From Oscillospiraceae bacterium (lineage in GTDB: Bacteria; Bacillota; Clostridia; Oscillospirales; CAG-272): a stretch of 64,000 bases of DNA. The translations under genes and the position numbers were made by a program. Location of the stretch: assembly GCA_015064395.1 (NCBI GenBank), contig SVSH01000011.1, forward strand, positions 210 through 64,209. Reading direction: 5' to 3'. The notes under the pieces were generated by a model. It was given only the letters and a program-made list of their open reading frames with translations, did no database searches and was not told the origin of the DNA. This document shows positions 1 through 64,000 of the stretch, piece after piece (position 1 is the first letter of the stretch; every line of letters begins with the position of its first letter).

Positions 1-85
1 ATGGCGTAACCTTCATTCACACGAGAGCGATTGTAAAGAGGGGATCGTTCCCCTCCGCCATACCAAAATCCATGTCGTATTTAAC

Positions 86-120
86 ACAAAAAAGCCTGAC
101 GCGCGCGTCAGGCTTTTTTT
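86..120. terminator. Bidirectional intrinsic terminator
   Basis: AAAAAAAGCCTGACGC-GC-GCGTCAGGCTTTTTTT hairpin at the stop of ORF 119-1081. Confidence 0.75.
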
Positions 121-1081
121 ATTCCAATTTCATCTCCCCGATCCCCTCAATAATCGGCGCCATGGCCTTGACCGAATAGAATTCGGTAGGCGGGATGTGA
201 GGCGTCATGGGGCAAAAGCGGACACGGATGGCGTCGCGCTTGCGGCGCACGTCGAAAAACATACCCTTGGCCCGTGCCAGTCGGCGGCATTCCTCCCACT
301 CACGGGGCAAGGGCGTGCGATTGCCGACGGGAATCTCCATCGCAGGAAGAAGCAGCTCGTCATCCGTCAAAAAGCGGGCGCTTTCCCAAATCTTCTGAGC
401 AAATCCCCGACGCAGGCCAAGGATGAGTAGTAGCTGCATCCAAAAGGCAGTGGCCGGGTGATAGTTGCCGCCAAAGGCAACGGGAATGGGAAACTCGGAC
501 AGGTGCGTTGCCGGGAGATCAACACCCAGCGCGTGCTCGATCATGCGGAAGGTCGACAGCACACGGGAAGAGAGCTGACGGCGGTCGGTGATCTGTTGTG
601 GAGCATCGAACAGTGTCAGGACCGAGCGCCAACGCGAGAGCAGGCTTGACAGATATTCGTAGGTGTGCTCATCCACCGCGCGAAGGGACTGTTCCTTCAC
701 GGCATCCGCGCCAAAAATACAAACACGATCGGAGAAGGCGTGCGCCAGTACCCGCAGCACGCTCGCCGCGCCGACGTTGGGAATAAGGGCAATGCCCCAC
801 CCTGCTTCAACCTGTTGGCAGGAAGACAGCAACATGACGCGGTCGCTCGCAGGTAGGCGCCGGGCGGCAAAGTCGGCAGTGGGACGGGACAGATAGTCCC
901 GTATTGTGGCGGCATCCGAGGGCGGCCACGGCGGCTCGCTCCCGGTGGCGCTGAGCAGACGGTCACCGTCCAGCAGTAACAATTCAAAATCGCAATCAAG
1001 CGCGGGCGTGGCGCTGAGCGTTGCCAGCGTCGGGCGAACCTCCAGCGCGCCGGCCGGCAAACAAGGCTCTTGATGGATCAT
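119..1081 (-). CDS. Hypothetical protein (320 aa)
   Basis: Long ORF whose ATG abuts the TAA of the upstream HTH gene; no recognisable motif. Confidence 0.6.
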   Translation of the reverse strand: MIHQEPCLPAGALEVRPTLATLSATPALDCDFELLLLDGDRLLSATGSEPPWPPSDAATIRDYLSRPTADFAARRLPASDRVMLLSSCQQVEAGWGIALIPNVGAASVLRVLAHAFSDRVCIFGADAVKEQSLRAVDEHTYEYLSSLLSRWRSVLTLFDAPQQITDRRQLSSRVLSTFRMIEHALGVDLPATHLSEFPIPVAFGGNYHPATAFWMQLLLILGLRRGFAQKIWESARFLTDDELLLPAMEIPVGNRTPLPREWEECRRLARAKGMFFDVRRKRDAIRVRFCPMTPHIPPTEFYSVKAMAPIIEGIGEMKLE

Positions 1082-1333
1082 TTACCAGATCTCCTGCTCC
1101 AATGCGTCAAACTCGGGCGTAGAGAAAAATTCTCCCAGCGTCATATCCAAGCCGTCGCAGAATTTCTTGACCGTGATCAGCGAAATATCGCGGCGATCAC
1201 TCTTCATCATACTATACGCAGTAGATGGAGACACGCCTGCCAAATTTGCCAACGCATTCAGGCATATATTTCTCTCCTTGCATATCTGTTCAAATCTTTG
1301 AACCACAGCATCCTTGACTCCCATGTTCATCAC
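1082..1333 (-). CDS. XRE-family HTH transcriptional regulator (start may be 1324)
   Basis: LANLAGVSPSTAYSMM...ISLITVKKFCDGLDMTLGEFF HTH signature. Confidence 0.85.
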   Translation of the reverse strand: MMNMGVKDAVVQRFEQICKERNICLNALANLAGVSPSTAYSMMKSDRRDISLITVKKFCDGLDMTLGEFFSTPEFDALEQEIW

Positions 1334-1576
1334 TCACCAGATCTCCTGCTCCAATGCGTCAAACTCGGGCGTGGAGAAAAATTCTCCCAGCGTCATATCC
1401 AAGCCGTCGCACAACTTTTTGATCGTCACAATAGAAATGTGGCGATATGAAGGCTTCATCATGCTATATGCCGTCGAAGGCGTGACACCGGAAAGCGTCG
1501 CCAACTCGTTGATCTTGATGTTTCGCTCCCGACAAATTTGCTGAAATCTTTGTACTACAGCGTCCTTAACACCCAT
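1334..1576 (-). CDS. XRE-family HTH transcriptional regulator, tandem paralog
   Basis: LATLSGVTPSTAYSMM...TIKKLCDGLDMTLGEFF; GGAGGG RBS upstream. Confidence 0.88.
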   Translation of the reverse strand: MGVKDAVVQRFQQICRERNIKINELATLSGVTPSTAYSMMKPSYRHISIVTIKKLCDGLDMTLGEFFSTPEFDALEQEIW

Positions 1577-1768
1577 TGTGTCTTACCCTCCTACTCGGTT
1601 GTATTCTCCAACCGTATTAAGGACATTGTATCTATTTATTCGTTGCTACGTATGCGTATATACGTATATTTTGATCGTGCAAGCCGCCTTCGGCCAAAAA
1701 CAGCCGTTAAAAATGCGACCTCGCCGTGACGCGAATGAAAATTTTTCTTGAACGATGCGCAACATTTC

Positions 1769-1797
1769 TTGACACCCGGCCAATACTCCTTTATAAT
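1769..1797 (+). promoter_or_regulatory. SigA-type promoter
   Basis: TTGACA-17nt-TATAAT. Confidence 0.75.
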
Positions 1798-1867
1798 ATT
1801 ACTATTCAATCTTTTATTTCATTATGGCGCGGCCTGTCCCGCGCCCCATTATCAGAAAGGAGTCACT

Positions 1868-4800
1868 ATGCTGCAACTGAAAAACATCGTCAAGACCTAT
1901 GCTGTCGGCAACGATGAAGAAAGCGTTCACGCCCTGCGCGGTGTTGATCTCGCCTTTCGTGACAGCGAATTTGTTGCGGTGCTCGGCCCGTCGGGCTGTG
2001 GAAAAACCACGCTGCTCAACATTCTCGGCGGTCTGGATCGCTATACCGAGGGCGATCTGATCATCAACGGCCGCTCGACCAAGGAATACGCCGACGCCGA
2101 CTGGGACACCTACCGCAATCACTCCATTGGATTTGTCTTTCAAAGCTATAACCTCATCCCCCACCAAAGCGTGCTGGCCAACGTCGAGCTGGCACTGACG
2201 CTGTCGGGTGTTTCCCGTGCGGAACGCCGCCGCCGCGCCGTCGAGGCGCTGGAGAAGGTGGGCCTGGGTGATCAGATCCACAAAAAGCCCAACCAGATGT
2301 CGGGAGGGCAAATGCAGCGCGTGGCCATTGCCCGCGCCCTTGTCAACGATCCTGACATTCTGCTGGCCGACGAGCCTACGGGTGCGCTGGATACCGTCAC
2401 CAGCGTGCAGATCATGGATATTCTCAAGGAGATCTCGCACGACAAGCTCATTCTGATGGTCACCCACAACCCCGACTTGGCCGAGACCTACGCCAACCGC
2501 ATCGTTCGCCTGGTCGATGGACAAGTGACGGGCGACACCAACCCCTACACAGAGGAGCAGCTGCAAAAGGACATTGAGGCGCGCGCACAGGCGTCCGTTC
2601 AAGAGGCGCCCAAGGCGAAAAAGAAAAGCAAGAAAAGCGATGACGGCACCGGCAAGGGCAAGCGCTCTATGTCGTTTGCAACGGCGCTGTCGCTGTCCTT
2701 CCAAAACCTGATGACCAAAAAGGGACGGACGCTTCTGACCTCCTTTGCGGGAAGCATCGGTATCATCGGCATCGCCCTCATTCTGGCGCTGTCCAATGGT
2801 GTCAACCTGTTCATAGAAGGCGTGCAAGAGGATACGCTGTCCACCTATCCGCTGACCATCCAAAAGGAGACGCAGGATATTGCCGCTATGCTGGGTGCCA
2901 TGACCGCAGTGGATAACGACACGGACTACTCAAACTCGGGCATGATCCACGTGGATGACTCGCTGGGCACTATGATGTCTGCCATGAGTGCAACCGTCAG
3001 CAATAACCTGACCGCCTTCAAGGCGTATTTGGATGAGCACGCCGATGAGCTTGATCCATACCTCAACGACATCCGATATACCTACGATTTCGATCTGCAG
3101 GTGTTCACCTCGGACGGAAAGACACAGGTCAATCCCACTGCCGTATTCGAGAGCATGGGTGACGCCTTCGCGGGTATGAGTCAGATGATGTCAGCCTCCG
3201 GCATGGGCGGCATGGGTATCATGTCCGAAATGATCGACAATCAGAAGCTGCTTGAACAGCAGTATGATGTGGTCGCAGGCGAGTGGCCCGATGAGGCAAA
3301 CGAGGTCGTACTGGTCATCAGCGGCAACAATCAGATCAGCAAAATGACGCTGTATATGCTGGGCGTGCTCGATCAGAGCGAGCTTGAGGACATCGTGAAG
3401 GATCTGATGACCGAAGGTAAATACGACAACACGCCACTGGACCCCTATTCCTACGATGATTTTCTGAATATGACCTTCCGTCTGCTCAACACCTCCGACT
3501 TCTTCACGGAAAAGGAAGGCATGAGCTATACCGTTGACGGTGTGACCTATCCTGTATGGCAGGATGTCCGCGACGATATGTTGAATTACGATCAGGCCTC
3601 CTTTGTCACCGAGCATGGCATCGAGCTTAAGATCAGCGGTATCGTTCGCCCCCAAAAGGGTGCCGCTGCGACCTCCATCTCGGGCGCCATCGGCTATACC
3701 CGAGCGCTGACCAATTATATCTTGGAGGAGAACGAAAAGAGCGCTGTGCTCAACCAGCAAAAGGCAACGCCCGAGTACAACGTGCTCACCGGCCTGAAAT
3801 TTGAGCGCACCGTTTATACCAAAGAAAATATCAACGAGCTGATCCGCACCATTGACAACGCTACCATGGAGGCCCTCTACGCTTTTATGACCGAGCAGAT
3901 CCACGGCATCTTTGCCGAAAATCCGCCCGTCAACGCCCAGAGCTTTGTCGGCTTTGCCGCCATTATGTCGGACGAACAGCTGAGCACGCTGGTGGGTAGT
4001 ATGATGCAGATCGTTTCCCAAAAGGATCCCACCGGATTTATGCTCAAAGCCCTGTGCGATCAGCTCAGCGACGAAACGCTGGCCGTCTCGCCCCAAAATC
4101 TGCTGCGTGTTCTCCCTATCCTGAGCATCGAGAAAAAGATGGGCGCTGTTATGGGCCTGTCCCAGATGTGCGGCGAGGAGGCCATGGCCGAGATCTACTC
4201 CTACATGAACGATCAGCTCATGCTCATGTCGGTAGATGCATCTAACTTCACCATGCTGCTGCAGATGATGGACGACGAGCAGTTCAATACGCTGCAGGAT
4301 ACGCTCTACGACCTCGCTCCCCAAACCGACGCCACACTGGATTCCAACCTCAAGCTGATGGGCGATGCCGAAAAAGCGACCCCCTCGTCCATCAACCTGT
4401 ACGCCGTAGACTTTGAATCCAAGGAATATTTGGAGACCTTCATCGATCAGTATAACGACAGCCGCGAGGATGATAAAGACAAGCTGCGTTACACTGACAT
4501 TGTGGGCAACATGATGTCCTCGGTGACCATCATCGTCGATGCGATCTCCTACGTGCTCATCGCGTTCGTTTCCATTTCGCTGGTGGTATCCTCTATCATG
4601 ATCGGTATCATCACCTATATCTCGGTGCTGGAGCGTACCAAGGAGATCGGCATCCTGCGCGCCATCGGCGCCTCCAAGCGCGACGTCTCCCGCGTCTTCA
4701 ACGCCGAGACGCTCATCATCGGCTTTGCCGCCGGCGCGATCGGTATCCTGTTCACCATCCTTGCCTGCATTCCCATTACCCTCATTTTGCGGAGTGCAAC

Positions 4801-4948
4801 CGGCATCGCCAGCATCACGGCCGCTCTGCCCGGAGCAGGTGCGATCGCCCTTGTGATCATCAGCATGGTACTGACCCTCATTGCGGGTCTCTTCCCTGCC
4901 GGCATGGCCGCTCGCAAGGATCCCGTGATTGCTCTGCGCAGCGAATAA
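1868..4948 (+). CDS. MacB/FtsX-like ABC transporter, fused ATPase and permease
   Basis: Walker [14 protein letters not shown] signature, [11 protein letters not shown]-terminal FtsX motif [17 protein letters not shown]; AGAAAGGAG RBS before ATG 1868. Confidence 0.93.
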
Positions 4949-4976
4949 AATACGCATCTGCGTATATCATACCACT

Positions 4977-5013
4977 AAACTCCGCCATTTGCAACAGATG
5001 GCGGAGTTTTTTT
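4977..5013 (+). terminator. Intrinsic terminator
   Basis: AAACTCCGCCAT...ATGGCGGAGTTT followed by a T-run. Confidence 0.8.
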
Positions 5014-5142
5014 ATCTGCGCGCATATGTTGCAAAAACTTGCAAAAAATATAAAATTTATACATTTCGCCCATGACATTTTTTTAGAAAAAGATGGTATA
5101 ATATATAGTGTGGAAACAGAAAAATGCCGGGGAGGGATCGCA

Positions 5143-5652
5143 ATGTTCGAATTGGATAGTTACGTCATATACGGGATGCAGGGCGCTTGCCGCATCTGCG
5201 AAAAGCGGCGCGAGAACTTTACGGGTGAGGAGAAGGATTATTATACCCTGTCGCCCGTGGACGACCCTAAAATGGTCATTTACGTCCCCTTGGATTCGCA
5301 AGCCCTGACCGCGCAAATGCGGCCCTTGATGTCCCGCGAGGAGGTCGACCGCCTCATTTCCGAGGCTTGCGTGGCCGGCACGCTGGAATGGATCAACGAC
5401 CCTCGCTCGCGCAGTGAACACTTCCGCAGTATTCTCCAAAGCGGCGACCGCCATAGCCTCTTCCGCCTGCTCCGCACCATCCGCCTGCGCCGCGAGGAGC
5501 AGGAGGCGATCGGGCGCAAGCTGTACGCCGCCGACGAGATGGTCTATCAGAAGGCCGAGCGACTGCTGCACGGCGAGATCGCCCTCATTCTTCGCATCCG
5601 CCCTGAGGAGGTCCAAGACTATATCCGCACCCGTCTGCCGGCCGAAGGATAA
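5143..5652 (+). CDS. CarD-family transcriptional regulator
   Basis: YVIYGMQGACRI...DYYTLSP...IYVP N-terminal CarD pattern; GGAGGG RBS. Confidence 0.8.
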   Translation: MFELDSYVIYGMQGACRICEKRRENFTGEEKDYYTLSPVDDPKMVIYVPLDSQALTAQMRPLMSREEVDRLISEACVAGTLEWINDPRSRSEHFRSILQSGDRHSLFRLLRTIRLRREEQEAIGRKLYAADEMVYQKAERLLHGEIALILRIRPEEVQDYIRTRLPAEG

Positions 5653-5696
5653 ACCCGCGCCACAGCATGGATTTTTGAACTTTTTTCAAAAAATCC

Positions 5697-5725
5697 TTGA
5701 CAATCTTGCCAACATGTGCTATACT
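5697..5725 (+). promoter_or_regulatory. SigA-type promoter of tRNA-Lys
   Basis: TTGACA-17nt-TATACT. Confidence 0.75.
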
Positions 5726-5746
5726 TACCGAGCTGCAAGACATCCT

Positions 5747-5822
5747 GACTCATTAGCTCAGGCGGTAGAGCACTTGACTTTTAATCAAGGTGTCCGGGGT
5801 TCGATTCCCCGATGGGTCACCA
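5747..5822 (+). tRNA. tRNA-Lys(UUU)
   Basis: Acceptor GACTCAT/ATGGGTC, anticodon arm CTTGA-CTTTTAA-TCAAG, GGTTCGATTCC, encoded CCA. Confidence 0.96.
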
Positions 5823-5823
5823 A

Positions 5824-5866
5824 CAAACAAAGAGACCTGCCTTCATGGCAGGTCTCTTTGTTTGTT
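5824..5866 (+). terminator. Terminator after tRNA-Lys
   Basis: AAACAAAGAGACCTGCC-TTCAT-GGCAGGTCTCTTTGTTT. Confidence 0.8.
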
Positions 5867-5965
5867 AGAGATCTTGAAGCGAATGGAACCCCACAAATCC
5901 GCAGGATTTGCTTGTTTTGCGCAAGATGGAAGAACACTTTTTTGCTCTCTTTGGGCGCAAAACGC

Positions 5966-5996
5966 GGTTCTGATTCCCCGATGGGTCACCAACAAA
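5966..5996 (+). repeat. Second copy of the tRNA-Lys 3' end (att-like / tRNA-linked repeat)
   Basis: GATTCCCCGATGGGTCACCAACAAA identical to 5803-5827, followed by another terminator hairpin. Confidence 0.85.
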
Positions 5997-6148
5997 AGGC
6001 ATGCACCATCCGGTGTATGCCTTTTGTTGTCCCCCGGGGATGAGAAGCCCGCTGAAAGAATATCGTCCTCGCCCTGCGAGGCGCGGGTGTCCAGCCCGCG
6101 AGATATTCTTTTTTGCGCTCGCGCCGTGCGCGAGGGCGGGGTTCGATT

Positions 6149-6530
6149 CCCCGCGGCGCATATCATTCCCCTAACTTTTATACTCTCGTTACGCCGCCTC
6201 CAATATTCCGTTTCGTTCCGAAACGAAATATTGCTATAGTACCTCACAAGGGGGAGCTCCCCGCGGCGCATATAATCTCCCTAGCTTTCTTACTTCCATT
6301 ACGCCGCCTTCAATATTCCGTTTCGTCCGAAACGAAATATTGCCATAGTACCTCACAAGGAGGAGCTCCCCGCGGCGCATATAATTTCCCTAACTTTTAT
6401 ACTCTCGTCCCGCCGCCACCAAAATTCCGTTTCGTTCCGAAACGAAATATTGCCATAGTACCTCACAAGGGGGAGCCACCCGCAGCGCATATATTTTCCC
6501 CTTTTTTTAGTTTCGTTCCGCCGCTCCCAA
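6149..6530. repeat. Tandem array of ~110 bp units (3 full, 1 partial)
   Basis: Units start at 6149, 6259, 6368 and 6478 (CCCCGCGGCGCATAT...GTTTCGTTCCGAAACGAAATATTGCCATAGTACCTCACAAGG). Confidence 0.9.
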
Positions 6531-6596
6531 ACGCAACAAGACCGCCGCATATGCGGCGGTCTTGTCTCATGTTTTGGCGAAGACCAAGATCAGATC

Positions 6597-8108
6597 TTAT
6601 TCCTCGTCGGCTACGTAATCGGGATCGTTATACTTTTTATACAGCTCGTTGATCTTCTCAAGGGTCTCCTCGCGCTCATTCAGCCATTTATCCCAGTGAG
6701 AAGCAACACCCGTGGTGCCGTCATTCGTAATACGAAGCACCTTGTCGGTCAGGTGTTCAGGATCATACAGGAAGCCCAAGTCATAGATACGGTTGGAGAA
6801 GATGAGCGCCAGAATGTCCTTGGACTCCTGGTCCTTGGCACCTCTGTCCTGCAGAACGACCTCGAACAGGTCAGGATAGATCTCATAGTAGGAATAGTAG
6901 CCCAACAGCTCCAGCGTTGCGCCGATCATTTCACGGTTTTCAACGTTAGCGATCGGAACAGCAAAGATGGAGTCACCGTAGCCGGATACCTGGCTGTAAT
7001 ACTGCTCCTGATCCTCGGAATACATGGGAATAGGAAGAATACCGTAGGGAGACTGCATCTCACGCATGGAAAGGCAAGCCTTCGCTTTACCAAAGGTAAA
7101 CAGGGCCTGGTCGTTATCAAACTTGGGCAGCTCGCTGTCGTTTCTGTGAATCCAGGTATTATAGAAGAAATCCTGATACATCATGTCTTCCAGAATATCA
7201 AGCATAACGTCGGTGGTCGTATCATTCGAAGCATAGCTGTAGTAGTACTCTTTTTCTTCCTCATCAAACTTCAAAAAACTGTTGCCCGAACCGATGTAAA
7301 GGAACTGTACAGGGTCGTCGCCGCTGACGACGCCAAACTGGTCGTTGTGGTCCCAGGTGTCGTCACCGTTGAGGTCACCGGCAGCCCATGCGATCTCGGC
7401 ATACTCTGCCATTTTTTCCATTGTCCAGGTCTTGTTGTCGACCGACTGGTAAAGGTCAGTAATACCCAAATCCTCTGCCATGGGAAGGTTGTAGAATACC
7501 ATAGCCGTCGCGCCTTTGTCCAAAAGCAGCATATCGGAAACGGCAAACTCAATGAAGTTGCCAATGCTGTAGCTCTCGATGGCACTGTCGACCCACCAGG
7601 GATGCTCGAAGTCAATGAACTCAATATCGTTGAGGTTCATAAAGTAGTCTCTGCAGACCATAGTCTGTGCCGCGTAAGAGAAGTAGTCGACCAGCTGATA
7701 ATCGGTACCGCTGGTGATGTGGATGGTCTCATACGTTTTGGCAAAATCCTTGTGAGCCAGGTTTTCGTTCAGCAGCTCGATGCCATAAAACTGCTCCAGC
7801 CAAGCAGCACGCTCAAAAACGTCGTTACCAATCAAGTCGCCGGGGCGGTTTTCCATACCCGTAGAGGGAACGATCTCGTCCCAAACCAACCAGTCGCCTT
7901 CCTCATAGTGCAATACGGTGAAGGTGGTACCCTCGGGGTACTTCTCAACGGTTACGCCGTGGTCCACACGATCCTCACCGCCAATGTCGCCGAACTCATT
8001 GTCGCCAGGTTCTTCGCCGGGTCCCGTGGTGGGGCCACAAGCGATCAGACCGAGACCCATGACCAGAACGAGAGCCAAGAGAACCAAACGCGTCATCATG
8101 GTTTTCAT
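6597..8108 (-). CDS. Extracellular solute-binding lipoprotein (carbohydrate ABC type)
   Basis: Lipobox LGLIAC; FYNLPMAEDLG, WTMEKM and YGILPIPMY motifs typical of SBP family 1. Confidence 0.8.
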   Translation of the reverse strand: MKTMMTRLVLLALVLVMGLGLIACGPTTGPGEEPGDNEFGDIGGEDRVDHGVTVEKYPEGTTFTVLHYEEGDWLVWDEIVPSTGMENRPGDLIGNDVFERAAWLEQFYGIELLNENLAHKDFAKTYETIHITSGTDYQLVDYFSYAAQTMVCRDYFMNLNDIEFIDFEHPWWVDSAIESYSIGNFIEFAVSDMLLLDKGATAMVFYNLPMAEDLGITDLYQSVDNKTWTMEKMAEYAEIAWAAGDLNGDDTWDHNDQFGVVSGDDPVQFLYIGSGNSFLKFDEEEKEYYYSYASNDTTTDVMLDILEDMMYQDFFYNTWIHRNDSELPKFDNDQALFTFGKAKACLSMREMQSPYGILPIPMYSEDQEQYYSQVSGYGDSIFAVPIANVENREMIGATLELLGYYSYYEIYPDLFEVVLQDRGAKDQESKDILALIFSNRIYDLGFLYDPEHLTDKVLRITNDGTTGVASHWDKWLNEREETLEKINELYKKYNDPDYVADEE

Positions 8109-8289
8109 ACTAAAAAATCCTTTCAGCTTATGTATTTGGGGCTCGTATCCCTATGCGCTTCAAGCAAAAGAGGATACAATGCCACACCTTAACAACATTA
8201 TAACAGATTTTTCAATCCTTGTCAATTCAAAACCCGGTTTTTTACAAAAAATATTTGTAAACTTATTTCCCCACCGCCGCCTCCTTTGC

Positions 8290-8318
8290 TTGACAAAGAA
8301 AGGGCTATATGTTATAAT
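8290..8318 (+). promoter_or_regulatory. SigA-type promoter with extended -10
   Basis: TTGACA-17nt-TATAAT with TG before the -10. Confidence 0.8.
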
Positions 8319-8359
8319 TATACTGTATATTTGTATGATCCGACGAAAGGATGGGAACC

Positions 8360-9625
8360 ATGGGACATATCAAAGCAAACGCGATCGTAGGACAATCGGG
8401 AGGACCCACCGCCGCCATCAACGCCACGCTGTGCGGCGTCATCCGCGGCATGCTGGAGCACGCGCCGGGCTGCCGTCTGTTTGGTATGAGAAACGGCATT
8501 GAGGGCTGCCTGGAGGAGAGAATGGTCGACTTGACCGATCTGTTCACCCTGGAGGACGGCGTGACCCCTGACGAAAACGCCCTGCGCCTTTTGACCCACA
8601 CTCCCGCCGCGGCCCTTGGCTCCTGCCGCCGCAAGCTGCCCGATCCGGATGCTGCCGAGAACGAGCCCTTTTATGAGAAGCTGCTCGGCATTTTCAAGAA
8701 AAACAACATTGACACCTTTTTCTACATCGGCGGCAACGACTCTATGGACACCGTTGCCAAGCTGTCGTCCTACACCCGCCGTGTGGGCTATCCCTTAACG
8801 GTCATCGGCGTGCCCAAGACCATCGACAACGACCTCGAGGGCACCGACCACACCCCCGGCTTTGCCTCTGCTGCCAAGTTCGTCGCCACCACCATGCAGG
8901 AGATCCTGCAGGACTGCGCCGTTTACACCATTCCCGCCGTCACCATCGTCGAGATCATGGGACGTGACGCCGGCTGGCTGACTGCCTCGTCGGCGATTGG
9001 CCGCGTGGTGAACGGTCTTGCTCCCGACTACGTCTATCTGCCCGAGCTCCCCTTCTCGATGGATGCCTTTATGGAGGACGTCCGCGCGGCGCTCGCCCGC
9101 CATCCCAACGTCGTCATTGCCGTTTCCGAGGGCATTCGCTTTGCCGACGGCACGCCCGTGGGTGCCTCCGTTCAGAGCGGCGGCCAGGCGACCGACGTGT
9201 TCGGTCACAGCGCGCTGGCAGGTGCCGGCAAGGCACTCGAATTTGCCATCAAGGATCAGATCGGCTGCAAGGTTCGCTCGGTCGAGCTCAACCTACCCCA
9301 GCGTTGCGGCGCACATCTCTTGTCCGCCGTGGATATTGAGGAATCGCTTCGCGTGGGTGCTTCGGCTGTCAAGGCGGCCGACGAGGGTATCAGCGAGGTC
9401 ATGATGACCATCAACCGCGTATCCACCGCGCCTTATGTGTCCGAGATGGGCTATTCCCCCGTCGCGGCCATTGCCAATCAGGTGCGCCGCGTGCCCGATG
9501 AATTTATCAACGACGCCGGCAACAACGTCACCGACGCCTGCTGTCACTATCTCGCCCCGCTGATCGTGGGCGAGGCCACCCCCGACTACGTAGGAGGGCT
9601 TCCCGCCATTTATACGTTTGACTGA
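8360..9625 (+). CDS. pfp: Phosphofructokinase, probably PPi-dependent
   Basis: GQSGGPTAAIN, IGGNDSMDT, PKTIDND, EIMGR motifs; alternative start at 8351. Confidence 0.85.
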   Translation: MGHIKANAIVGQSGGPTAAINATLCGVIRGMLEHAPGCRLFGMRNGIEGCLEERMVDLTDLFTLEDGVTPDENALRLLTHTPAAALGSCRRKLPDPDAAENEPFYEKLLGIFKKNNIDTFFYIGGNDSMDTVAKLSSYTRRVGYPLTVIGVPKTIDNDLEGTDHTPGFASAAKFVATTMQEILQDCAVYTIPAVTIVEIMGRDAGWLTASSAIGRVVNGLAPDYVYLPELPFSMDAFMEDVRAALARHPNVVIAVSEGIRFADGTPVGASVQSGGQATDVFGHSALAGAGKALEFAIKDQIGCKVRSVELNLPQRCGAHLLSAVDIEESLRVGASAVKAADEGISEVMMTINRVSTAPYVSEMGYSPVAAIANQVRRVPDEFINDAGNNVTDACCHYLAPLIVGEATPDYVGGLPAIYTFD

Positions 9626-9659
9626 TCCATCCCATTCGAAATTGAAAGGAAATACTGCC

Positions 9660-10421
9660 ATGAAAATCGCCGTAATCACCGGTGCGTCCTCGGGTATGGG
9701 ACGCGAATTTGTCACCCAACTGGATCGTGACGAGCAGTTCGACGAGCTGTGGCTCATCGCCCGCCGCCGTGAGCGCCTGGAGGAGCTGCAAGACTGTGTC
9801 AGAGCTAAGGTGCGCGCCATCCCGCTGGATCTGGGCCGACGCGAGAGCATTGACGAATACAAGGCTCTTCTCGAGGAGCACAAGCCCGAGGTGGCAGTTC
9901 TTGTGAATGCCGCCGGCTTTGGTCATTTCAACGCCTTTGCCGACGTGTCTCTGGACGCACAATGCGATATGATCGATCTCAACGCTCGCGCGCTGATGGC
10001 CATGACTCACGTCACGCTGCCCTACTTGAAGGAAGGTAGCCGCGTCTATCAGCTCGGCTCGCTCTCCTCCTTCCAGCCCGTTCCCTGCATCAACGTCTAC
10101 GCCGCGACCAAGGCGTTCGTGCTGTCCTTCTCGCGTGCGCTCAACGTCGAGTGGAGGTCGCGCGGCATTCGCGTGATGGCCGTCTGCCCCTACTGGGTCA
10201 AGACCGAGTTTTTCGATCGTGCCAAGACGGACGATACGATCTCCTATTACAACTATATGTACGAGGCCTCGAGCGTCGTCGGCCAGGCCATCCGCGACAT
10301 GAAGCGAGGCAAGGACGTGTCCATCCACGGTAAGTACCCTCGCTTGCAGGTGGCGTTGGTCAAATTCTTACCTCACAAGCTGATTATGAAGATCTGGTGT
10401 AATCAGCAGAAGATAAAGTAA
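9660..10421 (+). CDS. Short-chain dehydrogenase/reductase
   Basis: TGASSGMG, LVNAAG, YAATK; GAAAGGA RBS. Confidence 0.92.
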   Translation: MKIAVITGASSGMGREFVTQLDRDEQFDELWLIARRRERLEELQDCVRAKVRAIPLDLGRRESIDEYKALLEEHKPEVAVLVNAAGFGHFNAFADVSLDAQCDMIDLNARALMAMTHVTLPYLKEGSRVYQLGSLSSFQPVPCINVYAATKAFVLSFSRALNVEWRSRGIRVMAVCPYWVKTEFFDRAKTDDTISYYNYMYEASSVVGQAIRDMKRGKDVSIHGKYPRLQVALVKFLPHKLIMKIWCNQQKIK

Positions 10422-10440
10422 TCGTACCACTGAATCCTTC

Positions 10441-10850
10441 ACAACTTCGCTGACGGACGCGCGTACAGCCCACCTCGACTTTGTCGAGCTGCGCGCCGCG
10501 CTGTGCCGGATTTGAATGTTCATTCTTTCTCATCCGAGAAAGAACGAACCAAGAAAGCGGACTAAGGGGTTTAATACCCCTTAGAACCCCGCAAAACCTC
10601 TTGCTTTCCATATCTGCCGCTCGTGGTAGCTATATGGCGAGAAATGCGCAAGAAGCATATATGTCTTTCTCCTCTGTCCTCTTTGTAGAGCGGCAACACC
10701 AGGGGGTCCCCAGGGGGAACGCCTGGGCATCTTTCTTGGTCACTTCTTGGGATGTGCCAAGAAGTGACATCAGCAAACCGGTACAGCTCAGCGCGCACCA
10801 AAGGTGCGCAGTATGAGCGTCCGTAGAAGAAGTTGTATCAACTTTAGCAA
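10441..10850. repeat. Family-1 structured intergenic element, copy A (core reversed, central module absent)
   Basis: Imperfect terminal inverted repeats ACAACTTC..ACGGACGC / GCGTCCGT..GAAGTTGT; end hairpins at 10518-10556 and 10732-10768; core homologous to the other copies. Confidence 0.85.
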
Positions 10851-10879
10851 AATCAAATTCTCTCCCCCGAGGTGCACCT

Positions 10880-11881
10880 ATGACCACACCCGACTCGTTA
10901 CAATCTTATATTTTTCCCAAGAAAATCCTAAAATTCCGCCCCGACGGCAGCTTCAAGATCTGCTGCTTCTCCGACCTGCATCAGACCATCGACTATGACG
11001 AGCGGACGCTTGCCGCCATGCACGCCATCATCGAAAAAGAGGACCCCGATCTGGTTCTCCTTGGCGGCGACTTGTGGAACGAAAAGCCGGACGCGACCGT
11101 AGAACAGCTCCGCGAATTTCTGGACGTTTTCACTTCTCCCATGGAGCAAAGGAGCATCCCCTGGGCCCACGTATACGGCAACCACGACCACGACATTCTC
11201 ATGGATCGCCGACTCATGCAGTCCATCTTTGAGAGCTACCCCAACTGCGTGTCGGGCCACACCGAGCAAGGGGTGGACGGCGTCTCCAACTTCCTGCTCC
11301 CCATCCGCTCGTCGGACGAGAGCCGCGTTGCTTTTGCCGTTTGGGGACTCGATACCCACAATCTGTCTGATCGCTTACACTTGCGAAACGGCGTTAATCT
11401 GCGCATGGCACATCAAGCGCCCGACCTTCCCTATGGCACCTGCCACTGGGATTTCGTGCACTTCAATCAGCTCCGCTGGTACTACGACACCTCCGAGGCG
11501 CTCGAAGCCTACAACGGCGCTCCCGTCGACACTCTGATGCTCATGCACGCCCCCATTTTGGAGTTTGGCATCTGCATGAAAAATCCCGAGCGCACAGGAC
11601 TTACCGGCGACGCACTCGAAACGCTGTTTTCGGGCTCGCTCAATTCGGGGCTTCTTGCCACCGTTCTGCAACGGGGCGACGTGCGCGCCATCGTCAGCGG
11701 ACATATGCACGACGACAATTTCTCGGCCGAATACTGCGGCGTCAAGCTGTGCTTTGACGGTTCGATCGGCTTCCGCGGCACCGAAGCGGACATCCGCCGC
11801 TGTGCCCGCATCTTTACGTTGAACGAGACGGCGACCGACCGCATCGACACCCATCTCGTCTACGCCAGAGACGTACTGTAA
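10880..11881 (+). CDS. Calcineurin-like metallophosphoesterase
   Basis: SDLH, GGD, GNHD and GHMH motifs. Confidence 0.88.
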   Translation: MTTPDSLQSYIFPKKILKFRPDGSFKICCFSDLHQTIDYDERTLAAMHAIIEKEDPDLVLLGGDLWNEKPDATVEQLREFLDVFTSPMEQRSIPWAHVYGNHDHDILMDRRLMQSIFESYPNCVSGHTEQGVDGVSNFLLPIRSSDESRVAFAVWGLDTHNLSDRLHLRNGVNLRMAHQAPDLPYGTCHWDFVHFNQLRWYYDTSEALEAYNGAPVDTLMLMHAPILEFGICMKNPERTGLTGDALETLFSGSLNSGLLATVLQRGDVRAIVSGHMHDDNFSAEYCGVKLCFDGSIGFRGTEADIRRCARIFTLNETATDRIDTHLVYARDVL

Positions 11882-11913
11882 CGAAAATCAATGAAATGTA
11901 GATAGAGGATATT

Positions 11914-13971
11914 ATGGCAAAAACAAAAACGGACAAAGACATCGAGCAGCTCGGGATCGTGACCCCGCCCGCCGCCACAGCGGACAGCGCCAAATACGAC
12001 AACAGCAGTATCAAATCCCTTAAGGGTGCGGATCGTGTGCGCAAGCGCCCCGCCGTTATTTTCGGCTCGGACGGGCTTGAGGGCTGTGAGCACGCCTTCT
12101 TTGAGATCCTGTCCAATTCGGTCGACGAGGCGCGCGAGGGCAACGGCGACGTCATCACGGTCACGGCATGGAAAGACCATTCCATCACGGTGGACGACCA
12201 CGGACGCGGCGTGCCGCTGGGCTACAACAAGGCCGAGGGACGCTGGAACTGGGACCTGATCTACACCGAGCTGTACGCAGGCGGTAAGTACGACAACAAC
12301 AACGAGGGCGGCGCGTATGAGTATTCGCTGGGGCTTAACGGTCTGGGCGCTTGCGCGACGCAATATTCCTCCGAGTTCATGCACGTCTATTCCTACGACG
12401 GCACCAATGAATATTCCATCCACTTTGAAAAGGGCGAGGTCAAGGGATCTTTGACCACCCGCAAGCTCAAGGCGGCGGAAAAGCGCACGGGTACGGTCCA
12501 GCACTGGTTGCCCGACCTTGAGGTGTTCACCGACATCGCCATTCCCCATGAATTTTTCATCGAGACCATGCGCCGTCAGTCCATCGTCAACCCCGGCGTT
12601 CGCTTCGACCTGCGTATTGAAAAGGAGGATGGCACGTTTGACGAGTCCTCTTATCTGTACCAAAACGGCATCTCGGATTACATTACCGAGCAGGTAGGCT
12701 CGGCTTGCTTGACCGCTCCCGTTCAGTGGCATCTGGAGACACAGGGCCGCGACCGCGAGGACAAGCCCATGTACCGCCTGAAGGCCGACTTTACCTTCTG
12801 CGTATCCAACACGGTCAAAATGCTGGAATACTACCACAACTCCAGCTTTCTGGAGCACGGCGGCTCGCCCGACCGCGCCGTCAAGGTTGCCTTTGTCTAC
12901 GCACTGGACCGCTATCTCAAAACGGCGGGCAAGTACAATAAAAACGAGTCCAAGATCTCCTTCCAGGACGTCTCCGACTGCCTGGCGCTGGTCATCAACT
13001 CCTTCTCCACGCTGACCTCGTACGAGAACCAGACCAAAAAGGCTATCAACAACTCGTTCATCTACGAGGCCATGACCGACTTCCTCAAAAAGCAGCTGGA
13101 GATCTATTTTATCGAAAACCCGACGGCGGCCGAGGTGTTCGCCGCGCAGGTTTTGGTCAACAAGCGCAGCCGTGAGGAGGCTGAGAGCGCCCGCATCAAC
13201 ATCAAAAAGAAGCTCAGCGGCACCATCGACGTGACCAATCGCGTCGAAAAGTTCGTCAACTGCCGCTCCAAGGACCCGAACGTCCGCGAGCTTTACATCG
13301 TTGAGGGTGACTCGGCACTGACCTCGGTCAAGCTGGGCCGTGACGCCGAGTTCCAGGCCGTCATTCCCGTGCGCGGTAAGACGCTCAACTGTATGAAGGC
13401 AGATTACGATCAGATCTTCAAGAGCGAGATCATCACCGACCTGCTCCGCGTGATCGGTTGCGGTGTTGAGCTGTCGGGCACGAAAAAGGTGAAAACGGAC
13501 ATGGTCGCCTTTGACCTGTCGGCACTGCGTTGGTCCAAGATCATCATCTGTACCGATGCCGACGAGGACGGCTTCCAGATCCGAACCCTGCTGCTCACCC
13601 TGTTCTATCGCCTGCTGCCCACGCTCATCAAGGAGGAAAAGGTCTATATTGCCGAGACCCCTCTGTTTGAGATCACTTGCAAGGACAAGACGTATTTTGC
13701 ATACGACGAGTTTGAGCGAGCGCAGATCGTCAAGAAGCTGGAGGGCAAGAAGTACACGCTGCAGCGCTCCAAGGGCTTGGGCGAGAACACCCCGACGATG
13801 ATGTCGGTGACGACCATGCATCCGGCGACGAGACGGCTTGTGTTGGTATCTCCTGCTGACGCGCAAAAGACGGAGGAGATCTTTGACACGCTGCTTGGCA
13901 ACAATCTGCCGGCAAGAAAAGAGTTTATTGCAAAATACGGCAATCTTTACATCAAGGATGCCGATATTTAA
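11914..13971 (+). CDS. Type IIA DNA topoisomerase B subunit (GyrB/ParE family, divergent)
   Basis: VRKRP, EILSNSVDE, DDHGRGVP, GLNGLG, VEGDSA, PVRGK, TDADEDG, RSKGLGE. Confidence 0.92.
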   Translation: MAKTKTDKDIEQLGIVTPPAATADSAKYDNSSIKSLKGADRVRKRPAVIFGSDGLEGCEHAFFEILSNSVDEAREGNGDVITVTAWKDHSITVDDHGRGVPLGYNKAEGRWNWDLIYTELYAGGKYDNNNEGGAYEYSLGLNGLGACATQYSSEFMHVYSYDGTNEYSIHFEKGEVKGSLTTRKLKAAEKRTGTVQHWLPDLEVFTDIAIPHEFFIETMRRQSIVNPGVRFDLRIEKEDGTFDESSYLYQNGISDYITEQVGSACLTAPVQWHLETQGRDREDKPMYRLKADFTFCVSNTVKMLEYYHNSSFLEHGGSPDRAVKVAFVYALDRYLKTAGKYNKNESKISFQDVSDCLALVINSFSTLTSYENQTKKAINNSFIYEAMTDFLKKQLEIYFIENPTAAEVFAAQVLVNKRSREEAESARINIKKKLSGTIDVTNRVEKFVNCRSKDPNVRELYIVEGDSALTSVKLGRDAEFQAVIPVRGKTLNCMKADYDQIFKSEIITDLLRVIGCGVELSGTKKVKTDMVAFDLSALRWSKIIICTDADEDGFQIRTLLLTLFYRLLPTLIKEEKVYIAETPLFEITCKDKTYFAYDEFERAQIVKKLEGKKYTLQRSKGLGENTPTMMSVTTMHPATRRLVLVSPADAQKTEEIFDTLLGNNLPARKEFIAKYGNLYIKDADI

Positions 13972-13980
13972 CCAAAATCA

Positions 13981-14020
13981 CCCCGCCGTGGTAATATAAG
14001 GTCACGGCGGGGTATATTTT
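13981..14020 (+). terminator. Terminator-like hairpin
   Basis: CCCCGCCGTG...CACGGCGGGG followed by TATATTTT. Confidence 0.65.
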
Positions 14021-14149
14021 CACCACACTTGACATTTTTTGATCAAATTGGACAATATTTTCAAAACTTCTTGACATCTTTTCGTCATTGTGATACTATT
14101 GTAATTGGAAGTTGTTTCCGTCAATGAATGAAATCGGAGGATTTTCTTT

Positions 14150-15325
14150 ATGTCAGACGAAAAAATCACCCCTGAACAGGTCGAAATGCTGGAAAGCGCT
14201 TTTTTGAACGCGCGCCTCGGCTTGATCCTGGAGCGCCTTGCGCAAAGCGATTGCACGCTGGGCAATTTTGAAGCCACCCTTGCAGCGCTTATGAAAGAAT
14301 ACTCCATTGGATCCGAAGAGCTGGAAACGGTCAAAAACAGCGCAAATTTTGACGCTCCCCTGCCGGACGAGGCCTTTTTGCCCGCATGCATCGCCGCGCT
14401 GATGCTCGAGTCGTCGCGCTTGATGGAATTCATCCCCCAGGGTGTCGAGCAAATCAACCGCCTTGCTCTTCACCAGTCGGCAGAGCAGCATCGAAACGCC
14501 ATGTTTGATCCTGCCATTCTCGCAGATACCGCCACCAGAACCGGCGCTTCCATGAGCACGCTGCGCGAGCTTGCCAATCAGCAGGCCAAGGATCCCAATT
14601 CCACGCTGTGGGAGGGCTTCAAGGAGAGAATGAAAAATTTTGATCCCCAATGGAACTTCTTGCGTGGCGACCGGACTCGCGGTGTGTTCCAATACTGTGA
14701 TGCCACGGACTATGAATACGCCCTTTCCATGTTTATGGGAGAGGATATGGACGAAGAGGCTCCCGTCTTTGACCGCATGGCATCCTGCTTTGTTAATATG
14801 GAAAAGGATGAGCTGACTGACGGCTACGTGGAGCAGATGTGCCGCATCATGCCTAAGTTCTACATGTACAGTGATGAATTGGTCGGTCTTCACCGCGACA
14901 CCGACAAGGCCGTAGACATATACGAAGATGCGCTGAAGGCCCGCCCCTCTACCACCCCTGCCAATCCCCGCTTCACCGCCGACGTCTTCCCCGGCGTCAT
15001 CAAAACGGCCGAGATGCTCGAGCAAGAGCGTCAGGCAGCGGCCGAGGCCGCTCAAAAAGCAGCGGAAGAAGCCGAGGCTGCACGTGCTGAATTTGCAGAG
15101 AAGATCAAAAAGTTTGATGGTATTCGCCTCATTGCACTGATTGCCAGCGCTGTTTTGCTCGTGCTGATGCTGACCGTTTGGCGCGCTTTGTACGTTCTTC
15201 CCTTCATGATTACGATGGTGGTCATCAACGCCGTCAACACCTATTTCTACGTCCGTTCCAGAGGACCCAAGCACCCCTTGTCCATCATTTCCATCATCCT
15301 GACGATCCTCTATTTCGTGATCTGA
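14150..15325 (+). CDS. Hypothetical protein with a coiled coil and C-terminal transmembrane segments
   Basis: GGAGG RBS; TTGACA-17-TACTAT promoter at 14071-14099; AAAEAAQKAAEE helix; hydrophobic C-terminus. Confidence 0.75.
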   Translation: MSDEKITPEQVEMLESAFLNARLGLILERLAQSDCTLGNFEATLAALMKEYSIGSEELETVKNSANFDAPLPDEAFLPACIAALMLESSRLMEFIPQGVEQINRLALHQSAEQHRNAMFDPAILADTATRTGASMSTLRELANQQAKDPNSTLWEGFKERMKNFDPQWNFLRGDRTRGVFQYCDATDYEYALSMFMGEDMDEEAPVFDRMASCFVNMEKDELTDGYVEQMCRIMPKFYMYSDELVGLHRDTDKAVDIYEDALKARPSTTPANPRFTADVFPGVIKTAEMLEQERQAAAEAAQKAAEEAEAARAEFAEKIKKFDGIRLIALIASAVLLVLMLTVWRALYVLPFMITMVVINAVNTYFYVRSRGPKHPLSIISIILTILYFVI

Positions 15326-15378
15326 TGACTCTACGAGCCGTTCCATGCTCAAGAAATACATAGAAAAGGAGAGTTTTT

Positions 15379-15522
15379 ATGGCAACCGTTTATTGCACAA
15401 GATGTGTCTATCTGTTCCAGAGAGGTGGGGTTTGGTACTGCGGATGCACCACCTGTGACCTCTACGACAAGGCTGTTACCCCTGATTGGGGCAAGTGCTG
15501 CGACTACTACAAAGAGAGATAA
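15379..15522 (+). CDS. Small Cys-rich protein (47 aa), absent from the ORF track
   Basis: AAAGGAGA RBS; MATVYCTRCVYLFQRGGVWYCGCTTCDLYDKAVTPDWGKCCDYYKER; terminator directly after. Confidence 0.65.
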   Translation: MATVYCTRCVYLFQRGGVWYCGCTTCDLYDKAVTPDWGKCCDYYKER

Positions 15523-15529
15523 CAAGGCT

Positions 15530-15569
15530 CCCCGCCGCGGCGATAAGATCGTCACGGCGGGGATTTTTT
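15530..15569 (+). terminator. Intrinsic terminator
   Basis: CCCCGCCG..GCGAT/ATCGTCACGGCGGGG followed by ATTTTTT. Confidence 0.7.
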
Positions 15570-15570
15570 G

Positions 15571-16078
15571 GCTAAATTTCAAACAACTGCTCCTCTTGAC
15601 GCGCACACAGCTTCGCGCGTGCGCTGTACCGGCTTTGATGTCCTTTCTTTGTCACTGAACAAAGAAAGGACGAAAGAAAATCAGCCCAGGCGTTCCCCCT
15701 GGGGACCCCCTCCTTTGCCGCTCTGCAAGGGAAAAGACGAGAGGTCACATGAACACTTTTGGTGCTGTGCCTCGCCTTTAGCCAACACGAGCGGCAGGCG
15801 GAGAAAGCAAGGGCTCTTGCCCTAAAGTGAGCGCGGTCTTTCTTTAAGCCGCGCTCGCAAGCGCTGAAGATGTAGGCTTTTGCGTCGTGTTGCGCGGAGC
15901 GAGAGCGCAGCGCCCACTAAGACGCACGGCAGGGTTCCAAGGGACATTAGGTCCCTTGGCGCGTTTCTTGGTTACTTCTTGGCGCGTGCCAAGAAGTAAC
16001 GCAAAAAGCCGGCACAGATCAGCGCGCGCTGAAAGCGCGCAGTATGATCGTCCCGAGAAGCAGTAGCTAAAAATTCAG
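15571..16078 (+). repeat. Family-1 element, copy B
   Basis: Starts GCTAAATTTCAAACAAC; end hairpins at 15640-15679 and 15964-16000; core CACGAGCGGCAGGCGGAGAAAGCAAG. Confidence 0.9.
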
Positions 16079-16134
16079 AAAAAACAAAAACCGAGGCGAG
16101 TTTCAAAACGAAACTCGCCTCGGCATATATTCTC

Positions 16135-17922
16135 TTACTTCGACAGTCTTGCTTCCAGTGCTGCAAGCTCATCGTACATCGCCTGGGGCACTCTCTCGCC
16201 AACCTGTGCGTAGAAGGCCTTGATGTTCTCAATGTCCTCCAGCCAGGATGCCGTGTCAACCGTCAACAGCTCGCGGATGGTGTCAAGGGTCACATCCTTA
16301 AGACCCTCGATGTTGATATCCTCTGCCTTGGGTACGTAACCGATAGGCGTGATATCAGCCTCGACCTTGCCCTCGCAACGAGCCAGGATCCACATCAGGA
16401 CGCGCATATTGTCGCCAAAGCCGGGCCAGATGAAGTTGCCCTCGTCGTCGGTGCGGAACCAGTTGACGTGGAAGATCTTGGGAGGATTGGGAATGCGGTT
16501 GCCCATAGACAGCCAGTGTGCCCAGTAGTCGCCCATGTCGTAGCCGACGAAGGGACGCATTGCCATGGGGTCGCGGCGAACGACACCGACAGCACCTGCT
16601 GCCGCAGCGGTCGTCTCGGACGCCATGATAGAACCAACGAAGGCACCGTTCTGCCAAGAGGTGGACTGATATACCAGGGGAGCAGTCTTCGCACGGCGGC
16701 CGCCGAAGACGATCGCAGAGACAGGAACGCCGGCGGGGTTAGCAAACTCGCTCGAGATGCAGGGGCAGTTGGTTGCCATAGCCGTGAAACGGGAGTTGGG
16801 GTGAGCACCGCAGGTAGACTTATCCTTCTTGTCGTACTTGGTGCAGTCCCAAGGATTGCCCTTCCAGTCGATAGCCGAGCCGGGCTTGGGAGGATTCTTA
16901 TCCAGGCCCTCCCACCAAACGGTGTTCTCGGCCGTGTTGTGAACGACGTTGGTGAAGATGGTGTTCTTCATGCAGGTGTGCAGAGCGTTGGGGTTAGACT
17001 GCAGGTTGGTACCGGGAGCAACACCGAAGAAACCGTTCTCGGGGTTGACGGCCCAGAGTCTTCCGTCCTCACCGACGCGCAGCCATGCAATATCGTCACC
17101 GACGCACCATACCTTGTAGCCCTGCTTTGCGTAAACCTCGGGCGGAATGAGCATAGCCAGATTGGTCTTACCGCAAGCAGAGGGGAACGCAGCGGTGATG
17201 TACTTGGTCTCGCCATTCGGGAATTCCACGCCAAGGATGAGCATATGCTCTGCCATCCAGCCCTCCTTGCGACCCAGGTAGGACGCAATGCGGAGTGCGA
17301 AGCACTTCTTACCCAGCAGAACGTTTCCGCCGTAGCCGGAGTTGACCGACCAGATGGTGTTCTCCTCGGGGAAGTGAACGATGTAGCGGTTCTCCTCGTC
17401 GATATCTGCGCGTGCGTGCAGGCCCTTGATGTAGTCTGCGCTGTCGCCCAGAGCCTCAAGAACGTTCGTGCCCACGCGGGTCATGATCAGCATGTTCAGA
17501 ACGACGTAGATGGAGTCGGTCAGCTCGATGCCATACTTGGCAAAGGGAGAGCCGACGACGGACATGGAGTAAGGAATGACGTACATGGTACGGCCCTTCA
17601 TGGAGCCGCGGTACAGCTTGGACAGCTTCTCCTTGCACTCGGTGGGATCCATCCAGTTGTTGATGTTACCGGCATCCTCTTTCTTGGAGGTGCAGATGAA
17701 GGTTCTGCCTTCTACGCGGGCAACGTCGTTAACGGCGGTGCGGTGCAGGTAGCAACCGGGCAGCTTTTCCTGGTTGAGCTTGATCATCTCGCCCGTCGAG
17801 CAAGCCTCGGCGCGCAGAGCCTCTGCCTGCTCCTCCGAGCCGTCGATCCAGACGATCTTATCGGGCTGAGTCATGGCAGCCATCTCATCGATCCAGGACA
17901 GAACATACTGATTCTTAGTCAT
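16135..17922 (-). CDS. pckG: Phosphoenolpyruvate carboxykinase (GTP)
   Basis: DVARVE, GYGGNVLLGKKC, AFPSACGKTNLAM, VGDDIAW, NPENGFFGVAPGT, FHVNWFR. Confidence 0.96.
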   Translation of the reverse strand: MTKNQYVLSWIDEMAAMTQPDKIVWIDGSEEQAEALRAEACSTGEMIKLNQEKLPGCYLHRTAVNDVARVEGRTFICTSKKEDAGNINNWMDPTECKEKLSKLYRGSMKGRTMYVIPYSMSVVGSPFAKYGIELTDSIYVVLNMLIMTRVGTNVLEALGDSADYIKGLHARADIDEENRYIVHFPEENTIWSVNSGYGGNVLLGKKCFALRIASYLGRKEGWMAEHMLILGVEFPNGETKYITAAFPSACGKTNLAMLIPPEVYAKQGYKVWCVGDDIAWLRVGEDGRLWAVNPENGFFGVAPGTNLQSNPNALHTCMKNTIFTNVVHNTAENTVWWEGLDKNPPKPGSAIDWKGNPWDCTKYDKKDKSTCGAHPNSRFTAMATNCPCISSEFANPAGVPVSAIVFGGRRAKTAPLVYQSTSWQNGAFVGSIMASETTAAAAGAVGVVRRDPMAMRPFVGYDMGDYWAHWLSMGNRIPNPPKIFHVNWFRTDDEGNFIWPGFGDNMRVLMWILARCEGKVEADITPIGYVPKAEDINIEGLKDVTLDTIRELLTVDTASWLEDIENIKAFYAQVGERVPQAMYDELAALEARLSK

Positions 17923-18128
17923 AGCAGTTTCCTCTTTTCTATATGTATTTTTACTTACATCTCTACGAAAGGATGAAAAATGCTCCCATCCTTCCCCAGT
18001 GTATATAATACTACATTTCGCTCTTTTTTTCAAGCGGCTTTTGAAAAGGTTACAATTTGTTCATATTCTATGATCCTCCTAACATGACGTCACCGCTCGT
18101 CATATACTACAAGCGGGGAGGGATGCAT

Positions 18129-18734
18129 ATGTTGATCGAAATACCTTACGTAAGAGAGCGGGCGGTGGAGTACGCCCTGCGCTGGGCGCTGTCCCGCAAT
18201 CCACTGTTTCCCGATTTTGCCGGCATCGGGGGAGACTGCACCAATTTTGTATCGCAAGCGATACTGGCCGGCAGCTGTGTCATGAACGACACGTTGGATT
18301 TTGGCTGGTATTACTTTTCGCCCACCAATCGCGCCCCTGCCTGGACGGGGGTGCAATACTTCTACGATTTTATCACCCAAAAGCCCGAGTTTGCCCGCGA
18401 GAACGGGGGCGAAGGGCCGTTTGGGGTGGAGGTGCCCACTACCATGGCAATGCCGGGGGACGTGGTACAGCTGGCCAACGAGCAAGGAACGTACTACCAC
18501 ACCCTGATGATCACGGGGACGGACGGCGACGATTTTTTAGTCAGCGCCCACACGGACGATGCCCGCAATCGCCCACTGTCCACCTACCGTTACGCCACCG
18601 CGCGCTTTTTGCACATCCGCGGTGTTCGCGTACTTCTAGACAACGACGAGTGCTACCGTCAGCTACTGTCAGGCACCGCCTATCGCCCCCTGACTTGTAC
18701 GTCAGATGGGATTTTGCTTCGGTCGCAGAACTAA
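18129..18734 (+). CDS. Amidase_6-like domain protein
   Basis: RERAVEYALRWA, GGDCTNFVSQ, GDVVQ, YYHT and SAHT motifs. Confidence 0.8.
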   Translation: MLIEIPYVRERAVEYALRWALSRNPLFPDFAGIGGDCTNFVSQAILAGSCVMNDTLDFGWYYFSPTNRAPAWTGVQYFYDFITQKPEFARENGGEGPFGVEVPTTMAMPGDVVQLANEQGTYYHTLMITGTDGDDFLVSAHTDDARNRPLSTYRYATARFLHIRGVRVLLDNDECYRQLLSGTAYRPLTCTSDGILLRSQN

Positions 18735-18757
18735 CAAATCTTCGCCAACCCTTCAAT

Positions 18758-18924
18758 CAAGTTTTTAGTCAAGTTTTTTTCAAAAAACTTGCGGTGGCCG
18801 GAGGCAGCGCCTCCGGTCGCTCGCCGCAGCGAGCGAAATTCCTATGCCCACAAAGCGCCCGAAGGGGTGAATGCTGCATCGTACGCGATGCAGCAGAGGG
18901 GAAACCACAAGTGGGGTTTCCCCT
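18758..18924 (+). repeat. Family-2 structured intergenic repeat
   Basis: Collinear with 50301-50460; shares AAGCGCCCGAAGGGGTGAAT and AGAGGGGAAACCACAAGTGGGGTTTCCCCT. Confidence 0.85.
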
Positions 18925-18932
18925 TCTCCCTT

Positions 18933-19652
18933 TCACTCCTCGCTCTCCTCTGCAACCTCGAAGGGTAAGACGATCTTGTCGTTCTTATTTTCCGCATGAA
19001 CGACCTCGATCTTATAGACGCCCGGCTTGACCTGGCTGCTGACCTTCCATTCCCAAACGAGACTTCCGTCCTCGGCCGCCACGAGGGGCGCGAGCGCCTT
19101 TGCCGTCGACACACCGCCGGCATAATACACCTTGATCTTGTATTGCTCGCCCGGCATTCCAAACACACTGACTCTGCCCATGCCTCCCGGGGCTACTGCC
19201 GCCGTGTGGACATCAAGCGTGATGGTCGAGGGTATCGCGTCTTCGTCTGCCTCGTCCCCGTTCGTGTCGCCCTCATCGTCGACAGACTCGCTGATGGCAG
19301 GCACTTCGCCATACAGCACCACCCCGGCCTTCGAGATGGCGGCAACGCTACCGTCGTCCTTCATGTAAACGTCCACGGTCGCCTCGCCCATCCAAATGTG
19401 GTAGTAAGCTCTGTCGGCATCGTCCGTCGCGGGATAGGCAAACAGCACCTCGCCCGCCATGCCCTGCTCTATCAGCAGATCGAGCAGCGCTTCCGCTTGC
19501 CACTCGTCAAGGGTCATCGCCTCTGAAAGACAAGAGAGCGAGGATGCACGCATGTCTCCTTCAGATGCGCCCAAGTCCGGTCGCTCGGGGGCACATCCCG
19601 CAAACAACGACAACAAGAGCACCAAAGCAAACAAAACGAACCTGTGCTTCAT
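18933..19652 (-). CDS. Hypothetical lipoprotein
   Basis: Signal peptide and lipobox FAGC; start overlaps the stop of the upstream HTH gene. Confidence 0.75.
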   Translation of the reverse strand: MKHRFVLFALVLLLSLFAGCAPERPDLGASEGDMRASSLSCLSEAMTLDEWQAEALLDLLIEQGMAGEVLFAYPATDDADRAYYHIWMGEATVDVYMKDDGSVAAISKAGVVLYGEVPAISESVDDEGDTNGDEADEDAIPSTITLDVHTAAVAPGGMGRVSVFGMPGEQYKIKVYYAGGVSTAKALAPLVAAEDGSLVWEWKVSSQVKPGVYKIEVVHAENKNDKIVLPFEVAEESEE

Positions 19653-19906
19653 GCTTTATCTCCCCGATCCTTCGTTACGCTACGGGATTTGACGCGAGGA
19701 ACGGGATTGGGAACGCACACCAAAACCTCGCCCAGATCGCACTGCAACGCCTCGCAGATCAGGTCAAAGTGCTCCAGGTTGATGCGCTCCGCCAGCTCGT
19801 GATAATATTCGTTGATGGTAGACGGACGAATGCCCGTCGCACGGGCCAGATCCGCTTGTGTCCACCGCATTTCACCTAATTTTTTAGATAGCAAAATTCG
19901 TATCAT
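19649..19906 (-). CDS. XRE/HTH_26-type transcriptional regulator
   Basis: WTQADLARATGIRPSTINEYY...ICEALQCDLGEVL; GGAGG RBS. Confidence 0.88.
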   Translation of the reverse strand: MIRILLSKKLGEMRWTQADLARATGIRPSTINEYYHELAERINLEHFDLICEALQCDLGEVLVCVPNPVPRVKSRSVTKDRGDKA

Positions 19907-20117
19907 GTCGCACCTCCGCTTTTTGTTATATTCTAACAAAATTCGATCATTTTGACATTAATTTGTTATAAAATAACGGTTTTCGTTATTTTTCGGCATA
20001 ATTCAGCGTGCCAGATATTTTACTACTTTTTTGTGGATCACTCTTGCAAGTCGAAGGGTTTTCGTATATAATAGGATAAAGTACTGTTTATATTAAGGAA
20101 GAAGGAGGCTTGGTGCC

Positions 20118-21551
20118 ATGTCACGGACGATCGATCCCCATACCGCACCCTTGCCCGGCGGCCGCTTGGCCGATCTGGCAACCGACGCACCCGTATGCGT
20201 GCTGGGCTTTGGCATTTCCAATCGCCCCCTTGTACATATTCTCCGCCGTCTCACCCCGCATTTGACCGTCTACGACAGCCGCACACCCGAGGAATTGGGA
20301 GAGGAGGCACTCGAGGCACAGATGGCCGGCGTGCGCTTTACGACCGACCCCCAAGCGGCGATGGAACCGCCCCCCGCCCTCATTTTCCGCACCCCCGGCA
20401 TTCGTCCCGACCATCCCGCCATTCTCTCGGCGGTGGCGCAGGGAGCGGAACTGACGAGCGAGATGGCCTGGTTTTTGGAGATCACTCCCGCCACCGTGCT
20501 GGGCATTACCGGCTCGGACGGTAAGACGACTACCTCCACCCTGACTGCCAAGATGCTGGAAGCGGCAGGCAAGACCGTTTACCTTGGCGGCAACATCGGT
20601 CAGCCCCTTTTGCCGCTCGCCCCCCTGATGACAGCCGACGATTTTGCCGTGGTGGAGTTGTCCAGTTTTCAACTCATGGACCTGCCGCCGCATTGCGTTC
20701 CGCATCGCGCGGTACTCACCAACGTAACCCCCAACCATCTCAACTGGCATCCTGATATGCGGGAATACACCCTCGCCAAGACCCACATTTATGCGGGAAA
20801 GCGCTGTGAGCGCCTGGTGACCAACGCCGACAATGAGACCACCGCGGCCCTGGCCGCCGCCGAGGTCGGCACGAGACAGGTGATAACCTTTTCTACCCGC
20901 CAAGACCTCTCCCAAGGCAGGTCTCTTTGCCTCAAGGACGGTCACATCACGCTCCGTCAAGACGGGGGGGACACGCCGCTGTTGTCCCTTGACGACATTC
21001 GCCTGCCCGGCGAGCACAACGTGCAAAACTACATGAGCGCCCTGGGGCTTGTCCACGATCTTCTCCCCCCCGATGCCATTCGCACCGTGGCAACCACCTT
21101 CGGTGGCGTCGCGCATCGTCTGGAGGCCGTCCGACAGCGCCGCGGCGTGACCTACTATAACAGCTCCATCGACTCCACCCCCGCCCGCACAACGGCCGCG
21201 CTGTCGGCGCTGACTCAACCCGTGGTGGCCATCTGCGGCGGCTATGACAAAGGGATCGATTTTGCCCCCTTGGCCGACGCGCTCTGCACCCGCGTTCGGG
21301 CAGTTGTCCTGACGGGTGCAACCGCCGACAAGATATACCGCGCCATCCTTTCCTGCCCCGTATACGACGAGCACCTCTTGACCGTTGTGCGCGAGCCCGA
21401 TTTTGAAAAAGCCGTGCTCGCCGCCTCAGCCCTTGCCAATCCCGGCGATGCCGTTCTGCTCTCCCCCGCCTGCGCCAGCTTTGACGCATTCCCCAATTTT
21501 GAAGTGCGGGGACATACCTTTACACGAATTGTAAACAACATGGAAGAATAA
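20118..21551 (+). CDS. murD: UDP-N-acetylmuramoyl-L-alanine--D-glutamate ligase
   Basis: GITGSDGKTTT, GGNIG, ELSSFQL, NHLNWH, HRLE, LLSPACASFD. Confidence 0.93.
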   Translation: MSRTIDPHTAPLPGGRLADLATDAPVCVLGFGISNRPLVHILRRLTPHLTVYDSRTPEELGEEALEAQMAGVRFTTDPQAAMEPPPALIFRTPGIRPDHPAILSAVAQGAELTSEMAWFLEITPATVLGITGSDGKTTTSTLTAKMLEAAGKTVYLGGNIGQPLLPLAPLMTADDFAVVELSSFQLMDLPPHCVPHRAVLTNVTPNHLNWHPDMREYTLAKTHIYAGKRCERLVTNADNETTAALAAAEVGTRQVITFSTRQDLSQGRSLCLKDGHITLRQDGGDTPLLSLDDIRLPGEHNVQNYMSALGLVHDLLPPDAIRTVATTFGGVAHRLEAVRQRRGVTYYNSSIDSTPARTTAALSALTQPVVAICGGYDKGIDFAPLADALCTRVRAVVLTGATADKIYRAILSCPVYDEHLLTVVREPDFEKAVLAASALANPGDAVLLSPACASFDAFPNFEVRGHTFTRIVNNMEE

Positions 21552-21565
21552 AAAGGAGGACTCTC

Positions 21566-22465
21566 ATGCAAAACCAACATATCCCCCCTTGTGCCAAGGA
21601 GACACGCGCGCTGGCACGCGAAACACTGAAGGGCCAGTGGCCCATCGCCATTCTGGTCAATTTCCTGGCGGGAATTCTGGGCGGTTCCGGCAGTAGCTCG
21701 CCCCAATTCAACGTAGACCTCAGCGGTCTTGACTTCAACGTTGACCTGCCCACGCCCCCCTCCGACGACATTGGCATCATCGGCGGTTCTGATTTTGCCG
21801 TCCAGTTTTCGACCGCTTTGCAGTCGCTGTGGCCTATCTTGATCCCCTTTGTGATTTCCGTCCTGGCCGTTTCGCTTGTCTTTCTTGTCATCGGCCCTTG
21901 CATTCACTGGGGGCTGTGCCGCTTCCGCCTGGGCTTGGTAGACGGGGAGCAACCGGGTGTCGGCACGCTGTTTTCCGGCTTTGGTAATATGTTCCTCAAG
22001 GCACTGGGACTTTCGCTGGTGCAGGCCGTGATCATCTTTCTGATATCGCTCGCCGTCTTCATTCCCGCCATGGTGATTGGCATCGTCTCCGCCATCTTTG
22101 AGACCACGGTGGTGTTGATCCCGTTGATCTTTGTGATCGCCATTGCCGGTTCTGCCGCTATGATCATTGTTGCCTACCGCTTCAGCATGAGCTTTTACAT
22201 TTTGGCCGACAACCCCGACATGGACATTATGGGCACGCTGCACGAGTCGGCCCGCATGATGAAGGGCAATAAGTGGCGCCTGTTTTGCCTGCAGATCAGC
22301 TTTATCGGCTGGTCGCTGCTCTGCGTGCTGACGGGCGGCTTGGGAGCGATCGTACTGGCTCCCTACACCGGACAAGCCGAGGCTGTCTTTTATCATCACG
22401 TCTCGGGCCGTGCCGCCGTTCGCGAGGCAGTGGAGGAATTGGCAGAGATCAGTGAGGGATTGTAA
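21566..22465 (+). CDS. DUF975-family membrane protein
   Basis: YILADNP...ESARMMKGNKWRLFCLQISFIGW...PY pattern. Confidence 0.82.
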   Translation: MQNQHIPPCAKETRALARETLKGQWPIAILVNFLAGILGGSGSSSPQFNVDLSGLDFNVDLPTPPSDDIGIIGGSDFAVQFSTALQSLWPILIPFVISVLAVSLVFLVIGPCIHWGLCRFRLGLVDGEQPGVGTLFSGFGNMFLKALGLSLVQAVIIFLISLAVFIPAMVIGIVSAIFETTVVLIPLIFVIAIAGSAAMIIVAYRFSMSFYILADNPDMDIMGTLHESARMMKGNKWRLFCLQISFIGWSLLCVLTGGLGAIVLAPYTGQAEAVFYHHVSGRAAVREAVEELAEISEGL

Positions 22466-22475
22466 TCAGGTTTTT

Positions 22476-22955
22476 CACAAATCCTCCTACAGCCTCGCAC
22501 AGCTCACCTCGACTTCGTCGAGCTGCGCGCGCTCGGTGACAAGTATATGTTACTTCTTGCCTCGTGGCAAGAAGTAACCAAGAAACACGCCAAAGGGCCT
22601 AATGCCCTTTGGATTCCCGCAGTGCGCCACGGTGAAATAAATTTCACCTGATTGTGGCGCAAAAGCATACATCTTCAGCGCTTGCAAACGCGAGTTAAAG
22701 AAACTCGCGCTCACTTCAGAGCAAAAGCCCTTGCTTTCTCTGCCTGCCGCTCGTGTAGGCTAAAGTTGAGGCACAGCATTAAAGGTTTATATGTGATCTC
22801 TCTTGTTCCTCTTTGAAGAGCGGCAATGCCGGGGGTTCCCAGGGGGAACGCCTGGGTTCATTTTCTTGGTTACTTCTTTGTTGAATGACAAAGAAGTAAC
22901 ATTATGCCAACGCCGCCGCGTTGTGGCGGCGACAAACAAAAGAAGAAGTTGTTAC
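22476..22955 (-). repeat. Family-1 element, copy C (core reversed)
   Basis: Reverse-complement core CTTGCTTTCTCTGCCTGCCGCTCGTG and CCCAGGGGGAACGCCTGGG; two GTTACTTCTT..AAGAAGTAAC hairpins. Confidence 0.88.
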
Positions 22956-22997
22956 ACTATCAGATAAACCAAATCATCTCCCCCCGAAAGGAACACC

Positions 22998-24257
22998 ATG
23001 CAGTATTCAAATGAAATTCTAACCCTTGCCGCCAAGGCAGAAAAAGACCTTGCCCCCCATTTTGCCCGCATCGACCGCATCGCCTTTGAAAACACCCAAC
23101 GCGTCATGGATGCTTTCCGTGAATTTCGCGTTTCCGACTCCATGTTTGGCTCTACCTCGGGCTACGGCTACGATGACCGTGGCCGAGACACGCTCGACGA
23201 GATCTGGGCAAGCGTCATGGGCGCCGAAGCCGCCTTTGTCCGTCAGCAGATTGTCAGCGGCACACAGGCCCTGACCATCGGACTGTTCGGCCTGCTCCGC
23301 CCGGGCGACCTGATGCTGTCCGTTGCAGGCAAGCCCTACGACACACTGGAGGAGGTCATCGGCATCGTTGGCACCCCCGGCGACGGCTCCTTGCGCGATT
23401 TTGGCGTGGACTACGCCCAGATCGATCTGACAAAGGAGGGCAAATTTGACTTCCCTGCCATTCGCGAGGCACTTCTTGCCAATATGGGAAGAGTTAAGAT
23501 GGTGTTCGTTCAGCGCTCCAAGGGATACCTCAACCGCCGCACGCTGACGGTGGACGAGATCGGTGAGCTCGTTACCTTTGTCAAGAGCATCTCGCCCGAC
23601 TCTTACGTCGTTGTCGATAACTGCTACGGCGAGTTTGTCGAGGACCGCGAGCCCACTGCCGTTGGCGCCGATATGATTATCGGCTCACTCATCAAAAACC
23701 CCGGTGGCGGCATGGCCGAGACGGGCGGCTATATTGCCGGTACTCGCCGCGCCGTCGAGCTGGCCAGCTACCGTCTGACCTCGGTTGGCTGCGGCACGGA
23801 GGTGGGCGCGACGTTGGGACAGAATAAAATGATGTACAAGGGGCTGTTCTACGCCCCCCATACCGTCGCCCAAGCCCTCAAGAGCGCACATCTGGTCGCC
23901 TACCTGTTCGAGCAGCTGGGCTGTGCCGTCGAGCCGCGTTGGGACGAGGCTCGCTCGGATATTATCCAAACCGTCATCACAGGCTCTGCCGAGGGCCTTT
24001 GCGCCTTCTGCCGCGGCATTCAGGCGGGGTCGCCTGTCGATTCGTTCGTCACGCCCGAGCCTTGGGCAATGCCGGGCTATACCGACGAGGTCATCATGGC
24101 CGCGGGTGCCTTTACCCAAGGCTCGTCCATCGAGATGAGCGCGGACGGTCCGCTCCGCCCCCCCTACACCGCCTATTTCCAGGGCGGTCTGACCTATGAG
24201 AGCGCCAAGATCGGCATTCTTGCCGCCGCTGACCGGCTGTTGCAGAGCAAAGCATAA
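22998..24257 (+). CDS. PLP-dependent YnbB / aluminium-resistance (methionine gamma-lyase-like) protein
   Basis: GYGYDDRGRD, GKPYDTLEEVIG, VDNCYGEFVE, GSLIKNPGGG, YFQGGLT. Confidence 0.9.
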   Translation: MQYSNEILTLAAKAEKDLAPHFARIDRIAFENTQRVMDAFREFRVSDSMFGSTSGYGYDDRGRDTLDEIWASVMGAEAAFVRQQIVSGTQALTIGLFGLLRPGDLMLSVAGKPYDTLEEVIGIVGTPGDGSLRDFGVDYAQIDLTKEGKFDFPAIREALLANMGRVKMVFVQRSKGYLNRRTLTVDEIGELVTFVKSISPDSYVVVDNCYGEFVEDREPTAVGADMIIGSLIKNPGGGMAETGGYIAGTRRAVELASYRLTSVGCGTEVGATLGQNKMMYKGLFYAPHTVAQALKSAHLVAYLFEQLGCAVEPRWDEARSDIIQTVITGSAEGLCAFCRGIQAGSPVDSFVTPEPWAMPGYTDEVIMAAGAFTQGSSIEMSADGPLRPPYTAYFQGGLTYESAKIGILAAADRLLQSKA

Positions 24258-24352
24258 AAGACACGAAAAGTTTACGATTGTCCCCTATTTTCGTCATGTC
24301 TTTGTGTTATGCTGATCCCAGAAATTCAAAACCACGGAAGGACATTTGATCC

Positions 24353-25405
24353 ATGAAACAACGCTTACTGCGTACGCTTACGCTACTTTTGGCCGTCTGC
24401 CTGCTCGGCGCTTGCCTGATCGGCTGTAAATCGCTCGAGGACGCTGACCTGCCCGAAAATATGAAGCATGCCACCGTCGAGGGCGCCTACTATCGACTGT
24501 ATCTCCCCAACGACTGGAATCTGCTGACCGAAACGGGCGTCTCGGGCGGCTACGCCTCGATGCAGAACAAGGCGGTGATCTACGTTAAGGAATATGACAA
24601 TCCCGACGCGCTGACGGCGGCCGACTTTTGGTCTGCCTTTCTCGTTCCTGCTCTGCTCCAAACCTTTGATGACGGTCAGGACGTTTCGTCTCTGACCCCA
24701 ATGGAGACCAAGCTGAACGAGCACGACGCCCTTGCCATCGCCTACGAGGGCACCCGTGAAATGGTGACCTATCAAGGTCAGGACGTCGTCTGCCCCAAGG
24801 GCAACAAAATTTACGTTCTGACGTATTGTGCAAGAAAGGACCTGTACGAGGGCTATCTGGGTGTATTTGACACCGTCAAAACCAACTTTGCCTTTAAGGA
24901 CACGCCGTTTGAGCCCGAGGAGCCCATCAACACGGTTGATCCCGATGCCGAAGCCCCCGAGGGTATGCAGCTGGCATCCAACGACGACGTGGCTTATCGC
25001 TTCTACGTTCCCAAGAGTTGGGTACTGGACAAGAACCTCCCCACCTCGTCGGCATACGTCTCCGAGAGTGACCGCTCCAACGTGAACGTGACCGTGTATA
25101 TGCCCGACGAGGGCGCGTTTGCCACAGTGGATGATTATTTCAACTTCTGCTTGGACGAGCTCAAGCAGGCTATGACCATCCAAGGCGAGGTTGAGAGCGA
25201 GGAGATCACGATAGACGGTCGCAAAGGAAAGATATATCGCTACACCGCAAACCTCCAGGGCAGAACCTACCGTTTCGCCCAGGCGATCGCTTCTTATCGC
25301 GGCATGATCTACACCGTGACCTACACGGCCACGCCGGACGCCTTCGGCACTCACTACCAGACATATCTCGATATTCTCTCTGCCTTTGATTTCAGAGGAA
25401 ACTGA
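24353..25405 (+). CDS. Lipoprotein with two tandem PsbP/DcrB-like domains
   Basis: Lipobox LIGC; internal duplication YRLYLPNDW...LTY versus YRFYVPKSW...VTY. Confidence 0.7.
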   Translation: MKQRLLRTLTLLLAVCLLGACLIGCKSLEDADLPENMKHATVEGAYYRLYLPNDWNLLTETGVSGGYASMQNKAVIYVKEYDNPDALTAADFWSAFLVPALLQTFDDGQDVSSLTPMETKLNEHDALAIAYEGTREMVTYQGQDVVCPKGNKIYVLTYCARKDLYEGYLGVFDTVKTNFAFKDTPFEPEEPINTVDPDAEAPEGMQLASNDDVAYRFYVPKSWVLDKNLPTSSAYVSESDRSNVNVTVYMPDEGAFATVDDYFNFCLDELKQAMTIQGEVESEEITIDGRKGKIYRYTANLQGRTYRFAQAIASYRGMIYTVTYTATPDAFGTHYQTYLDILSAFDFRGN

Positions 25406-25406
25406 T

Positions 25407-26570
25407 ATGAATCCGATTTATCTTGATAACAGCGCGACCACGGCCCTCTCGCCCGCCGCCAAGCAGGCTATGATCGAGGCCATGGATTGCTACGGCAACC
25501 CCTCCTCGCTGCATACGGTAGGGCGAACAGCGGCCGCTATGCTCAACACGGCACGCGCCTCTATCGCCACCTCTCTGGGGTTGCGTCGCCTCGCCCCCGG
25601 CGAGCTGGTCTTCACCTCCTGCGGAAGTGAAGCCAACAGCCTGGCCCTTTTGGGAACGGCCTACGCCAAAGCCCGCCGAACTGCCAACCGTATTATCACC
25701 ACTGATTCAGAGCATCCCGCCGTGGAAAACGTGATGGGACAGCTGGAAAAGGATGGCTTTGAGATCATCCGTATCGCCACGCGCGGCGGCGTTTTGGACA
25801 TGGAACAGCTGGACCGCGCCCTCAACGACCGCGTATTTATGATCAGCATGATGATGGTCAACAACGAAACGGGGGCTTTATACGACGTCAAGCGCGCCTT
25901 TTCGCTCGCTCGCACCCGCTCGCCCGGCGTCATCACCCACACCGATGCCGTTCAAGGCTATCTCAAGTGCCGTTTCACGCCGGCCTCTCTTGGCGCGGAT
26001 CTGGTCACGGTCAGTGCCCACAAGGTGCACGGCCCCAAGGGCGTCGGCGCGTTGTATATCAATCCCGCCCTGCTCAAGGCCAAGCAGATCGTCCCCCGTC
26101 TTTTGGGCGGCGGACAGGAAAACGGCCTGCGCTCGGGCACGGAAAACCTGCCCGGCATTGCCGCCTTTGGTGCGTCTGTCGCCGAGCTGTATCCCCGCCT
26201 GGATGGGGATATCGCCCACATGAGTACCTTGCGTGACCGTCTGATCGCGGGTCTGCAAGCGATCGGAGTGGGAGTCAAATTACCCGCCGGTGCCAGCGCC
26301 CCTCACATCGTCAATTTGACGTTGCCCAATATCAAAAGTGAGGTCATGCTTCACTTTTTGGATGCGCGCGGCATTTGTGTCTCGGCAGGCTCTGCCTGCT
26401 CGACGCACGCACGAGGCATCAGCCGTGCTCTCCTTGCCTTTGGCGCGACCGAGCGGGAGGCCGACTGCTCCCTTCGCGTCAGCCTGTGCGAGACCAACAC
26501 ACAAGAGGAGATCGACGCCCTGCTTGCCGCCGTTGGCGAGGGTCTTGCGTCGCTCATTCGTATCAAATGA
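25407..26570 (+). CDS. Cysteine desulfurase (IscS/NifS family)
   Basis: IYLDNSATT, GNPSSLH, HTDAVQ, SAHKVHGPKG, RSGTEN, SAGSAC. Confidence 0.92.
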   Translation: MNPIYLDNSATTALSPAAKQAMIEAMDCYGNPSSLHTVGRTAAAMLNTARASIATSLGLRRLAPGELVFTSCGSEANSLALLGTAYAKARRTANRIITTDSEHPAVENVMGQLEKDGFEIIRIATRGGVLDMEQLDRALNDRVFMISMMMVNNETGALYDVKRAFSLARTRSPGVITHTDAVQGYLKCRFTPASLGADLVTVSAHKVHGPKGVGALYINPALLKAKQIVPRLLGGGQENGLRSGTENLPGIAAFGASVAELYPRLDGDIAHMSTLRDRLIAGLQAIGVGVKLPAGASAPHIVNLTLPNIKSEVMLHFLDARGICVSAGSACSTHARGISRALLAFGATEREADCSLRVSLCETNTQEEIDALLAAVGEGLASLIRIK

Positions 26571-26647
26571 TCTCTATTCGCGGGAACACCGTGAATATGA
26601 TATAAAAAAACAAGCAATAATGAATAAAAAGTATGGAGGAACACATC

Positions 26648-27307
26648 ATGAAAACTTACAAATGCAAAGTATGCGGCGAGATTTTCCAGGTCCCCGAAGG
26701 CGAGACCGCCGTATGCCCCCGTTGCCACGTGATCGGTGACAAGCTGGAGGAGGTCGTTGCAAACGACAAGAAGACCAAGTATGCAGGCACCCAGACTGAA
26801 AAGAACCTGCAGGCCGCCTTTGCCGGTGAGTCCCAGGCAAGAAACAAGTACACCTATTATGCATCCAAGGCCAAGAAGGAAGGCTACGAGCAGATCGCAG
26901 CCCTGTTCCTCAAGACGGCAGAGAACGAAAAGGAGCACGCCAAGATGTGGTTCAAGGAGCTGGCCGGCATCGGCGACACCGCCCAAAACCTGGCAGATGC
27001 CGCTGACGGTGAGAACTACGAATGGACGGACATGTACGCTGGCTTTGCCGAGACGGCAGAGAAGGAAGGTTTCCATGATTTGGCTCGCAAGTTCCGTCTG
27101 GTTGCCGCGATTGAGAAGCATCATGAGGAGCGTTATCGCGCTCTGCTTCGCAACGTTGAGACGGCACAGGTATTCGAAAAGAGCGAGGTCAAGGTTTGGG
27201 AGTGCCGCAACTGCGGACACATTGTCATTGGCACGAAGGCGCCCGAGGTTTGCCCCACTTGTGATCATCCGCAGAGTTATTTTGAGGTTCATGCGGAGAA
27301 TTATTAA
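26648..27307 (+). CDS. Rubrerythrin with an extra N-terminal CxxC..CxxC domain
   Basis: [27 protein letters not shown]-terminal WECRNCG..CPTCDHP; N-terminal CKVC..CPRC. Confidence 0.92.
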
Positions 27308-27352
27308 AATAGGCAAGGGAGATTTCCAAAAGGAAATCTCCCTTGTGTTTTA

Positions 27353-27844
27353 GCTAAATTTTAAACAACTTCTTCTATTGACGCGCGTACAGCTTCGCGC
27401 CGCGCTGTGCCGCATGGATGCCATTTCTTTGTCGTTCCACAAAGAAATGGCGAAAGAAAAGGAACCCGGACGTTCCCTCCGGGGCCTCCCTCCTTTGCCG
27501 CTCTGCAAAGAGAAAGACGAGAGGTTATATATACACTTTTCATGCTGTGCCTCCAATTTTGCCACCACGAGCGGCAGACAAAAAAAGCAAGAATTTTTGC
27601 CTTAAAGTGAGCGCGGTCTTTCTTTAAGCCGCGCTCGCAAGTGTTGAAGATGTAGGCTTTTGTGCCACCATCAGGCAAAAATTATTTTGCCGTGGCGCAC
27701 TGCAGGGTTCCAAGGGACATTAGGTCCCTTGGCGCCTTTCTTCCGCCACTTCTTGGGGCGCGCCAAGAAGTGGCATTATTCGCACAGCGCGCCGCGTTGT
27801 GGCGCGCCCGGGAATAGGAAGCTAAATTTCAAACAACTTCTTTT
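27353..27844 (+). repeat. Family-1 element, copy D (direct terminal repeats)
   Basis: AGCTAAATTT(T/C)AAACAACTTCTT at both 27352 and 27820; full module set. Confidence 0.9.
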
Positions 27845-27901
27845 ACGGCCGCGCCGTCCGGCTACACAAGCTCCAAAACTTTAGTCTCCCCCTGCTCCTC
27901 G

Positions 27902-29317
27902 TCACTTCCCCACACAAAAATGGGAAAAGATCTCATGCACGACATCCTCTCCAATCTCTCTGCCATCCAGCTCTGACAGCGCAGACATTGCTGCCGTCAG
28001 ATCCACACAGCACAGATCCATCGGGAGTCCCTCACACAAGGCATCCAGCGCACCGCGCAATGCCTCCGTCGCCCTTGTGACCGTCGCCATCTGTCGGGCG
28101 TTGACGACGACGGCGTCGTCGCGCAAGGAAAGCGAGCCGTCGACGAACAGCGTATCGACCAGGTCGGCAAGTGCCTCAATGCCCGCTCCGCTCTTGGCTG
28201 AGATGGTCATCGAATGCGCGATCTTAGCCGTGACGGCGGCACACACCTCGGAGGAGATTCGCGTATCGCAGACCGCATCGAATTTATTTAGCAGAGCGAT
28301 TACGGTGCCTCTTGGCATATCGCGAGCCGCCAGCTCGTCGAGCAGAGCGTGCTCCTCGTCTGTCAAGGGGCGAGTGAGATCAAACAGCGCCAGGATCAGC
28401 TCGGCATCGTCCATCGCGCGGCGGGCGCGGTCAATTCCGATGCGCTCGACTTGATCCTCCGTGGCGCGAAGCCCTGCCGTATCGTAAAGGCGCAGCGTCA
28501 CGCGCCCAAGGGTCGTCGTCTCGCTCAGAATGTCGCGTGTTGTGCCTTCGATGTCGGTCACAATGGCCGCTTCTCGTCCAAGCAATTGATTATACAGCGA
28601 GCTCTTACCCACGTTGGTGCGACCGCAAATGACCGTCGGGATGCCCTCGGCGATGGCGTGACCGGTGCGATAGGTGCTGCCAAGCGCGATCAGTTCATCC
28701 TGCACCCGTTGAAGGCTTTCGATGATCTCCTCTCGACTCATTTCGCTCAGATCCTCGTCAGGAAAATCAATACAAGCCAGCACCGAGGTCAGCACCGTCC
28801 GCATCTGCTCGTAGCAGTCTCTGCTTCGCGCTTCCAATTTGCCGTGGAGTCCACCCAAGGCCAGCGTCATCTGTCCTTTGTTTTGCGCCTCAAGCAAAGA
28901 TCCGATCGCCTCGGCGGCGCCAAGACCGATCTTGCCGTTGAGAAAGGCGCGGCGGGTAAATTCCCCCGGCTCGGCCATGCGTGCGCCGGCCGCCAGTAGC
29001 GCAGACAGAATGGTCTGCGTCAACAAAATGCCGCCGTGGCAGTTGATCTCCACCGTATCCTCGCCCGTAAAGGAAGCAGGCGCGCGGAAGACGGTAGCCA
29101 GGCCATCGTCCACCGGTAGCCACTTCTCGCCCTCGGGAGCCAGGATCGTGCCGTAGGTGGCGGTACGCGCGGCAATCTCGTTCAGTTGCTTGCCGCTCTT
29201 GGGCAAAAACACGCGCGAGGCAACCTCGACAGCGCCGGCACCACTGACACGCAGGACTGCCACACCGCCCTTGCCGTGGGGCGTGCTGATGGCCGCTATG
29301 GTATCCAATAGTTTCAT
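27902..29317 (-). CDS. mnmE: tRNA modification GTPase MnmE
   Basis: DTIAAISTP, SFTGEDTVEINCHGG, GEFTRRAFLNGK, GRTNVGKSS, DTAGLR, C-terminal FCVGK. Confidence 0.96.
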   Translation of the reverse strand: MKLLDTIAAISTPHGKGGVAVLRVSGAGAVEVASRVFLPKSGKQLNEIAARTATYGTILAPEGEKWLPVDDGLATVFRAPASFTGEDTVEINCHGGILLTQTILSALLAAGARMAEPGEFTRRAFLNGKIGLGAAEAIGSLLEAQNKGQMTLALGGLHGKLEARSRDCYEQMRTVLTSVLACIDFPDEDLSEMSREEIIESLQRVQDELIALGSTYRTGHAIAEGIPTVICGRTNVGKSSLYNQLLGREAAIVTDIEGTTRDILSETTTLGRVTLRLYDTAGLRATEDQVERIGIDRARRAMDDAELILALFDLTRPLTDEEHALLDELAARDMPRGTVIALLNKFDAVCDTRISSEVCAAVTAKIAHSMTISAKSGAGIEALADLVDTLFVDGSLSLRDDAVVVNARQMATVTRATEALRGALDALCEGLPMDLCCVDLTAAMSALSELDGREIGEDVVHEIFSHFCVGK

Positions 29318-29329
29318 CTTGTATCTCCT

Positions 29330-29785
29330 TTTTGGGGCTCTGCCCCAAGTCCCGTGTAGATGGATATGTATTTGGGGCTCCGCCCCAAACCCCGCCAAAA
29401 AACTTTTTGGAAAAAGATCGTTGACTTTGCGGTTCAAGACCCTTGTTTTGCAAAATTTCTCAGTGCTTTTTCTTTGATTGCGCAGGCGCAAAGAAAAAGC
29501 TTTCAAAAAGAAACGCCGAAAAGAAATTTCGCGCTCTGTGGAGCGCGACAAGGGCTCCGCGCCCTTGACTGCGCCGCCTTTTGAAAAAGGCGGGCGAAAA
29601 CCTTTCACGTAGTGTGGCTTGTGCTCCCTTACTTTATGGAGCGAGTGGGAGGGCCCCACGAGCTCGCGGGAGCTATTGCCCAAAACAGCGCAAATGCTCC
29701 CGAATTTTGCCCTTTATTTTCCCCTTGAAAGTTTTTGAAAAGGGGGCGCGGGGGAAAAACTTTTTTCAAAAAGTTTTTCCCCCGC
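29330..29785 (-). repeat. Family-2 composite repeat cluster between jag and mnmE
   Basis: TTTGGGGCTC(T/C)GCCCCAA twice; 29520-29605 is the reverse complement of the 18760/50300 unit; 29727-29783 matches the 50215 and 44051 hairpins. Confidence 0.8.
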
Positions 29786-29799
29786 CAAATCATACCCTA

Positions 29800-30516
29800 T
29801 TAATACAATTCCTCGCCGAAATCACGCAGGATCTCAGCGGCTTCATCTTCAGCGGGCGTACGGTGTGCGGCCGCAGACTTTTCGTCCAGGAAGATAACGA
29901 CCTTACGGTTGTCCTCCGAGCCGATCGAGTTGGTGGAAACACCGTCGATGCCCTGGATCTCGGAGTGGATGATGCGGCGCTCATAAGGATTCATGGGCTC
30001 CAGCATGACGCTCTTCTTATAGCGAAGCACCTGGGAAGCCTTGCGGCGAGCCAGGCCGCGCAGCGTTTCCTCACGCTTTGCGCGATAGTTCTCAACGTCA
30101 ACGGTGATCTTGACGTACTCTCTCTTCTCGCCCTCGGTCTTCTTGTTGGCCGCCAGGTTGGAAAGGTACTGCAGCGCATCCAGCGTGTCACCGTGGTGGC
30201 CGATCAGCACGCCTGCGTGGTCGCCGTCAATGGCGATCACCTTGTCGCCGTTGGTGCCGTCGTGTACGCTCATGGTCACGTTCAGGCCCATGTCCTTGGT
30301 CAGTCTGGTCAGGAACTCGAGTGCCAGTGCAACGCCGTTCTTCTGGTAGGTCGCCTCGATCACAGCGGGCGTCGAGCCGATGCCGAACAGACCCTTCTTG
30401 GGCTCCTCGATCACGGTGTATTCAATATCCGACACGTCGGGAGCACCCAGCTCCTCCACTGCCTTGGCAATGGCTTCATCTATCGATTTTGCGGTAATTC
30501 TTACTTGCTTTTTCAC
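29800..30516 (-). CDS. jag: RNA-binding protein Jag/EloR/KhpB
   Basis: EEPKKGLFGIG, KH domain LIGHHGDTLDALQYL, R3H domain MNPYERRIIH. Confidence 0.93.
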   Translation of the reverse strand: MKKQVRITAKSIDEAIAKAVEELGAPDVSDIEYTVIEEPKKGLFGIGSTPAVIEATYQKNGVALALEFLTRLTKDMGLNVTMSVHDGTNGDKVIAIDGDHAGVLIGHHGDTLDALQYLSNLAANKKTEGEKREYVKITVDVENYRAKREETLRGLARRKASQVLRYKKSVMLEPMNPYERRIIHSEIQGIDGVSTNSIGSEDNRKVVIFLDEKSAAAHRTPAEDEAAEILRDFGEELY

Positions 30517-30539
30517 AATCGTTCTCCATTCGTCAAATA

Positions 30540-32243
30540 TTACTGTTCGTTATGATCGGACACGTCATTCTCATCCGTCGTTTTCTTGTTCTTCTTGGCA
30601 GGACGGTCGTACTGCTTCAGGGCCACACCCTCTACCGTCTCCTCAGATGAAGACTTGGTCTCCTCCTCGTCCTTCTGGCGCTTCATCTCCTCTTCCACCT
30701 TGGCGACGTAATCGTCGTCGTCCATGTGGAACAGGGACTTGGGTCTGCCGCCGACCATCTGGACGTCGCGTCCATAGGTGTGGTGTTCGGGAGCAGCACC
30801 CTTGCGGGGAGCCTTGCCGGCATACTCACGTTCAGCCGCGCGATAATCCTCTTCGGTAAACTGGGGATAGGGCATGATCTTGCATACGATAAACTGACGC
30901 AGCGTCGAGATCACGCTCTTGAACATCCAGTAGATGCCAACCAGGGCGGGTACCATAAACGCAAAGAAGGTACTCATACCGGGCATATAGATGTCCATCA
31001 GCCAGCCGGAGCAAGCCGTTTGCTGGTCCTGCATCGCCTGAGGCTGATACGTCATCTTCTTGTTCAGACGCATCGAGAAGAAATACACGATAAAGGTCAG
31101 AACGGGAACCAAAAGCAGAATATAGTTGCCGTCAAAGCTGGGGTTCAGACCCAGGTTGACGTTACCCAGCGTAAAGTCGGGCATTCGGGGAATGATGCCC
31201 TCCAGCTTGTCAAAGATCTCTCCGCCGTTGCCAAAGTACATAAAGTCCTTGATGCCGGCCAGATTGTCTGCCGTCAGCTCGGAGAGCATGGTGATGGTAC
31301 CGCGGCTGTCGGTGATGGTCTTACCCAAACCGCCGGCGGCAGGGGATGCGGTAAAGAACTTAAACAGCGCGTTCGACAGCGCCGACGACTGGCCCAGCAC
31401 GTAGTAAAGCGGGTCAATTACGATGCGGTACAGCGCCAAAACAATAGGCAACTGGATGAGCAGTGGCAAGCAGCCTGCTGCCATATTAACGTTCTCACGC
31501 TGATACAGCTCCTGCAGCTCCTGGCTCATCTTTTGCTTGGTCACCTGGTCGTCACGACCGGCATACTTTTTCTTGATGGCCATTTCCTTGGGACGAAGCT
31601 TGGCCTGCTTGATGGAATTCTTCTGCTGCTTGATGGCAAGCGGCAGCATCAGCAGCTCCACGATAACAGCGAACAGACAGATACCGCCGATATAGCTGCC
31701 AAAGCAAAGCGTATTGGTCATCCAACCGATAAAGGCACCGATCCAGCCAAGCAGGGTGTCCCAAAAGGTCTTTTTGGCGTCCAGGTCGACCGAGGTCTGC
31801 AGGGAACGGATGATGGTCAGGGTATCCGTTTCGTTGATCGTCTTGTACTCTTCAAAATAGATCTTGCTGTCGTTGTTCGCCTTGGCATTGGCCTTGTCGA
31901 TCAGAGCGACAACCGCCTGCTGATTGAATTCCTTGGTTTCCCCTGCTGTGATCTTGCTCTCGTCGAAATCTGCCGCCAGCATATCGTATCCGCGATAAGC
32001 CGCGATCAGCATCTCCTGCGTGTCAAAATCGGTCGCGTAGGTGGCGGCCAGAAGCTTGGCGATGGCGCTGAGCTTGGTGCCGTCGAGGGAATGTCCCTCC
32101 TCAAGAGAGAGGAACACGTCGCTGTTGACGTTGAGCGTAGGTGCATTTTGCCTGCCGCAGCTGCCCAGTGCCGTTGCCAGCACCATCAGCAAAAGCGCCA
32201 ATGCAAGTACGCGATTGATCATAGATGTTTTGTTTGTTTTCAT
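30540..32243 (-). CDS. yidC: YidC/Oxa1 membrane protein insertase with a long N-terminal lipoprotein domain
   Basis: LMLPLAIKQQK, GCLPLLIQLPIVLALY, GIYW; position between yidD and jag. Confidence 0.92.
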   Translation of the reverse strand: MKTNKTSMINRVLALALLLMVLATALGSCGRQNAPTLNVNSDVFLSLEEGHSLDGTKLSAIAKLLAATYATDFDTQEMLIAAYRGYDMLAADFDESKITAGETKEFNQQAVVALIDKANAKANNDSKIYFEEYKTINETDTLTIIRSLQTSVDLDAKKTFWDTLLGWIGAFIGWMTNTLCFGSYIGGICLFAVIVELLMLPLAIKQQKNSIKQAKLRPKEMAIKKKYAGRDDQVTKQKMSQELQELYQRENVNMAAGCLPLLIQLPIVLALYRIVIDPLYYVLGQSSALSNALFKFFTASPAAGGLGKTITDSRGTITMLSELTADNLAGIKDFMYFGNGGEIFDKLEGIIPRMPDFTLGNVNLGLNPSFDGNYILLLVPVLTFIVYFFSMRLNKKMTYQPQAMQDQQTACSGWLMDIYMPGMSTFFAFMVPALVGIYWMFKSVISTLRQFIVCKIMPYPQFTEEDYRAAEREYAGKAPRKGAAPEHHTYGRDVQMVGGRPKSLFHMDDDDYVAKVEEEMKRQKDEEETKSSSEETVEGVALKQYDRPAKKNKKTTDENDVSDHNEQ

Positions 32244-32339
32244 GTGTTACGTTTTGTAGAAATCTACAAAAGCTCCCTTCTGTATTATGGGAAATACACC
32301 GCCCATTTGTTGTCCGGCCGCGCGGTGTTGCGGCAAAGG

Positions 32340-32693
32340 TCAGTCTTTGTTATCCTCGGGGGTCATTGACTCCTCGGGGACAGGGTCCTGTTGTGTGCTC
32401 GTCCGATCGTATCGCCGGCACATGCGTTTTGGTTGTGCGTCACTACAGTTGCGCTTTCGGGATCCAAATAAGCTCCCCTTCGCGGGAACCGGGTCATATC
32501 CGCCCGGGTTGAACGGATGGCATCGAAGAACGCGCCGCACCGTCAGGAAAAGCCCCACAAAAAAGCCGTGCTCGCCAAAGGCCTCCAGGCCATAGGCCGA
32601 GCAGCTGGGGGTAAACCGACAGGTCGGTTGCCTCTTCAAAGGGGAAATAAAGCGCCGATAAAAGCGGATCAGCCAGATACACAGCCACTTCAT
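32340..32693 (-). CDS. yidD: Membrane protein insertion efficiency factor
   Basis: [33 protein letters not shown]. Confidence 0.93.
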
Positions 32694-33070
32694 GTCGTTC
32701 GGTAGAAATTCAATTTGTCAAAGGCGTAGCGCAGTTCTCTCTCCACGTCCTGCGTCTTTTTGCCAACGATCTCGCTCCGGGCGGCGATCACGACGAGATG
32801 CCCCGTCTTCAAGTTGCCCTCCTTCAAGATCGCACGGTAGGCCTCGCGGATGATGCGCTTGGCACGCGTGCGGACACAGGCCCCGCCCACCTTTTTGGTC
32901 ACGGACAGCCCGATTCGATTGACATAGCAGTGCAGAGGATGCGCCATCATCAGCTTGCGCGCGGCGTAGTCCCGCAGCACGTAGACGGCGACCAGTCGCC
33001 CTACAAAGCGGTTTCCCTGCCGATAGGCTTTATTATAAAGATGATGTTCCTTGATTGCGACAAATTTCAT
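32690..33070 (-). CDS. rnpA: Ribonuclease P protein component
   Basis: [25 protein letters not shown] (RNR motif variant); operon context. Confidence 0.9.
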
Positions 33071-33275
33071 TTTGTCTCCCTGTGTTCTGTCTGAACGTTT
33101 GAAAAATCGGTGTTTGTCATACTTCCGTCGGGGCGGTGATGCGGTCATCACCGAAATGGGATAAAATGTGGGGCGCGAAAATTTCCTCACACAGCAAAAA
33201 CCCCGATGCCACTGACACAAGCGTAGGTGTAACCGGAGCATCGGAGGTTTTATGTGGGGAAGAAAGCGGGCGAGA

Positions 33276-33410
33276 TCAGTGAGTCAGTCTCTTTCTGCCC
33301 TTTGCACGTCTTCTCTTGAGAACGTTTCTGCCATCGGCGGTCTTCATTCTCTTGCGGAAGCCATGCTCTTTTTTTCTCTGACGTTTCTTAGGCTGGTAGG
33401 TTCTGAGCAT
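33276..33410 (-). CDS. rpmH: 50S ribosomal protein L34 (absent from the ORF track)
   Basis: Translates to [44 protein letters not shown]; AAGGAGG RBS. Confidence 0.97.
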
Positions 33411-33486
33411 TTTTGTTTCCTCCTTGTTCGATGATCGGAAGCGGACAAGCCTTTTGCTTTTTCGCTTTTACACAATGACAACCTAT

Positions 33487-33515
33487 ATTATATACAAAAG
33501 CTTGAGATTTGTCAA
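33487..33515 (-). promoter_or_regulatory. SigA promoter of the rpmH operon
   Basis: Minus strand TTGACA-17nt-TATAAT. Confidence 0.8.
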
Positions 33516-33637
33516 GAATTTTATGAAATTTCTCCGATTTTTTCTTATTTTTGCAAGGTTTTTTCTCAATTTATGGGCAAAATGCCGGTGGATGGTGGGG
33601 GTTTTCCCAAAAAGGAGGGGGGACGGGGGAGGGTTTT

Positions 33638-34096
33638 GCTAAATTTCAGACAACTTCTTCTACGGACGCGCATACTGCTTCGCGCTGCGCTGTGCCGGCA
33701 GGGATGCCATTTCTTTGTCATTCCACAAAGAAATGGCGAAAGAAAAGGAACCAAAGGCTGCCGCCTTTGGAAACCGCTCCTTTTCCGCTCTACATAGAGA
33801 AAGACGAGAGATTACATAAACACTATTAGTGCTGTGCCTCAAATTTAGTCAACACGAACGGCAGGCAGAGAAAGCAAGAGTTCTTGCCAAACCGCACCCA
33901 TCTTGGGCGTGCGCTCATGCGCCCAAGATGGAGAAGGCTTGCGAAGGTAACAGCCCCGGCGGCTCTCGAAAAGCCGTCGGGAAGTGGGGTCCCAAGGGGT
34001 GTCCCCTTGGTTCCCTTCTTGGCTACTTCTTGGGGAATGCCAAGAAGTAGCATAAGCTCTCCCGCTGCGCGTTGTGCGGCGGACGAAGGAGAGAAA
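33638..34096 (+). repeat. Family-1 element, copy E (alternative central module)
   Basis: Starts GCTAAATTTCAGACAACTTC; central CCATCTTGGGCG..CGCCCAAGATGG shared with copy G. Confidence 0.9.
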
Positions 34097-34580
34097 GCTA
34101 AATTTCAAACAACTCCTCCTTTTGACGCTCACACTGCTGCGCGCGTGCGCTGTACAGGCATGGATGCCATTTCTTTTTCGTTCCACAAAGAAATGGCGAA
34201 AGAAAAGGAACCAAAGGCTGCCGCCTTTGGAAACTGCTCCTTTGCCGCTCTACAAAAAGAAACAAGAGAGATCACATAAACGCTTTTGATGCTGTGCCTC
34301 CAGTTTAGCCACCACGAGCGGCAGGTAGAGAAAGCAAGGGCTTTTGCCTTGAGGTGAGCGCGGCTTTCTTTAAGCCGTGCTCGCAAAATTTGAAGATGCA
34401 GGCTTTTGCGTCGTGTTGCGCGGAGCGGGAGCGTAGCGCCCACAAAGACGCACTGCGGGTTTCCAAAGGGCTCCAGGCCCTTTGGCGCCCTTCTTCCGCC
34501 ACTTCTTGGGGCGCGCCAAGAAGTGGCAATGCTCATAGCGCGCCGCGTTGTGGCGCGCCCGGGGAGAAAAAGCAAAATCC
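34097..34580 (+). repeat. Family-1 element, copy F, head-to-tail with E
   Basis: Starts GCTAAATTTCAAACAAC immediately after E; right half nearly identical to copy H. Confidence 0.9.
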
Positions 34581-34647
34581 TGGGGCCGGCAGACAACAAA
34601 CAATCAAAAAGAGCGCAAGTGCATCCACCCACGCTCTTGTCAAGCAA

Positions 34648-35862
34648 TTATTTGCCCCGTTGCAAAAAGGCTTGTTGCCCTTCCCCCTCGGAACGAACAA
34701 AAAATCGGACCGCATCCTCATACGCCCGACGCGCCGCCTCCAGCGACTGCCGGCTCGCACCTCGCTTGCGAATGGCTCTGAGCATCACGTTCTTGGGCGT
34801 CTCCTCGGGATCGATCAGCTCCAAGGCCGCCGTCGTATAGCCATGTGCCTCTAAAAGAAGCAGACGCATGGCGTCGGTCGCCGCATCACACAGCTTCTGC
34901 CGCAGCATCGAATGGCGGGCAATGCATTCCAATTCCGGGCAATCCAGCGTATGGTTCAACTCGTGGTGGCAACAAGGGGTAGACAAAATGACCTCACTCT
35001 GCCACTGCATCGCCTTGCCCAACACCAGATCGGTCGCGGTATCACAGGCGTGGAGCGACACGACCAAATGCACGTGCGCGCCCTCCGCGGGCTCATACGC
35101 CGCCACGTCGCCACACAAAAATTCCAATCCGTCAAAGCCAAGCGACCTTGCAACCGCGCCACAGTGCTCGATCACGTCCGGCTTAAGGTCGACGCAGGTC
35201 ATTTTCACTTCTCTTCCCTTGACCGCCGTCAGATAATGATAGACAGCAAAAGAGAGATAACTCTTGCCGCAGCACAGATCGCACACGCGAAGCTCTCCCG
35301 TCGCGGGAAGATGATCCTCCACGTCGCGCAACAGCTCGAGAAAGCGGTTGATCTGTCGGAATTTAGACTGCTTTTTATCGTACACGCGCCCGTTTTTGTC
35401 GCTCACGTCCAGCGCCTGCAAAAAAGGCTCGGCGCCGCTGAGAATGCGTTTCTTTTGTCGATCGTTGGTTGCGGTTTCCGTCTGTGCGACGTCGGCTTTT
35501 TCCAGCTGCGCGCGCAGCTTGCCGCCCCGCAGCAGCGTTTCCTTACCCGAGGCACTGCGCTTGTACTCACAGTCCACGCCCGAAAGCGTCGTCAGCACAT
35601 TGATTTGCGCATAGGCACCCAACTGCTCCCGAAGTGCCTCGACGTCGTCGATAGCAAGGTTGAGATGGCGGGCTTTGTTGTCGGTATAAAACGTCTCCAA
35701 CTGATACTTCTGTCGGCCACCGATCACGCGGGACGTCAGCACTGCCCGAGCTCGATCAGCCAAGCAAGACTTGGAGCAAACGACCCGGCGAAGAACGCCG
35801 CGTTCGGTCGCCAAACCGATCAAGGCGATCAACTCATCCAGGGGTGACAGAAGGGCGCTCAT
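34648..35862 (-). CDS. SAM-dependent methyltransferase (Methyltransf_32-like)
   Basis: KFRQINRFLE, DLCCGKSYLSF, SLHACDTATD, PCCHHE, TPKNVMLRA. Confidence 0.88.
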   Translation of the reverse strand: MSALLSPLDELIALIGLATERGVLRRVVCSKSCLADRARAVLTSRVIGGRQKYQLETFYTDNKARHLNLAIDDVEALREQLGAYAQINVLTTLSGVDCEYKRSASGKETLLRGGKLRAQLEKADVAQTETATNDRQKKRILSGAEPFLQALDVSDKNGRVYDKKQSKFRQINRFLELLRDVEDHLPATGELRVCDLCCGKSYLSFAVYHYLTAVKGREVKMTCVDLKPDVIEHCGAVARSLGFDGLEFLCGDVAAYEPAEGAHVHLVVSLHACDTATDLVLGKAMQWQSEVILSTPCCHHELNHTLDCPELECIARHSMLRQKLCDAATDAMRLLLLEAHGYTTAALELIDPEETPKNVMLRAIRKRGASRQSLEAARRAYEDAVRFFVRSEGEGQQAFLQRGK

Positions 35863-36584
35863 GCTTCACCTCCGCCCGCGTCGGGCTCTTCAGCCGCCTT
35901 TTTCTTGCGGGAAAAAGATATTTTCGATTCCTTGCCGTTGTACAGGCGTTTGATATTTTCGCGGTGCATAAATATAACAAACGCAGTGGTCATCACACCC
36001 ATCAGCACCACCCAGCCCGCCGGGAAAAAGGCATTGAGCAGAAGCGGATACAAAAAGGCGCACATGATCGAAGCCAGGGACACAAAGCGAGTCAGTCCTA
36101 CGATAGCAAAGAAGCAGAAGAACATTACAAGGAAGGTCCAGGGGTCGATCATCAAGGCGACGATCGCCGTACAGGCCACGCCCTTGCCGCCCTTGAAGCG
36201 GTAATACACGGGGAACATATGACCAAACACACAGAAAAATCCGGCGATGGGCGCGCCGACGAACACCGAGGCGATCCAAAAGCCAAGCGCCGTTGCCACG
36301 GCCGCCTTGAGCATATCAAGCGCCAACGTCATGACGGCATATTTGGTGCCGTAGGTGCGCAACATATTGGTCGCCCCGGCATTTTTAGAGCCGTGCGCAC
36401 GAATATCGCGGTGCAGAAACAGCCGTGATATGATAATAGCAGAATTCAGGCTTCCGATCAGGTACCCGATGATAGCACTCAAAAGAATACCCAGCGCCGA
36501 GAGAAACAGCGCGCCGTCTCCCGAGAGCTCCAACCACTCTGCCGCCTGCTGTACCAGATTCCACTGCGGTAACATTCTTAACAT
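35859..36584 (-). CDS. plsY: Glycerol-3-phosphate acyltransferase PlsY
   Basis: YLIGS, DIRAHGSKNAGATNMLR, GHMFP..FKGGKGVA, HRENIKRL. Confidence 0.93.
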   Translation of the reverse strand: MLRMLPQWNLVQQAAEWLELSGDGALFLSALGILLSAIIGYLIGSLNSAIIISRLFLHRDIRAHGSKNAGATNMLRTYGTKYAVMTLALDMLKAAVATALGFWIASVFVGAPIAGFFCVFGHMFPVYYRFKGGKGVACTAIVALMIDPWTFLVMFFCFFAIVGLTRFVSLASIMCAFLYPLLLNAFFPAGWVVLMGVMTTAFVIFMHRENIKRLYNGKESKISFSRKKKAAEEPDAGGGEA

Positions 36585-36607
36585 AACGATAACACCTCAA
36601 TACTTGC

Positions 36608-36874
36608 TTATCCTTTGTTTTTATTACGGGCAAACAGGGCGTGCAGACGGGACTGCGCCGACGCGCGGCGCTCCTCGGTCTCCTGCTTCAGCAGCCTAAC
36701 ATCCTGCAGGCGTCCCTCTGCGTCCATCCGTGCCTCAAAAATGTCCCCCTGCGAAAGGGCCGCAAGGGCAGGCGTGTCGTCCAGTGACACGTCGACTTGC
36801 TGTTGCGGTGCATCAGCATCCTCACACAGGCAAACGGCAATTCGGCCCTCAAAGCGATCCAGACAAAATTTCAT
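36608..36874 (-). CDS. DUF3006-family protein
   Basis: LDRFEGRIAVC...GDIF...ETEERR pattern. Confidence 0.75.
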   Translation of the reverse strand: MKFCLDRFEGRIAVCLCEDADAPQQQVDVSLDDTPALAALSQGDIFEARMDAEGRLQDVRLLKQETEERRASAQSRLHALFARNKNKG

Positions 36875-36882
36875 ATGTCACC

Positions 36883-37974
36883 TCAAACATCCAGCTCAAT
36901 CAGTTCTTTTGCGCTGTGCGTAAAATTATGAACCTGACCGTCGGGGGTGATGGCAACCATGTCCTCAATGCGACAGCCGTACTGTCCGGGCAGATAGATG
37001 CCCGGCTCGAAGGTGACTACATGACCTCTCTTGAGGACACTGTCCTCGGGAGCAACCTGCGAGAGTCTCGGGCTTTCGTGAATATACATACCCACACCAT
37101 GGCCCAGCGAATGTCCAAAGGCACCCTTATATCCGGCGTTATCAATGATGTCGCGGGCAATGGTATCCAGCGCCTTGCAGCCCACACCTTCCTTCGCGGC
37201 GGCAAGAGAAGCCAGCTGAGCCTCCAGGACGGTGTTGTACAAGCGACGCATCTCCTCGTCTGCCTTGCCAAGGACGACCGTTCTCGTCATATCGGAACAA
37301 TACCCATCTACGCGCGCGCCAAAATCCATCGTGAAAAATCCGCGCTCCAGCTTAACGGGACGGGGAACGGCGTGAGGCATAGAGGAAGCCTTGCCCGAGG
37401 CGGCGATGGTCTCAAACGAGACGCACTCCGCGCCGTGCGAGCGCATGAAAAACTCCAGCTCCAGCGCCACGTCGATCTCGGTGCGATCAGGATTGATATA
37501 GGAAAGGATGTGCGTAAAGGCCGCGTCGGCGATGTCCTGTGCCTGTTGCATCAGGGCGATCTCTTGCTCGTCCTTATAAAGACGCAGGCCGTCAATGAGA
37601 GCCGATGCCTCCGGGCGGAAGTAAACGATACCCGCCTCGCCCAGCGCTTTCTCGATGCGCTCCGAGTCGCGGATGGACAGCGTAGCCTCCTCGAGCGCGA
37701 CCGACTTAACACCGGCATCGCGCAAAAGCTCTGCGATCTTGGGGAGCATCTTGCCGGGTGCGATCACCTCGAATTCGGCAGGGTCAACCGCGGCCTCGGC
37801 AGCTTCAGTATAGCGGAAGTCGGTGATCAGCCAGGACTTTTTGGGAGTAACGACGACGTAGCCGTCGGTATAAGCAAAGCCTGTCAGATACCGCTGATTG
37901 ATCTCGCTGGTGACGATGACGGCCTCCATATCGGCCGCTTTCATCGCTTCGATCATTCTGGACAAATGTGACAT
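36883..37974 (-). CDS. Xaa-Pro aminopeptidase (M24 family)
   Basis: TDFRY, DFGARVDGYCSDMTRT, HSLGHGVG..HE, EPGIY, RIED. Confidence 0.93.
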   Translation of the reverse strand: MSHLSRMIEAMKAADMEAVIVTSEINQRYLTGFAYTDGYVVVTPKKSWLITDFRYTEAAEAAVDPAEFEVIAPGKMLPKIAELLRDAGVKSVALEEATLSIRDSERIEKALGEAGIVYFRPEASALIDGLRLYKDEQEIALMQQAQDIADAAFTHILSYINPDRTEIDVALELEFFMRSHGAECVSFETIAASGKASSMPHAVPRPVKLERGFFTMDFGARVDGYCSDMTRTVVLGKADEEMRRLYNTVLEAQLASLAAAKEGVGCKALDTIARDIIDNAGYKGAFGHSLGHGVGMYIHESPRLSQVAPEDSVLKRGHVVTFEPGIYLPGQYGCRIEDMVAITPDGQVHNFTHSAKELIELDV

Positions 37975-37996
37975 AATAGATTCCTCTTTCATACAA

Positions 37997-38887
37997 TTAT
38001 TCAGCGTCGGGACGCACAGGACCGCCCATATCGCGAACGCAATGCTTCATCCACAGCGCGTCCTCGGCCTGTGTGCCGTCCGACTCGCAGATGATACGGG
38101 GCGCAAGGTTGTCCCGGATGATGGCCTCGGCCAGCGGCTCAAAGCGCGGACCAAAGACGGTGTCCTCAAAGGTCAGGTGTCGCTTCTCGCCTGCCTCGGT
38201 GTATTCGATCTTGGAAAAATGGCAATGGAGCGAGCGCGCCACAGCGTCGCCGCAGGCGTTTGCGATGCGATCGAACACGCGGCGATAGCTGTCGGTGTCG
38301 GGGAACGCCTGCCCCACCTCGCGGCAGTTCAGGTGTCCGAAGTCAACCACAGGCACAAACCGCGGGCTGACGCGGCACTGCTCGATGACCTCGTCCAGCG
38401 TGCCCAGCTGATTGAGCTTGCCCATGGTTTCAATACCGAGACGAATGTGCTCATATCGGCCATCCAATGCATTGAGCAAGTGCTCCAGCGTATCGCAAGA
38501 CAGCTTCATGGCCTCCTCCCGCGAGATCTTACCCGCGCTACCCGAGTGAATGACGATGGTATCCGCCCCCATCAGGTCGGCCGCCCACAGCGACTTTTCG
38601 ATATAATCAATGCTTTTGAGTCGCTTTTCGGGATCGACGCCCGACAGCGAAATATAATATTGCGTATGGAGGGACAGGCGAACGTTGTGTTCCCTTGCCT
38701 TCTGCCCAAAGGCAAGCAGAGACTCCTCGCTCGCGCTGACGCCGCGCGTCGCCTCGTATTCGAAGGCATCAAGACCGACGCGATCCAGCCAGCCGGGGGT
38801 CTGGATAAGCGATTTCATACCGTCACGACGGAACCAGTCACCGTTACCGCCGGGGCCAAAGGTAGGATAGGACGGGGAAGTGCTCAC
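37997..38887 (-). CDS. Endonuclease IV-like TIM-barrel protein
   Basis: FGPGGN, SLHTQYYI, ETMGK, DFGH, HCHFSKIEY, ICES. Confidence 0.82.
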   Translation of the reverse strand: MSTSPSYPTFGPGGNGDWFRRDGMKSLIQTPGWLDRVGLDAFEYEATRGVSASEESLLAFGQKAREHNVRLSLHTQYYISLSGVDPEKRLKSIDYIEKSLWAADLMGADTIVIHSGSAGKISREEAMKLSCDTLEHLLNALDGRYEHIRLGIETMGKLNQLGTLDEVIEQCRVSPRFVPVVDFGHLNCREVGQAFPDTDSYRRVFDRIANACGDAVARSLHCHFSKIEYTEAGEKRHLTFEDTVFGPRFEPLAEAIIRDNLAPRIICESDGTQAEDALWMKHCVRDMGGPVRPDAE

Positions 38888-39402
38888 TTGTTTTCCTCCT
38901 TGCTCTGTTTTTCATAAAAGGCGCGCATATAGGGGCGCTCCAGCCAGCGCTTGAAGCGGACGAAGGCTGTTTTTTTATCTCGGATGGGAGGAACGATGAT
39001 GACCTTCAGGCCAAGATGCTTGCCGCCCAGGGCGTCGGTCAAGAGCTGATCGCCAAGAACGGCGACCTGCTCGCGGGGCAGTCCCCACCCCTTCATCACC
39101 CGCCGGAAGGTCACGCCAAAGGGCTTGGCGCTATGAAAGTAGGCCTCGCGTCCCAGCGTGGCGTTGAACTCATCCACGCGCTCGCGGTGATTATTGGAAA
39201 TGAGCGCGGTGCGAATGCCGGCGGCATCCAACGCGTCGAACCAGGCGCGATGGCGCTCGTCCGGGATAGGCTGCTCATACGGGGCGAGGGTATTATCAAT
39301 ATCGATCAGCAATGCGCGCACGCCGATGGACGCCAGGAAGGCGGGCGTTACGTCGTCGTAATGCTCGAATACATAGTCGGGGATCAAATATTTGGACAGC
39401 AC
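38884..39402 (-). CDS. YqeG-family HAD IIIA phosphatase
   Basis: DIDNTL, ISNN, AKP, GDQLLTD; GTG start behind AGGAGAGG. Confidence 0.88.
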   Translation of the reverse strand: MLSKYLIPDYVFEHYDDVTPAFLASIGVRALLIDIDNTLAPYEQPIPDERHRAWFDALDAAGIRTALISNNHRERVDEFNATLGREAYFHSAKPFGVTFRRVMKGWGLPREQVAVLGDQLLTDALGGKHLGLKVIIVPPIRDKKTAFVRFKRWLERPYMRAFYEKQSKEENK

Positions 39403-39519
39403 TTTGCCTCTCCTTCTCATCTTTGATACTCTGTATATTTTACCACACTTGGCGAATCCATGCAAGAGGGTTTGTCGCGAAAGTCTTTGCGGAAAAGTAA
39501 ATTTATTTCAAAAAATCCC

Positions 39520-39548
39520 TTGACAAGCGAAATAAATTGTGCTATGAT
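39520..39548 (+). promoter_or_regulatory. SigA promoter of the tRNA cluster
   Basis: TTGACA-17nt-TATGAT. Confidence 0.75.
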
Positions 39549-39575
39549 ATACGGGCGGTTCACAAGCATGCACAC

Positions 39576-39649
<74 letters not shown>

Positions 39650-39654
39650 TGAGT

Positions 39655-39731
39655 GTGCCTTTAGCTCAGTCGGATAGAGCAACTGCCTTCTAAGCAGTAG
39701 GTCGGGGGTTCGAATCCCTCAAGGCACGCCA
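39655..39731 (+). tRNA. tRNA-Arg(UCU)
   Basis: GTGCCTT/AAGGCAC acceptor, ACTGC-CTTCTAA-GCAGT anticodon arm, CCA. Confidence 0.95.
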
Positions 39732-39740
39732 TTTTTTTAC

Positions 39741-39818
39741 GGTGGGTATAGCTAAGTTGGTTATAGCGCCAGGTTGTGGCCCTGGAGGCCGTGGGTTCGA
39801 ATCCCATTACTCACCCCA
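39741..39818 (+). tRNA. tRNA-His(GUG)
   Basis: G-1 plus GTGGGTA/TACTCAC acceptor, CCAGG-TTGTGGC-CCTGG anticodon arm, C discriminator, CCA. Confidence 0.95.
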
Positions 39819-39956
39819 GAATAAGAAAAGCACGGAGTTCACTCCGTGCTTTTCTTATTCTGAGCGAACGAACCGATTCAGAGCCCCGCCATTTGCTTTG
39901 CAAATGGCAAGTTTGCGCATAGCTGTACTTTGATTTGTGCTAAACTGTGGCGCAAA

Positions 39957-39988
39957 CGTGGGTTCCCAATCCCATTACTCACCCCAGA
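39957..39988 (+). repeat. Second copy of the tRNA-His 3' end
   Basis: CGTGGGTTCCCAATCCCATTACTCACCCCAGA versus CGTGGGTTCGAATCCCATTACTCACCCCAGA at 39790-39820; followed by a terminator hairpin. Confidence 0.85.
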
Positions 39989-40083
39989 AACGAAAGAAGC
40001 AGGTTTTTAATCTGCTTCTTTTTTATTTTGCAGGAGATGGAGTTCAAACAACTTCTCCTTTTGACGCGCGTGGGGAGGAGAGT

Positions 40084-40670
40084 GTTTGAAATTTAGTTTA
40101 GCTTTCTATCCTTGGGCGCGACACAACGCGTCGCGCTATGTGAGTCTGCTACTTCTTGGCGTTTCCCAAGAAGTAGCCAAGAAGGAACCCAAGGGGACAC
40201 CCCTTGGAACCCCTCCCCCGACGGCTTTTCGAGCGCCGTCGGGACGTTTATTTTTGCCAGCCTCCGCCATCTTGGGCGCATGAGCGCACGCCCAAGATGG
40301 GTGCGCTTTGGCAAGAACTCTTGCTTTCTCCGCCTGCCGCTCGTGTTGGCAGAATTGGAGGCACAGCACGAAAAGCGTATATGCCAGAGTTTTATGGTTG
40401 TGCTTGCACAACGCCCGTGTTCAGCGGGCGAATAAAACTCCCTATTTCGGCGCAAGCCGAAATGTGTGATCTCTCGTCCTCCTCTTTGCAGAGCGGCAAT
40501 ACCAGGGGGAACGCCTGGGCGTCCTTTCTTTCGCCATTTCTTTGCGACGAGGCAAAGAAATGGCATCCCTGCCGGTACAGCGCGGCGCGCAGCTCGACAA
40601 AGTCGAGGTGGGCTGTACGCGCGTCAAAAGAAGAAGTTGTTTGAAATTTAGCTTTCTATCCTTGGGCGCG
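40084..40670 (-). repeat. Family-1 element, copy G (reverse, direct terminal repeats, internal insertion)
   Basis: GTTTGAAATTTAG..CTTTCTATCCTTGGGCGCG at 40084 and 40639; additional end fragment at 40041-40072. Confidence 0.9.
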
Positions 40671-40750
40671 CCATTCGTAGAAGAAGATGTTAAAAGTCCC
40701 CTAAAACTAAAAAACAGCAAGGCAACCTTCCGCTTGCCTTGCTGTTTCCT

Positions 40751-42019
40751 TTATTCTTCTACCAATTCAATATCCGCACCAACGGCACGCAGTTTTCCAA
40801 CAATATCATAATATCCCCGCTCAATGGTCTCAGCAACCTCCAAAATGCAGGTCTCGCCCTCGGCCGCAAGGCCCGCAATCACCATTGCCGCCCCTGCACG
40901 CAGGTCGGTGGAGGTCACGGTCGCACCGTGCAGCGTCCGCACACCAACGATAGTCGCGGTGGAATTCTGATCATCCACGTTGATAGCCGCGCCCATGCGC
41001 TGCAGCTCCTCGACGTAGCGGAACCGCTTTTTGAAGACGTTTTCCGTCACCGTGCTGATGCCGTCCGCGATAGACAAAAGTGCCGTTATCTGGGGTTGCA
41101 TATCCGTCGGAAAGCCGGGATAAGGCACGGCCTGAATATTGGCACTGCCAAACGAGCCCGTGGTTTTGACCGTAATGCGGTCGCCCTCGTCAAGAACGGT
41201 AATTCCCATCTCTCGCATTTTGGCGCTGACCGCGTCCAAATGGCGGGAGATGACGTTGTCCAAGACCACTTCCCCCTTCGTCGCGGCGGCGGCAACCATA
41301 TACGTACCCGCCTCGATCATATCGGGAATGATGGTATAATGGCACCCATGCAGCTTCTCCACGCCCCGCACCTTGATGATGGAGGTACCGGCGCCCGTGA
41401 TATGTGCGCCACAGTTGTTGAGAAAGCTGGCCAGATCGACGATATGGGGCTCGTGCGCCGCGTTTTCAATGGTGGTCACACCCTCGGCTGTGCAGGCGGC
41501 CATCAGAATATTGGCCGTCGCGCCGACCGAAATATTATCCATGATGATCTTGGTGCCCTTGAGCCGGCCGTGGACAAAGGCCGAAACGTAGCCGTCGTCG
41601 TCCGTCACGGTTGCGCCCAGTGCCACAAAGCCTTTTTTATGCAGGTCGATGGGGCGCGCACCGAAATTACAACCGCCCGACAGTCCCACCTTGGCGCGGG
41701 AGAAGCGGGCAAGCTCGGAGCCGATCAGATAAGTCGAGCCGCGAAGCCGACGCACCAGAGCCGCCGGTGAGGTCCCCTGTCGCACGCCGCGGGTGTCGAT
41801 CTCCACCTGCGTAGGGCCGGAGCGTCGAACCGTCGCACCCATGTTGGAAAGAATATCCAACGCAACTTGAATGTCGCCCACCGGAGGAAGATTATCCACG
41901 GTGCACACGTCATTTGTAATGATCGTAGCAAATAATATGGGCAGTGCGGCGTTTTTCATGCCGCCGATCTCGATATGTCCCTTGAGCGGTCGCCCGCCCC
42001 GGATCTTGATTTTTTTCAT
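40751..42019 (-). CDS. murA: UDP-N-acetylglucosamine 1-carboxyvinyltransferase
   Basis: GMKNAALP, GGCNFGARPIDLH, SVGATAN, PYPGFPTDMQP, TDLRAGAA, ERGY. Confidence 0.95.
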   Translation of the reverse strand: MKKIKIRGGRPLKGHIEIGGMKNAALPILFATIITNDVCTVDNLPPVGDIQVALDILSNMGATVRRSGPTQVEIDTRGVRQGTSPAALVRRLRGSTYLIGSELARFSRAKVGLSGGCNFGARPIDLHKKGFVALGATVTDDDGYVSAFVHGRLKGTKIIMDNISVGATANILMAACTAEGVTTIENAAHEPHIVDLASFLNNCGAHITGAGTSIIKVRGVEKLHGCHYTIIPDMIEAGTYMVAAAATKGEVVLDNVISRHLDAVSAKMREMGITVLDEGDRITVKTTGSFGSANIQAVPYPGFPTDMQPQITALLSIADGISTVTENVFKKRFRYVEELQRMGAAINVDDQNSTATIVGVRTLHGATVTSTDLRAGAAMVIAGLAAEGETCILEVAETIERGYYDIVGKLRAVGADIELVEE

Positions 42020-42110
42020 AAAACAAACCTCGCAAGCCTAAAACTCACACGAACGAACAATTCCCGTCAACAGGAAACCATTGACAGTATATGCGTTCTC
42101 TGACGAAAGG

Positions 42111-43310
42111 TCACAGCAGTGACATACGGTAGGTAGCGATGGGGCGCGTCTCACCGCGGGCAATGACGGTCTCCGCTTCGCCCTCTCGAACGATGATAGC
42201 TTGAGCCGTCTCGGAAACGACAGGCGCCCACTCCGTCTCGGGCATGGCGTCCCCCTTGCGGTAAATCAGGCAAACGAGTCCATCATCTGCGGGTGAAACC
42301 AACGTATGGGCAGGCGCGTCCGTCCAACGGAGTGCCGTAGCGGCATCAAAGGGATGGGTGGCAATATCAACCAGGTCGGACACGATCGCCCCTGCTGTGG
42401 GCAGCTTGCCTGCGCCGCGGCCATAGAACAGCGTCTGCCCCAGCATATCGGTGTCGATCAGGACGCCGTTGAACACGTCGTCAATATTGGCGAGAGGATT
42501 TTGGCGAGAGACAAAGCAGGGTGCGACCCAGAGGGTCAGGTGATCCTCCACTCTCCCCATGTGCCCGATGAGCTTGATGGCGCAATTCATCGCTTTGGCA
42601 ATAGAAACGTCCGCCTCGGTGATATAGCGGATGCCCTCCACCGGTACGGTGTTGGGATCGATGCGCAAGCCCGTCGCCATCGCGGTCAAAATCACGATCT
42701 TGCGGGCGGCATCGTGGCCATCCACGTCCGCCGAAGGATCGCGCTCGGCATAGCCCTTCTGTTGCGCCTCGCAAAGTGCCGTTTCAAACGAGACACCCCC
42801 ACGTGCCATACGGGTGAGGATATAGTTAGTCGTACCGTTGAGAATCCCGTCGATGGTCTGGACACGGTTGGCCGCCATGTCCTGGGAAAGCGGGCGCAGC
42901 ACGGGAATGCCGCCGCCAACGCTGGCCTCAAACAGATAACGAACCCCTTTTTCCGCTGCCAAAGACAGCAGCTCCGTGCCAAAATTGGCTACGACCTCCT
43001 TGTTGGAGGTAATGACCGACTTGCCCGCCTCAAGGGACGCACGAGTAAACTCATACGCAGGGTGTGAGCCACCCATCATTTCGATGACGACGTCGACCTC
43101 GGGGTCATTGACAATGGTATTAAAATCATGTACGATGCGGTCAGCGAAGGGGCTATCGGGAAAATCACGCAGATCGAGTATATATCGAATATCCGCACCG
43201 CGGCCGGTCGCGTCCACAATACGGTCCTGGTTTTCTGTGATTACTTGTGCAACGCCACTGCCCACAACGCCAAAGCCGAGCAGGGCAACCGTCAACTGTT
43301 TGTTCTTCAT
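42111..43310 (-). CDS. hom: Homoserine dehydrogenase
   Basis: GFGVVGSG, TSNKE, EASVGGGIP, GILNGTTNYIL, YGRGAGKLPTA. Confidence 0.94.
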   Translation of the reverse strand: MKNKQLTVALLGFGVVGSGVAQVITENQDRIVDATGRGADIRYILDLRDFPDSPFADRIVHDFNTIVNDPEVDVVIEMMGGSHPAYEFTRASLEAGKSVITSNKEVVANFGTELLSLAAEKGVRYLFEASVGGGIPVLRPLSQDMAANRVQTIDGILNGTTNYILTRMARGGVSFETALCEAQQKGYAERDPSADVDGHDAARKIVILTAMATGLRIDPNTVPVEGIRYITEADVSIAKAMNCAIKLIGHMGRVEDHLTLWVAPCFVSRQNPLANIDDVFNGVLIDTDMLGQTLFYGRGAGKLPTAGAIVSDLVDIATHPFDAATALRWTDAPAHTLVSPADDGLVCLIYRKGDAMPETEWAPVVSETAQAIIVREGEAETVIARGETRPIATYRMSLL

Positions 43311-43469
43311 AGGGCTTCCTCCCTTACGTGTCACATGGGAATGCATATAGTATACCATATTTTTATACATCTTGTAAATAATTTTCTTGAAAAAATCGAA
43401 AAAGTATGATATGATAGTATGAAGAACACGAAAATCCCCCAAAAACGGGAAGAAACGGAGGTATGAAGC

Positions 43470-44033
43470 ATGGCAAGCTCGGCGCTGGGCGGCAAGCGAA
43501 ACGTCAAGATTTTTCTGTTGTATCTGATGCAAAACGTTCGCATTCCCCTCGATTTTGCAACACTCAATGACATGGTCATGCAAACGGACTACGTCATGTA
43601 TCTGGACATGGCCGAGGCGTTTCATGAAATGCTGGACGACGCCCTGATCGAAACGGCACCCGCCGAGGAGGGCGTCACCGACGACACCCCCCGCTATATC
43701 GTCACGCAAAAGGGACGCATCGTGGCAGAGCAGCTGCACAGTGAATTGCTCCCCACCATTTTGGACGAGAGCCTGCGCTGTGCCCTGCGCTATCTGGATT
43801 TTCGCCGCCGCGGCATCACCACGCACTGCACCGTCACCCCTGCCGCCGACGGCACGGCAGAATTTTTCTGCTCGGTCGAGCAGCACGGCAAGGTGCTGTT
43901 TGAGACCCGTGTCAGCGTCGATTCCATGACGCGCGCACGCCAAATGGAGGACAACTTCCGCGCCCGCCCCGAGGCCATCTACAAGGGTATGTGGTCCCTG
44001 CTTTCGGGTAACGTGAATTATTTGTTTAGTTAA
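43470..44033 (+). CDS. DUF4364-like winged-helix protein
   Basis: KIFLLYLM...Y.VTQKG...IYK pattern. Confidence 0.7.
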   Translation: MASSALGGKRNVKIFLLYLMQNVRIPLDFATLNDMVMQTDYVMYLDMAEAFHEMLDDALIETAPAEEGVTDDTPRYIVTQKGRIVAEQLHSELLPTILDESLRCALRYLDFRRRGITTHCTVTPAADGTAEFFCSVEQHGKVLFETRVSVDSMTRARQMEDNFRARPEAIYKGMWSLLSGNVNYLFS

Positions 44034-44050
44034 AAGACGGATTATGATTA

Positions 44051-44098
44051 GGGGAACTTTTTGAAAAAAGTTCCCCTATGACCCCTCAAAAACTTTTA
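44051..44098 (+). repeat. Family-2 short hairpin unit
   Basis: GGGGAACTTTTTGAAAAAAGTTCCCC...CCCCTCAAAAACTTT, as at 50215 and (reverse) 29727. Confidence 0.7.
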
Positions 44099-44302
44099 TA
44101 GAAGGAAAAGAAGCGTAGCCGGGGCAACTTCTTCTGGCCCTGTATGGGAAAGAAAATTTGCTATTCGGCAGATACTACCGCAAGAAGCGGGGCCCCCACC
44201 CCATCTTCTCCACTATATGAGAGAACCTATGGGAAATGTTGCCTGTAAAAAGCAGAATTGTCCCCACCGGATCCACGAGTCTAAACAAGAAAGGAGAATA
44301 TC

Positions 44303-44881
44303 ATGCCAAACGAGCTTCGTCCCGACACACTGCACCTGGCTAAGGATGGCGATCAAAGCGCCTTTGCTACTTTGCTGGCGCAGTATACACCCTTGATCGA
44401 GCATCAGCTCGTAAGTGCACGCGCCCGTCGCCCTGACATTCTCCCCGAGGATGAAAAGGATCTGCGGCAGGAAGCATATCTTGCCTTTTATCGGGCGCTG
44501 ATGAGCTTCGACGTTTCCCAAGGCGAGGTCAGCTTCGGGTTGTACGCCAAGATCTGCATTGAGAACGGATTGATCTCGGCACTCCGTAAGATGCGGCCGT
44601 CTGCCGAGTCTCTTGACACCGAGCGCATGGCCGAGCTGCCTGCGGGAAACGAGGGCGATCCGACCCGACGATTGCGCGAGCAAGAGGACTATGAGGCGCT
44701 GTGCCGCCGCATCTCGCTCGTGCTCTCGCCGTATGAAAACACCATCTGGCAGCGCTACGTAGCCGGGCGGACCGCCGCGGAGATCGCCGCTGAATTGGGG
44801 CGCGATCACCGTTCCATCCACAACGCCATTTATCGCATTCGGCACAAGCTGCGCGGGGTGGAGGATCTGAAAAAGCATTGA
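44303..44881 (+). CDS. Sigma-70-family sigma factor (SigH-like)
   Basis: GDQSAFATLL..Y, DLRQEA, SFGLYAKICIEN, LSPYE, SIHNAIYRIRHKL. Confidence 0.85.
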   Translation: MPNELRPDTLHLAKDGDQSAFATLLAQYTPLIEHQLVSARARRPDILPEDEKDLRQEAYLAFYRALMSFDVSQGEVSFGLYAKICIENGLISALRKMRPSAESLDTERMAELPAGNEGDPTRRLREQEDYEALCRRISLVLSPYENTIWQRYVAGRTAAEIAAELGRDHRSIHNAIYRIRHKLRGVEDLKKH

Positions 44882-45006
44882 AGCAAAACAGAGGCAAGAG
44901 GACCGATCGGTCCTCTTGCCTCTTTGCTTGGAGAATCATTTATATTGAACTCATTTCCCTGACGAGCATCAAGCCGCATTCGCAGAAGCAATTCAGCAAA
45001 GGCTCC

Positions 45007-45819
45007 TCAAAGCTCCTTTGCCCACCGAACGGCATGCGAAAACCACGTTGCCGCCACAGGTGACAGGAGCGCCGGATTTCCTAACCACGTTCGCTCGTCG
45101 CACAGCGAAAGTCCGTGTATTCCGTGAGGATAGACATGAAGCTCGAAGGGAATGTGATGCTCCGACAGCGCGCCGGCAAACAAAAGAGAGTTTTCGACCG
45201 GTACGTTGCTGTCGTCCGCCGTGTGCCAAAGAAAAGCAGGGGGCGTCGTCTCGCTGACGGCAAGCTCCAGCGAGTATTCCTTTTGCTCGTCGTAGCTCGA
45301 CTCCTTGCCTGCCAGGTTCAAAAACGATCCTCGGTGTGCGTGTTTGCCTGCCGTGATCACAGGATAGCACAGGACCATGCCGTCCGGGCGTCCCATGCGT
45401 GTCGGAGCCTCCCCGAAGGCCGCGCGGACTGCACGGTGATCCCACAGCACCCCGGCCGATGCGGCCAGGTGCCCGCCGGCAGAGAAACCGGTGATCAGGA
45501 TGTGTTCGGGATCGACGTTGTATTCGGCCGCGTGCTCACGAACGTGGCGAATGGCAAGGCTCGCCTCGACCAGAGGCTCGTAATTTCCGGCGTGCTCGCA
45601 AATGCCGTAGTGCAGTACAAACGCCTGAAAACCGGCGTTCAGCCAGGCAAGGGCGACGACCTCGTCCTCCCGCTCGGACAATCCGTGGTAGCCACCACCC
45701 GGACAGACGATCACGGCGCGGCGGGGCGTCGGGGGAACACGCGTCATTTCTCTATGCAGATAGGCAACGAGATGGGCGTGGGGGTATTGCGGGAAAATAT
45801 GCAGCGTTTCAATTTTCAT
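45007..45819 (-). CDS. Alpha/beta hydrolase (esterase)
   Basis: CPGGGY, GFSAGGHLA, DDSNVP, HG. Confidence 0.9.
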   Translation of the reverse strand: MKIETLHIFPQYPHAHLVAYLHREMTRVPPTPRRAVIVCPGGGYHGLSEREDEVVALAWLNAGFQAFVLHYGICEHAGNYEPLVEASLAIRHVREHAAEYNVDPEHILITGFSAGGHLAASAGVLWDHRAVRAAFGEAPTRMGRPDGMVLCYPVITAGKHAHRGSFLNLAGKESSYDEQKEYSLELAVSETTPPAFLWHTADDSNVPVENSLLFAGALSEHHIPFELHVYPHGIHGLSLCDERTWLGNPALLSPVAATWFSHAVRWAKEL

Positions 45820-45848
45820 ACATCTGATCCTTTCGACGATGGGAAGAT

Positions 45849-46886
45849 TTATTTTTCCAGTGCCAGCCTTACGATCTCCTCGCACAAAGCGCCATAGTCA
45901 AGACCCATCTCGGCCGCCATCTGGGGCAGAAGACTGGTGGGCGTCATGCCGGGCAGTGCGTTGGCCTCCAGACACCACATGACGTCATGTTCATCCATGA
46001 TGTAATCAAAGCGGGCAAGAGAATCCAGCGACAGCGCATCAAACCCGCGCAGTGTCAGCTCCTGTACCCGTCGGGTCTGATCCTCCCGCAGGGGCGCCGG
46101 ACACAGCTCCAGCGTCAGCCCACCCTGATATTTGTTCGTGTAGTCATAAAAGCCCTCTTTGGGGATGATCTCGATGGGGCACAGCGCGCGCTTGCCCAGG
46201 ACACCGACGGTCAGTTCGCGCCCCTCGATCTTCTTCTCGACGATCAGCTTGCCCTCCCAGGACAAGCCCTTGGTCAGCGCCGCGTCCAGCTCGTCCTCGG
46301 ATTCCACGATGGAAACACCCACGCTTGACCCACAGCTGCAGGGCTTAATGACGCAGGGGAGCCCGATCTCATCAAGAATACGGGCGCGGTAATTCTGCTC
46401 GCGGTTAGGGTAGACCGTGATCCAGTCGGGCGTAGGGATGCCGGCGGCGCGCAACAGGATCTTGGAAATTTCCTTATCCATGGAAAGGGCGGCACCAAGT
46501 GAGCCCGTTCCCGTGTAGCGGATGCCGTTGCAGTCCAGCCAGGCCTGAAGTCTGCCGTCCTCGCCCATGCCGCCGTGCATGGCCACGTAAACGACGTCAG
46601 CGGCTTGGCACAGCGTCAAAACACCCGGACCAACCAGGCGCTCCCCGTTGCCGCTCTGCTCCTTAAGGGCGGCCAGGTCGGGCACCTTGGTGCTGACGGT
46701 ATGGTGGTAATCTCCCTCTGTACGGAACTGCGAGAGGGGATCGCCCTCAAAGGCAAGACCGAGATATACGTCGAGCAAGAGGACACGATGTCCGTTTTTC
46801 AAAAGGGCGTTGGCAATGAGCGAGCCTGAGGTCAAGGATACCTCGCGCTCGGGCGACAGCCCCCCGGCTAAAACTACGATATTCAT
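45849..46886 (-). CDS. ddl: D-alanine--D-alanine ligase
   Basis: GGLSPEREVSL, HGGMGEDG, GSSVG, FYDYTNKY, EANALPGMT. Confidence 0.93.
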   Translation of the reverse strand: MNIVVLAGGLSPEREVSLTSGSLIANALLKNGHRVLLLDVYLGLAFEGDPLSQFRTEGDYHHTVSTKVPDLAALKEQSGNGERLVGPGVLTLCQAADVVYVAMHGGMGEDGRLQAWLDCNGIRYTGTGSLGAALSMDKEISKILLRAAGIPTPDWITVYPNREQNYRARILDEIGLPCVIKPCSCGSSVGVSIVESEDELDAALTKGLSWEGKLIVEKKIEGRELTVGVLGKRALCPIEIIPKEGFYDYTNKYQGGLTLELCPAPLREDQTRRVQELTLRGFDALSLDSLARFDYIMDEHDVMWCLEANALPGMTPTSLLPQMAAEMGLDYGALCEEIVRLALEK

Positions 46887-46911
46887 AAAAACTCCTTCGG
46901 TCGGTGAGATA

Positions 46912-47754
46912 TTACAGTGTATGCGGTGGCGTGACAACGGCCATTCGTTCCTGCCCGCCCAGATCACGGTGGATGGCAACCGTATCACCCCGTTGGGCTG
47001 CCAGCGCGCGCAGTGCATCGCCCTGATCGTAGCCGATCTCAAACAAATAACAGCCGCCCGGCAGAAGGCAGGTGCGGTAAGGCTCGTCCAGTATACGGCG
47101 GTAGAAGATCAGGCCGTCCTCGCCGCCGCAGAGCGCAGCCGGTGGTTCAAAGGACAATTCGGGGGCAAGCGTTTGCATGGCGGCGGTGGTGATATAAGGT
47201 GGATTGGACAGAATGGCGTCAAAGGCGCCAAGACCTGCCATGAAATCTCCACGAAGAACGTCTCCGCGGAGCAAGGTCAGACGATCCGGCGCGATCCCGT
47301 TGCGACGGGCGTTGCGCTCGGCGACGGCGAGTGTCCCCTCGAACAGATCGACCGCGACCGCACTCAGGTCAGGACGCTCGCAAAGCAAGGAAATGGAAAT
47401 ACAGCCGCTTCCCGTACAAAGGTCGATCACGCGACCGCCCCGGGGCAGGTGCCGGGCGGCGTATTCGACCAGGAGCTCGGTGTCGGGGCGAGGGATGAGG
47501 CAATCGGGCGACACCTCGTATTCCTGCCGCCAAAAGCCCCAGGTACCGATCAGATACTGCAGGGGATAATGTGCGGCACGCTGTTCGGCCGCGCGAGCCA
47601 GGGCCCCGTCCGGGTCGGCAAGAGGCTGATCGGGGGTGGTGTACACAACGTGGGCGGGAATACCCGTAAAATGCTCGGCCAACAGGCGCGCCTCATACGC
47701 CGCATTGTCAATGCCGGCGCGTGTGAATGTCTCTGTCAATTCGCGCAGCGTCAT
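46912..47754 (-). CDS. prmC: Release factor glutamine methyltransferase
   Basis: PLQYLIG, LIPRPDTE, DLCTGSG, SNPPY, EIGYDQ. Confidence 0.93.
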   Translation of the reverse strand: MTLRELTETFTRAGIDNAAYEARLLAEHFTGIPAHVVYTTPDQPLADPDGALARAAEQRAAHYPLQYLIGTWGFWRQEYEVSPDCLIPRPDTELLVEYAARHLPRGGRVIDLCTGSGCISISLLCERPDLSAVAVDLFEGTLAVAERNARRNGIAPDRLTLLRGDVLRGDFMAGLGAFDAILSNPPYITTAAMQTLAPELSFEPPAALCGGEDGLIFYRRILDEPYRTCLLPGGCYLFEIGYDQGDALRALAAQRGDTVAIHRDLGGQERMAVVTPPHTL

Positions 47755-47990
47755 GATGGTATCCTCCCCTCGTTGCTTGATAGCACCATTATAACAGATT
47801 TTGACAGCAATATCAACCGCTCGGCGCGCTTTTTTGCATATTTTACTAATGTTGCCATGTCAACATCTTTTTGGCGAAAAAGTATTGACTTTTTGTCGAA
47901 TATCCGTTATACTATAATTTAGTAACATATATTTAACACTTTGTTCATGAAGCTGTTGGCTGATAAACAGAACGAAAGGAATTTGTTCGC

Positions 47991-48962
47991 ATGGAAGAAC
48001 TCAAGGAAACGATCCAACCCGCGGAAGCTGTTGAGGAAGTGGAGGCCGAGGTCTCGACCGCGCCGGAGCAGCTCAAGGAGAGATACGTCGCTCCCAAGCG
48101 TCGCCGCAGATGGGGTGACCGAAAGGACGGAAGACTACTTCGCACCATTCCCCCGATGTCTCGCCTGATGCCCTTTATCATGCCCTATCGCTATGACGCT
48201 TGTAATCAGTTCTCCGACTCGTTCGACGTGACCGAGGCTGATAAGTATTGCCGCCGCAAGATCCGCGAGGGGTATACCAACTTTAACTTTATGCATCTGC
48301 TCATCGCTGCCTACGTACGCGCAGCTTCGCAATACCCCGCCATCAACCGCTATGTAGCAGGACAGCGTATCTATGCCAGAAACGAGATCAGCGTGGTCAT
48401 GACGATCAAAAAGAGCATGGATATCGACGCAGTCGATACCTGTATCCGCGTCACCTTCGCGCCCGATGATACGGCTGTCGAAATCTATGAAAAGTTCAAC
48501 AAAGTGATTGAAGCGTACCAGGCTGAGGAAGAGGCCAAGAGCAGCTTGGACGGTATTATGGACTTCTTTACCAAGTTCCCCCGCTTCATTTTGCGCGGTG
48601 TGGTTCGCCTGGTCAAATGGTTTGACTATCACGGCATCGTGCTGCTGCCCGATCTGCCCTTCTATGGCTCCATGATCATCACCAGCATGGGCTCCTTGGG
48701 TATCCCGACCATCTATCACCATCTGTATGAATTTGGTAACCTGCCCGTGTTCCTGGCCTTTGGCAAGAAGTATTACAAGCTGGTCATGGACCACGAGGGC
48801 AATCTCTCCAAGCGCCGCCACATTGACCTTAAGGTCGTGACCGACGAGCGTATCTGCGACGGCTTCTATTATGCCTCTGCTTTTAAGTACATCAAAAAGC
48901 TCATCGAGCACCCCGAGGCACTGGACGAGCGCCCCGAGCAGGTCGTCGAGGACGTCGACTGA
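47991..48962 (+). CDS. Stand-alone 2-oxoacid dehydrogenase acyltransferase-like catalytic domain protein
   Basis: RKDGR, YPAINR, ITSMGSLG, DERICDGFY; no lipoyl domain. Confidence 0.75.
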   Translation: MEELKETIQPAEAVEEVEAEVSTAPEQLKERYVAPKRRRRWGDRKDGRLLRTIPPMSRLMPFIMPYRYDACNQFSDSFDVTEADKYCRRKIREGYTNFNFMHLLIAAYVRAASQYPAINRYVAGQRIYARNEISVVMTIKKSMDIDAVDTCIRVTFAPDDTAVEIYEKFNKVIEAYQAEEEAKSSLDGIMDFFTKFPRFILRGVVRLVKWFDYHGIVLLPDLPFYGSMIITSMGSLGIPTIYHHLYEFGNLPVFLAFGKKYYKLVMDHEGNLSKRRHIDLKVVTDERICDGFYYASAFKYIKKLIEHPEALDERPEQVVEDVD

Positions 48963-49065
48963 TCGGCATATGAATCAAAAGGAGCTTTTTTCGCCGAAAG
49001 CTCCTTTTTTTGCCGCCATTTTTTAATTTGTACCAAAAAAGTATAAATGTTTTTTCAAAACCCTC

Positions 49066-49094
49066 TTGACAAACGTCGAAAAGTATACTATAAT
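49066..49094 (+). promoter_or_regulatory. SigA promoter
   Basis: TTGACA-17nt-TATAAT. Confidence 0.78.
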
Positions 49095-49129
49095 GGTACT
49101 GTAATGAGAGCCGGACAGGAGGGAGCACC

Positions 49130-49576
49130 ATGATCGGATTGACCAAAGAAGCAGACGGCGCGTTGCGCATTGTTTGGCTGTTGGCCAAAGAGGACCAGGT
49201 GACCGACGCGGGCAGCATTGCCAAGCAGGTGGCGGTATCTCCCCAGTTTACCCTTAAGATCCTGCGGCAGCTGCTGCAGGGTGGGTTGGTCAGAGCGGTG
49301 CGGGGCAAGTGCGGCGGATATGCGCTGGCCATGACGCCGCGCAACATTACGGTGCGGCACATCGTCGAGTTGATCGACGGGCCCATCGCCATCAACCGCT
49401 GTCAGGCAGACGATTTTTTCTGCTCCCGCATGGGGTATGACAAACAAGCCTGTCGGTTTCATTGCCTGTTTGCCGCCATCAGCGACCGGCTGGCACACGA
49501 CCTTGAGAGCGTGACGCTGGAAATGATGCTTTCTGACGACCGCTGTCCAAGTGAATTTCTGACATCCAAAAAATAA
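49130..49576 (+). CDS. Rrf2-family transcriptional regulator
   Basis: ALRIV, KILRQL..GLV..RG..GGY.L, C-terminal Cys residues. Confidence 0.9.
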
Positions 49577-49614
49577 AAAATATATTTCATTTTATACTTA
49601 GGAGGATTTTGATC

Positions 49615-50199
49615 ATGAAAAAGTTTGTATGTCCCGTTTGCGGTTACGTCCACGAGGGTGAGAGCGCACCCGAGAAGTGCCCCGTTTGCAAGGTTCCCGG
49701 CGAGAAGTTCACCGAGGTCAAGGGCGAGATGAAGCTGGCAGCTGAGCACGAGTACGGCGTGTATGCCAAGACCGTCAAGAACAACCCCGACATCTCCGAG
49801 GAAGACAAGAAGTACATCTTCGAGCAGCTGATGGCGAACTTCCAGGGCGAGTGCTCCGAGGTTGGTATGTACCTGTGCATGGCTCGTATCGCTCACCGCG
49901 AGGGCTATTCCGAGATCGGTCTGTACTGGGAAAAGGCCGCCTGGGAGGAAGCAGAGCACGCCGCAAAGTTCGCAGAGCTTTTGGGTGAGGACCTCGAGCC
50001 CAACATGAAGGCGACCACCCGCGACAACCTGAAGTGGAGAGTGGACTGCGAGTACGGTGCAACCCAGGGCAAGTTTGACCTGGCAGCATGCGCCAAGAAG
50101 AACGGTCTGGATGCGATCCACGACACCGTTCACGAAATGGCCCGCGACGAGGCTCGCCACGGCCGCGGTCTGGAAGGTCTGCTTAAGAGATACTTCTAA
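49615..50199 (+). CDS. Reverse rubrerythrin (NADH peroxidase type)
   Basis: N-terminal CPVCG..CPVC followed by [21 protein letters not shown]. Confidence 0.92.
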
Positions 50200-50214
50200 T
50201 AAGTAAACAAATAT

Positions 50215-50462
50215 GCGAGGGGAAAACTTTTTTGAAAAAAGTTTTCCCCTCGCGCTCCCTTTTCAAAAAACTGAAAAGCACCAAGGGATAGCAGCCCCAT
50301 CAAGTTTTCGGTCAAGCCTTTTTCAAAAGGCTTGCAGGTCGAGGACGGAGTCCTCGTCGCTCTCCGCAGAGAGCGAAATCTTTTTATCCTTTCCAAGCGC
50401 CCGAAGGGGTGAATTTCCCGCGTGCGGGAAAGAGGGGAAACCACAAGTGGGGTTTCCCCTGT
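50215..50462 (+). repeat. Family-2 composite repeat
   Basis: GGGGAAAACTTTTTTGAAAAAAGTTTTCCCC unit plus a unit collinear with 18758-18924. Confidence 0.85.
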
Positions 50463-50558
50463 ATGCGCCCTTTTGAAATCGTATTCCTTAAGGGCTGTCT
50501 AACAAAGATAAAAAACATTTCGTTTGTTTGTCTTTTTGCAACTTGTCCCCCTTCCCTC

Positions 50559-50587
50559 TTGACATCTTCTCCTTTCCTCGCTATAAT
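50559..50587 (+). promoter_or_regulatory. SigA promoter
   Basis: TTGACA-17nt-TATAAT. Confidence 0.78.
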
Positions 50588-50621
50588 ATATTTATATACC
50601 ATCCACCCAGGAGGCCCTCTT

Positions 50622-51461
50622 ATGGCATTGCGCAATTACACCGAAGCACAACTGAAAAACATCGCCACGCAGATCCGCATGGATATTCTCGACGCAGTCC
50701 ACAGCGCCAAGTCCGGTCACCCCGGCGGCTCGCTGTCCATCGCTGACATCCTGGCCGTTCTCTATTTTGAAGAAATGAACGTTGACCCCAACGCTCCCGA
50801 CTGTCCTGACCGCGATCGCCTCGTGCTGTCCAAGGGACATGCTGCTCCTGCACTGTACGCCGCACTTGCCGAGCGAGGCTTCTTCCCCCGTGAGGAATTG
50901 ACCACGCTCAGACGTGCCGACTCCCATCTGCAGGGTCACCCGAGCTTGGGACACATGCCCGGCATCGATATGACGACCGGCTCGCTGGGCCAGGGTCTGT
51001 CTGCTGCTTGCGGCATGGCCATCTCCGCCAAGCTGCAGGGCAAGGACTATCGCACCTATGCCATCGTGGGCGACGGTGAGTCGCAGGAGGGTCAAATCTG
51101 GGAGGCCGCCATGCTGGCCGCTCACAGAAAGCTGGACAACCTGTGTATCATCCTCGACTGGAACGGTCTGCAGATCGACGGCGAGGTAGAGCAGGTGCTC
51201 AACCCCACCCCTTACCCCGAAAAATTCGAGGCCTTCGGCTTCCACACCATTTCCATCGACGGTCACGATCTGCAGGCGCTGTCTGCCGCTTTTGACGAAG
51301 CAAAAACCGTCAAGGGTAAGCCCACCGTGATCATCGCCAAGACGGTCAAGGGACGCGGTGTCTCCTTCATGGAAAACCGAGTCGAGTGGCACGGTGCAGC
51401 CCCCAAGGATGCGCAATATGAAGAAGCGATTGCCGAGCTGAAGGCACTCTTGGTCGACTGA
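50622..51461 (+). CDS. Transketolase, N-terminal (TPP-binding) subunit
   Basis: SGHPGGSLS, DRLVLSKGH, LQGHP, GSLGQG, GDGESQEG, WHG. Confidence 0.93.
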   Translation: MALRNYTEAQLKNIATQIRMDILDAVHSAKSGHPGGSLSIADILAVLYFEEMNVDPNAPDCPDRDRLVLSKGHAAPALYAALAERGFFPREELTTLRRADSHLQGHPSLGHMPGIDMTTGSLGQGLSAACGMAISAKLQGKDYRTYAIVGDGESQEGQIWEAAMLAAHRKLDNLCIILDWNGLQIDGEVEQVLNPTPYPEKFEAFGFHTISIDGHDLQALSAAFDEAKTVKGKPTVIIAKTVKGRGVSFMENRVEWHGAAPKDAQYEEAIAELKALLVD

Positions 51462-51586
51462 TTTTTACAAATTCTCCCCGTTTTGCGACGGCTTTTGTCG
51501 CAAAACGGGGCTTTTTTCTTTTCACTTTGTCTCCTTCCCCGGCTATACTATAGGTAGGATGCAGACGCATCGAAAGGAGGACCACC

Positions 51587-52945
51587 ATGCTCCATTATTT
51601 TGGAACCGACGGCTTTCGCGGTGAGGCCGGAAAAACGCTGACGGCCTCTCAGGCCTTTCGCATCGGCCGCTTTTTAGGCCACCACGATCAAAAGGGAGGA
51701 ACGCGCGCCCGCGTGGTGCTGGGCAAGGATACCCGCCGTTCCTGTTATATGCTGGAATACGCCCTGGCGGCAGGTCTGTGCGCCTCGGGGGCAGACGTTT
51801 ATCGACTACACGTCATTTCCACGCCTTGCGTCTGTCATGCGACGAAAGAGGGAGATTTCGATTGCGGCGTCATGATCTCCGCCTCGCACAATCCCTTCTT
51901 TGACAACGGCATCAAGATCATCAACTCCCGTGGGGAGAAAATGGACGACGAGCTACTTGCCGGGATCGAAGAGTATTTGGATAAGGAGGAGGACGATCTT
52001 CCTTTTGCAACCGGCAGTGAGATCGGAAGCGTCTTCGATTACAATGAGGGGCGGCGGCGCTATGTGGAGCATGTGCTCTCGCTGGCAAAGCAGTCTCTTT
52101 CGGGACTTCGCATCGGACTTGACTGCGCCAACGGAAGCGCCTGGGAGGTCGCCCGGGACGTGTTTGATGCCCTGGGGGCCGAGACGTATATCATTGGGGA
52201 CTCCCCCGATGGGTTGAATATCAACAAGGGGGTGGGGTCGACCCACATTGAGGCACTCTCTGCCTTTGTGCAACAGCATCATCTGGATGCCGGCTTTGCC
52301 TTTGACGGTGATGCGGACCGTTGCCTTGCCGTCGACGAGCAGGGGCGCGTGATCACGGGCGATCACATTCTTTATATTTTTGCCGCCGATTGGCAGCGGC
52401 GAGGGATGCTGGCAGGCAACACCGTCGTCACCACCATCATGTCCAACATGGGGCTGTACCGCGCGCTGGACGAAGCGGGCATTCGCCACGTCGAAACGCC
52501 GGTGGGTGACAAGCACGTCTATGACCGCATGGTAAAGGAAGGATATTGTCTGGGCGGCGAGCAGTCGGGGCACATCATTCTGGGTCCTTACGCCACCACC
52601 GGGGACGGCCTTCTGACCGCAACACAGTTAGCCGAGGTCATGACAAGCCGCCGCCTGCCGCTTTCCCGCCTGGCGGGCGCGGTACGCCTATATCCACAGG
52701 TCTTACGAAACCTACCTGTGTCTGACCAAGAAGCGGTCCTTGGGAGCCCTACCGTCCACAAGGCAGTGGAAGAGGCGACCGTGGCCTTGGGCCGGCAGGG
52801 GCGGATCCTGTTGCGCAAGAGTGGCACCGAGCCTGTCGTGCGAGTCATGGTCGAAGCGGAGCGCGAGGAATGGTGCCGACATTGGGCGGATCACATTTGT
52901 GAGAGCATTCGGGCGCAGGGCTTTCTCTGCGAGAGAGGACGGTAA
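51587..52945 (+). CDS. glmM: Phosphoglucosamine mutase
   Basis: FGTDG, ISASHNP, FDGDADR, GGEQSGH, RKSGTEP. Confidence 0.92.
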   Translation: MLHYFGTDGFRGEAGKTLTASQAFRIGRFLGHHDQKGGTRARVVLGKDTRRSCYMLEYALAAGLCASGADVYRLHVISTPCVCHATKEGDFDCGVMISASHNPFFDNGIKIINSRGEKMDDELLAGIEEYLDKEEDDLPFATGSEIGSVFDYNEGRRRYVEHVLSLAKQSLSGLRIGLDCANGSAWEVARDVFDALGAETYIIGDSPDGLNINKGVGSTHIEALSAFVQQHHLDAGFAFDGDADRCLAVDEQGRVITGDHILYIFAADWQRRGMLAGNTVVTTIMSNMGLYRALDEAGIRHVETPVGDKHVYDRMVKEGYCLGGEQSGHIILGPYATTGDGLLTATQLAEVMTSRRLPLSRLAGAVRLYPQVLRNLPVSDQEAVLGSPTVHKAVEEATVALGRQGRILLRKSGTEPVVRVMVEAEREEWCRHWADHICESIRAQGFLCERGR

Positions 52946-52948
52946 CCT

Positions 52949-53623
52949 ATGGATCCAATCAAAGCGTCCCGTCTATGGCGCACCATGCAATCGCACACCC
53001 TGGCGTTCCCGCTTTTGCAAAGCGTCGACTACCCTTGGCAAGCGTTATCCGCGCTTTCCGATTTTATTCTCGATCTGGGGCGTTCCTTGCCAAAGGACGA
53101 ATACGAGGAGCTACTCCCTGCAGTTTGGGTGGCGCGTACCGCTCACATCGCGCCCACCGCGCAGCTGCATAAGGGCTGCATCATCGGCCATGACACCGAG
53201 GTGCGACAAGGAGCTTTCATTCGCGGGAATGTGTTGATCGGCGACGGCGTTGTGGTGGGTAACTCGACGGAGCTCAAGGGGTGCGTACTGTTTGACGGGG
53301 TGCAGGTGCCGCATTTTAACTACGTGGGGGATTCCATTCTCGGTCATCGGGCGCATTTAGGGGCGGGGGCTATCACCTCCAACGTCAAAAGCGACAAGAG
53401 TGAGGTGGTGATTCACTGTGGAAATTCACGCCTTTGCACCGGGCGTCGTAAGTTGGGCGCTTTATTGGGGGATTTCGTTGAGGTGGGCTGTAACAGCGTG
53501 CTCAATCCGGGGACGGTGATCGGGAGTGGGAGTGTGGTATATCCGCTCACATCGGTTCGCGGATATGTGGGAGAGAATTGTATTTATAAGGGTGAGGGGA
53601 GGATTGTGGCGAGGTTTGTTTGA
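52949..53623 (+). CDS. Hexapeptide-repeat (GlmU C-terminal-like) acyltransferase
   Basis: FIRG, GNSTELK, PHFNYVGDSILG, LGAG..SN, RKLGA..GD..GCNSVLNPG. Confidence 0.85.
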   Translation: MDPIKASRLWRTMQSHTLAFPLLQSVDYPWQALSALSDFILDLGRSLPKDEYEELLPAVWVARTAHIAPTAQLHKGCIIGHDTEVRQGAFIRGNVLIGDGVVVGNSTELKGCVLFDGVQVPHFNYVGDSILGHRAHLGAGAITSNVKSDKSEVVIHCGNSRLCTGRRKLGALLGDFVEVGCNSVLNPGTVIGSGSVVYPLTSVRGYVGENCIYKGEGRIVARFV

Positions 53624-54220
53624 ATGTCAAACAACTTCTCCTCCCAACGCTCACACTGTGCTTCGCACGCGTTCGCTGTACCGGCATGAGTGTTCATTCT
53701 TTGCCGCGCGGCAAAGAACGAACCAAGAAAACGCGCCCAGGCGTTCCCCCTGGGAACCCCCTGGCGTTGCCGCTTTGCAAAGAAAATCAAGAGAGATCAC
53801 ATAAACGCTTTTAATGCTGTGCCTCAACTTAAGACAGCACGAGCGGCAGGCGGGGAAAGCAAGGGCTTTTGCTTTCCGTTTTGCAGAAAAGCTATGCTAT
53901 CATAAGCCGCGTTGAACGACAGCAAGAGCTTTCTACTATCGCATCTTGCGTGCTACTTCCGTGTTTGCAAGTTTCTTTAACTTGCAAACGCAAGCGTTGA
54001 AGATGCAGGCTTTTGCGTCGTGTTGCGCGGAGCGAGAGCGCAGCGCCCACAAAGACGCATTGCGGGTTTCCAAAGGGCTCCAGGCCCTTTGGCGCCCTTC
54101 TTCCGCCACTTCTTGGGGCGCGCCAAGAAGTGGCATTAAACGCACAGCGCGCCGCGTTGTGGCGCGCCCAAGGAGAGAAAGCGATATTTCAAACGACTTC
54201 TTCTATTGATACTCACACCG
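53621..54220 (+). repeat. Family-1 element, copy H (internal insertion, direct terminal repeats)
   Basis: TCAAACAACTTCTCC at the start and TTTCAAACGACTTCTTC at 54187; end hairpin at 53692-53730. Confidence 0.9.
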
Positions 54221-54369
54221 CACTTCGAACACCCATTTCACCTATAGCAAAATGATACAAGTTTTGTTCGCCCGCTGAACACAGGCGTCATGCAAGCATG
54301 AACACAAAACTTGTGCGGCGGACGAAAAAAGAGCGAAGCCAGTCAAACGCCTTCGCTCTTTTGATTTTC

Positions 54370-54822
54370 CTATTTCTTTCTCTTTCCCTCAAAAAAACGC
54401 TGAAGAATCTCGCGACACTCGGTCTCCAAAACCCCAACCGTCAAATCCGCCTTATGATTGAGCGGATACGCATTGATCGAGAGTACACTTCCCATCGCCC
54501 CTGCCTTGGCATCCTTGGCACCGTATACCACGCGCCCCACGCGGGCATTTATGGCCGTTCCGGCACACATGGGACAGGGCTCGAGCGTTACGTACAGCGT
54601 GCAGTCACTCAATCGCCAGCTGCCCAAAGCGCGGCAGGCCGCCTCCATCGCCAACAGCTCGGCGTGCGCGGTGGCCAGGTGATCGCACTCGCGGCGGTTG
54701 TGACCGCGGGCAATGATCTGTCCGTCCTTCACCACAACTGCACCCACGGGGACTTCTCCCATATGAAGCGCCCGCTCGGCCTCGGCCAGCGCCTCTTTCA
54801 TAAACCGTTCATCCTGCGTCAC
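54370..54822 (-). CDS. tadA: tRNA adenosine(34) deaminase
   Basis: GEVPVGAV, HAE, LYVTLEPCPMC; GTG start inferred from a GTGA overlap. Confidence 0.92.
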   Translation of the reverse strand: MTQDERFMKEALAEAERALHMGEVPVGAVVVKDGQIIARGHNRRECDHLATAHAELLAMEAACRALGSWRLSDCTLYVTLEPCPMCAGTAINARVGRVVYGAKDAKAGAMGSVLSINAYPLNHKADLTVGVLETECREILQRFFEGKRKK

Positions 54823-55817
54823 AAAAACGTCCCCCAATCTATCCGAGCCAGCCAAGCGCCGGCCGCCAGTACAAGCATTTCAAACGCGCACAGCAGGCAA
54901 AAAGCCAGCATCATGGGCGTACAGAAGCTACGAACAGTACCGCCCTTTAGCGCCGTGCCGCAACGCAAGGCCTCGGGGGCGGGCTCTTTTTTACCGTCCC
55001 TCCCGTGCAAAAGGACGATCAAACAAATCAGTCCGGCGCCTACAATCAGCACCTCGATGGCACGGGAGAGCACCATTTCCGTCTCATAAGGCAGGCGATT
55101 GTAAAACACCTCGCCTATGACCGAGATCAAATTATTGAGCAAATGTATGATCACGCCGACCCAGATCGAGCCGCTCTCGATCACGGCCAATGCCAGCACG
55201 ACACCGGCTACGGTGGCATAAAAGAATTGTCCAAAATTCTGATGGACCAGCCCAAAGAGCAACGCGCTCCCCAGCACCGCCGTCGTCTTGCCGTAGGGTA
55301 ACAGCTGGCTCGTGACCAGCCCCCGGAACAAAAACTCCTCGCAAAAGGCAGGGATGACCGCTGTGGCAATAAAAGACAGCACCGCCGCCCAGGGCGCCAT
55401 ACTCGGGTCGGGGATGTGATACGAGGGGGTGCTTACGGACAGGCCAAGCAGGCGAATCAAAAAGCCATTGGTAATGGCCGCGCAGTAAATGATAGCAAGA
55501 CACGCCGGGACGATCAAGGCTGTTCTGCGCGGAAGCTTGGGTTCAAGCAAAAGGGGAGATCGTTCCAAGGTGGGTGTGATGAGACGGTAAAACAGGGCCG
55601 GGAGCAGGAAAGAAAGTACGCGAATGGCCATGTCCGCAAATTCCCGTGCCAGGGTGGCCTGTGTCGATCCCCAAAAAGGCGAGAAATGATCAAGCAGAGG
55701 GGACAGGAGCATATCCAGGCCCAAGTGCAAGCCGACCAGCAACAAAAGCGCCGCGCCCAATCGGTTGGTCGTGCGGCGACATGCCCGCTCTTGTTCGCTC
55801 AGATATATGGTTCGCAT
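54819..55817 (-). CDS. CPBP (CAAX) intramembrane metalloprotease
   Basis: EEFLFRG, FGLVH, HLLNN. Confidence 0.88.
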   Translation of the reverse strand: MRTIYLSEQERACRRTTNRLGAALLLLVGLHLGLDMLLSPLLDHFSPFWGSTQATLAREFADMAIRVLSFLLPALFYRLITPTLERSPLLLEPKLPRRTALIVPACLAIIYCAAITNGFLIRLLGLSVSTPSYHIPDPSMAPWAAVLSFIATAVIPAFCEEFLFRGLVTSQLLPYGKTTAVLGSALLFGLVHQNFGQFFYATVAGVVLALAVIESGSIWVGVIIHLLNNLISVIGEVFYNRLPYETEMVLSRAIEVLIVGAGLICLIVLLHGRDGKKEPAPEALRCGTALKGGTVRSFCTPMMLAFCLLCAFEMLVLAAGAWLARIDWGTFL

Positions 55818-55922
55818 CTGCCTTTCCCTCCTTGTATAAAACTACCTTTATTATACCCGTCCACGCCTCCCTCGTCAAGAGATAATTGCAAACTTTGCCC
55901 CGCCGTCACAGGGCAAAACGCC

Positions 55923-55951
55923 TTGACAAAGCCGCCGCACTATGGTACAAT
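55923..55951 (+). promoter_or_regulatory. SigA promoter
   Basis: TTGACA-17nt-TACAAT. Confidence 0.72.
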
Positions 55952-55980
55952 GTTACCAACACTGATCCGGGAGGTGCGAC

Positions 55981-56322
55981 GTGGAGCTGGAACAAAAACG
56001 ATTCACAAAAAATGACGCAGGCTTTGTCTGCGCCCATTGCGGCCGCACGGTCGAGCCGCTCGGCTACACCTCGCGCAACCACTGCCCTTTTTGTCTGTGG
56101 TCCCTGCACGTGGACGTCATGCCGGGGGATCGCGCCAACACCTGCGGAGCACCCATGCAGCCCATTCGGGTCGAGCCGAACCGCCGCCGCGGCTACATCA
56201 TCGTGCATCGCTGCACCAAATGCGGCGAGACCGGGCGCAACCGCGCCGCCCATGAGGCCAAGGTCCAGCCCGACGATATTTCACTTCTCATCCGCCTGAC
56301 TGCGGGCGAATTTCCCGTATAA
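55981..56322 (+). CDS. RNHCP-domain protein
   Basis: FVCAHCG, RNHCPFCLWSLHVD..PGDRA, HRCTKCG. Confidence 0.9.
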   Translation: MELEQKRFTKNDAGFVCAHCGRTVEPLGYTSRNHCPFCLWSLHVDVMPGDRANTCGAPMQPIRVEPNRRRGYIIVHRCTKCGETGRNRAAHEAKVQPDDISLLIRLTAGEFPV

Positions 56323-56334
56323 GGGAGGATACGT

Positions 56335-56793
56335 ATGATCATCGATCAGATACAAGCATTCAAAGGGACAACCGGGCGCCTGCTGGGCGTCGATTTTGGT
56401 GACGTAAGAACCGGGCTTGCCGTCTCGGATGCGGCTCGTTTTCTTGCCTCGGGCCTGGAGACCATCAAGCCCGGAAGCATGACAAAGACCGCCGAAGCGG
56501 TGGCACTGGCGGCGCGCGACTTGGGCGTTGTCGGTGTCGTTGTGGGGCTTCCCGTTAACATGAACGGTTCCCAAGGCGAGCGCGCCGAGCACGCCCGTAT
56601 GTTTGCCGGTATGCTGGACGAGCGTCTGGGAGACTTGCCCATCTTGCTTTTGGACGAGCGCATGACCACCATGGCTGCCTCCCGCTTTCTCAACGAGACC
56701 AACACGCGCGGACAAAAGCGCAAGCAGGTGATTGACACGCTCAGCGCCCAGATCATTCTGCAAAACGCACTCGACCGCCTGAAAAACTGTTAA
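56335..56793 (+). CDS. ruvX: RuvX/YqgF-family nuclease
   Basis: LGVDFGDVRTGLAVSD, VGLP, DERMTT, ID..SAQIILQ. Confidence 0.92.
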   Translation: MIIDQIQAFKGTTGRLLGVDFGDVRTGLAVSDAARFLASGLETIKPGSMTKTAEAVALAARDLGVVGVVVGLPVNMNGSQGERAEHARMFAGMLDERLGDLPILLLDERMTTMAASRFLNETNTRGQKRKQVIDTLSAQIILQNALDRLKNC

Positions 56794-56818
56794 ATCCCCT
56801 ATCACAAGGAGCCTTTGT

Positions 56819-57577
56819 ATGGATTACGAGCAGGAATACGAAGAATATACACAACAACAAATGGGACCCGGACGCCGGGCGCTGCGCAAGACGCTTTGGT
56901 GGATCGCCCGCATCCTCGTGTTTGGCATCACCGCCCTTGTGTTTTGGCGCGTGCTGTTCTCGGGGCACATTCCTGCCGCGATGAAGACGCTGATCGTCAA
57001 CGACAACACCTATGGAGCCTATCTGCAGGAGGGCGAGAAGCTGACCATGTATACCCAACCGCAGGAGCAGGTCATCATGGATGGGGCCTCGGCCGGCTAC
57101 TTCTGGGTCTGTCAGGCCGTCTTTGTCCCCGAAGCTGACCAGGTGCAGGTGTTGGTTCGCTACAACAACAGCACCCTTGCCCGCCTGGCAGAGGATTTTG
57201 AGCTTGATGAGGTTCCCGGCCGCGGCGATACCGTCCTGGACGTCACGCTGGTCATCACTGTTGATCCCGATCCCACCAACAAGACCACGACCGACCGTCA
57301 AAAGATCCGCATCCAGCCGACGGGAGACCCTCTTGAGGACTCCACCCTGATGTACAACTACCGCAAATACGTCTTTGACGGCGTGACCTTCGATCCCGCA
57401 TCGACCATCAATCTTTCGGTGGAATTTTATTACGAGGGCTACGTCGATTATGACGATCACCCGCTGGGGGCTTTGGTCATTTATGAGCCGCAGTACGAAA
57501 CCGAGCCGTATGCCCTGACTGCCCGCGACAAGAAGGCCATCAAGCAGTACGCCCGGGCAAATGAAACAGCGAAGTAA
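56819..57577 (+). CDS. Hypothetical membrane-anchored protein
   Basis: AAGGAG RBS, single N-terminal TM segment, operon context. Confidence 0.75.
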
Positions 57578-57587
57578 GAGGTATTTC

Positions 57588-58028
57588 ATGAAGCACGTAG
57601 AAATTTATACCGACGGTGCCTGCCGCGGAAACCCCGGCCGTGGCGGTTGGGGGGCGATCCTGGTATACGGAGGCGTGGAAAAAGAGCTGTCTGGCGGCGA
57701 GCCGGAGACCACCAACAACCGCATGGAGCTGACGGCGGTCATATCCGCCCTTCGCGCCTTGCGCGAGCCTTGTCAGGTTACTCTGACCTCCGACTCCAAG
57801 TACGTCATCGACGCCATCACCAAGGGATGGGCCGTCTCCTGGCGCGCCAAGGGATGGCGCAAGGCGGACAAGTCCCCGGCTCTCAACGTCGATCTGTGGG
57901 AGACGCTGCTGGGACTGTTGGACATCCACGACGTCACCTTCGTTTGGGTTCACGGACACACGGGACACCCGTACAACGAACGATGCGATGCCCTGGCAAC
58001 GGCATTTGCCGACAGCTTCCCGACTTAA
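57588..58028 (+). CDS. rnhA: Ribonuclease HI
   Basis: [36 protein letters not shown]. Confidence 0.95.
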
Positions 58029-58125
58029 AAAAGCCTGCATCATGATGCAGGCTTTTTTCGTTCGCGGTGCTATTTTACGTCTTGTCCGCATAAGATGAAA
58101 CATCACATTGCGAAAGGAAACCGTC

Positions 58126-58689
58126 ATGCCCACCGATTCGCTCCTTCACCTCACCAAGGAATGTCATCATGCCCTTGAGCTGCTCGCACAGGCGATAACA
58201 AAGTACACCCCCGACTGCGTCAGCAAGATCTCCGAATGTCACCGAAAAAGCAGCTCCACCCTGGCCGATCTGCACGCGGGCCTGTTTTCTGCCTTTCTCC
58301 CTCCCCTGCCCCGCTCTCACAGTGCCGCCCTTGGCGAGGCGATCTACGCCGTGACCGACGCCGTCTTTCGCGCCGCTCTTTTGCTCCCCTTGCACGCCGG
58401 GAACGACAGCCGTGCTAGCGAGCTGGAGGCACTGCTTGGCATGAGCCGGCGGCTGTGTGAGGCGGCGGCCACCCTGCCCCGCTACGTCAAGGGCAAGCCC
58501 CCCACGCCACCCGACACCTACCGTTTTTACGCCGAACAAAACAAGGCGCGGGCATCTCACGCGCTGACCGTGCGTCACGCCGAGCGAACACTGACCGAGC
58601 GCGCTCTTGACGAGAGCTTGTGCGTGGTGGCATCCCGCCTCGCAGAGGCGCACCGTGCCTTGATCTGCCTGATGCTCGAAAGCGTCTGA
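58126..58689 (+). CDS. Hypothetical protein, weakly DUF47/PhoU-like
   Basis: GAAAGGA RBS; LFSAFLPPLPR..AL..AI..VTD resembles the DUF47 FITPxDR segment. Confidence 0.55.
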   Translation: MPTDSLLHLTKECHHALELLAQAITKYTPDCVSKISECHRKSSSTLADLHAGLFSAFLPPLPRSHSAALGEAIYAVTDAVFRAALLLPLHAGNDSRASELEALLGMSRRLCEAAATLPRYVKGKPPTPPDTYRFYAEQNKARASHALTVRHAERTLTERALDESLCVVASRLAEAHRALICLMLESV

Positions 58690-58776
58690 GGGAACGTCTT
58701 TTTTCGTCATTTTTTGATATTTTTTACAGAACTCGCAATAAAAAAAGAAAATTTTTATTATTTTTGCAAAAAGTTA

Positions 58777-58805
58777 TTGACAAACCCTGGGGGGCGTGGT
58801 ACAAT
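58777..58805 (+). promoter_or_regulatory. SigA promoter
   Basis: TTGACA-17nt-TACAAT. Confidence 0.72.
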
Positions 58806-58852
58806 AAATTACTTGCACAGGAAATGTGCTAAAGAGAAAAAGAGGGTTAACG

Positions 58853-59134
58853 ATGTACAGCGACAAGACTTTGGTCTGCAAAGATTGCGGACAGGAATTC
58901 ACCTTTACTGCCGGCGAGCAGGAATTTTACGCAGAGAAGGGTTTCACCAACGAGCCTCAGAGATGTAAGGCTTGCCGTGCAAACCGTAAGTCCGAACGCG
59001 GAGAGGGCGGCGCACGTCAGATGTTCGACGCCGTTTGTTCCGAGTGCGGAAACCCCTGCAAGGTTCCCTTCGAGCCGCACGATGATCGCCCCGTTTATTG
59101 CAGCGATTGCTTCCGCAATAAGACCGGCCGTTGA
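58853..59134 (+). CDS. Zinc-ribbon protein with a CxxC-x17-CxxC domain
   Basis: DKTLVCKDCG.EF.FTAGEQEFY..KG..P.RC..CR and CSECG..VPF.P...PVYCSDCF. Confidence 0.92.
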   Translation: MYSDKTLVCKDCGQEFTFTAGEQEFYAEKGFTNEPQRCKACRANRKSERGEGGARQMFDAVCSECGNPCKVPFEPHDDRPVYCSDCFRNKTGR

Positions 59135-59197
59135 TCACAGGGTAAGATGAACGGACAAAGACCGACTGATGATATCAGTCGGTCTTTTCTTTTTCTT

Positions 59198-60016
59198 TTA
59201 TTCCTCCCGGCCGTCGCCACCAAGGTAACGTGCCGCCTGTGCGCGGCGGAAATGAAGCGGGGTCATGCCCGTCGTTTTCTTGAACACAAAGTTGAAATAG
59301 GACTGGGAGCAGTAGCCGCACTGCTTGGCGATCTGCGCAGGATCCAAATCGGTCAGGGCAAGCTGTCTTTGCGCCTCCTCCAATCGCAACTGCGCGATGT
59401 ATTCGTTGGGAGTGATGCCCATGGTCTCCTTGAACACGTCGTGGAAATAAATGGGCGAGCGTCCCGAGGCCGCCGCGATCTCCTTGAGCGTGCACTTTTC
59501 ACGGAAATGATCGCGGATGTACTGTAGTCCCAGGCGGACCGCCTGCTGTGTCTTGGCGCTGGTGCCGGCGGCAATGCCGCGCTCCGTCTCCCACTGATCC
59601 CGAAGCTGCGACATCAGCACGAGAAAGCCGGCCAGCTTGCGGCAGTCATCGCCCGCCGCCTCCGCCTCGGCGATCTGCTTGACATACGTGATCATCGTGT
59701 CTTGTCCGGGACAAGCAAATCCATATCCCCAGGCCTCTATCTGCTGTTTGACACAGGCAACGTCGCCCGTCATTCTGACGTAGTAGGCGCGGCACGGCAG
59801 GGGCAAGCGGCACACGTCCCCGGGACGCAGGCACAGCACGCGCTCTCCTCCCACCCTCACCGACTCGTCGTTGACCCAGACCACACGCTCCTCGCCCTCG
59901 AAAAAGGCGATCTCGTAGGCGCTGGCCGTCAAAGAGACCACGGCGCGTCTGCCAAGCGTGGCATAGCGGCTGTCAAACAGCCCCGCCGTACATTCCAGTT
60001 CTGTCAAATTCATCAT
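59198..60016 (-). CDS. AraC-family transcriptional regulator
   Basis: YFHDVFKETMG.TP..Y, IAKQCGY.SQSYF..FKK.TG.TP..FR. Confidence 0.88.
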   Translation of the reverse strand: MMNLTELECTAGLFDSRYATLGRRAVVSLTASAYEIAFFEGEERVVWVNDESVRVGGERVLCLRPGDVCRLPLPCRAYYVRMTGDVACVKQQIEAWGYGFACPGQDTMITYVKQIAEAEAAGDDCRKLAGFLVLMSQLRDQWETERGIAAGTSAKTQQAVRLGLQYIRDHFREKCTLKEIAAASGRSPIYFHDVFKETMGITPNEYIAQLRLEEAQRQLALTDLDPAQIAKQCGYCSQSYFNFVFKKTTGMTPLHFRRAQAARYLGGDGREE

Positions 60017-60220
60017 ATTCGTCTATCTTCCTTCCACCGGGGCAACCGTATTCGCCGCCCGAAACTATGGAGAATCATTCATCCGGAACATATTTTATCA
60101 CAAAATTTTCACTTGTAAAGCAAATTTCACATTTCTTATCAAATAATTCACAAAATCACCGATTTTTGTCTTGAACCATCAAAAAAAGGGATGCATCGAT
60201 CGATGCATCCCTTTTATTCA

Positions 60221-62506
60221 TTATTTTGTATCCTTGGGCTTTTTGATGCGGTTGAGTTGCTTGTTCAGCTTAAGCAGCTCTTCCTTGGTAAAGCTTACGC
60301 CCATCATACCCATCATCGAGGAGAGACGGAGAACGCTGAAGCCGCCGAGCATATCCATCATGCCGCTCATGGCGCCGCCCTTAAGATCGACCTCAAAGCC
60401 GCCCGACTTCTTGTCATCCTTCTGCCCCTTCTTGTTGGCATCCATCTTCTTCTTGATCTTCAGACCCATGCTGATGAACCACAGCTTACCGCGCTTGGAC
60501 TGCATGATATCCGAGATCTTGTCGTTGAGCGAGAATCTTCCCTCGATCTGGACAACGTCAAACCAGTTGAGCACCGCGCCGACCTCGCGCAGGACGTAGT
60601 CCATATTCATCTCGGCGACCTTGCGGATGTTGCCCTCGTCAGAAAGCTCTCCTGCCTTGGCAACGATCTTGCTCTCGCCCACGTTGGGCACGTCAAAGTA
60701 GAAGAAGTGATCCTCTGCCGTCTTCTTGCCGATGCTCTCGCCATTCACAAACAGCTCGACCTCGGGCAGGTTGGAGTAGACGGTGACCCGGGTGACGTCC
60801 TCAACGCGGTCAACGTATCTCTTGCCGCACAGGTGAACGAAGGGATCGTCCTCGGGAGAGACCAGCCATGCCTTGTAAGCATAGAAGGCATCCTTCTTGT
60901 ACTTGCGGTCCATGGTGACCAGTCCCTTGTGGTTCTGACCGTTCTCACCGCCCTCGGCACGGGCATCTGCGCCAAAGTCAAACATATTCCAGACGTGGGT
61001 CGCCCACATATACTTACGGGTGAACAGCTGCTTGATCAGCTCCTCATGGTAATATGCCTGATATTCCTCGGTATAGTCGCCCTGTTTAGGGGTGGAGGTA
61101 TGCCAGTTGAGCGCCTCACAGCCATACTCGGAGCAGCCGATCGGAATGGTGGGGTGCATGGCGTGGAACTTATCGAACCAGGGGCCGTTCATGGTGGTAT
61201 CACCGCCGTACCAGCCGAAATAGTGGTTGTAGGAAACAACGTCGGGGATCTGCAGATAGGGATCGTCCATCTTGCACATGGAAACCGCCGCGATGGTGGT
61301 CAGTCTTGTTTTATCCATCTCGTGGACCATGTCGTTGAGGACGCGGTGGTTATCCATCATATCCTCAGCCGCACCGCCGATACCGATCTCATTGGAAAGA
61401 CCCCAAACAACGATACAGGGGTGGTTATAATTCTGGGTGATGAGCTCCTTCATCTGCGAGATGGTGTTCTCGCGGCCGCCGGGCATATGCTTGGAGATGT
61501 AGGGGATCTCGGCCCAGATGACCAGACCCTTCTCGTCGCACAGATCATAGAAATACTGATCATGCTGATAGTGCGCCAGACGGATGGTGGTAGCACCCAC
61601 CTCCATGATCATGTCGATATCCTCGGCATGATGCTCGGGAAGCAGCGCGTTGCCAACGCCCCAGCGGTCCTGGTGACGGGACACGCCGCGCAGAGGATAC
61701 TCCTCGCCATTGAGGATAAAGCCGTTGTCAGGATCGATCTTGAAGGTACGGCAACCGAAACGATTGCAGACGTTGTCCACGACCTCCTCGCCCTCCACGA
61801 TCTCGACCTCACAGCAGTAGAGGTAGGGATCCTTGCGGCCGTTCCACAGATGAACGTCCTTGATCTCGAAGGTGACCTTGGTCTCGGTGGTCTCGATCTT
61901 CTGAAGCTCGTTTTCGTCCTTGTCGTAGATGGCGTAAACCAGCTTCTGACCCTCGGTGAGGTTCGTAACGAACACCTCGACCTCGACCTTGGCATCCTTG
62001 CCCTCGACTGCGGGCGTGATCTTAAGACCGTTGCCGCCGTAGTATTCCAGGTCAAAGTGGCTCTTGCTGACGCAAACGAGATTTACGTTTCTGTAAAGAC
62101 CGCCGTAGAAGGTAAAGTCAGCCATCTGGGGGTATACGGTGTCATTGGGTGCGTTGTCGACAACGATCGCCAGCGTACACTCCTGGGCAATCTTGCCCGA
62201 AAGGTCCACGCGCCAGGTGGAGTAACCGCCGTCGTGGTGTGCCAGCTTTTCGCCGTCCAAATAGACGTCCGCCGACGAGTTAGCGCCGCGGATCTCAAGA
62301 AAATAGCAGTCTGCCTCGGGCAGCTCTGCCTTCTTCAGCGTCTTGACGTAGAGGCAGGAGCCTCTGAAATAGTCGTTGCCGCCGTCAAAGCCGTCCTCCG
62401 CATTCCATGTGTGGGGCAAGGTAACGGTTACACCCTCGCGTGCGGAAATGTCGGCAGTGTTCTTGACGAACAGCCAATTTTCGTTAAGACTTAATACGTT
62501 TCTCAC
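60221..62506 (-). CDS. GH2 beta-galactosidase/glycosidase
   Basis: DFTFYGGLYR, GVSRHQD, IRLAHYQ, NHP..WGLSNE, SEYG, WNMFDF. Confidence 0.93.
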   Translation of the reverse strand: MRNVLSLNENWLFVKNTADISAREGVTVTLPHTWNAEDGFDGGNDYFRGSCLYVKTLKKAELPEADCYFLEIRGANSSADVYLDGEKLAHHDGGYSTWRVDLSGKIAQECTLAIVVDNAPNDTVYPQMADFTFYGGLYRNVNLVCVSKSHFDLEYYGGNGLKITPAVEGKDAKVEVEVFVTNLTEGQKLVYAIYDKDENELQKIETTETKVTFEIKDVHLWNGRKDPYLYCCEVEIVEGEEVVDNVCNRFGCRTFKIDPDNGFILNGEEYPLRGVSRHQDRWGVGNALLPEHHAEDIDMIMEVGATTIRLAHYQHDQYFYDLCDEKGLVIWAEIPYISKHMPGGRENTISQMKELITQNYNHPCIVVWGLSNEIGIGGAAEDMMDNHRVLNDMVHEMDKTRLTTIAAVSMCKMDDPYLQIPDVVSYNHYFGWYGGDTTMNGPWFDKFHAMHPTIPIGCSEYGCEALNWHTSTPKQGDYTEEYQAYYHEELIKQLFTRKYMWATHVWNMFDFGADARAEGGENGQNHKGLVTMDRKYKKDAFYAYKAWLVSPEDDPFVHLCGKRYVDRVEDVTRVTVYSNLPEVELFVNGESIGKKTAEDHFFYFDVPNVGESKIVAKAGELSDEGNIRKVAEMNMDYVLREVGAVLNWFDVVQIEGRFSLNDKISDIMQSKRGKLWFISMGLKIKKKMDANKKGQKDDKKSGGFEVDLKGGAMSGMMDMLGGFSVLRLSSMMGMMGVSFTKEELLKLNKQLNRIKKPKDTK

Positions 62507-62628
62507 TGTATATTCTCCTAAAAATAAAGATTACAAATTTAATTATACGGAAAAATATGACATCCGTACGAACATCTTAAAAGCTCGGTGTCCGACCGAC
62601 AGATCGGACACCGAAAAGCATTTACAAC

Positions 62629-64000
62629 TTATTCGTTCATGACCTTTCTTGCGGCAAGATCATCGTTCATCTTGGTAAGGGTCTTCTTGTCAAGGTTGTA
62701 GATGAGCGCAAGACCTACAAACTGTACAGCCGCGCTGAAGAGATAGAGTCCCGCAACGAGCCAGCACATATTGTGAGAGGTCGTAAAGCTCTGACCGATC
62801 GTACCGAGCTTGGAATCGTAACCGAGCCAGCCCATGATCAGAAGGACCATAGAGGGACCAATGCCCTGCGCAAGCTTACGGAAGAAGGAGTGCAAGGAGT
62901 AAACAGTACCTTCCTCGCGGGTTCCGAACTTCCACTCGTTGTAGTCGATTGCGTCACCCATCATAGCCCAGGATACACAAGTGTATACGCCCATACCGAT
63001 ACCGAAGATGACAAGGCCGATCAGATATACGACCAGTGCCATGCTCACGTTTTGGATCACGGGGAAGATGAGCATAGCCACACCGCCGACAAGGGAAACG
63101 ATCGTACCGAAAACAGATGCCTCTTTCTTACCGAACTTTTTAACGATCTTGGTGATAAAGGGCATAAACAGGAACATGGGAAGGAAGCCGATCATCTGCA
63201 CGACACCGGACATAGACGCCATGTTGAAATAGGTAGCGAACATAATGGTGTTGGCAGTGGTGGCGGCGTTCATACCAAGGAACATACCCATAGCGGCAAC
63301 GGTTGCGCCGACGGCGGGACGGTTTTTCATAAAATTGCCAAACGCCTTGATAACGTTAAACTTTTGACCGCCCTCATTGGTCTTGACGGTGTTTTCGTCA
63401 ACACGAATGGTGATGGTTTTGATCATGAGGATAAAGGCAAGGAAGCCAAGAATGCCCATAACGAGAGCTGCCCAGAATACTCTGTCGCCGAGCAGGATCT
63501 CTACCTGCTTACCCGTGGCAGGGCTGAGAACGGCTTCGCCGATCTCGTAAGGAAGCTTAGTTTCGGGATTTACGAGGAACTGGGACTTGTCAAAGCCCTC
63601 GGGGATCTCGATTCTGTTCAAGAAATCCGTGGTTCCGTCATAGGTAACCTTCTGCCAGATCAACATGGGAAGAATGATGGTAGGAAGAATGTTTCCAATC
63701 ATGGAGCCGATGGAACGCCAGGTGGAGAGCTGTGCGCGCTCGCCCACGTCCTCGGTAACCAAGGAAAGCATAGAGCCGTAAGGAACGTTGGCAATGGTGT
63801 AGAATGCATCCCAAACGATATAACCCAGAACGAACAGAATTGCCTTGATCACGACAGGGGCGTTGGGGAAAGGAAGGAAGACGGCGGCACCGCCCACCAA
63901 CAGACCGCAGGCGCCGATCAGGATATAAGTTTTGAATTTGCCCATCTTGTACTGTCGTCTGTCATTGTCGATCAGGGAACCGATCAACGGATCGTTAACG
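62629..64000 (-). CDS. GPH/MelB-family MFS sugar transporter (5' end outside the window)
   Basis: NDPLIG..ID, FYTIANVPYGSM, ERAQLS..R, DAIDYNEWK.G.R.EG. Confidence 0.9.
   Translation of the reverse strand, partial: VNDPLIGSLIDNDRRQYKMGKFKTYILIGACGLLVGGAAVFLPFPNAPVVIKAILFVLGYIVWDAFYTIANVPYGSMLSLVTEDVGERAQLSTWRSIGSMIGNILPTIILPMLIWQKVTYDGTTDFLNRIEIPEGFDKSQFLVNPETKLPYEIGEAVLSPATGKQVEILLGDRVFWAALVMGILGFLAFILMIKTITIRVDENTVKTNEGGQKFNVIKAFGNFMKNRPAVGATVAAMGMFLGMNAATTANTIMFATYFNMASMSGVVQMIGFLPMFLFMPFITKIVKKFGKKEASVFGTIVSLVGGVAMLIFPVIQNVSMALVVYLIGLVIFGIGMGVYTCVSWAMMGDAIDYNEWKFGTREEGTVYSLHSFFRKLAQGIGPSMVLLIMGWLGYDSKLGTIGQSFTTSHNMCWLVAGLYLFSAAVQFVGLALIYNLDKKTLTKMNDDLAARKVMNE

Follow-up and report, generated by a model that had tools for sequence, protein, structure and literature searches.

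A modular family of hairpin-packed intergenic repeats, apparently restricted to one genus of gut Clostridia, resembles BOX and BIME elements

The window considered here is a 64,000-nucleotide stretch of contig C1 (window coordinates equal contig coordinates minus 209) from the draft MAG of a member of an uncultured genus of animal-gut Clostridia. This genome, called G000, spans 1.89 Mb in 50 contigs and is 90% complete. Eight copies of a repeated element were placed in the window by repeat finding and module HMMs, and their starts agree within a few tens of bases with those given by an earlier sequence-only reading. The first (10430..10848, no strand assigned) consists of arm A, an inverted core, and arm A′, and is located between an SDR gene, whose stop codon it follows by 9 nt, and a metallophosphoesterase gene, whose start lies 32 nt further on. 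The second, with modules in the order A-C-V-B (15570..16079, plus strand; main part 15570-16024, right end decayed to ~16079), lies between an ORF at 14150-15325 and the 3′ end of a PEPCK gene. A third copy in reverse orientation, B-V-C-A (~22470..22964, minus strand), separates a DUF975 gene from a Met gamma-lyase-like gene. The fourth (27352..27860, plus strand) begins immediately 3′ of the rubrerythrin terminator hairpin (27313-27346) and combines an A-C-V-B element (27352-27854) with a partial second A end (27822-27860).

The next two copies form a tandem pair on the plus strand, in which an A-C-B unit (33638..34096) is followed by an A-C-V-B unit (34097..34577) that served as the seed of a 472-position HMM. 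The seventh copy (40043..40656, minus strand) is again reversed, has 29-nt ends that are 97% complementary, and adjoins a tRNA cluster at a synteny breakpoint. The last (53620..54221, plus strand) is an A-C-V-B element with an additional partial A end. A Pfam scan of 10 flanking proteins bears out, for these proteins, the earlier description of the window as free of transposases.

Full elements are 400-600 bp long, non-coding, and packed with hairpins. Two inverted arms of ~140 bp, each carrying three hairpins, surround a core (C) of ~118 bp. Arm A comprises an end motif, a GC-rich hairpin, a TTCTT...AAGAA hairpin, and a CCAAGG...CCTTGG hairpin. The core is closed by invariant pairing between TGCCGCTC and GAGCGGCA, which had been proposed previously and is seen in two window regions. 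It can be followed by an optional and variable module of ~105 bp (V), and the unit ends with an inverted terminal arm that is either A′ or a truncated variant, B. Because this inverted arm closes the unit, the element as a whole is near-palindromic, a property that had been overlooked: the same loci match the HMM over its full length on both strands, and self-complementarity of the consensus over positions 13-472 reaches 68%. The end motif GCTAAATTTCAAACAACTTC, the TTCTT/AAGAA hairpins, the inverted end, and GCGCGCCGCGTTGTGGCGCGC were likewise found in window copies. Arm ends are variable and include TTCTACGGACGC, TCCTTTTGACGC, and TCCTCCCCACGC, among others. Across the genome, solo arms, tandem arrays, and 22 half elements are present, and module annotation identifies 14 loci with two or three cores, mostly as tandem units.

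Comparison of the stems bears out the proposal that they vary while the linkers stay fixed, and reveals compensatory change. Among 138 TTCTT hairpins there are 12 outer-stem variants, with 99.9% of positions paired compared to 68% when partners are shuffled, and double changes occur at 7 of 13 pairs in 16 arms from five species. This covariation is no proof of selection, because the counts are inflated by inherited subfamilies and because template-switch repair can keep palindromes perfect.

Across the genome, BLAST yields 126 merged loci totaling 56,637 bp, and a 21-base signature pattern has 120 matches compared to none for a reversed control. Thus, the family is not a product of chance. Module HMMs annotate 118 intergenic loci, amounting to ~3% of the genome. 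Nor is it an assembly artefact, as relatives are present in 8 of 12 congeneric genomes and in at least seven independently deposited MAG records. Copies number ~120 per genome in the genus. The family was not found in 28 genomes of other genera, nor the signature pattern in 300 other genomes of the order, and no match was obtained among plasmids and phages or in Rfam. These sequence comparisons suggest that the family is genus-specific.

The prior claim of an abundant, hairpin-rich intergenic family whose modules follow a set order is supported, and all 118 loci fall entirely outside called genes. The gene calls behind this and the following counts come from a crude codon-usage caller (1,450 genes, 82% coding) that misses some genes. 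For the 112 loci with two neighbors, the flanking genes are co-directional in 83 cases, convergent in 21, and divergent in 8, compared to 1047, 179, and 174 in the background. Of 230 locus ends, 102 point toward a start codon, with 42 at 21-60 nt and only 1 within 20 nt, and 128 toward a stop codon, with 33 within 20 nt. Units therefore typically span the spacer from just past a stop codon or terminator to a point 21-60 nt short of the next start codon.

The elements are old, given that no two copies are near-identical: in 2,947 pairwise matches of at least 200 bp, identity has a median of 75.7% and a maximum of 94.4%. For all five window elements compared, alignments to the best paralogues extend over 234-533 bp at 76-88%, whereas those to the element that a sister species (G012, the one genome used for this comparison) carries at the orthologous position are confined to patches of 41-215 bp. 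Copies are thus closer to paralogues in their own genome than to the element occupying the same site in the sister species. Elements at orthologous sites differ in both content and orientation. At the site of 27352, for example, five relatives carry five versions, including a ~75 bp mini-element and a core that G011 and G012 carry in the opposite orientation to that in the window. Neither flank in G012 holds a counterpart of the elements at 33638-34577 and 40043-40656, both of which are located at synteny breaks. A clean, sharply bounded empty site was not found, and flank repeats of at least 4 nt accompany 9 of 30 full elements compared to 7.8 of 30 with shuffled partners, and so target-site duplication is not above chance.

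We consider it probable that these elements are non-coding, non-autonomous mosaic repeats of the BOX/BIME type and form a family specific to this genus. The sequence-only reading had singled them out as a candidate for an undescribed system, but their architecture and behavior fit modular small interspersed repeats of the BOX-type, BIME, and MITE-like kinds (as defined in PMC3049150 and PMC2817692). Its broader suggestion of a non-autonomous element mobilized in trans is still the best general reading, albeit with neither the mobilizing enzyme nor an autonomous copy identified. Since a clean empty site is lacking as well, mobility is deduced from distribution.

The closest parallel is BOX of Streptococcus pneumoniae and S. 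suis, which is composed of boxA, repeated boxB, and boxC, with boxE/boxF ends of ~115-133 nt in S. suis. In BOX-type composites, terminal modules of ~50-133 nt surround optional internal modules, and these repeats are of restricted range, transpose slowly, and are co-transcribed (as outlined in PMC3049150). Judged by description, the elements reported here are similar in that fixed terminal modules enclose optional or repeated internal ones in several permutations. Both types have about a hundred intergenic copies in a Firmicute genome of ~2 Mb, are limited to one or a few close species, carry extensive predicted stem-loops, turn over slowly, and have an uncertain mobilizer. Both are also overrepresented between convergent genes and occur in co-transcribed spacers. 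In contrast to BOX, the arms here are longer (~140 bp) with three hairpins each, the entire unit is near-palindromic, and whole units rather than only an inner module are repeated in tandem. Furthermore, no IS with similar ends was found here, whereas ISSpn2 has been proposed for BOX.

One alternative, which we regard as doubtful, is that the family represents giant REPINs or BIMEs, wherein near-palindromic elements are mobilized as single-stranded hairpins by the RAYT of the genome. Like REP, BIME, and REPIN sequences of E. coli, Pseudomonas, and Stenotrophomonas, the elements are extragenic mosaics of palindromic units with more than 100 copies in alternating orientation, are species- or genus-specific, lack target-site duplications, and keep their stems by compensatory change. 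The entire element can fold back on itself. Moreover, searches of G000 for three DDE families (rve, DDE_Tnp_1, and ISL3) and TnpB gave no match, and the genome carries two RAYT genes, one intact (C49:58761-59303) and one with an in-frame TGA (on C34). The encoded protein matches NCBIfam NF047646 (‘REP-associated tyrosine transposase’) with 63 bits (E 2.6e-17), however, short of the family cut-off of 80, and matches Pfam Y1_Tnp with only 16 bits.

REPs, which are 20-40 nt long, bear GTAG or CGTC as a tag and are found flanking their own RAYT gene (PMC2817692, PMC6006769, PMC3733652). The arm hairpins described here have variable ends without a conserved tag of either kind. The true GTAG-tagged REP/REPIN family of this genome is a separate, smaller hairpin (GGGCGAAC..GTTCGCCC) with 50 copies. 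A REPIN unit is ~100 bp, compared to ~470 bp for the elements here. There is some spatial association, in that GTAG-tagged REP doublets are embedded in composites and 17 of 26 strict REP matches lie within 150 bp of U (see below), C, or V modules, typically 9 bp past U. Nevertheless, the five RAYT loci examined lack A, B, C, V, and U modules within ~1.5 kb. RAYT homologues are also present in 11 of 28 other genera, all without the family, while G002 and G008 have the family but no RAYT match with this query (these genomes are 78% and 81% complete). The earlier comparison with REPIN/RAYT is no more than an analogy: a RAYT is present, but nothing ties it to the element arms.

Another possibility, which seems unlikely as the primary explanation, is that the elements are functional RNA modules; the sequence-only reading had likewise considered a multi-copy structured RNA. 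In this case, selection would act at the RNA level on hairpin arrays that, in 5′ leaders or between cistrons, control attenuation, translation, or stability for the neighboring genes, and their spread would be secondary. A second repeat that had been overlooked, called U, is relevant to this proposal. It is strand-specific and located just past stop codons. The window copy at 29628..29779 (minus strand), a 14 bp palindromic hairpin plus ~150 nt, begins 20 nt past the stop of its co-oriented upstream gene. Another U (44050..44222, plus strand) lies 80 nt upstream of a gene at 44303, and downstream of its G012 orthologue there are a core and an arm that the window does not have. A partial U (50220..50308, plus strand) is a weak match to model positions 2-84.

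Several features of these RNAs would be directional. Half elements read toward a start codon, with the outer arm end 25-43 nt ahead of a co-oriented gene in 16 of 22 cases, and U is found upstream in 14 of 15 aligned half-element loci. Isolated stem mismatches, as read on the outward-reading strand, are G.T far more often than A.C (112 vs 9 in all copies, 39 vs 9 in unique hairpins), and one G.T mismatch, retained by 46 copies, would form a G.U wobble on that strand only. The arm also contains an outward-reading, terminator-like hairpin with a T-rich tail. In 15 aligned leaders, a conserved UUUCUU linker is predicted to be able to pair with the GAAAGGA ribosome-binding site that lies downstream. 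Because the two composites scanned contain no sigma-70-type promoter, they are probably read through.

However, the G.T cases derive mostly from two or three inherited positions, with singletons about as frequent as A.C, and the U hairpin exhibits no such bias (2 G.U vs 4 A.C or C.A). Among 50 full single-core elements between co-directional genes (hand count), 29 cores have one orientation and 21 the other. The genes downstream of half elements, which we take from their N-terminal sequences to be aroQ-, purM-, purD-, glyA-, ilvB-, ilvD-, gyrB-, and dnaN-like, share no common function. In addition, Rfam provides no match, and orthologous sites carry different elements or none. The half elements, U, and the outward G.U pairs hint at something beyond selfish DNA, and an RNA-level function may be possible; the RNA data examined are contigs with next to no cover of this organism.

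It is very unlikely that the family is an ordinary MITE, that is, an IS deletion derivative with terminal inverted repeats that depends on a DDE transposase in trans. MITEs (defined as a class in PMC3049150; see also the review PMC10969869) such as Correia elements, RUP, and Nezha are similarly non-coding, intergenic, strongly base-paired, and numerous, have inverted ends like those of copy 40043, and by analogy may sit in transcripts and affect them. An unassembled IS is possible given the incomplete, 50-contig MAG, as IS copies are often lost from such assemblies. Unlike MITEs, the elements have an inverted part of ~140 bp rather than ~20-40 bp, lack target-site duplications, and are not AT-rich (GC of 0.48-0.56 in element-bearing 1 kb bins, compared to 0.55 for contig C1), and a parent IS was not found: the three DDE families and TnpB searched are missing from G000, where no arm pair encloses an ORF, and the single rve gene in each of G012, G009, and G003 has no arms beside it. 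The lack of near-identical copies also speaks against a MITE. The idea that the arms are recombination sites at which the core flips to switch neighboring genes can be set aside as extremely improbable, since, despite the inverted arms and the inverted core in two relatives, the cores or composites scanned contain no sigma-70-type promoter, the arms, being long and diverged, are not short exact recombinase sites, no recombinase gene is among the 10 flanking genes scanned, and homologous recombination alone would be expected to invert DNA between 140 bp inverted repeats.

Returning to the interpretation as BOX/BIME-type mosaic repeats, we conclude that what is new is the family, whereas the kind of bacterial repeat (BOX, BIME/REP, MITE-like) is known. 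The elements would have spread, and would still be homogenized or replaced, without generating target-site duplications. Candidate mechanisms are gene conversion or ectopic recombination between the ~120 copies, or the action in trans of a hairpin-recognizing single-strand (HUH-type) enzyme. Because the elements sit in transcribed spacers, their hairpins probably affect neighboring mRNAs through 3′ stabilization, partial termination, or access to the ribosome-binding site, either as a side effect or as a domesticated function. As dispersed homology, they may also promote inversions and other rearrangements of the genome.

Repeat finding on the window recovered both the copies and the short motifs quoted in the sequence-only reading, together with families of 150-250 nt common to those copies, and direct reading of the copies bore out the ordered set of modules that it had described. 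Within the source draft genome (G000; 1,887,984 bp in 50 contigs, ~55% GC, 90% complete), an iterated search with an HMM seeded on window positions 34093-34580 gave 349 matches, BLAST with seven window spacers as queries gave 126 merged loci covering 56,637 bp, and annotation with four module HMMs, with overlaps resolved greedily, gave 118 loci. There are also 120 occurrences of a 21-base signature pattern, compared to 0 for its reversed control. Because the loci are recovered and the signature stands so far above its control, the repeat family is confirmed as genuine and far above chance level. In the window, it occupies positions 10430-10848, 15570-16024, about 22517-22964, 27352-27854, 33638-34577 (two units), 40043-40656 (from 40097 by the module HMMs) and 53620-54221.

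Each element is assembled from a small set of modules. The outer arm, A (~140 bp), runs from an end motif through a GC-rich hairpin, a TTCTT...AAGAA hairpin and the linker GAAAGAAAAGG to a CCAAGG...CCTTGG hairpin; the arm end may resemble a CodY box. The core, C (~118 bp), is closed by TGCCGCTC/GAGCGGCA, the module V (~105 bp) is optional, and the far side is formed by an inverted arm, A', or by its variant B, which terminates in GCGCGCCGCGTTGTGGCGCGC. Most often the layout is A-C-A', A-C-V-A', A-C-V-B or A-C-B, and (A-C-B)n is also seen; among the 118 loci are, besides, 22 half elements (A-C), 14 loci that hold two or three cores, mostly as tandem units, and a few solo arms. Because the full-length model matches both strands at the same loci and the consensus is 68% self-complementary over positions 13-472, the element is a long imperfect palindrome. 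Its arms are inverted copies of each other and thus form terminal inverted repeats; the copy at 40043 shows inverted ends of 29 nt (97%), and that at 10441 ends of 35 nt (77%). Outside the arm ends, a further inverted stretch, G-rich/C-rich (GACGGGGGAGCAGGGGGG ... CCCCCCTGCTCCCCCGTC), is present in many copies (for example, window 27860-27900, or G000:C47:8970-8992 and 9587-9610), and the true termini of some subfamilies therefore lie ~20 nt further out.

By the calls of a rough in-house gene caller (1,450 genes, 82% coding), 0 of the 118 loci overlap a gene, and of the 70.9 kb of intergenic DNA that is highly repeated in the genome, 62.7 kb belongs to the family. Loci with two neighbors (n = 112) lie between co-directional, convergent and divergent genes in 83, 21 and 8 cases, against a background of 1047, 179 and 174. 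Start codons are faced by 102 of the 230 locus ends, 42 of them at a distance of 21-60 nt and only 1 closer, and stop codons by the other 128, 33 of them within 20 nt; a terminator hairpin abuts many element ends. By hand count, the core is oriented one way in 29 and the other way in 21 of 50 full elements located between co-directional genes. Nine of ten window flanking genes scanned with Pfam match housekeeping families (SDR, phosphoesterase, PEPCK, DUF975, Met gamma-lyase-like, rubrerythrin, MnmE, methyltransferase and EPSP synthase-type). The tenth, directly upstream of the element at 15570, is a 391-aa ORF (14150-15325, + strand) with no Pfam match; the orthologous interval of comparison genome G012 measures only 705 bp and lacks the ORF.

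The best-supported reading, which we hold with moderate confidence, is that these elements form a new family of mosaic intergenic repeats of the BOX/BIME type, specific to the genus, non-autonomous and near-palindromic, that is kept in transcribed spacers. Copies would be homogenized or replaced within genomes by recombination or by some single-strand route, with likely side effects on neighboring mRNAs and on genome rearrangement. The definitions of BOX, BIME and MITE used for comparison are those given in PMC3049150, PMC2817692 and PMC6006769. As in BOX-type repeats, fixed terminal modules surround optional or repeated internal ones; this likeness is one of architecture by description.

The distribution is that of a genus-level family. 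The full unit matches in 8 of 12 same-genus genomes and in none of the 28 that represent other genera within the family and order, and the signature pattern is found in 0 of 300 further genomes of the order (152 other genera), a scope outside which the streptococci lie. A 20-mer scan of a species-representative collection matched mainly seven MAG records, all from animal guts and labeled Eubacteriales, Oscillospiraceae or Clostridia bacterium, with isolated single 20-mer matches elsewhere, as chance would give. All listed holders are gut or faecal. A plasmid or phage origin was set aside, there being no match in either collection. Rfam returned only 4 tRNAs for the window at the gathering threshold, 15 hits of 11-20 bits, far under gathering scores, for 33600-34650 at an E-value limit of 10, and 0 matches at E 0.1 or better for three composites of the family with the second repeat, U, considered below. 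This agrees with the earlier judgment that the family is not a named one. No description of it was found in the literature, as far as main texts go (the supplements of PMC6006769 may list Clostridia RAYT/REP classes), nor any paper joining miniature inverted-repeat transposable elements with Oscillospiraceae.

There has been no recent burst of copies. Pairwise matches of at least 200 bp between loci (n = 2,947) have a median identity of 75.7% and a 95th percentile of 85.4%; the maximum is 94.4%, and this pair may be a single locus because it joins two contig ends. The elements have nonetheless continued to change. The site of the element at 27352 exists in five different versions in five relatives: a ~75 bp mini-element consisting of both ends, a form of ~150 bp, a core with one arm, and full forms whose core is inverted relative to the same flanks. 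On the syntenic contig of G012, the elements at 15570 and 53620 have orthologues with the same layout, the sites of 10430, 22517 and 27352 differ in content, and 33638-34577 and 40043-40656 lie at synteny breaks without a counterpart at either flank. For all 5 of the 5 window elements compared, the best same-genome paralogues align over 234-533 bp at 76-88%, whereas alignment with the element at the orthologous site of G012 is confined to patches of 41-215 bp. This pattern points to one of two processes: gene conversion between copies, or re-insertion that replaced elements once the species had diverged.

No clean empty orthologous site emerged at 27352, 44222, 33638 or 40043. At 27352, comparison genome G002 holds the mini-element; at 44222, the stretch between a U copy and the ribosome-binding site is replaced rather than inserted; and G012 has rearranged flanks at both 33638 and 40043. 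Comparison of window 26572-45007 with G012:C72 showed blocks 26623-33552 and 40750-44851 to be rearranged or inverted, with breakpoints at or beside the repeat loci 33638-34577 and 40043-40656.

Some other repeats of the window were observed in passing. Synteny with G012 and G009 stops exactly at 39990, beside the element at 40043, and the last ~29 nt of the tRNA-His gene (39742-39818) are near-duplicated at 39941-39990, ~150 bp downstream of the gene; this duplicate looks like an old attachment-site remnant. A tandem repeat at 6148-6500 (110 nt unit, 3.2 copies, 87% matches) begins at the 3' end of tRNA-Glu, and a portion is also present in other spacers elsewhere in the genome. Another occupies 1077-1576 (252 nt unit, 2.0 copies, 76% matches).

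The sequence-only reading had proposed a non-autonomous element mobilized in trans in the manner of REPIN/RAYT systems. Its non-autonomous part is kept in our preferred reading. That the family is a giant REPIN driven by a RAYT seems to us unlikely. Weak Y1 matches in G011 and G012 led, by tblastn, to two RAYT-like genes in G000: P0001, which is intact (G000:C49:58761-59303; L139:162-704; 180 aa, HUH motif PNHLHIM), and a second with an in-frame TGA (G000:C34:23054-23587). P0001 scores 63 bits against the NCBIfam model "REP-associated tyrosine transposase," under the cut-off of 80, and only 16 bits against Pfam Y1_Tnp. Like REP, BIME and REPIN sequences, the family is extragenic and of high copy number (118 loci), and an HUH-type route would fit the missing target duplications. 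However, its arms are not short 20-40 nt palindromes with a GTAG or CGTC tag at the foot; the arm hairpins have variable feet and no conserved tag of either kind. Nor is the RAYT gene flanked by family modules: the RAYT loci of G000, G003, G020, G034 and G016 contain no A, B, C, V or U at E 0.01 or better. Homologues of the RAYT were found in 20 of 41 genomes, 11 of them among the 28 from other genera without the family, and were not found in G002 and G008, which both hold it, so that presence of the family does not track presence of RAYT. Because the family lacks the GTAG tag, RAYT loci lack its modules and RAYT occurs in family-free genera, we do not file it as REPIN/BIME.

The GTAG tag is instead found on a separate hairpin family (GTAGGGGCG..., 46 copies). 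The tagged REP/REPIN arrangement, GTAGGGGCGAAC..GTTCGCCC..GGGCGTTC..GAACGCCCCTAC, is genome-wide, as at about 330-380 of L141 (G000:C41:20400-21200), and its inner palindrome, GGGCGAAC..GTTCGCCC, has 50 copies, 0 of them inside called genes. These repeats appear to be the cognate repeats of P0001. GTAG REP hairpins also lie inside the RAYT coding sequences of G000, where they encode the peptides VGANCVRPQ and GRPQVAPT; the G011 homologue has the motif VGAINDRPQ at the same position, conserved at the protein level. The free REP doublet looks like the two internal hairpins of the RAYT gene brought together. Of 26 strict REP matches, 17 have a U, C or V module no more than 150 bp away, and the usual position is 9 bp behind U.

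Among 138 TTCTT hairpins, the five outer pairs occur in 12 combinations and are 99.9% paired, compared to 68% (maximum 76%) in a shuffled-partner control. In an alignment of 16 arms drawn from five species, RNAalifold recovers this helix with 13 pairs, 7 of which show double changes; hairpin 3, which is out of register between subtypes in this alignment, was left out of the pair counts. The earlier observation that stems vary while linkers stay fixed is thereby upheld. On 148 jointly aligned arms RNAalifold gave no usable fold because hairpin lengths differ, and stems were assessed by per-copy stem finding and the 16-arm alignment. The stem variants belong to inherited subfamilies, and copies thus do not count as independent events; moreover, palindromes can stay perfect by template-switch repair without selection. 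A doubtful alternative, slightly less probable than the giant REPIN, is that the family consists of selected RNA modules. Isolated stem mismatches on the outward-reading strand are G.T in 112 cases and A.C in 9 across all copies, or 39 and 9 among unique hairpins. This excess hints at an RNA-level constraint; the G.T cases mostly trace to two or three inherited positions (e.g., GTTCG...TGAAC in 46 copies), and singleton mismatches show no G.T bias. In sequencing runs (2 RNA runs holding 5% of words and 2 DNA runs; all contigs), the organism stands at ~5x in DNA, and the RNA contigs barely cover it and yield almost no signal on the element bins, making them uninformative on element transcription either way; junctions in these data, with short sides of 20-43 nt that fall within repeats, were disregarded.

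The 22 half elements led to the further family, U, a strand-specific repeat of ~175 nt with 47 copies above 60 bits in G000, two of which are fragments. Window copies lie at 29628-29779 (- strand) and 44050-44222 (+ strand), with a partial copy at 50220-50308 (+ strand). U opens with a covarying 14 bp palindromic hairpin of the GGGGAACTTTTTGAAAAAAGTTCCCC type. It is co-oriented with the upstream gene in 42 of the 46 copies that have one, typically starting 9-23 nt past the stop codon; the gene downstream shares its orientation in 32 copies and points the opposite way in 14. The order is often U, then the REP doublet, then core and arm, and in such U-(REP doublet)-C-A composites the start codon of an unrelated housekeeping gene follows 25-43 nt beyond the arm. 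We considered U as a mobile promoter, given that its conserved TGTTAGATT resembles an extended -10, but dropped this reading because no -35 fits and U tracks the upstream stop codon. No sigma-70-type promoter was found in two U-C-A composites scanned, nor any promoter-like site in the element cores of 22300-34800. In two composites, a terminator-like hairpin reads towards the downstream gene. Across 15 aligned U-C-A leaders (G000 contigs C21, C33, C34, C41, C44 and C49), a conserved UUUCUU linker precedes the TTCTT hairpin. This linker has complementarity to the GAAAGGA(G) ribosome-binding region further downstream, which in turn follows a conserved C-run, and the consensus fold predicts that linker and region pair. 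These composites look like read-through intercistronic spacers assembled from repeats.

One speculative extension, which we rate as about as doubtful as the RNA-module reading, treats U and the elements as genus-wide transcribed intergenic cassettes of RNA-selected regulatory hairpins copied by an HUH enzyme, a domesticated "super-REPIN" layer. Each cassette would begin with U behind a stop codon, could include a GTAG REP doublet, and would continue through core and arm, both reading outward, up to the following ribosome-binding site. Selection at the RNA level, of which the outward-strand G.U wobbles and the linker complementary to the Shine-Dalgarno sequence are the cited signs, would keep the hairpins, and these would set mRNA ends, stability and translation for >100 housekeeping operons. 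A RAYT-like HUH enzyme would copy each cassette from locus to locus in the form of a giant fold-back single strand.

That the family is an ordinary MITE mobilized by a DDE transposase is improbable. It shares terminal inverted repeats with MITEs but differs in lacking target duplications, in not being AT-rich and in that no insertion sequence with matching ends or transposase-enclosing copy was found in G000. A flank direct repeat of at least 4 nt accompanies 9 of 30 full elements, compared to 7.8 of 30 with shuffled flank partners, and none exceeds 5 nt; hence target duplications do not rise above chance. The GC content of 1 kb bins holding elements is 0.476-0.556, compared to 0.553 for contig C1, of which the window is positions 210-64209. 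G000, a 90% complete MAG, has no match to the rve, DDE_Tnp_1, DDE_Tnp_ISL3 or TnpB zinc-ribbon models and none of IS200-type Y1, and no arm pair in it encloses an ORF. The single rve genes of three relatives have no modules nearby, and the Y1 genes of G002, G005 and G006 were rejected as mobilizers, being ordinary IS200 TnpA (153-155 aa) without modules nearby. An invertible switch is least credible of all, there being no promoter in the scanned cores and composites and no recombinase among the 10 flanking proteins.

As BOX/BIME-type mosaic repeats, our preferred reading, these elements add a natural compensated-hairpin set to the few Firmicute mosaic repeats (BOX-type), and a RAYT gene with its own REP hairpins in the coding sequence may interest students of REP/RAYT biology. 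Copies mark synteny breakpoints and probably break MAG assemblies, and the family could be put to use as a marker of the genus or as a target for strain typing. Its hosts are uncultured Oscillospiraceae-type Clostridia common in ruminant and other animal guts. Because the family occupies 136 of the 492 spacers of at least 200 bp in G000, it shapes most long 5' and 3' untranslated regions, and studies of regulation in these organisms must allow for it. If the cassette view were true, it would amount to a regulatory layer in small gut-Clostridia genomes.
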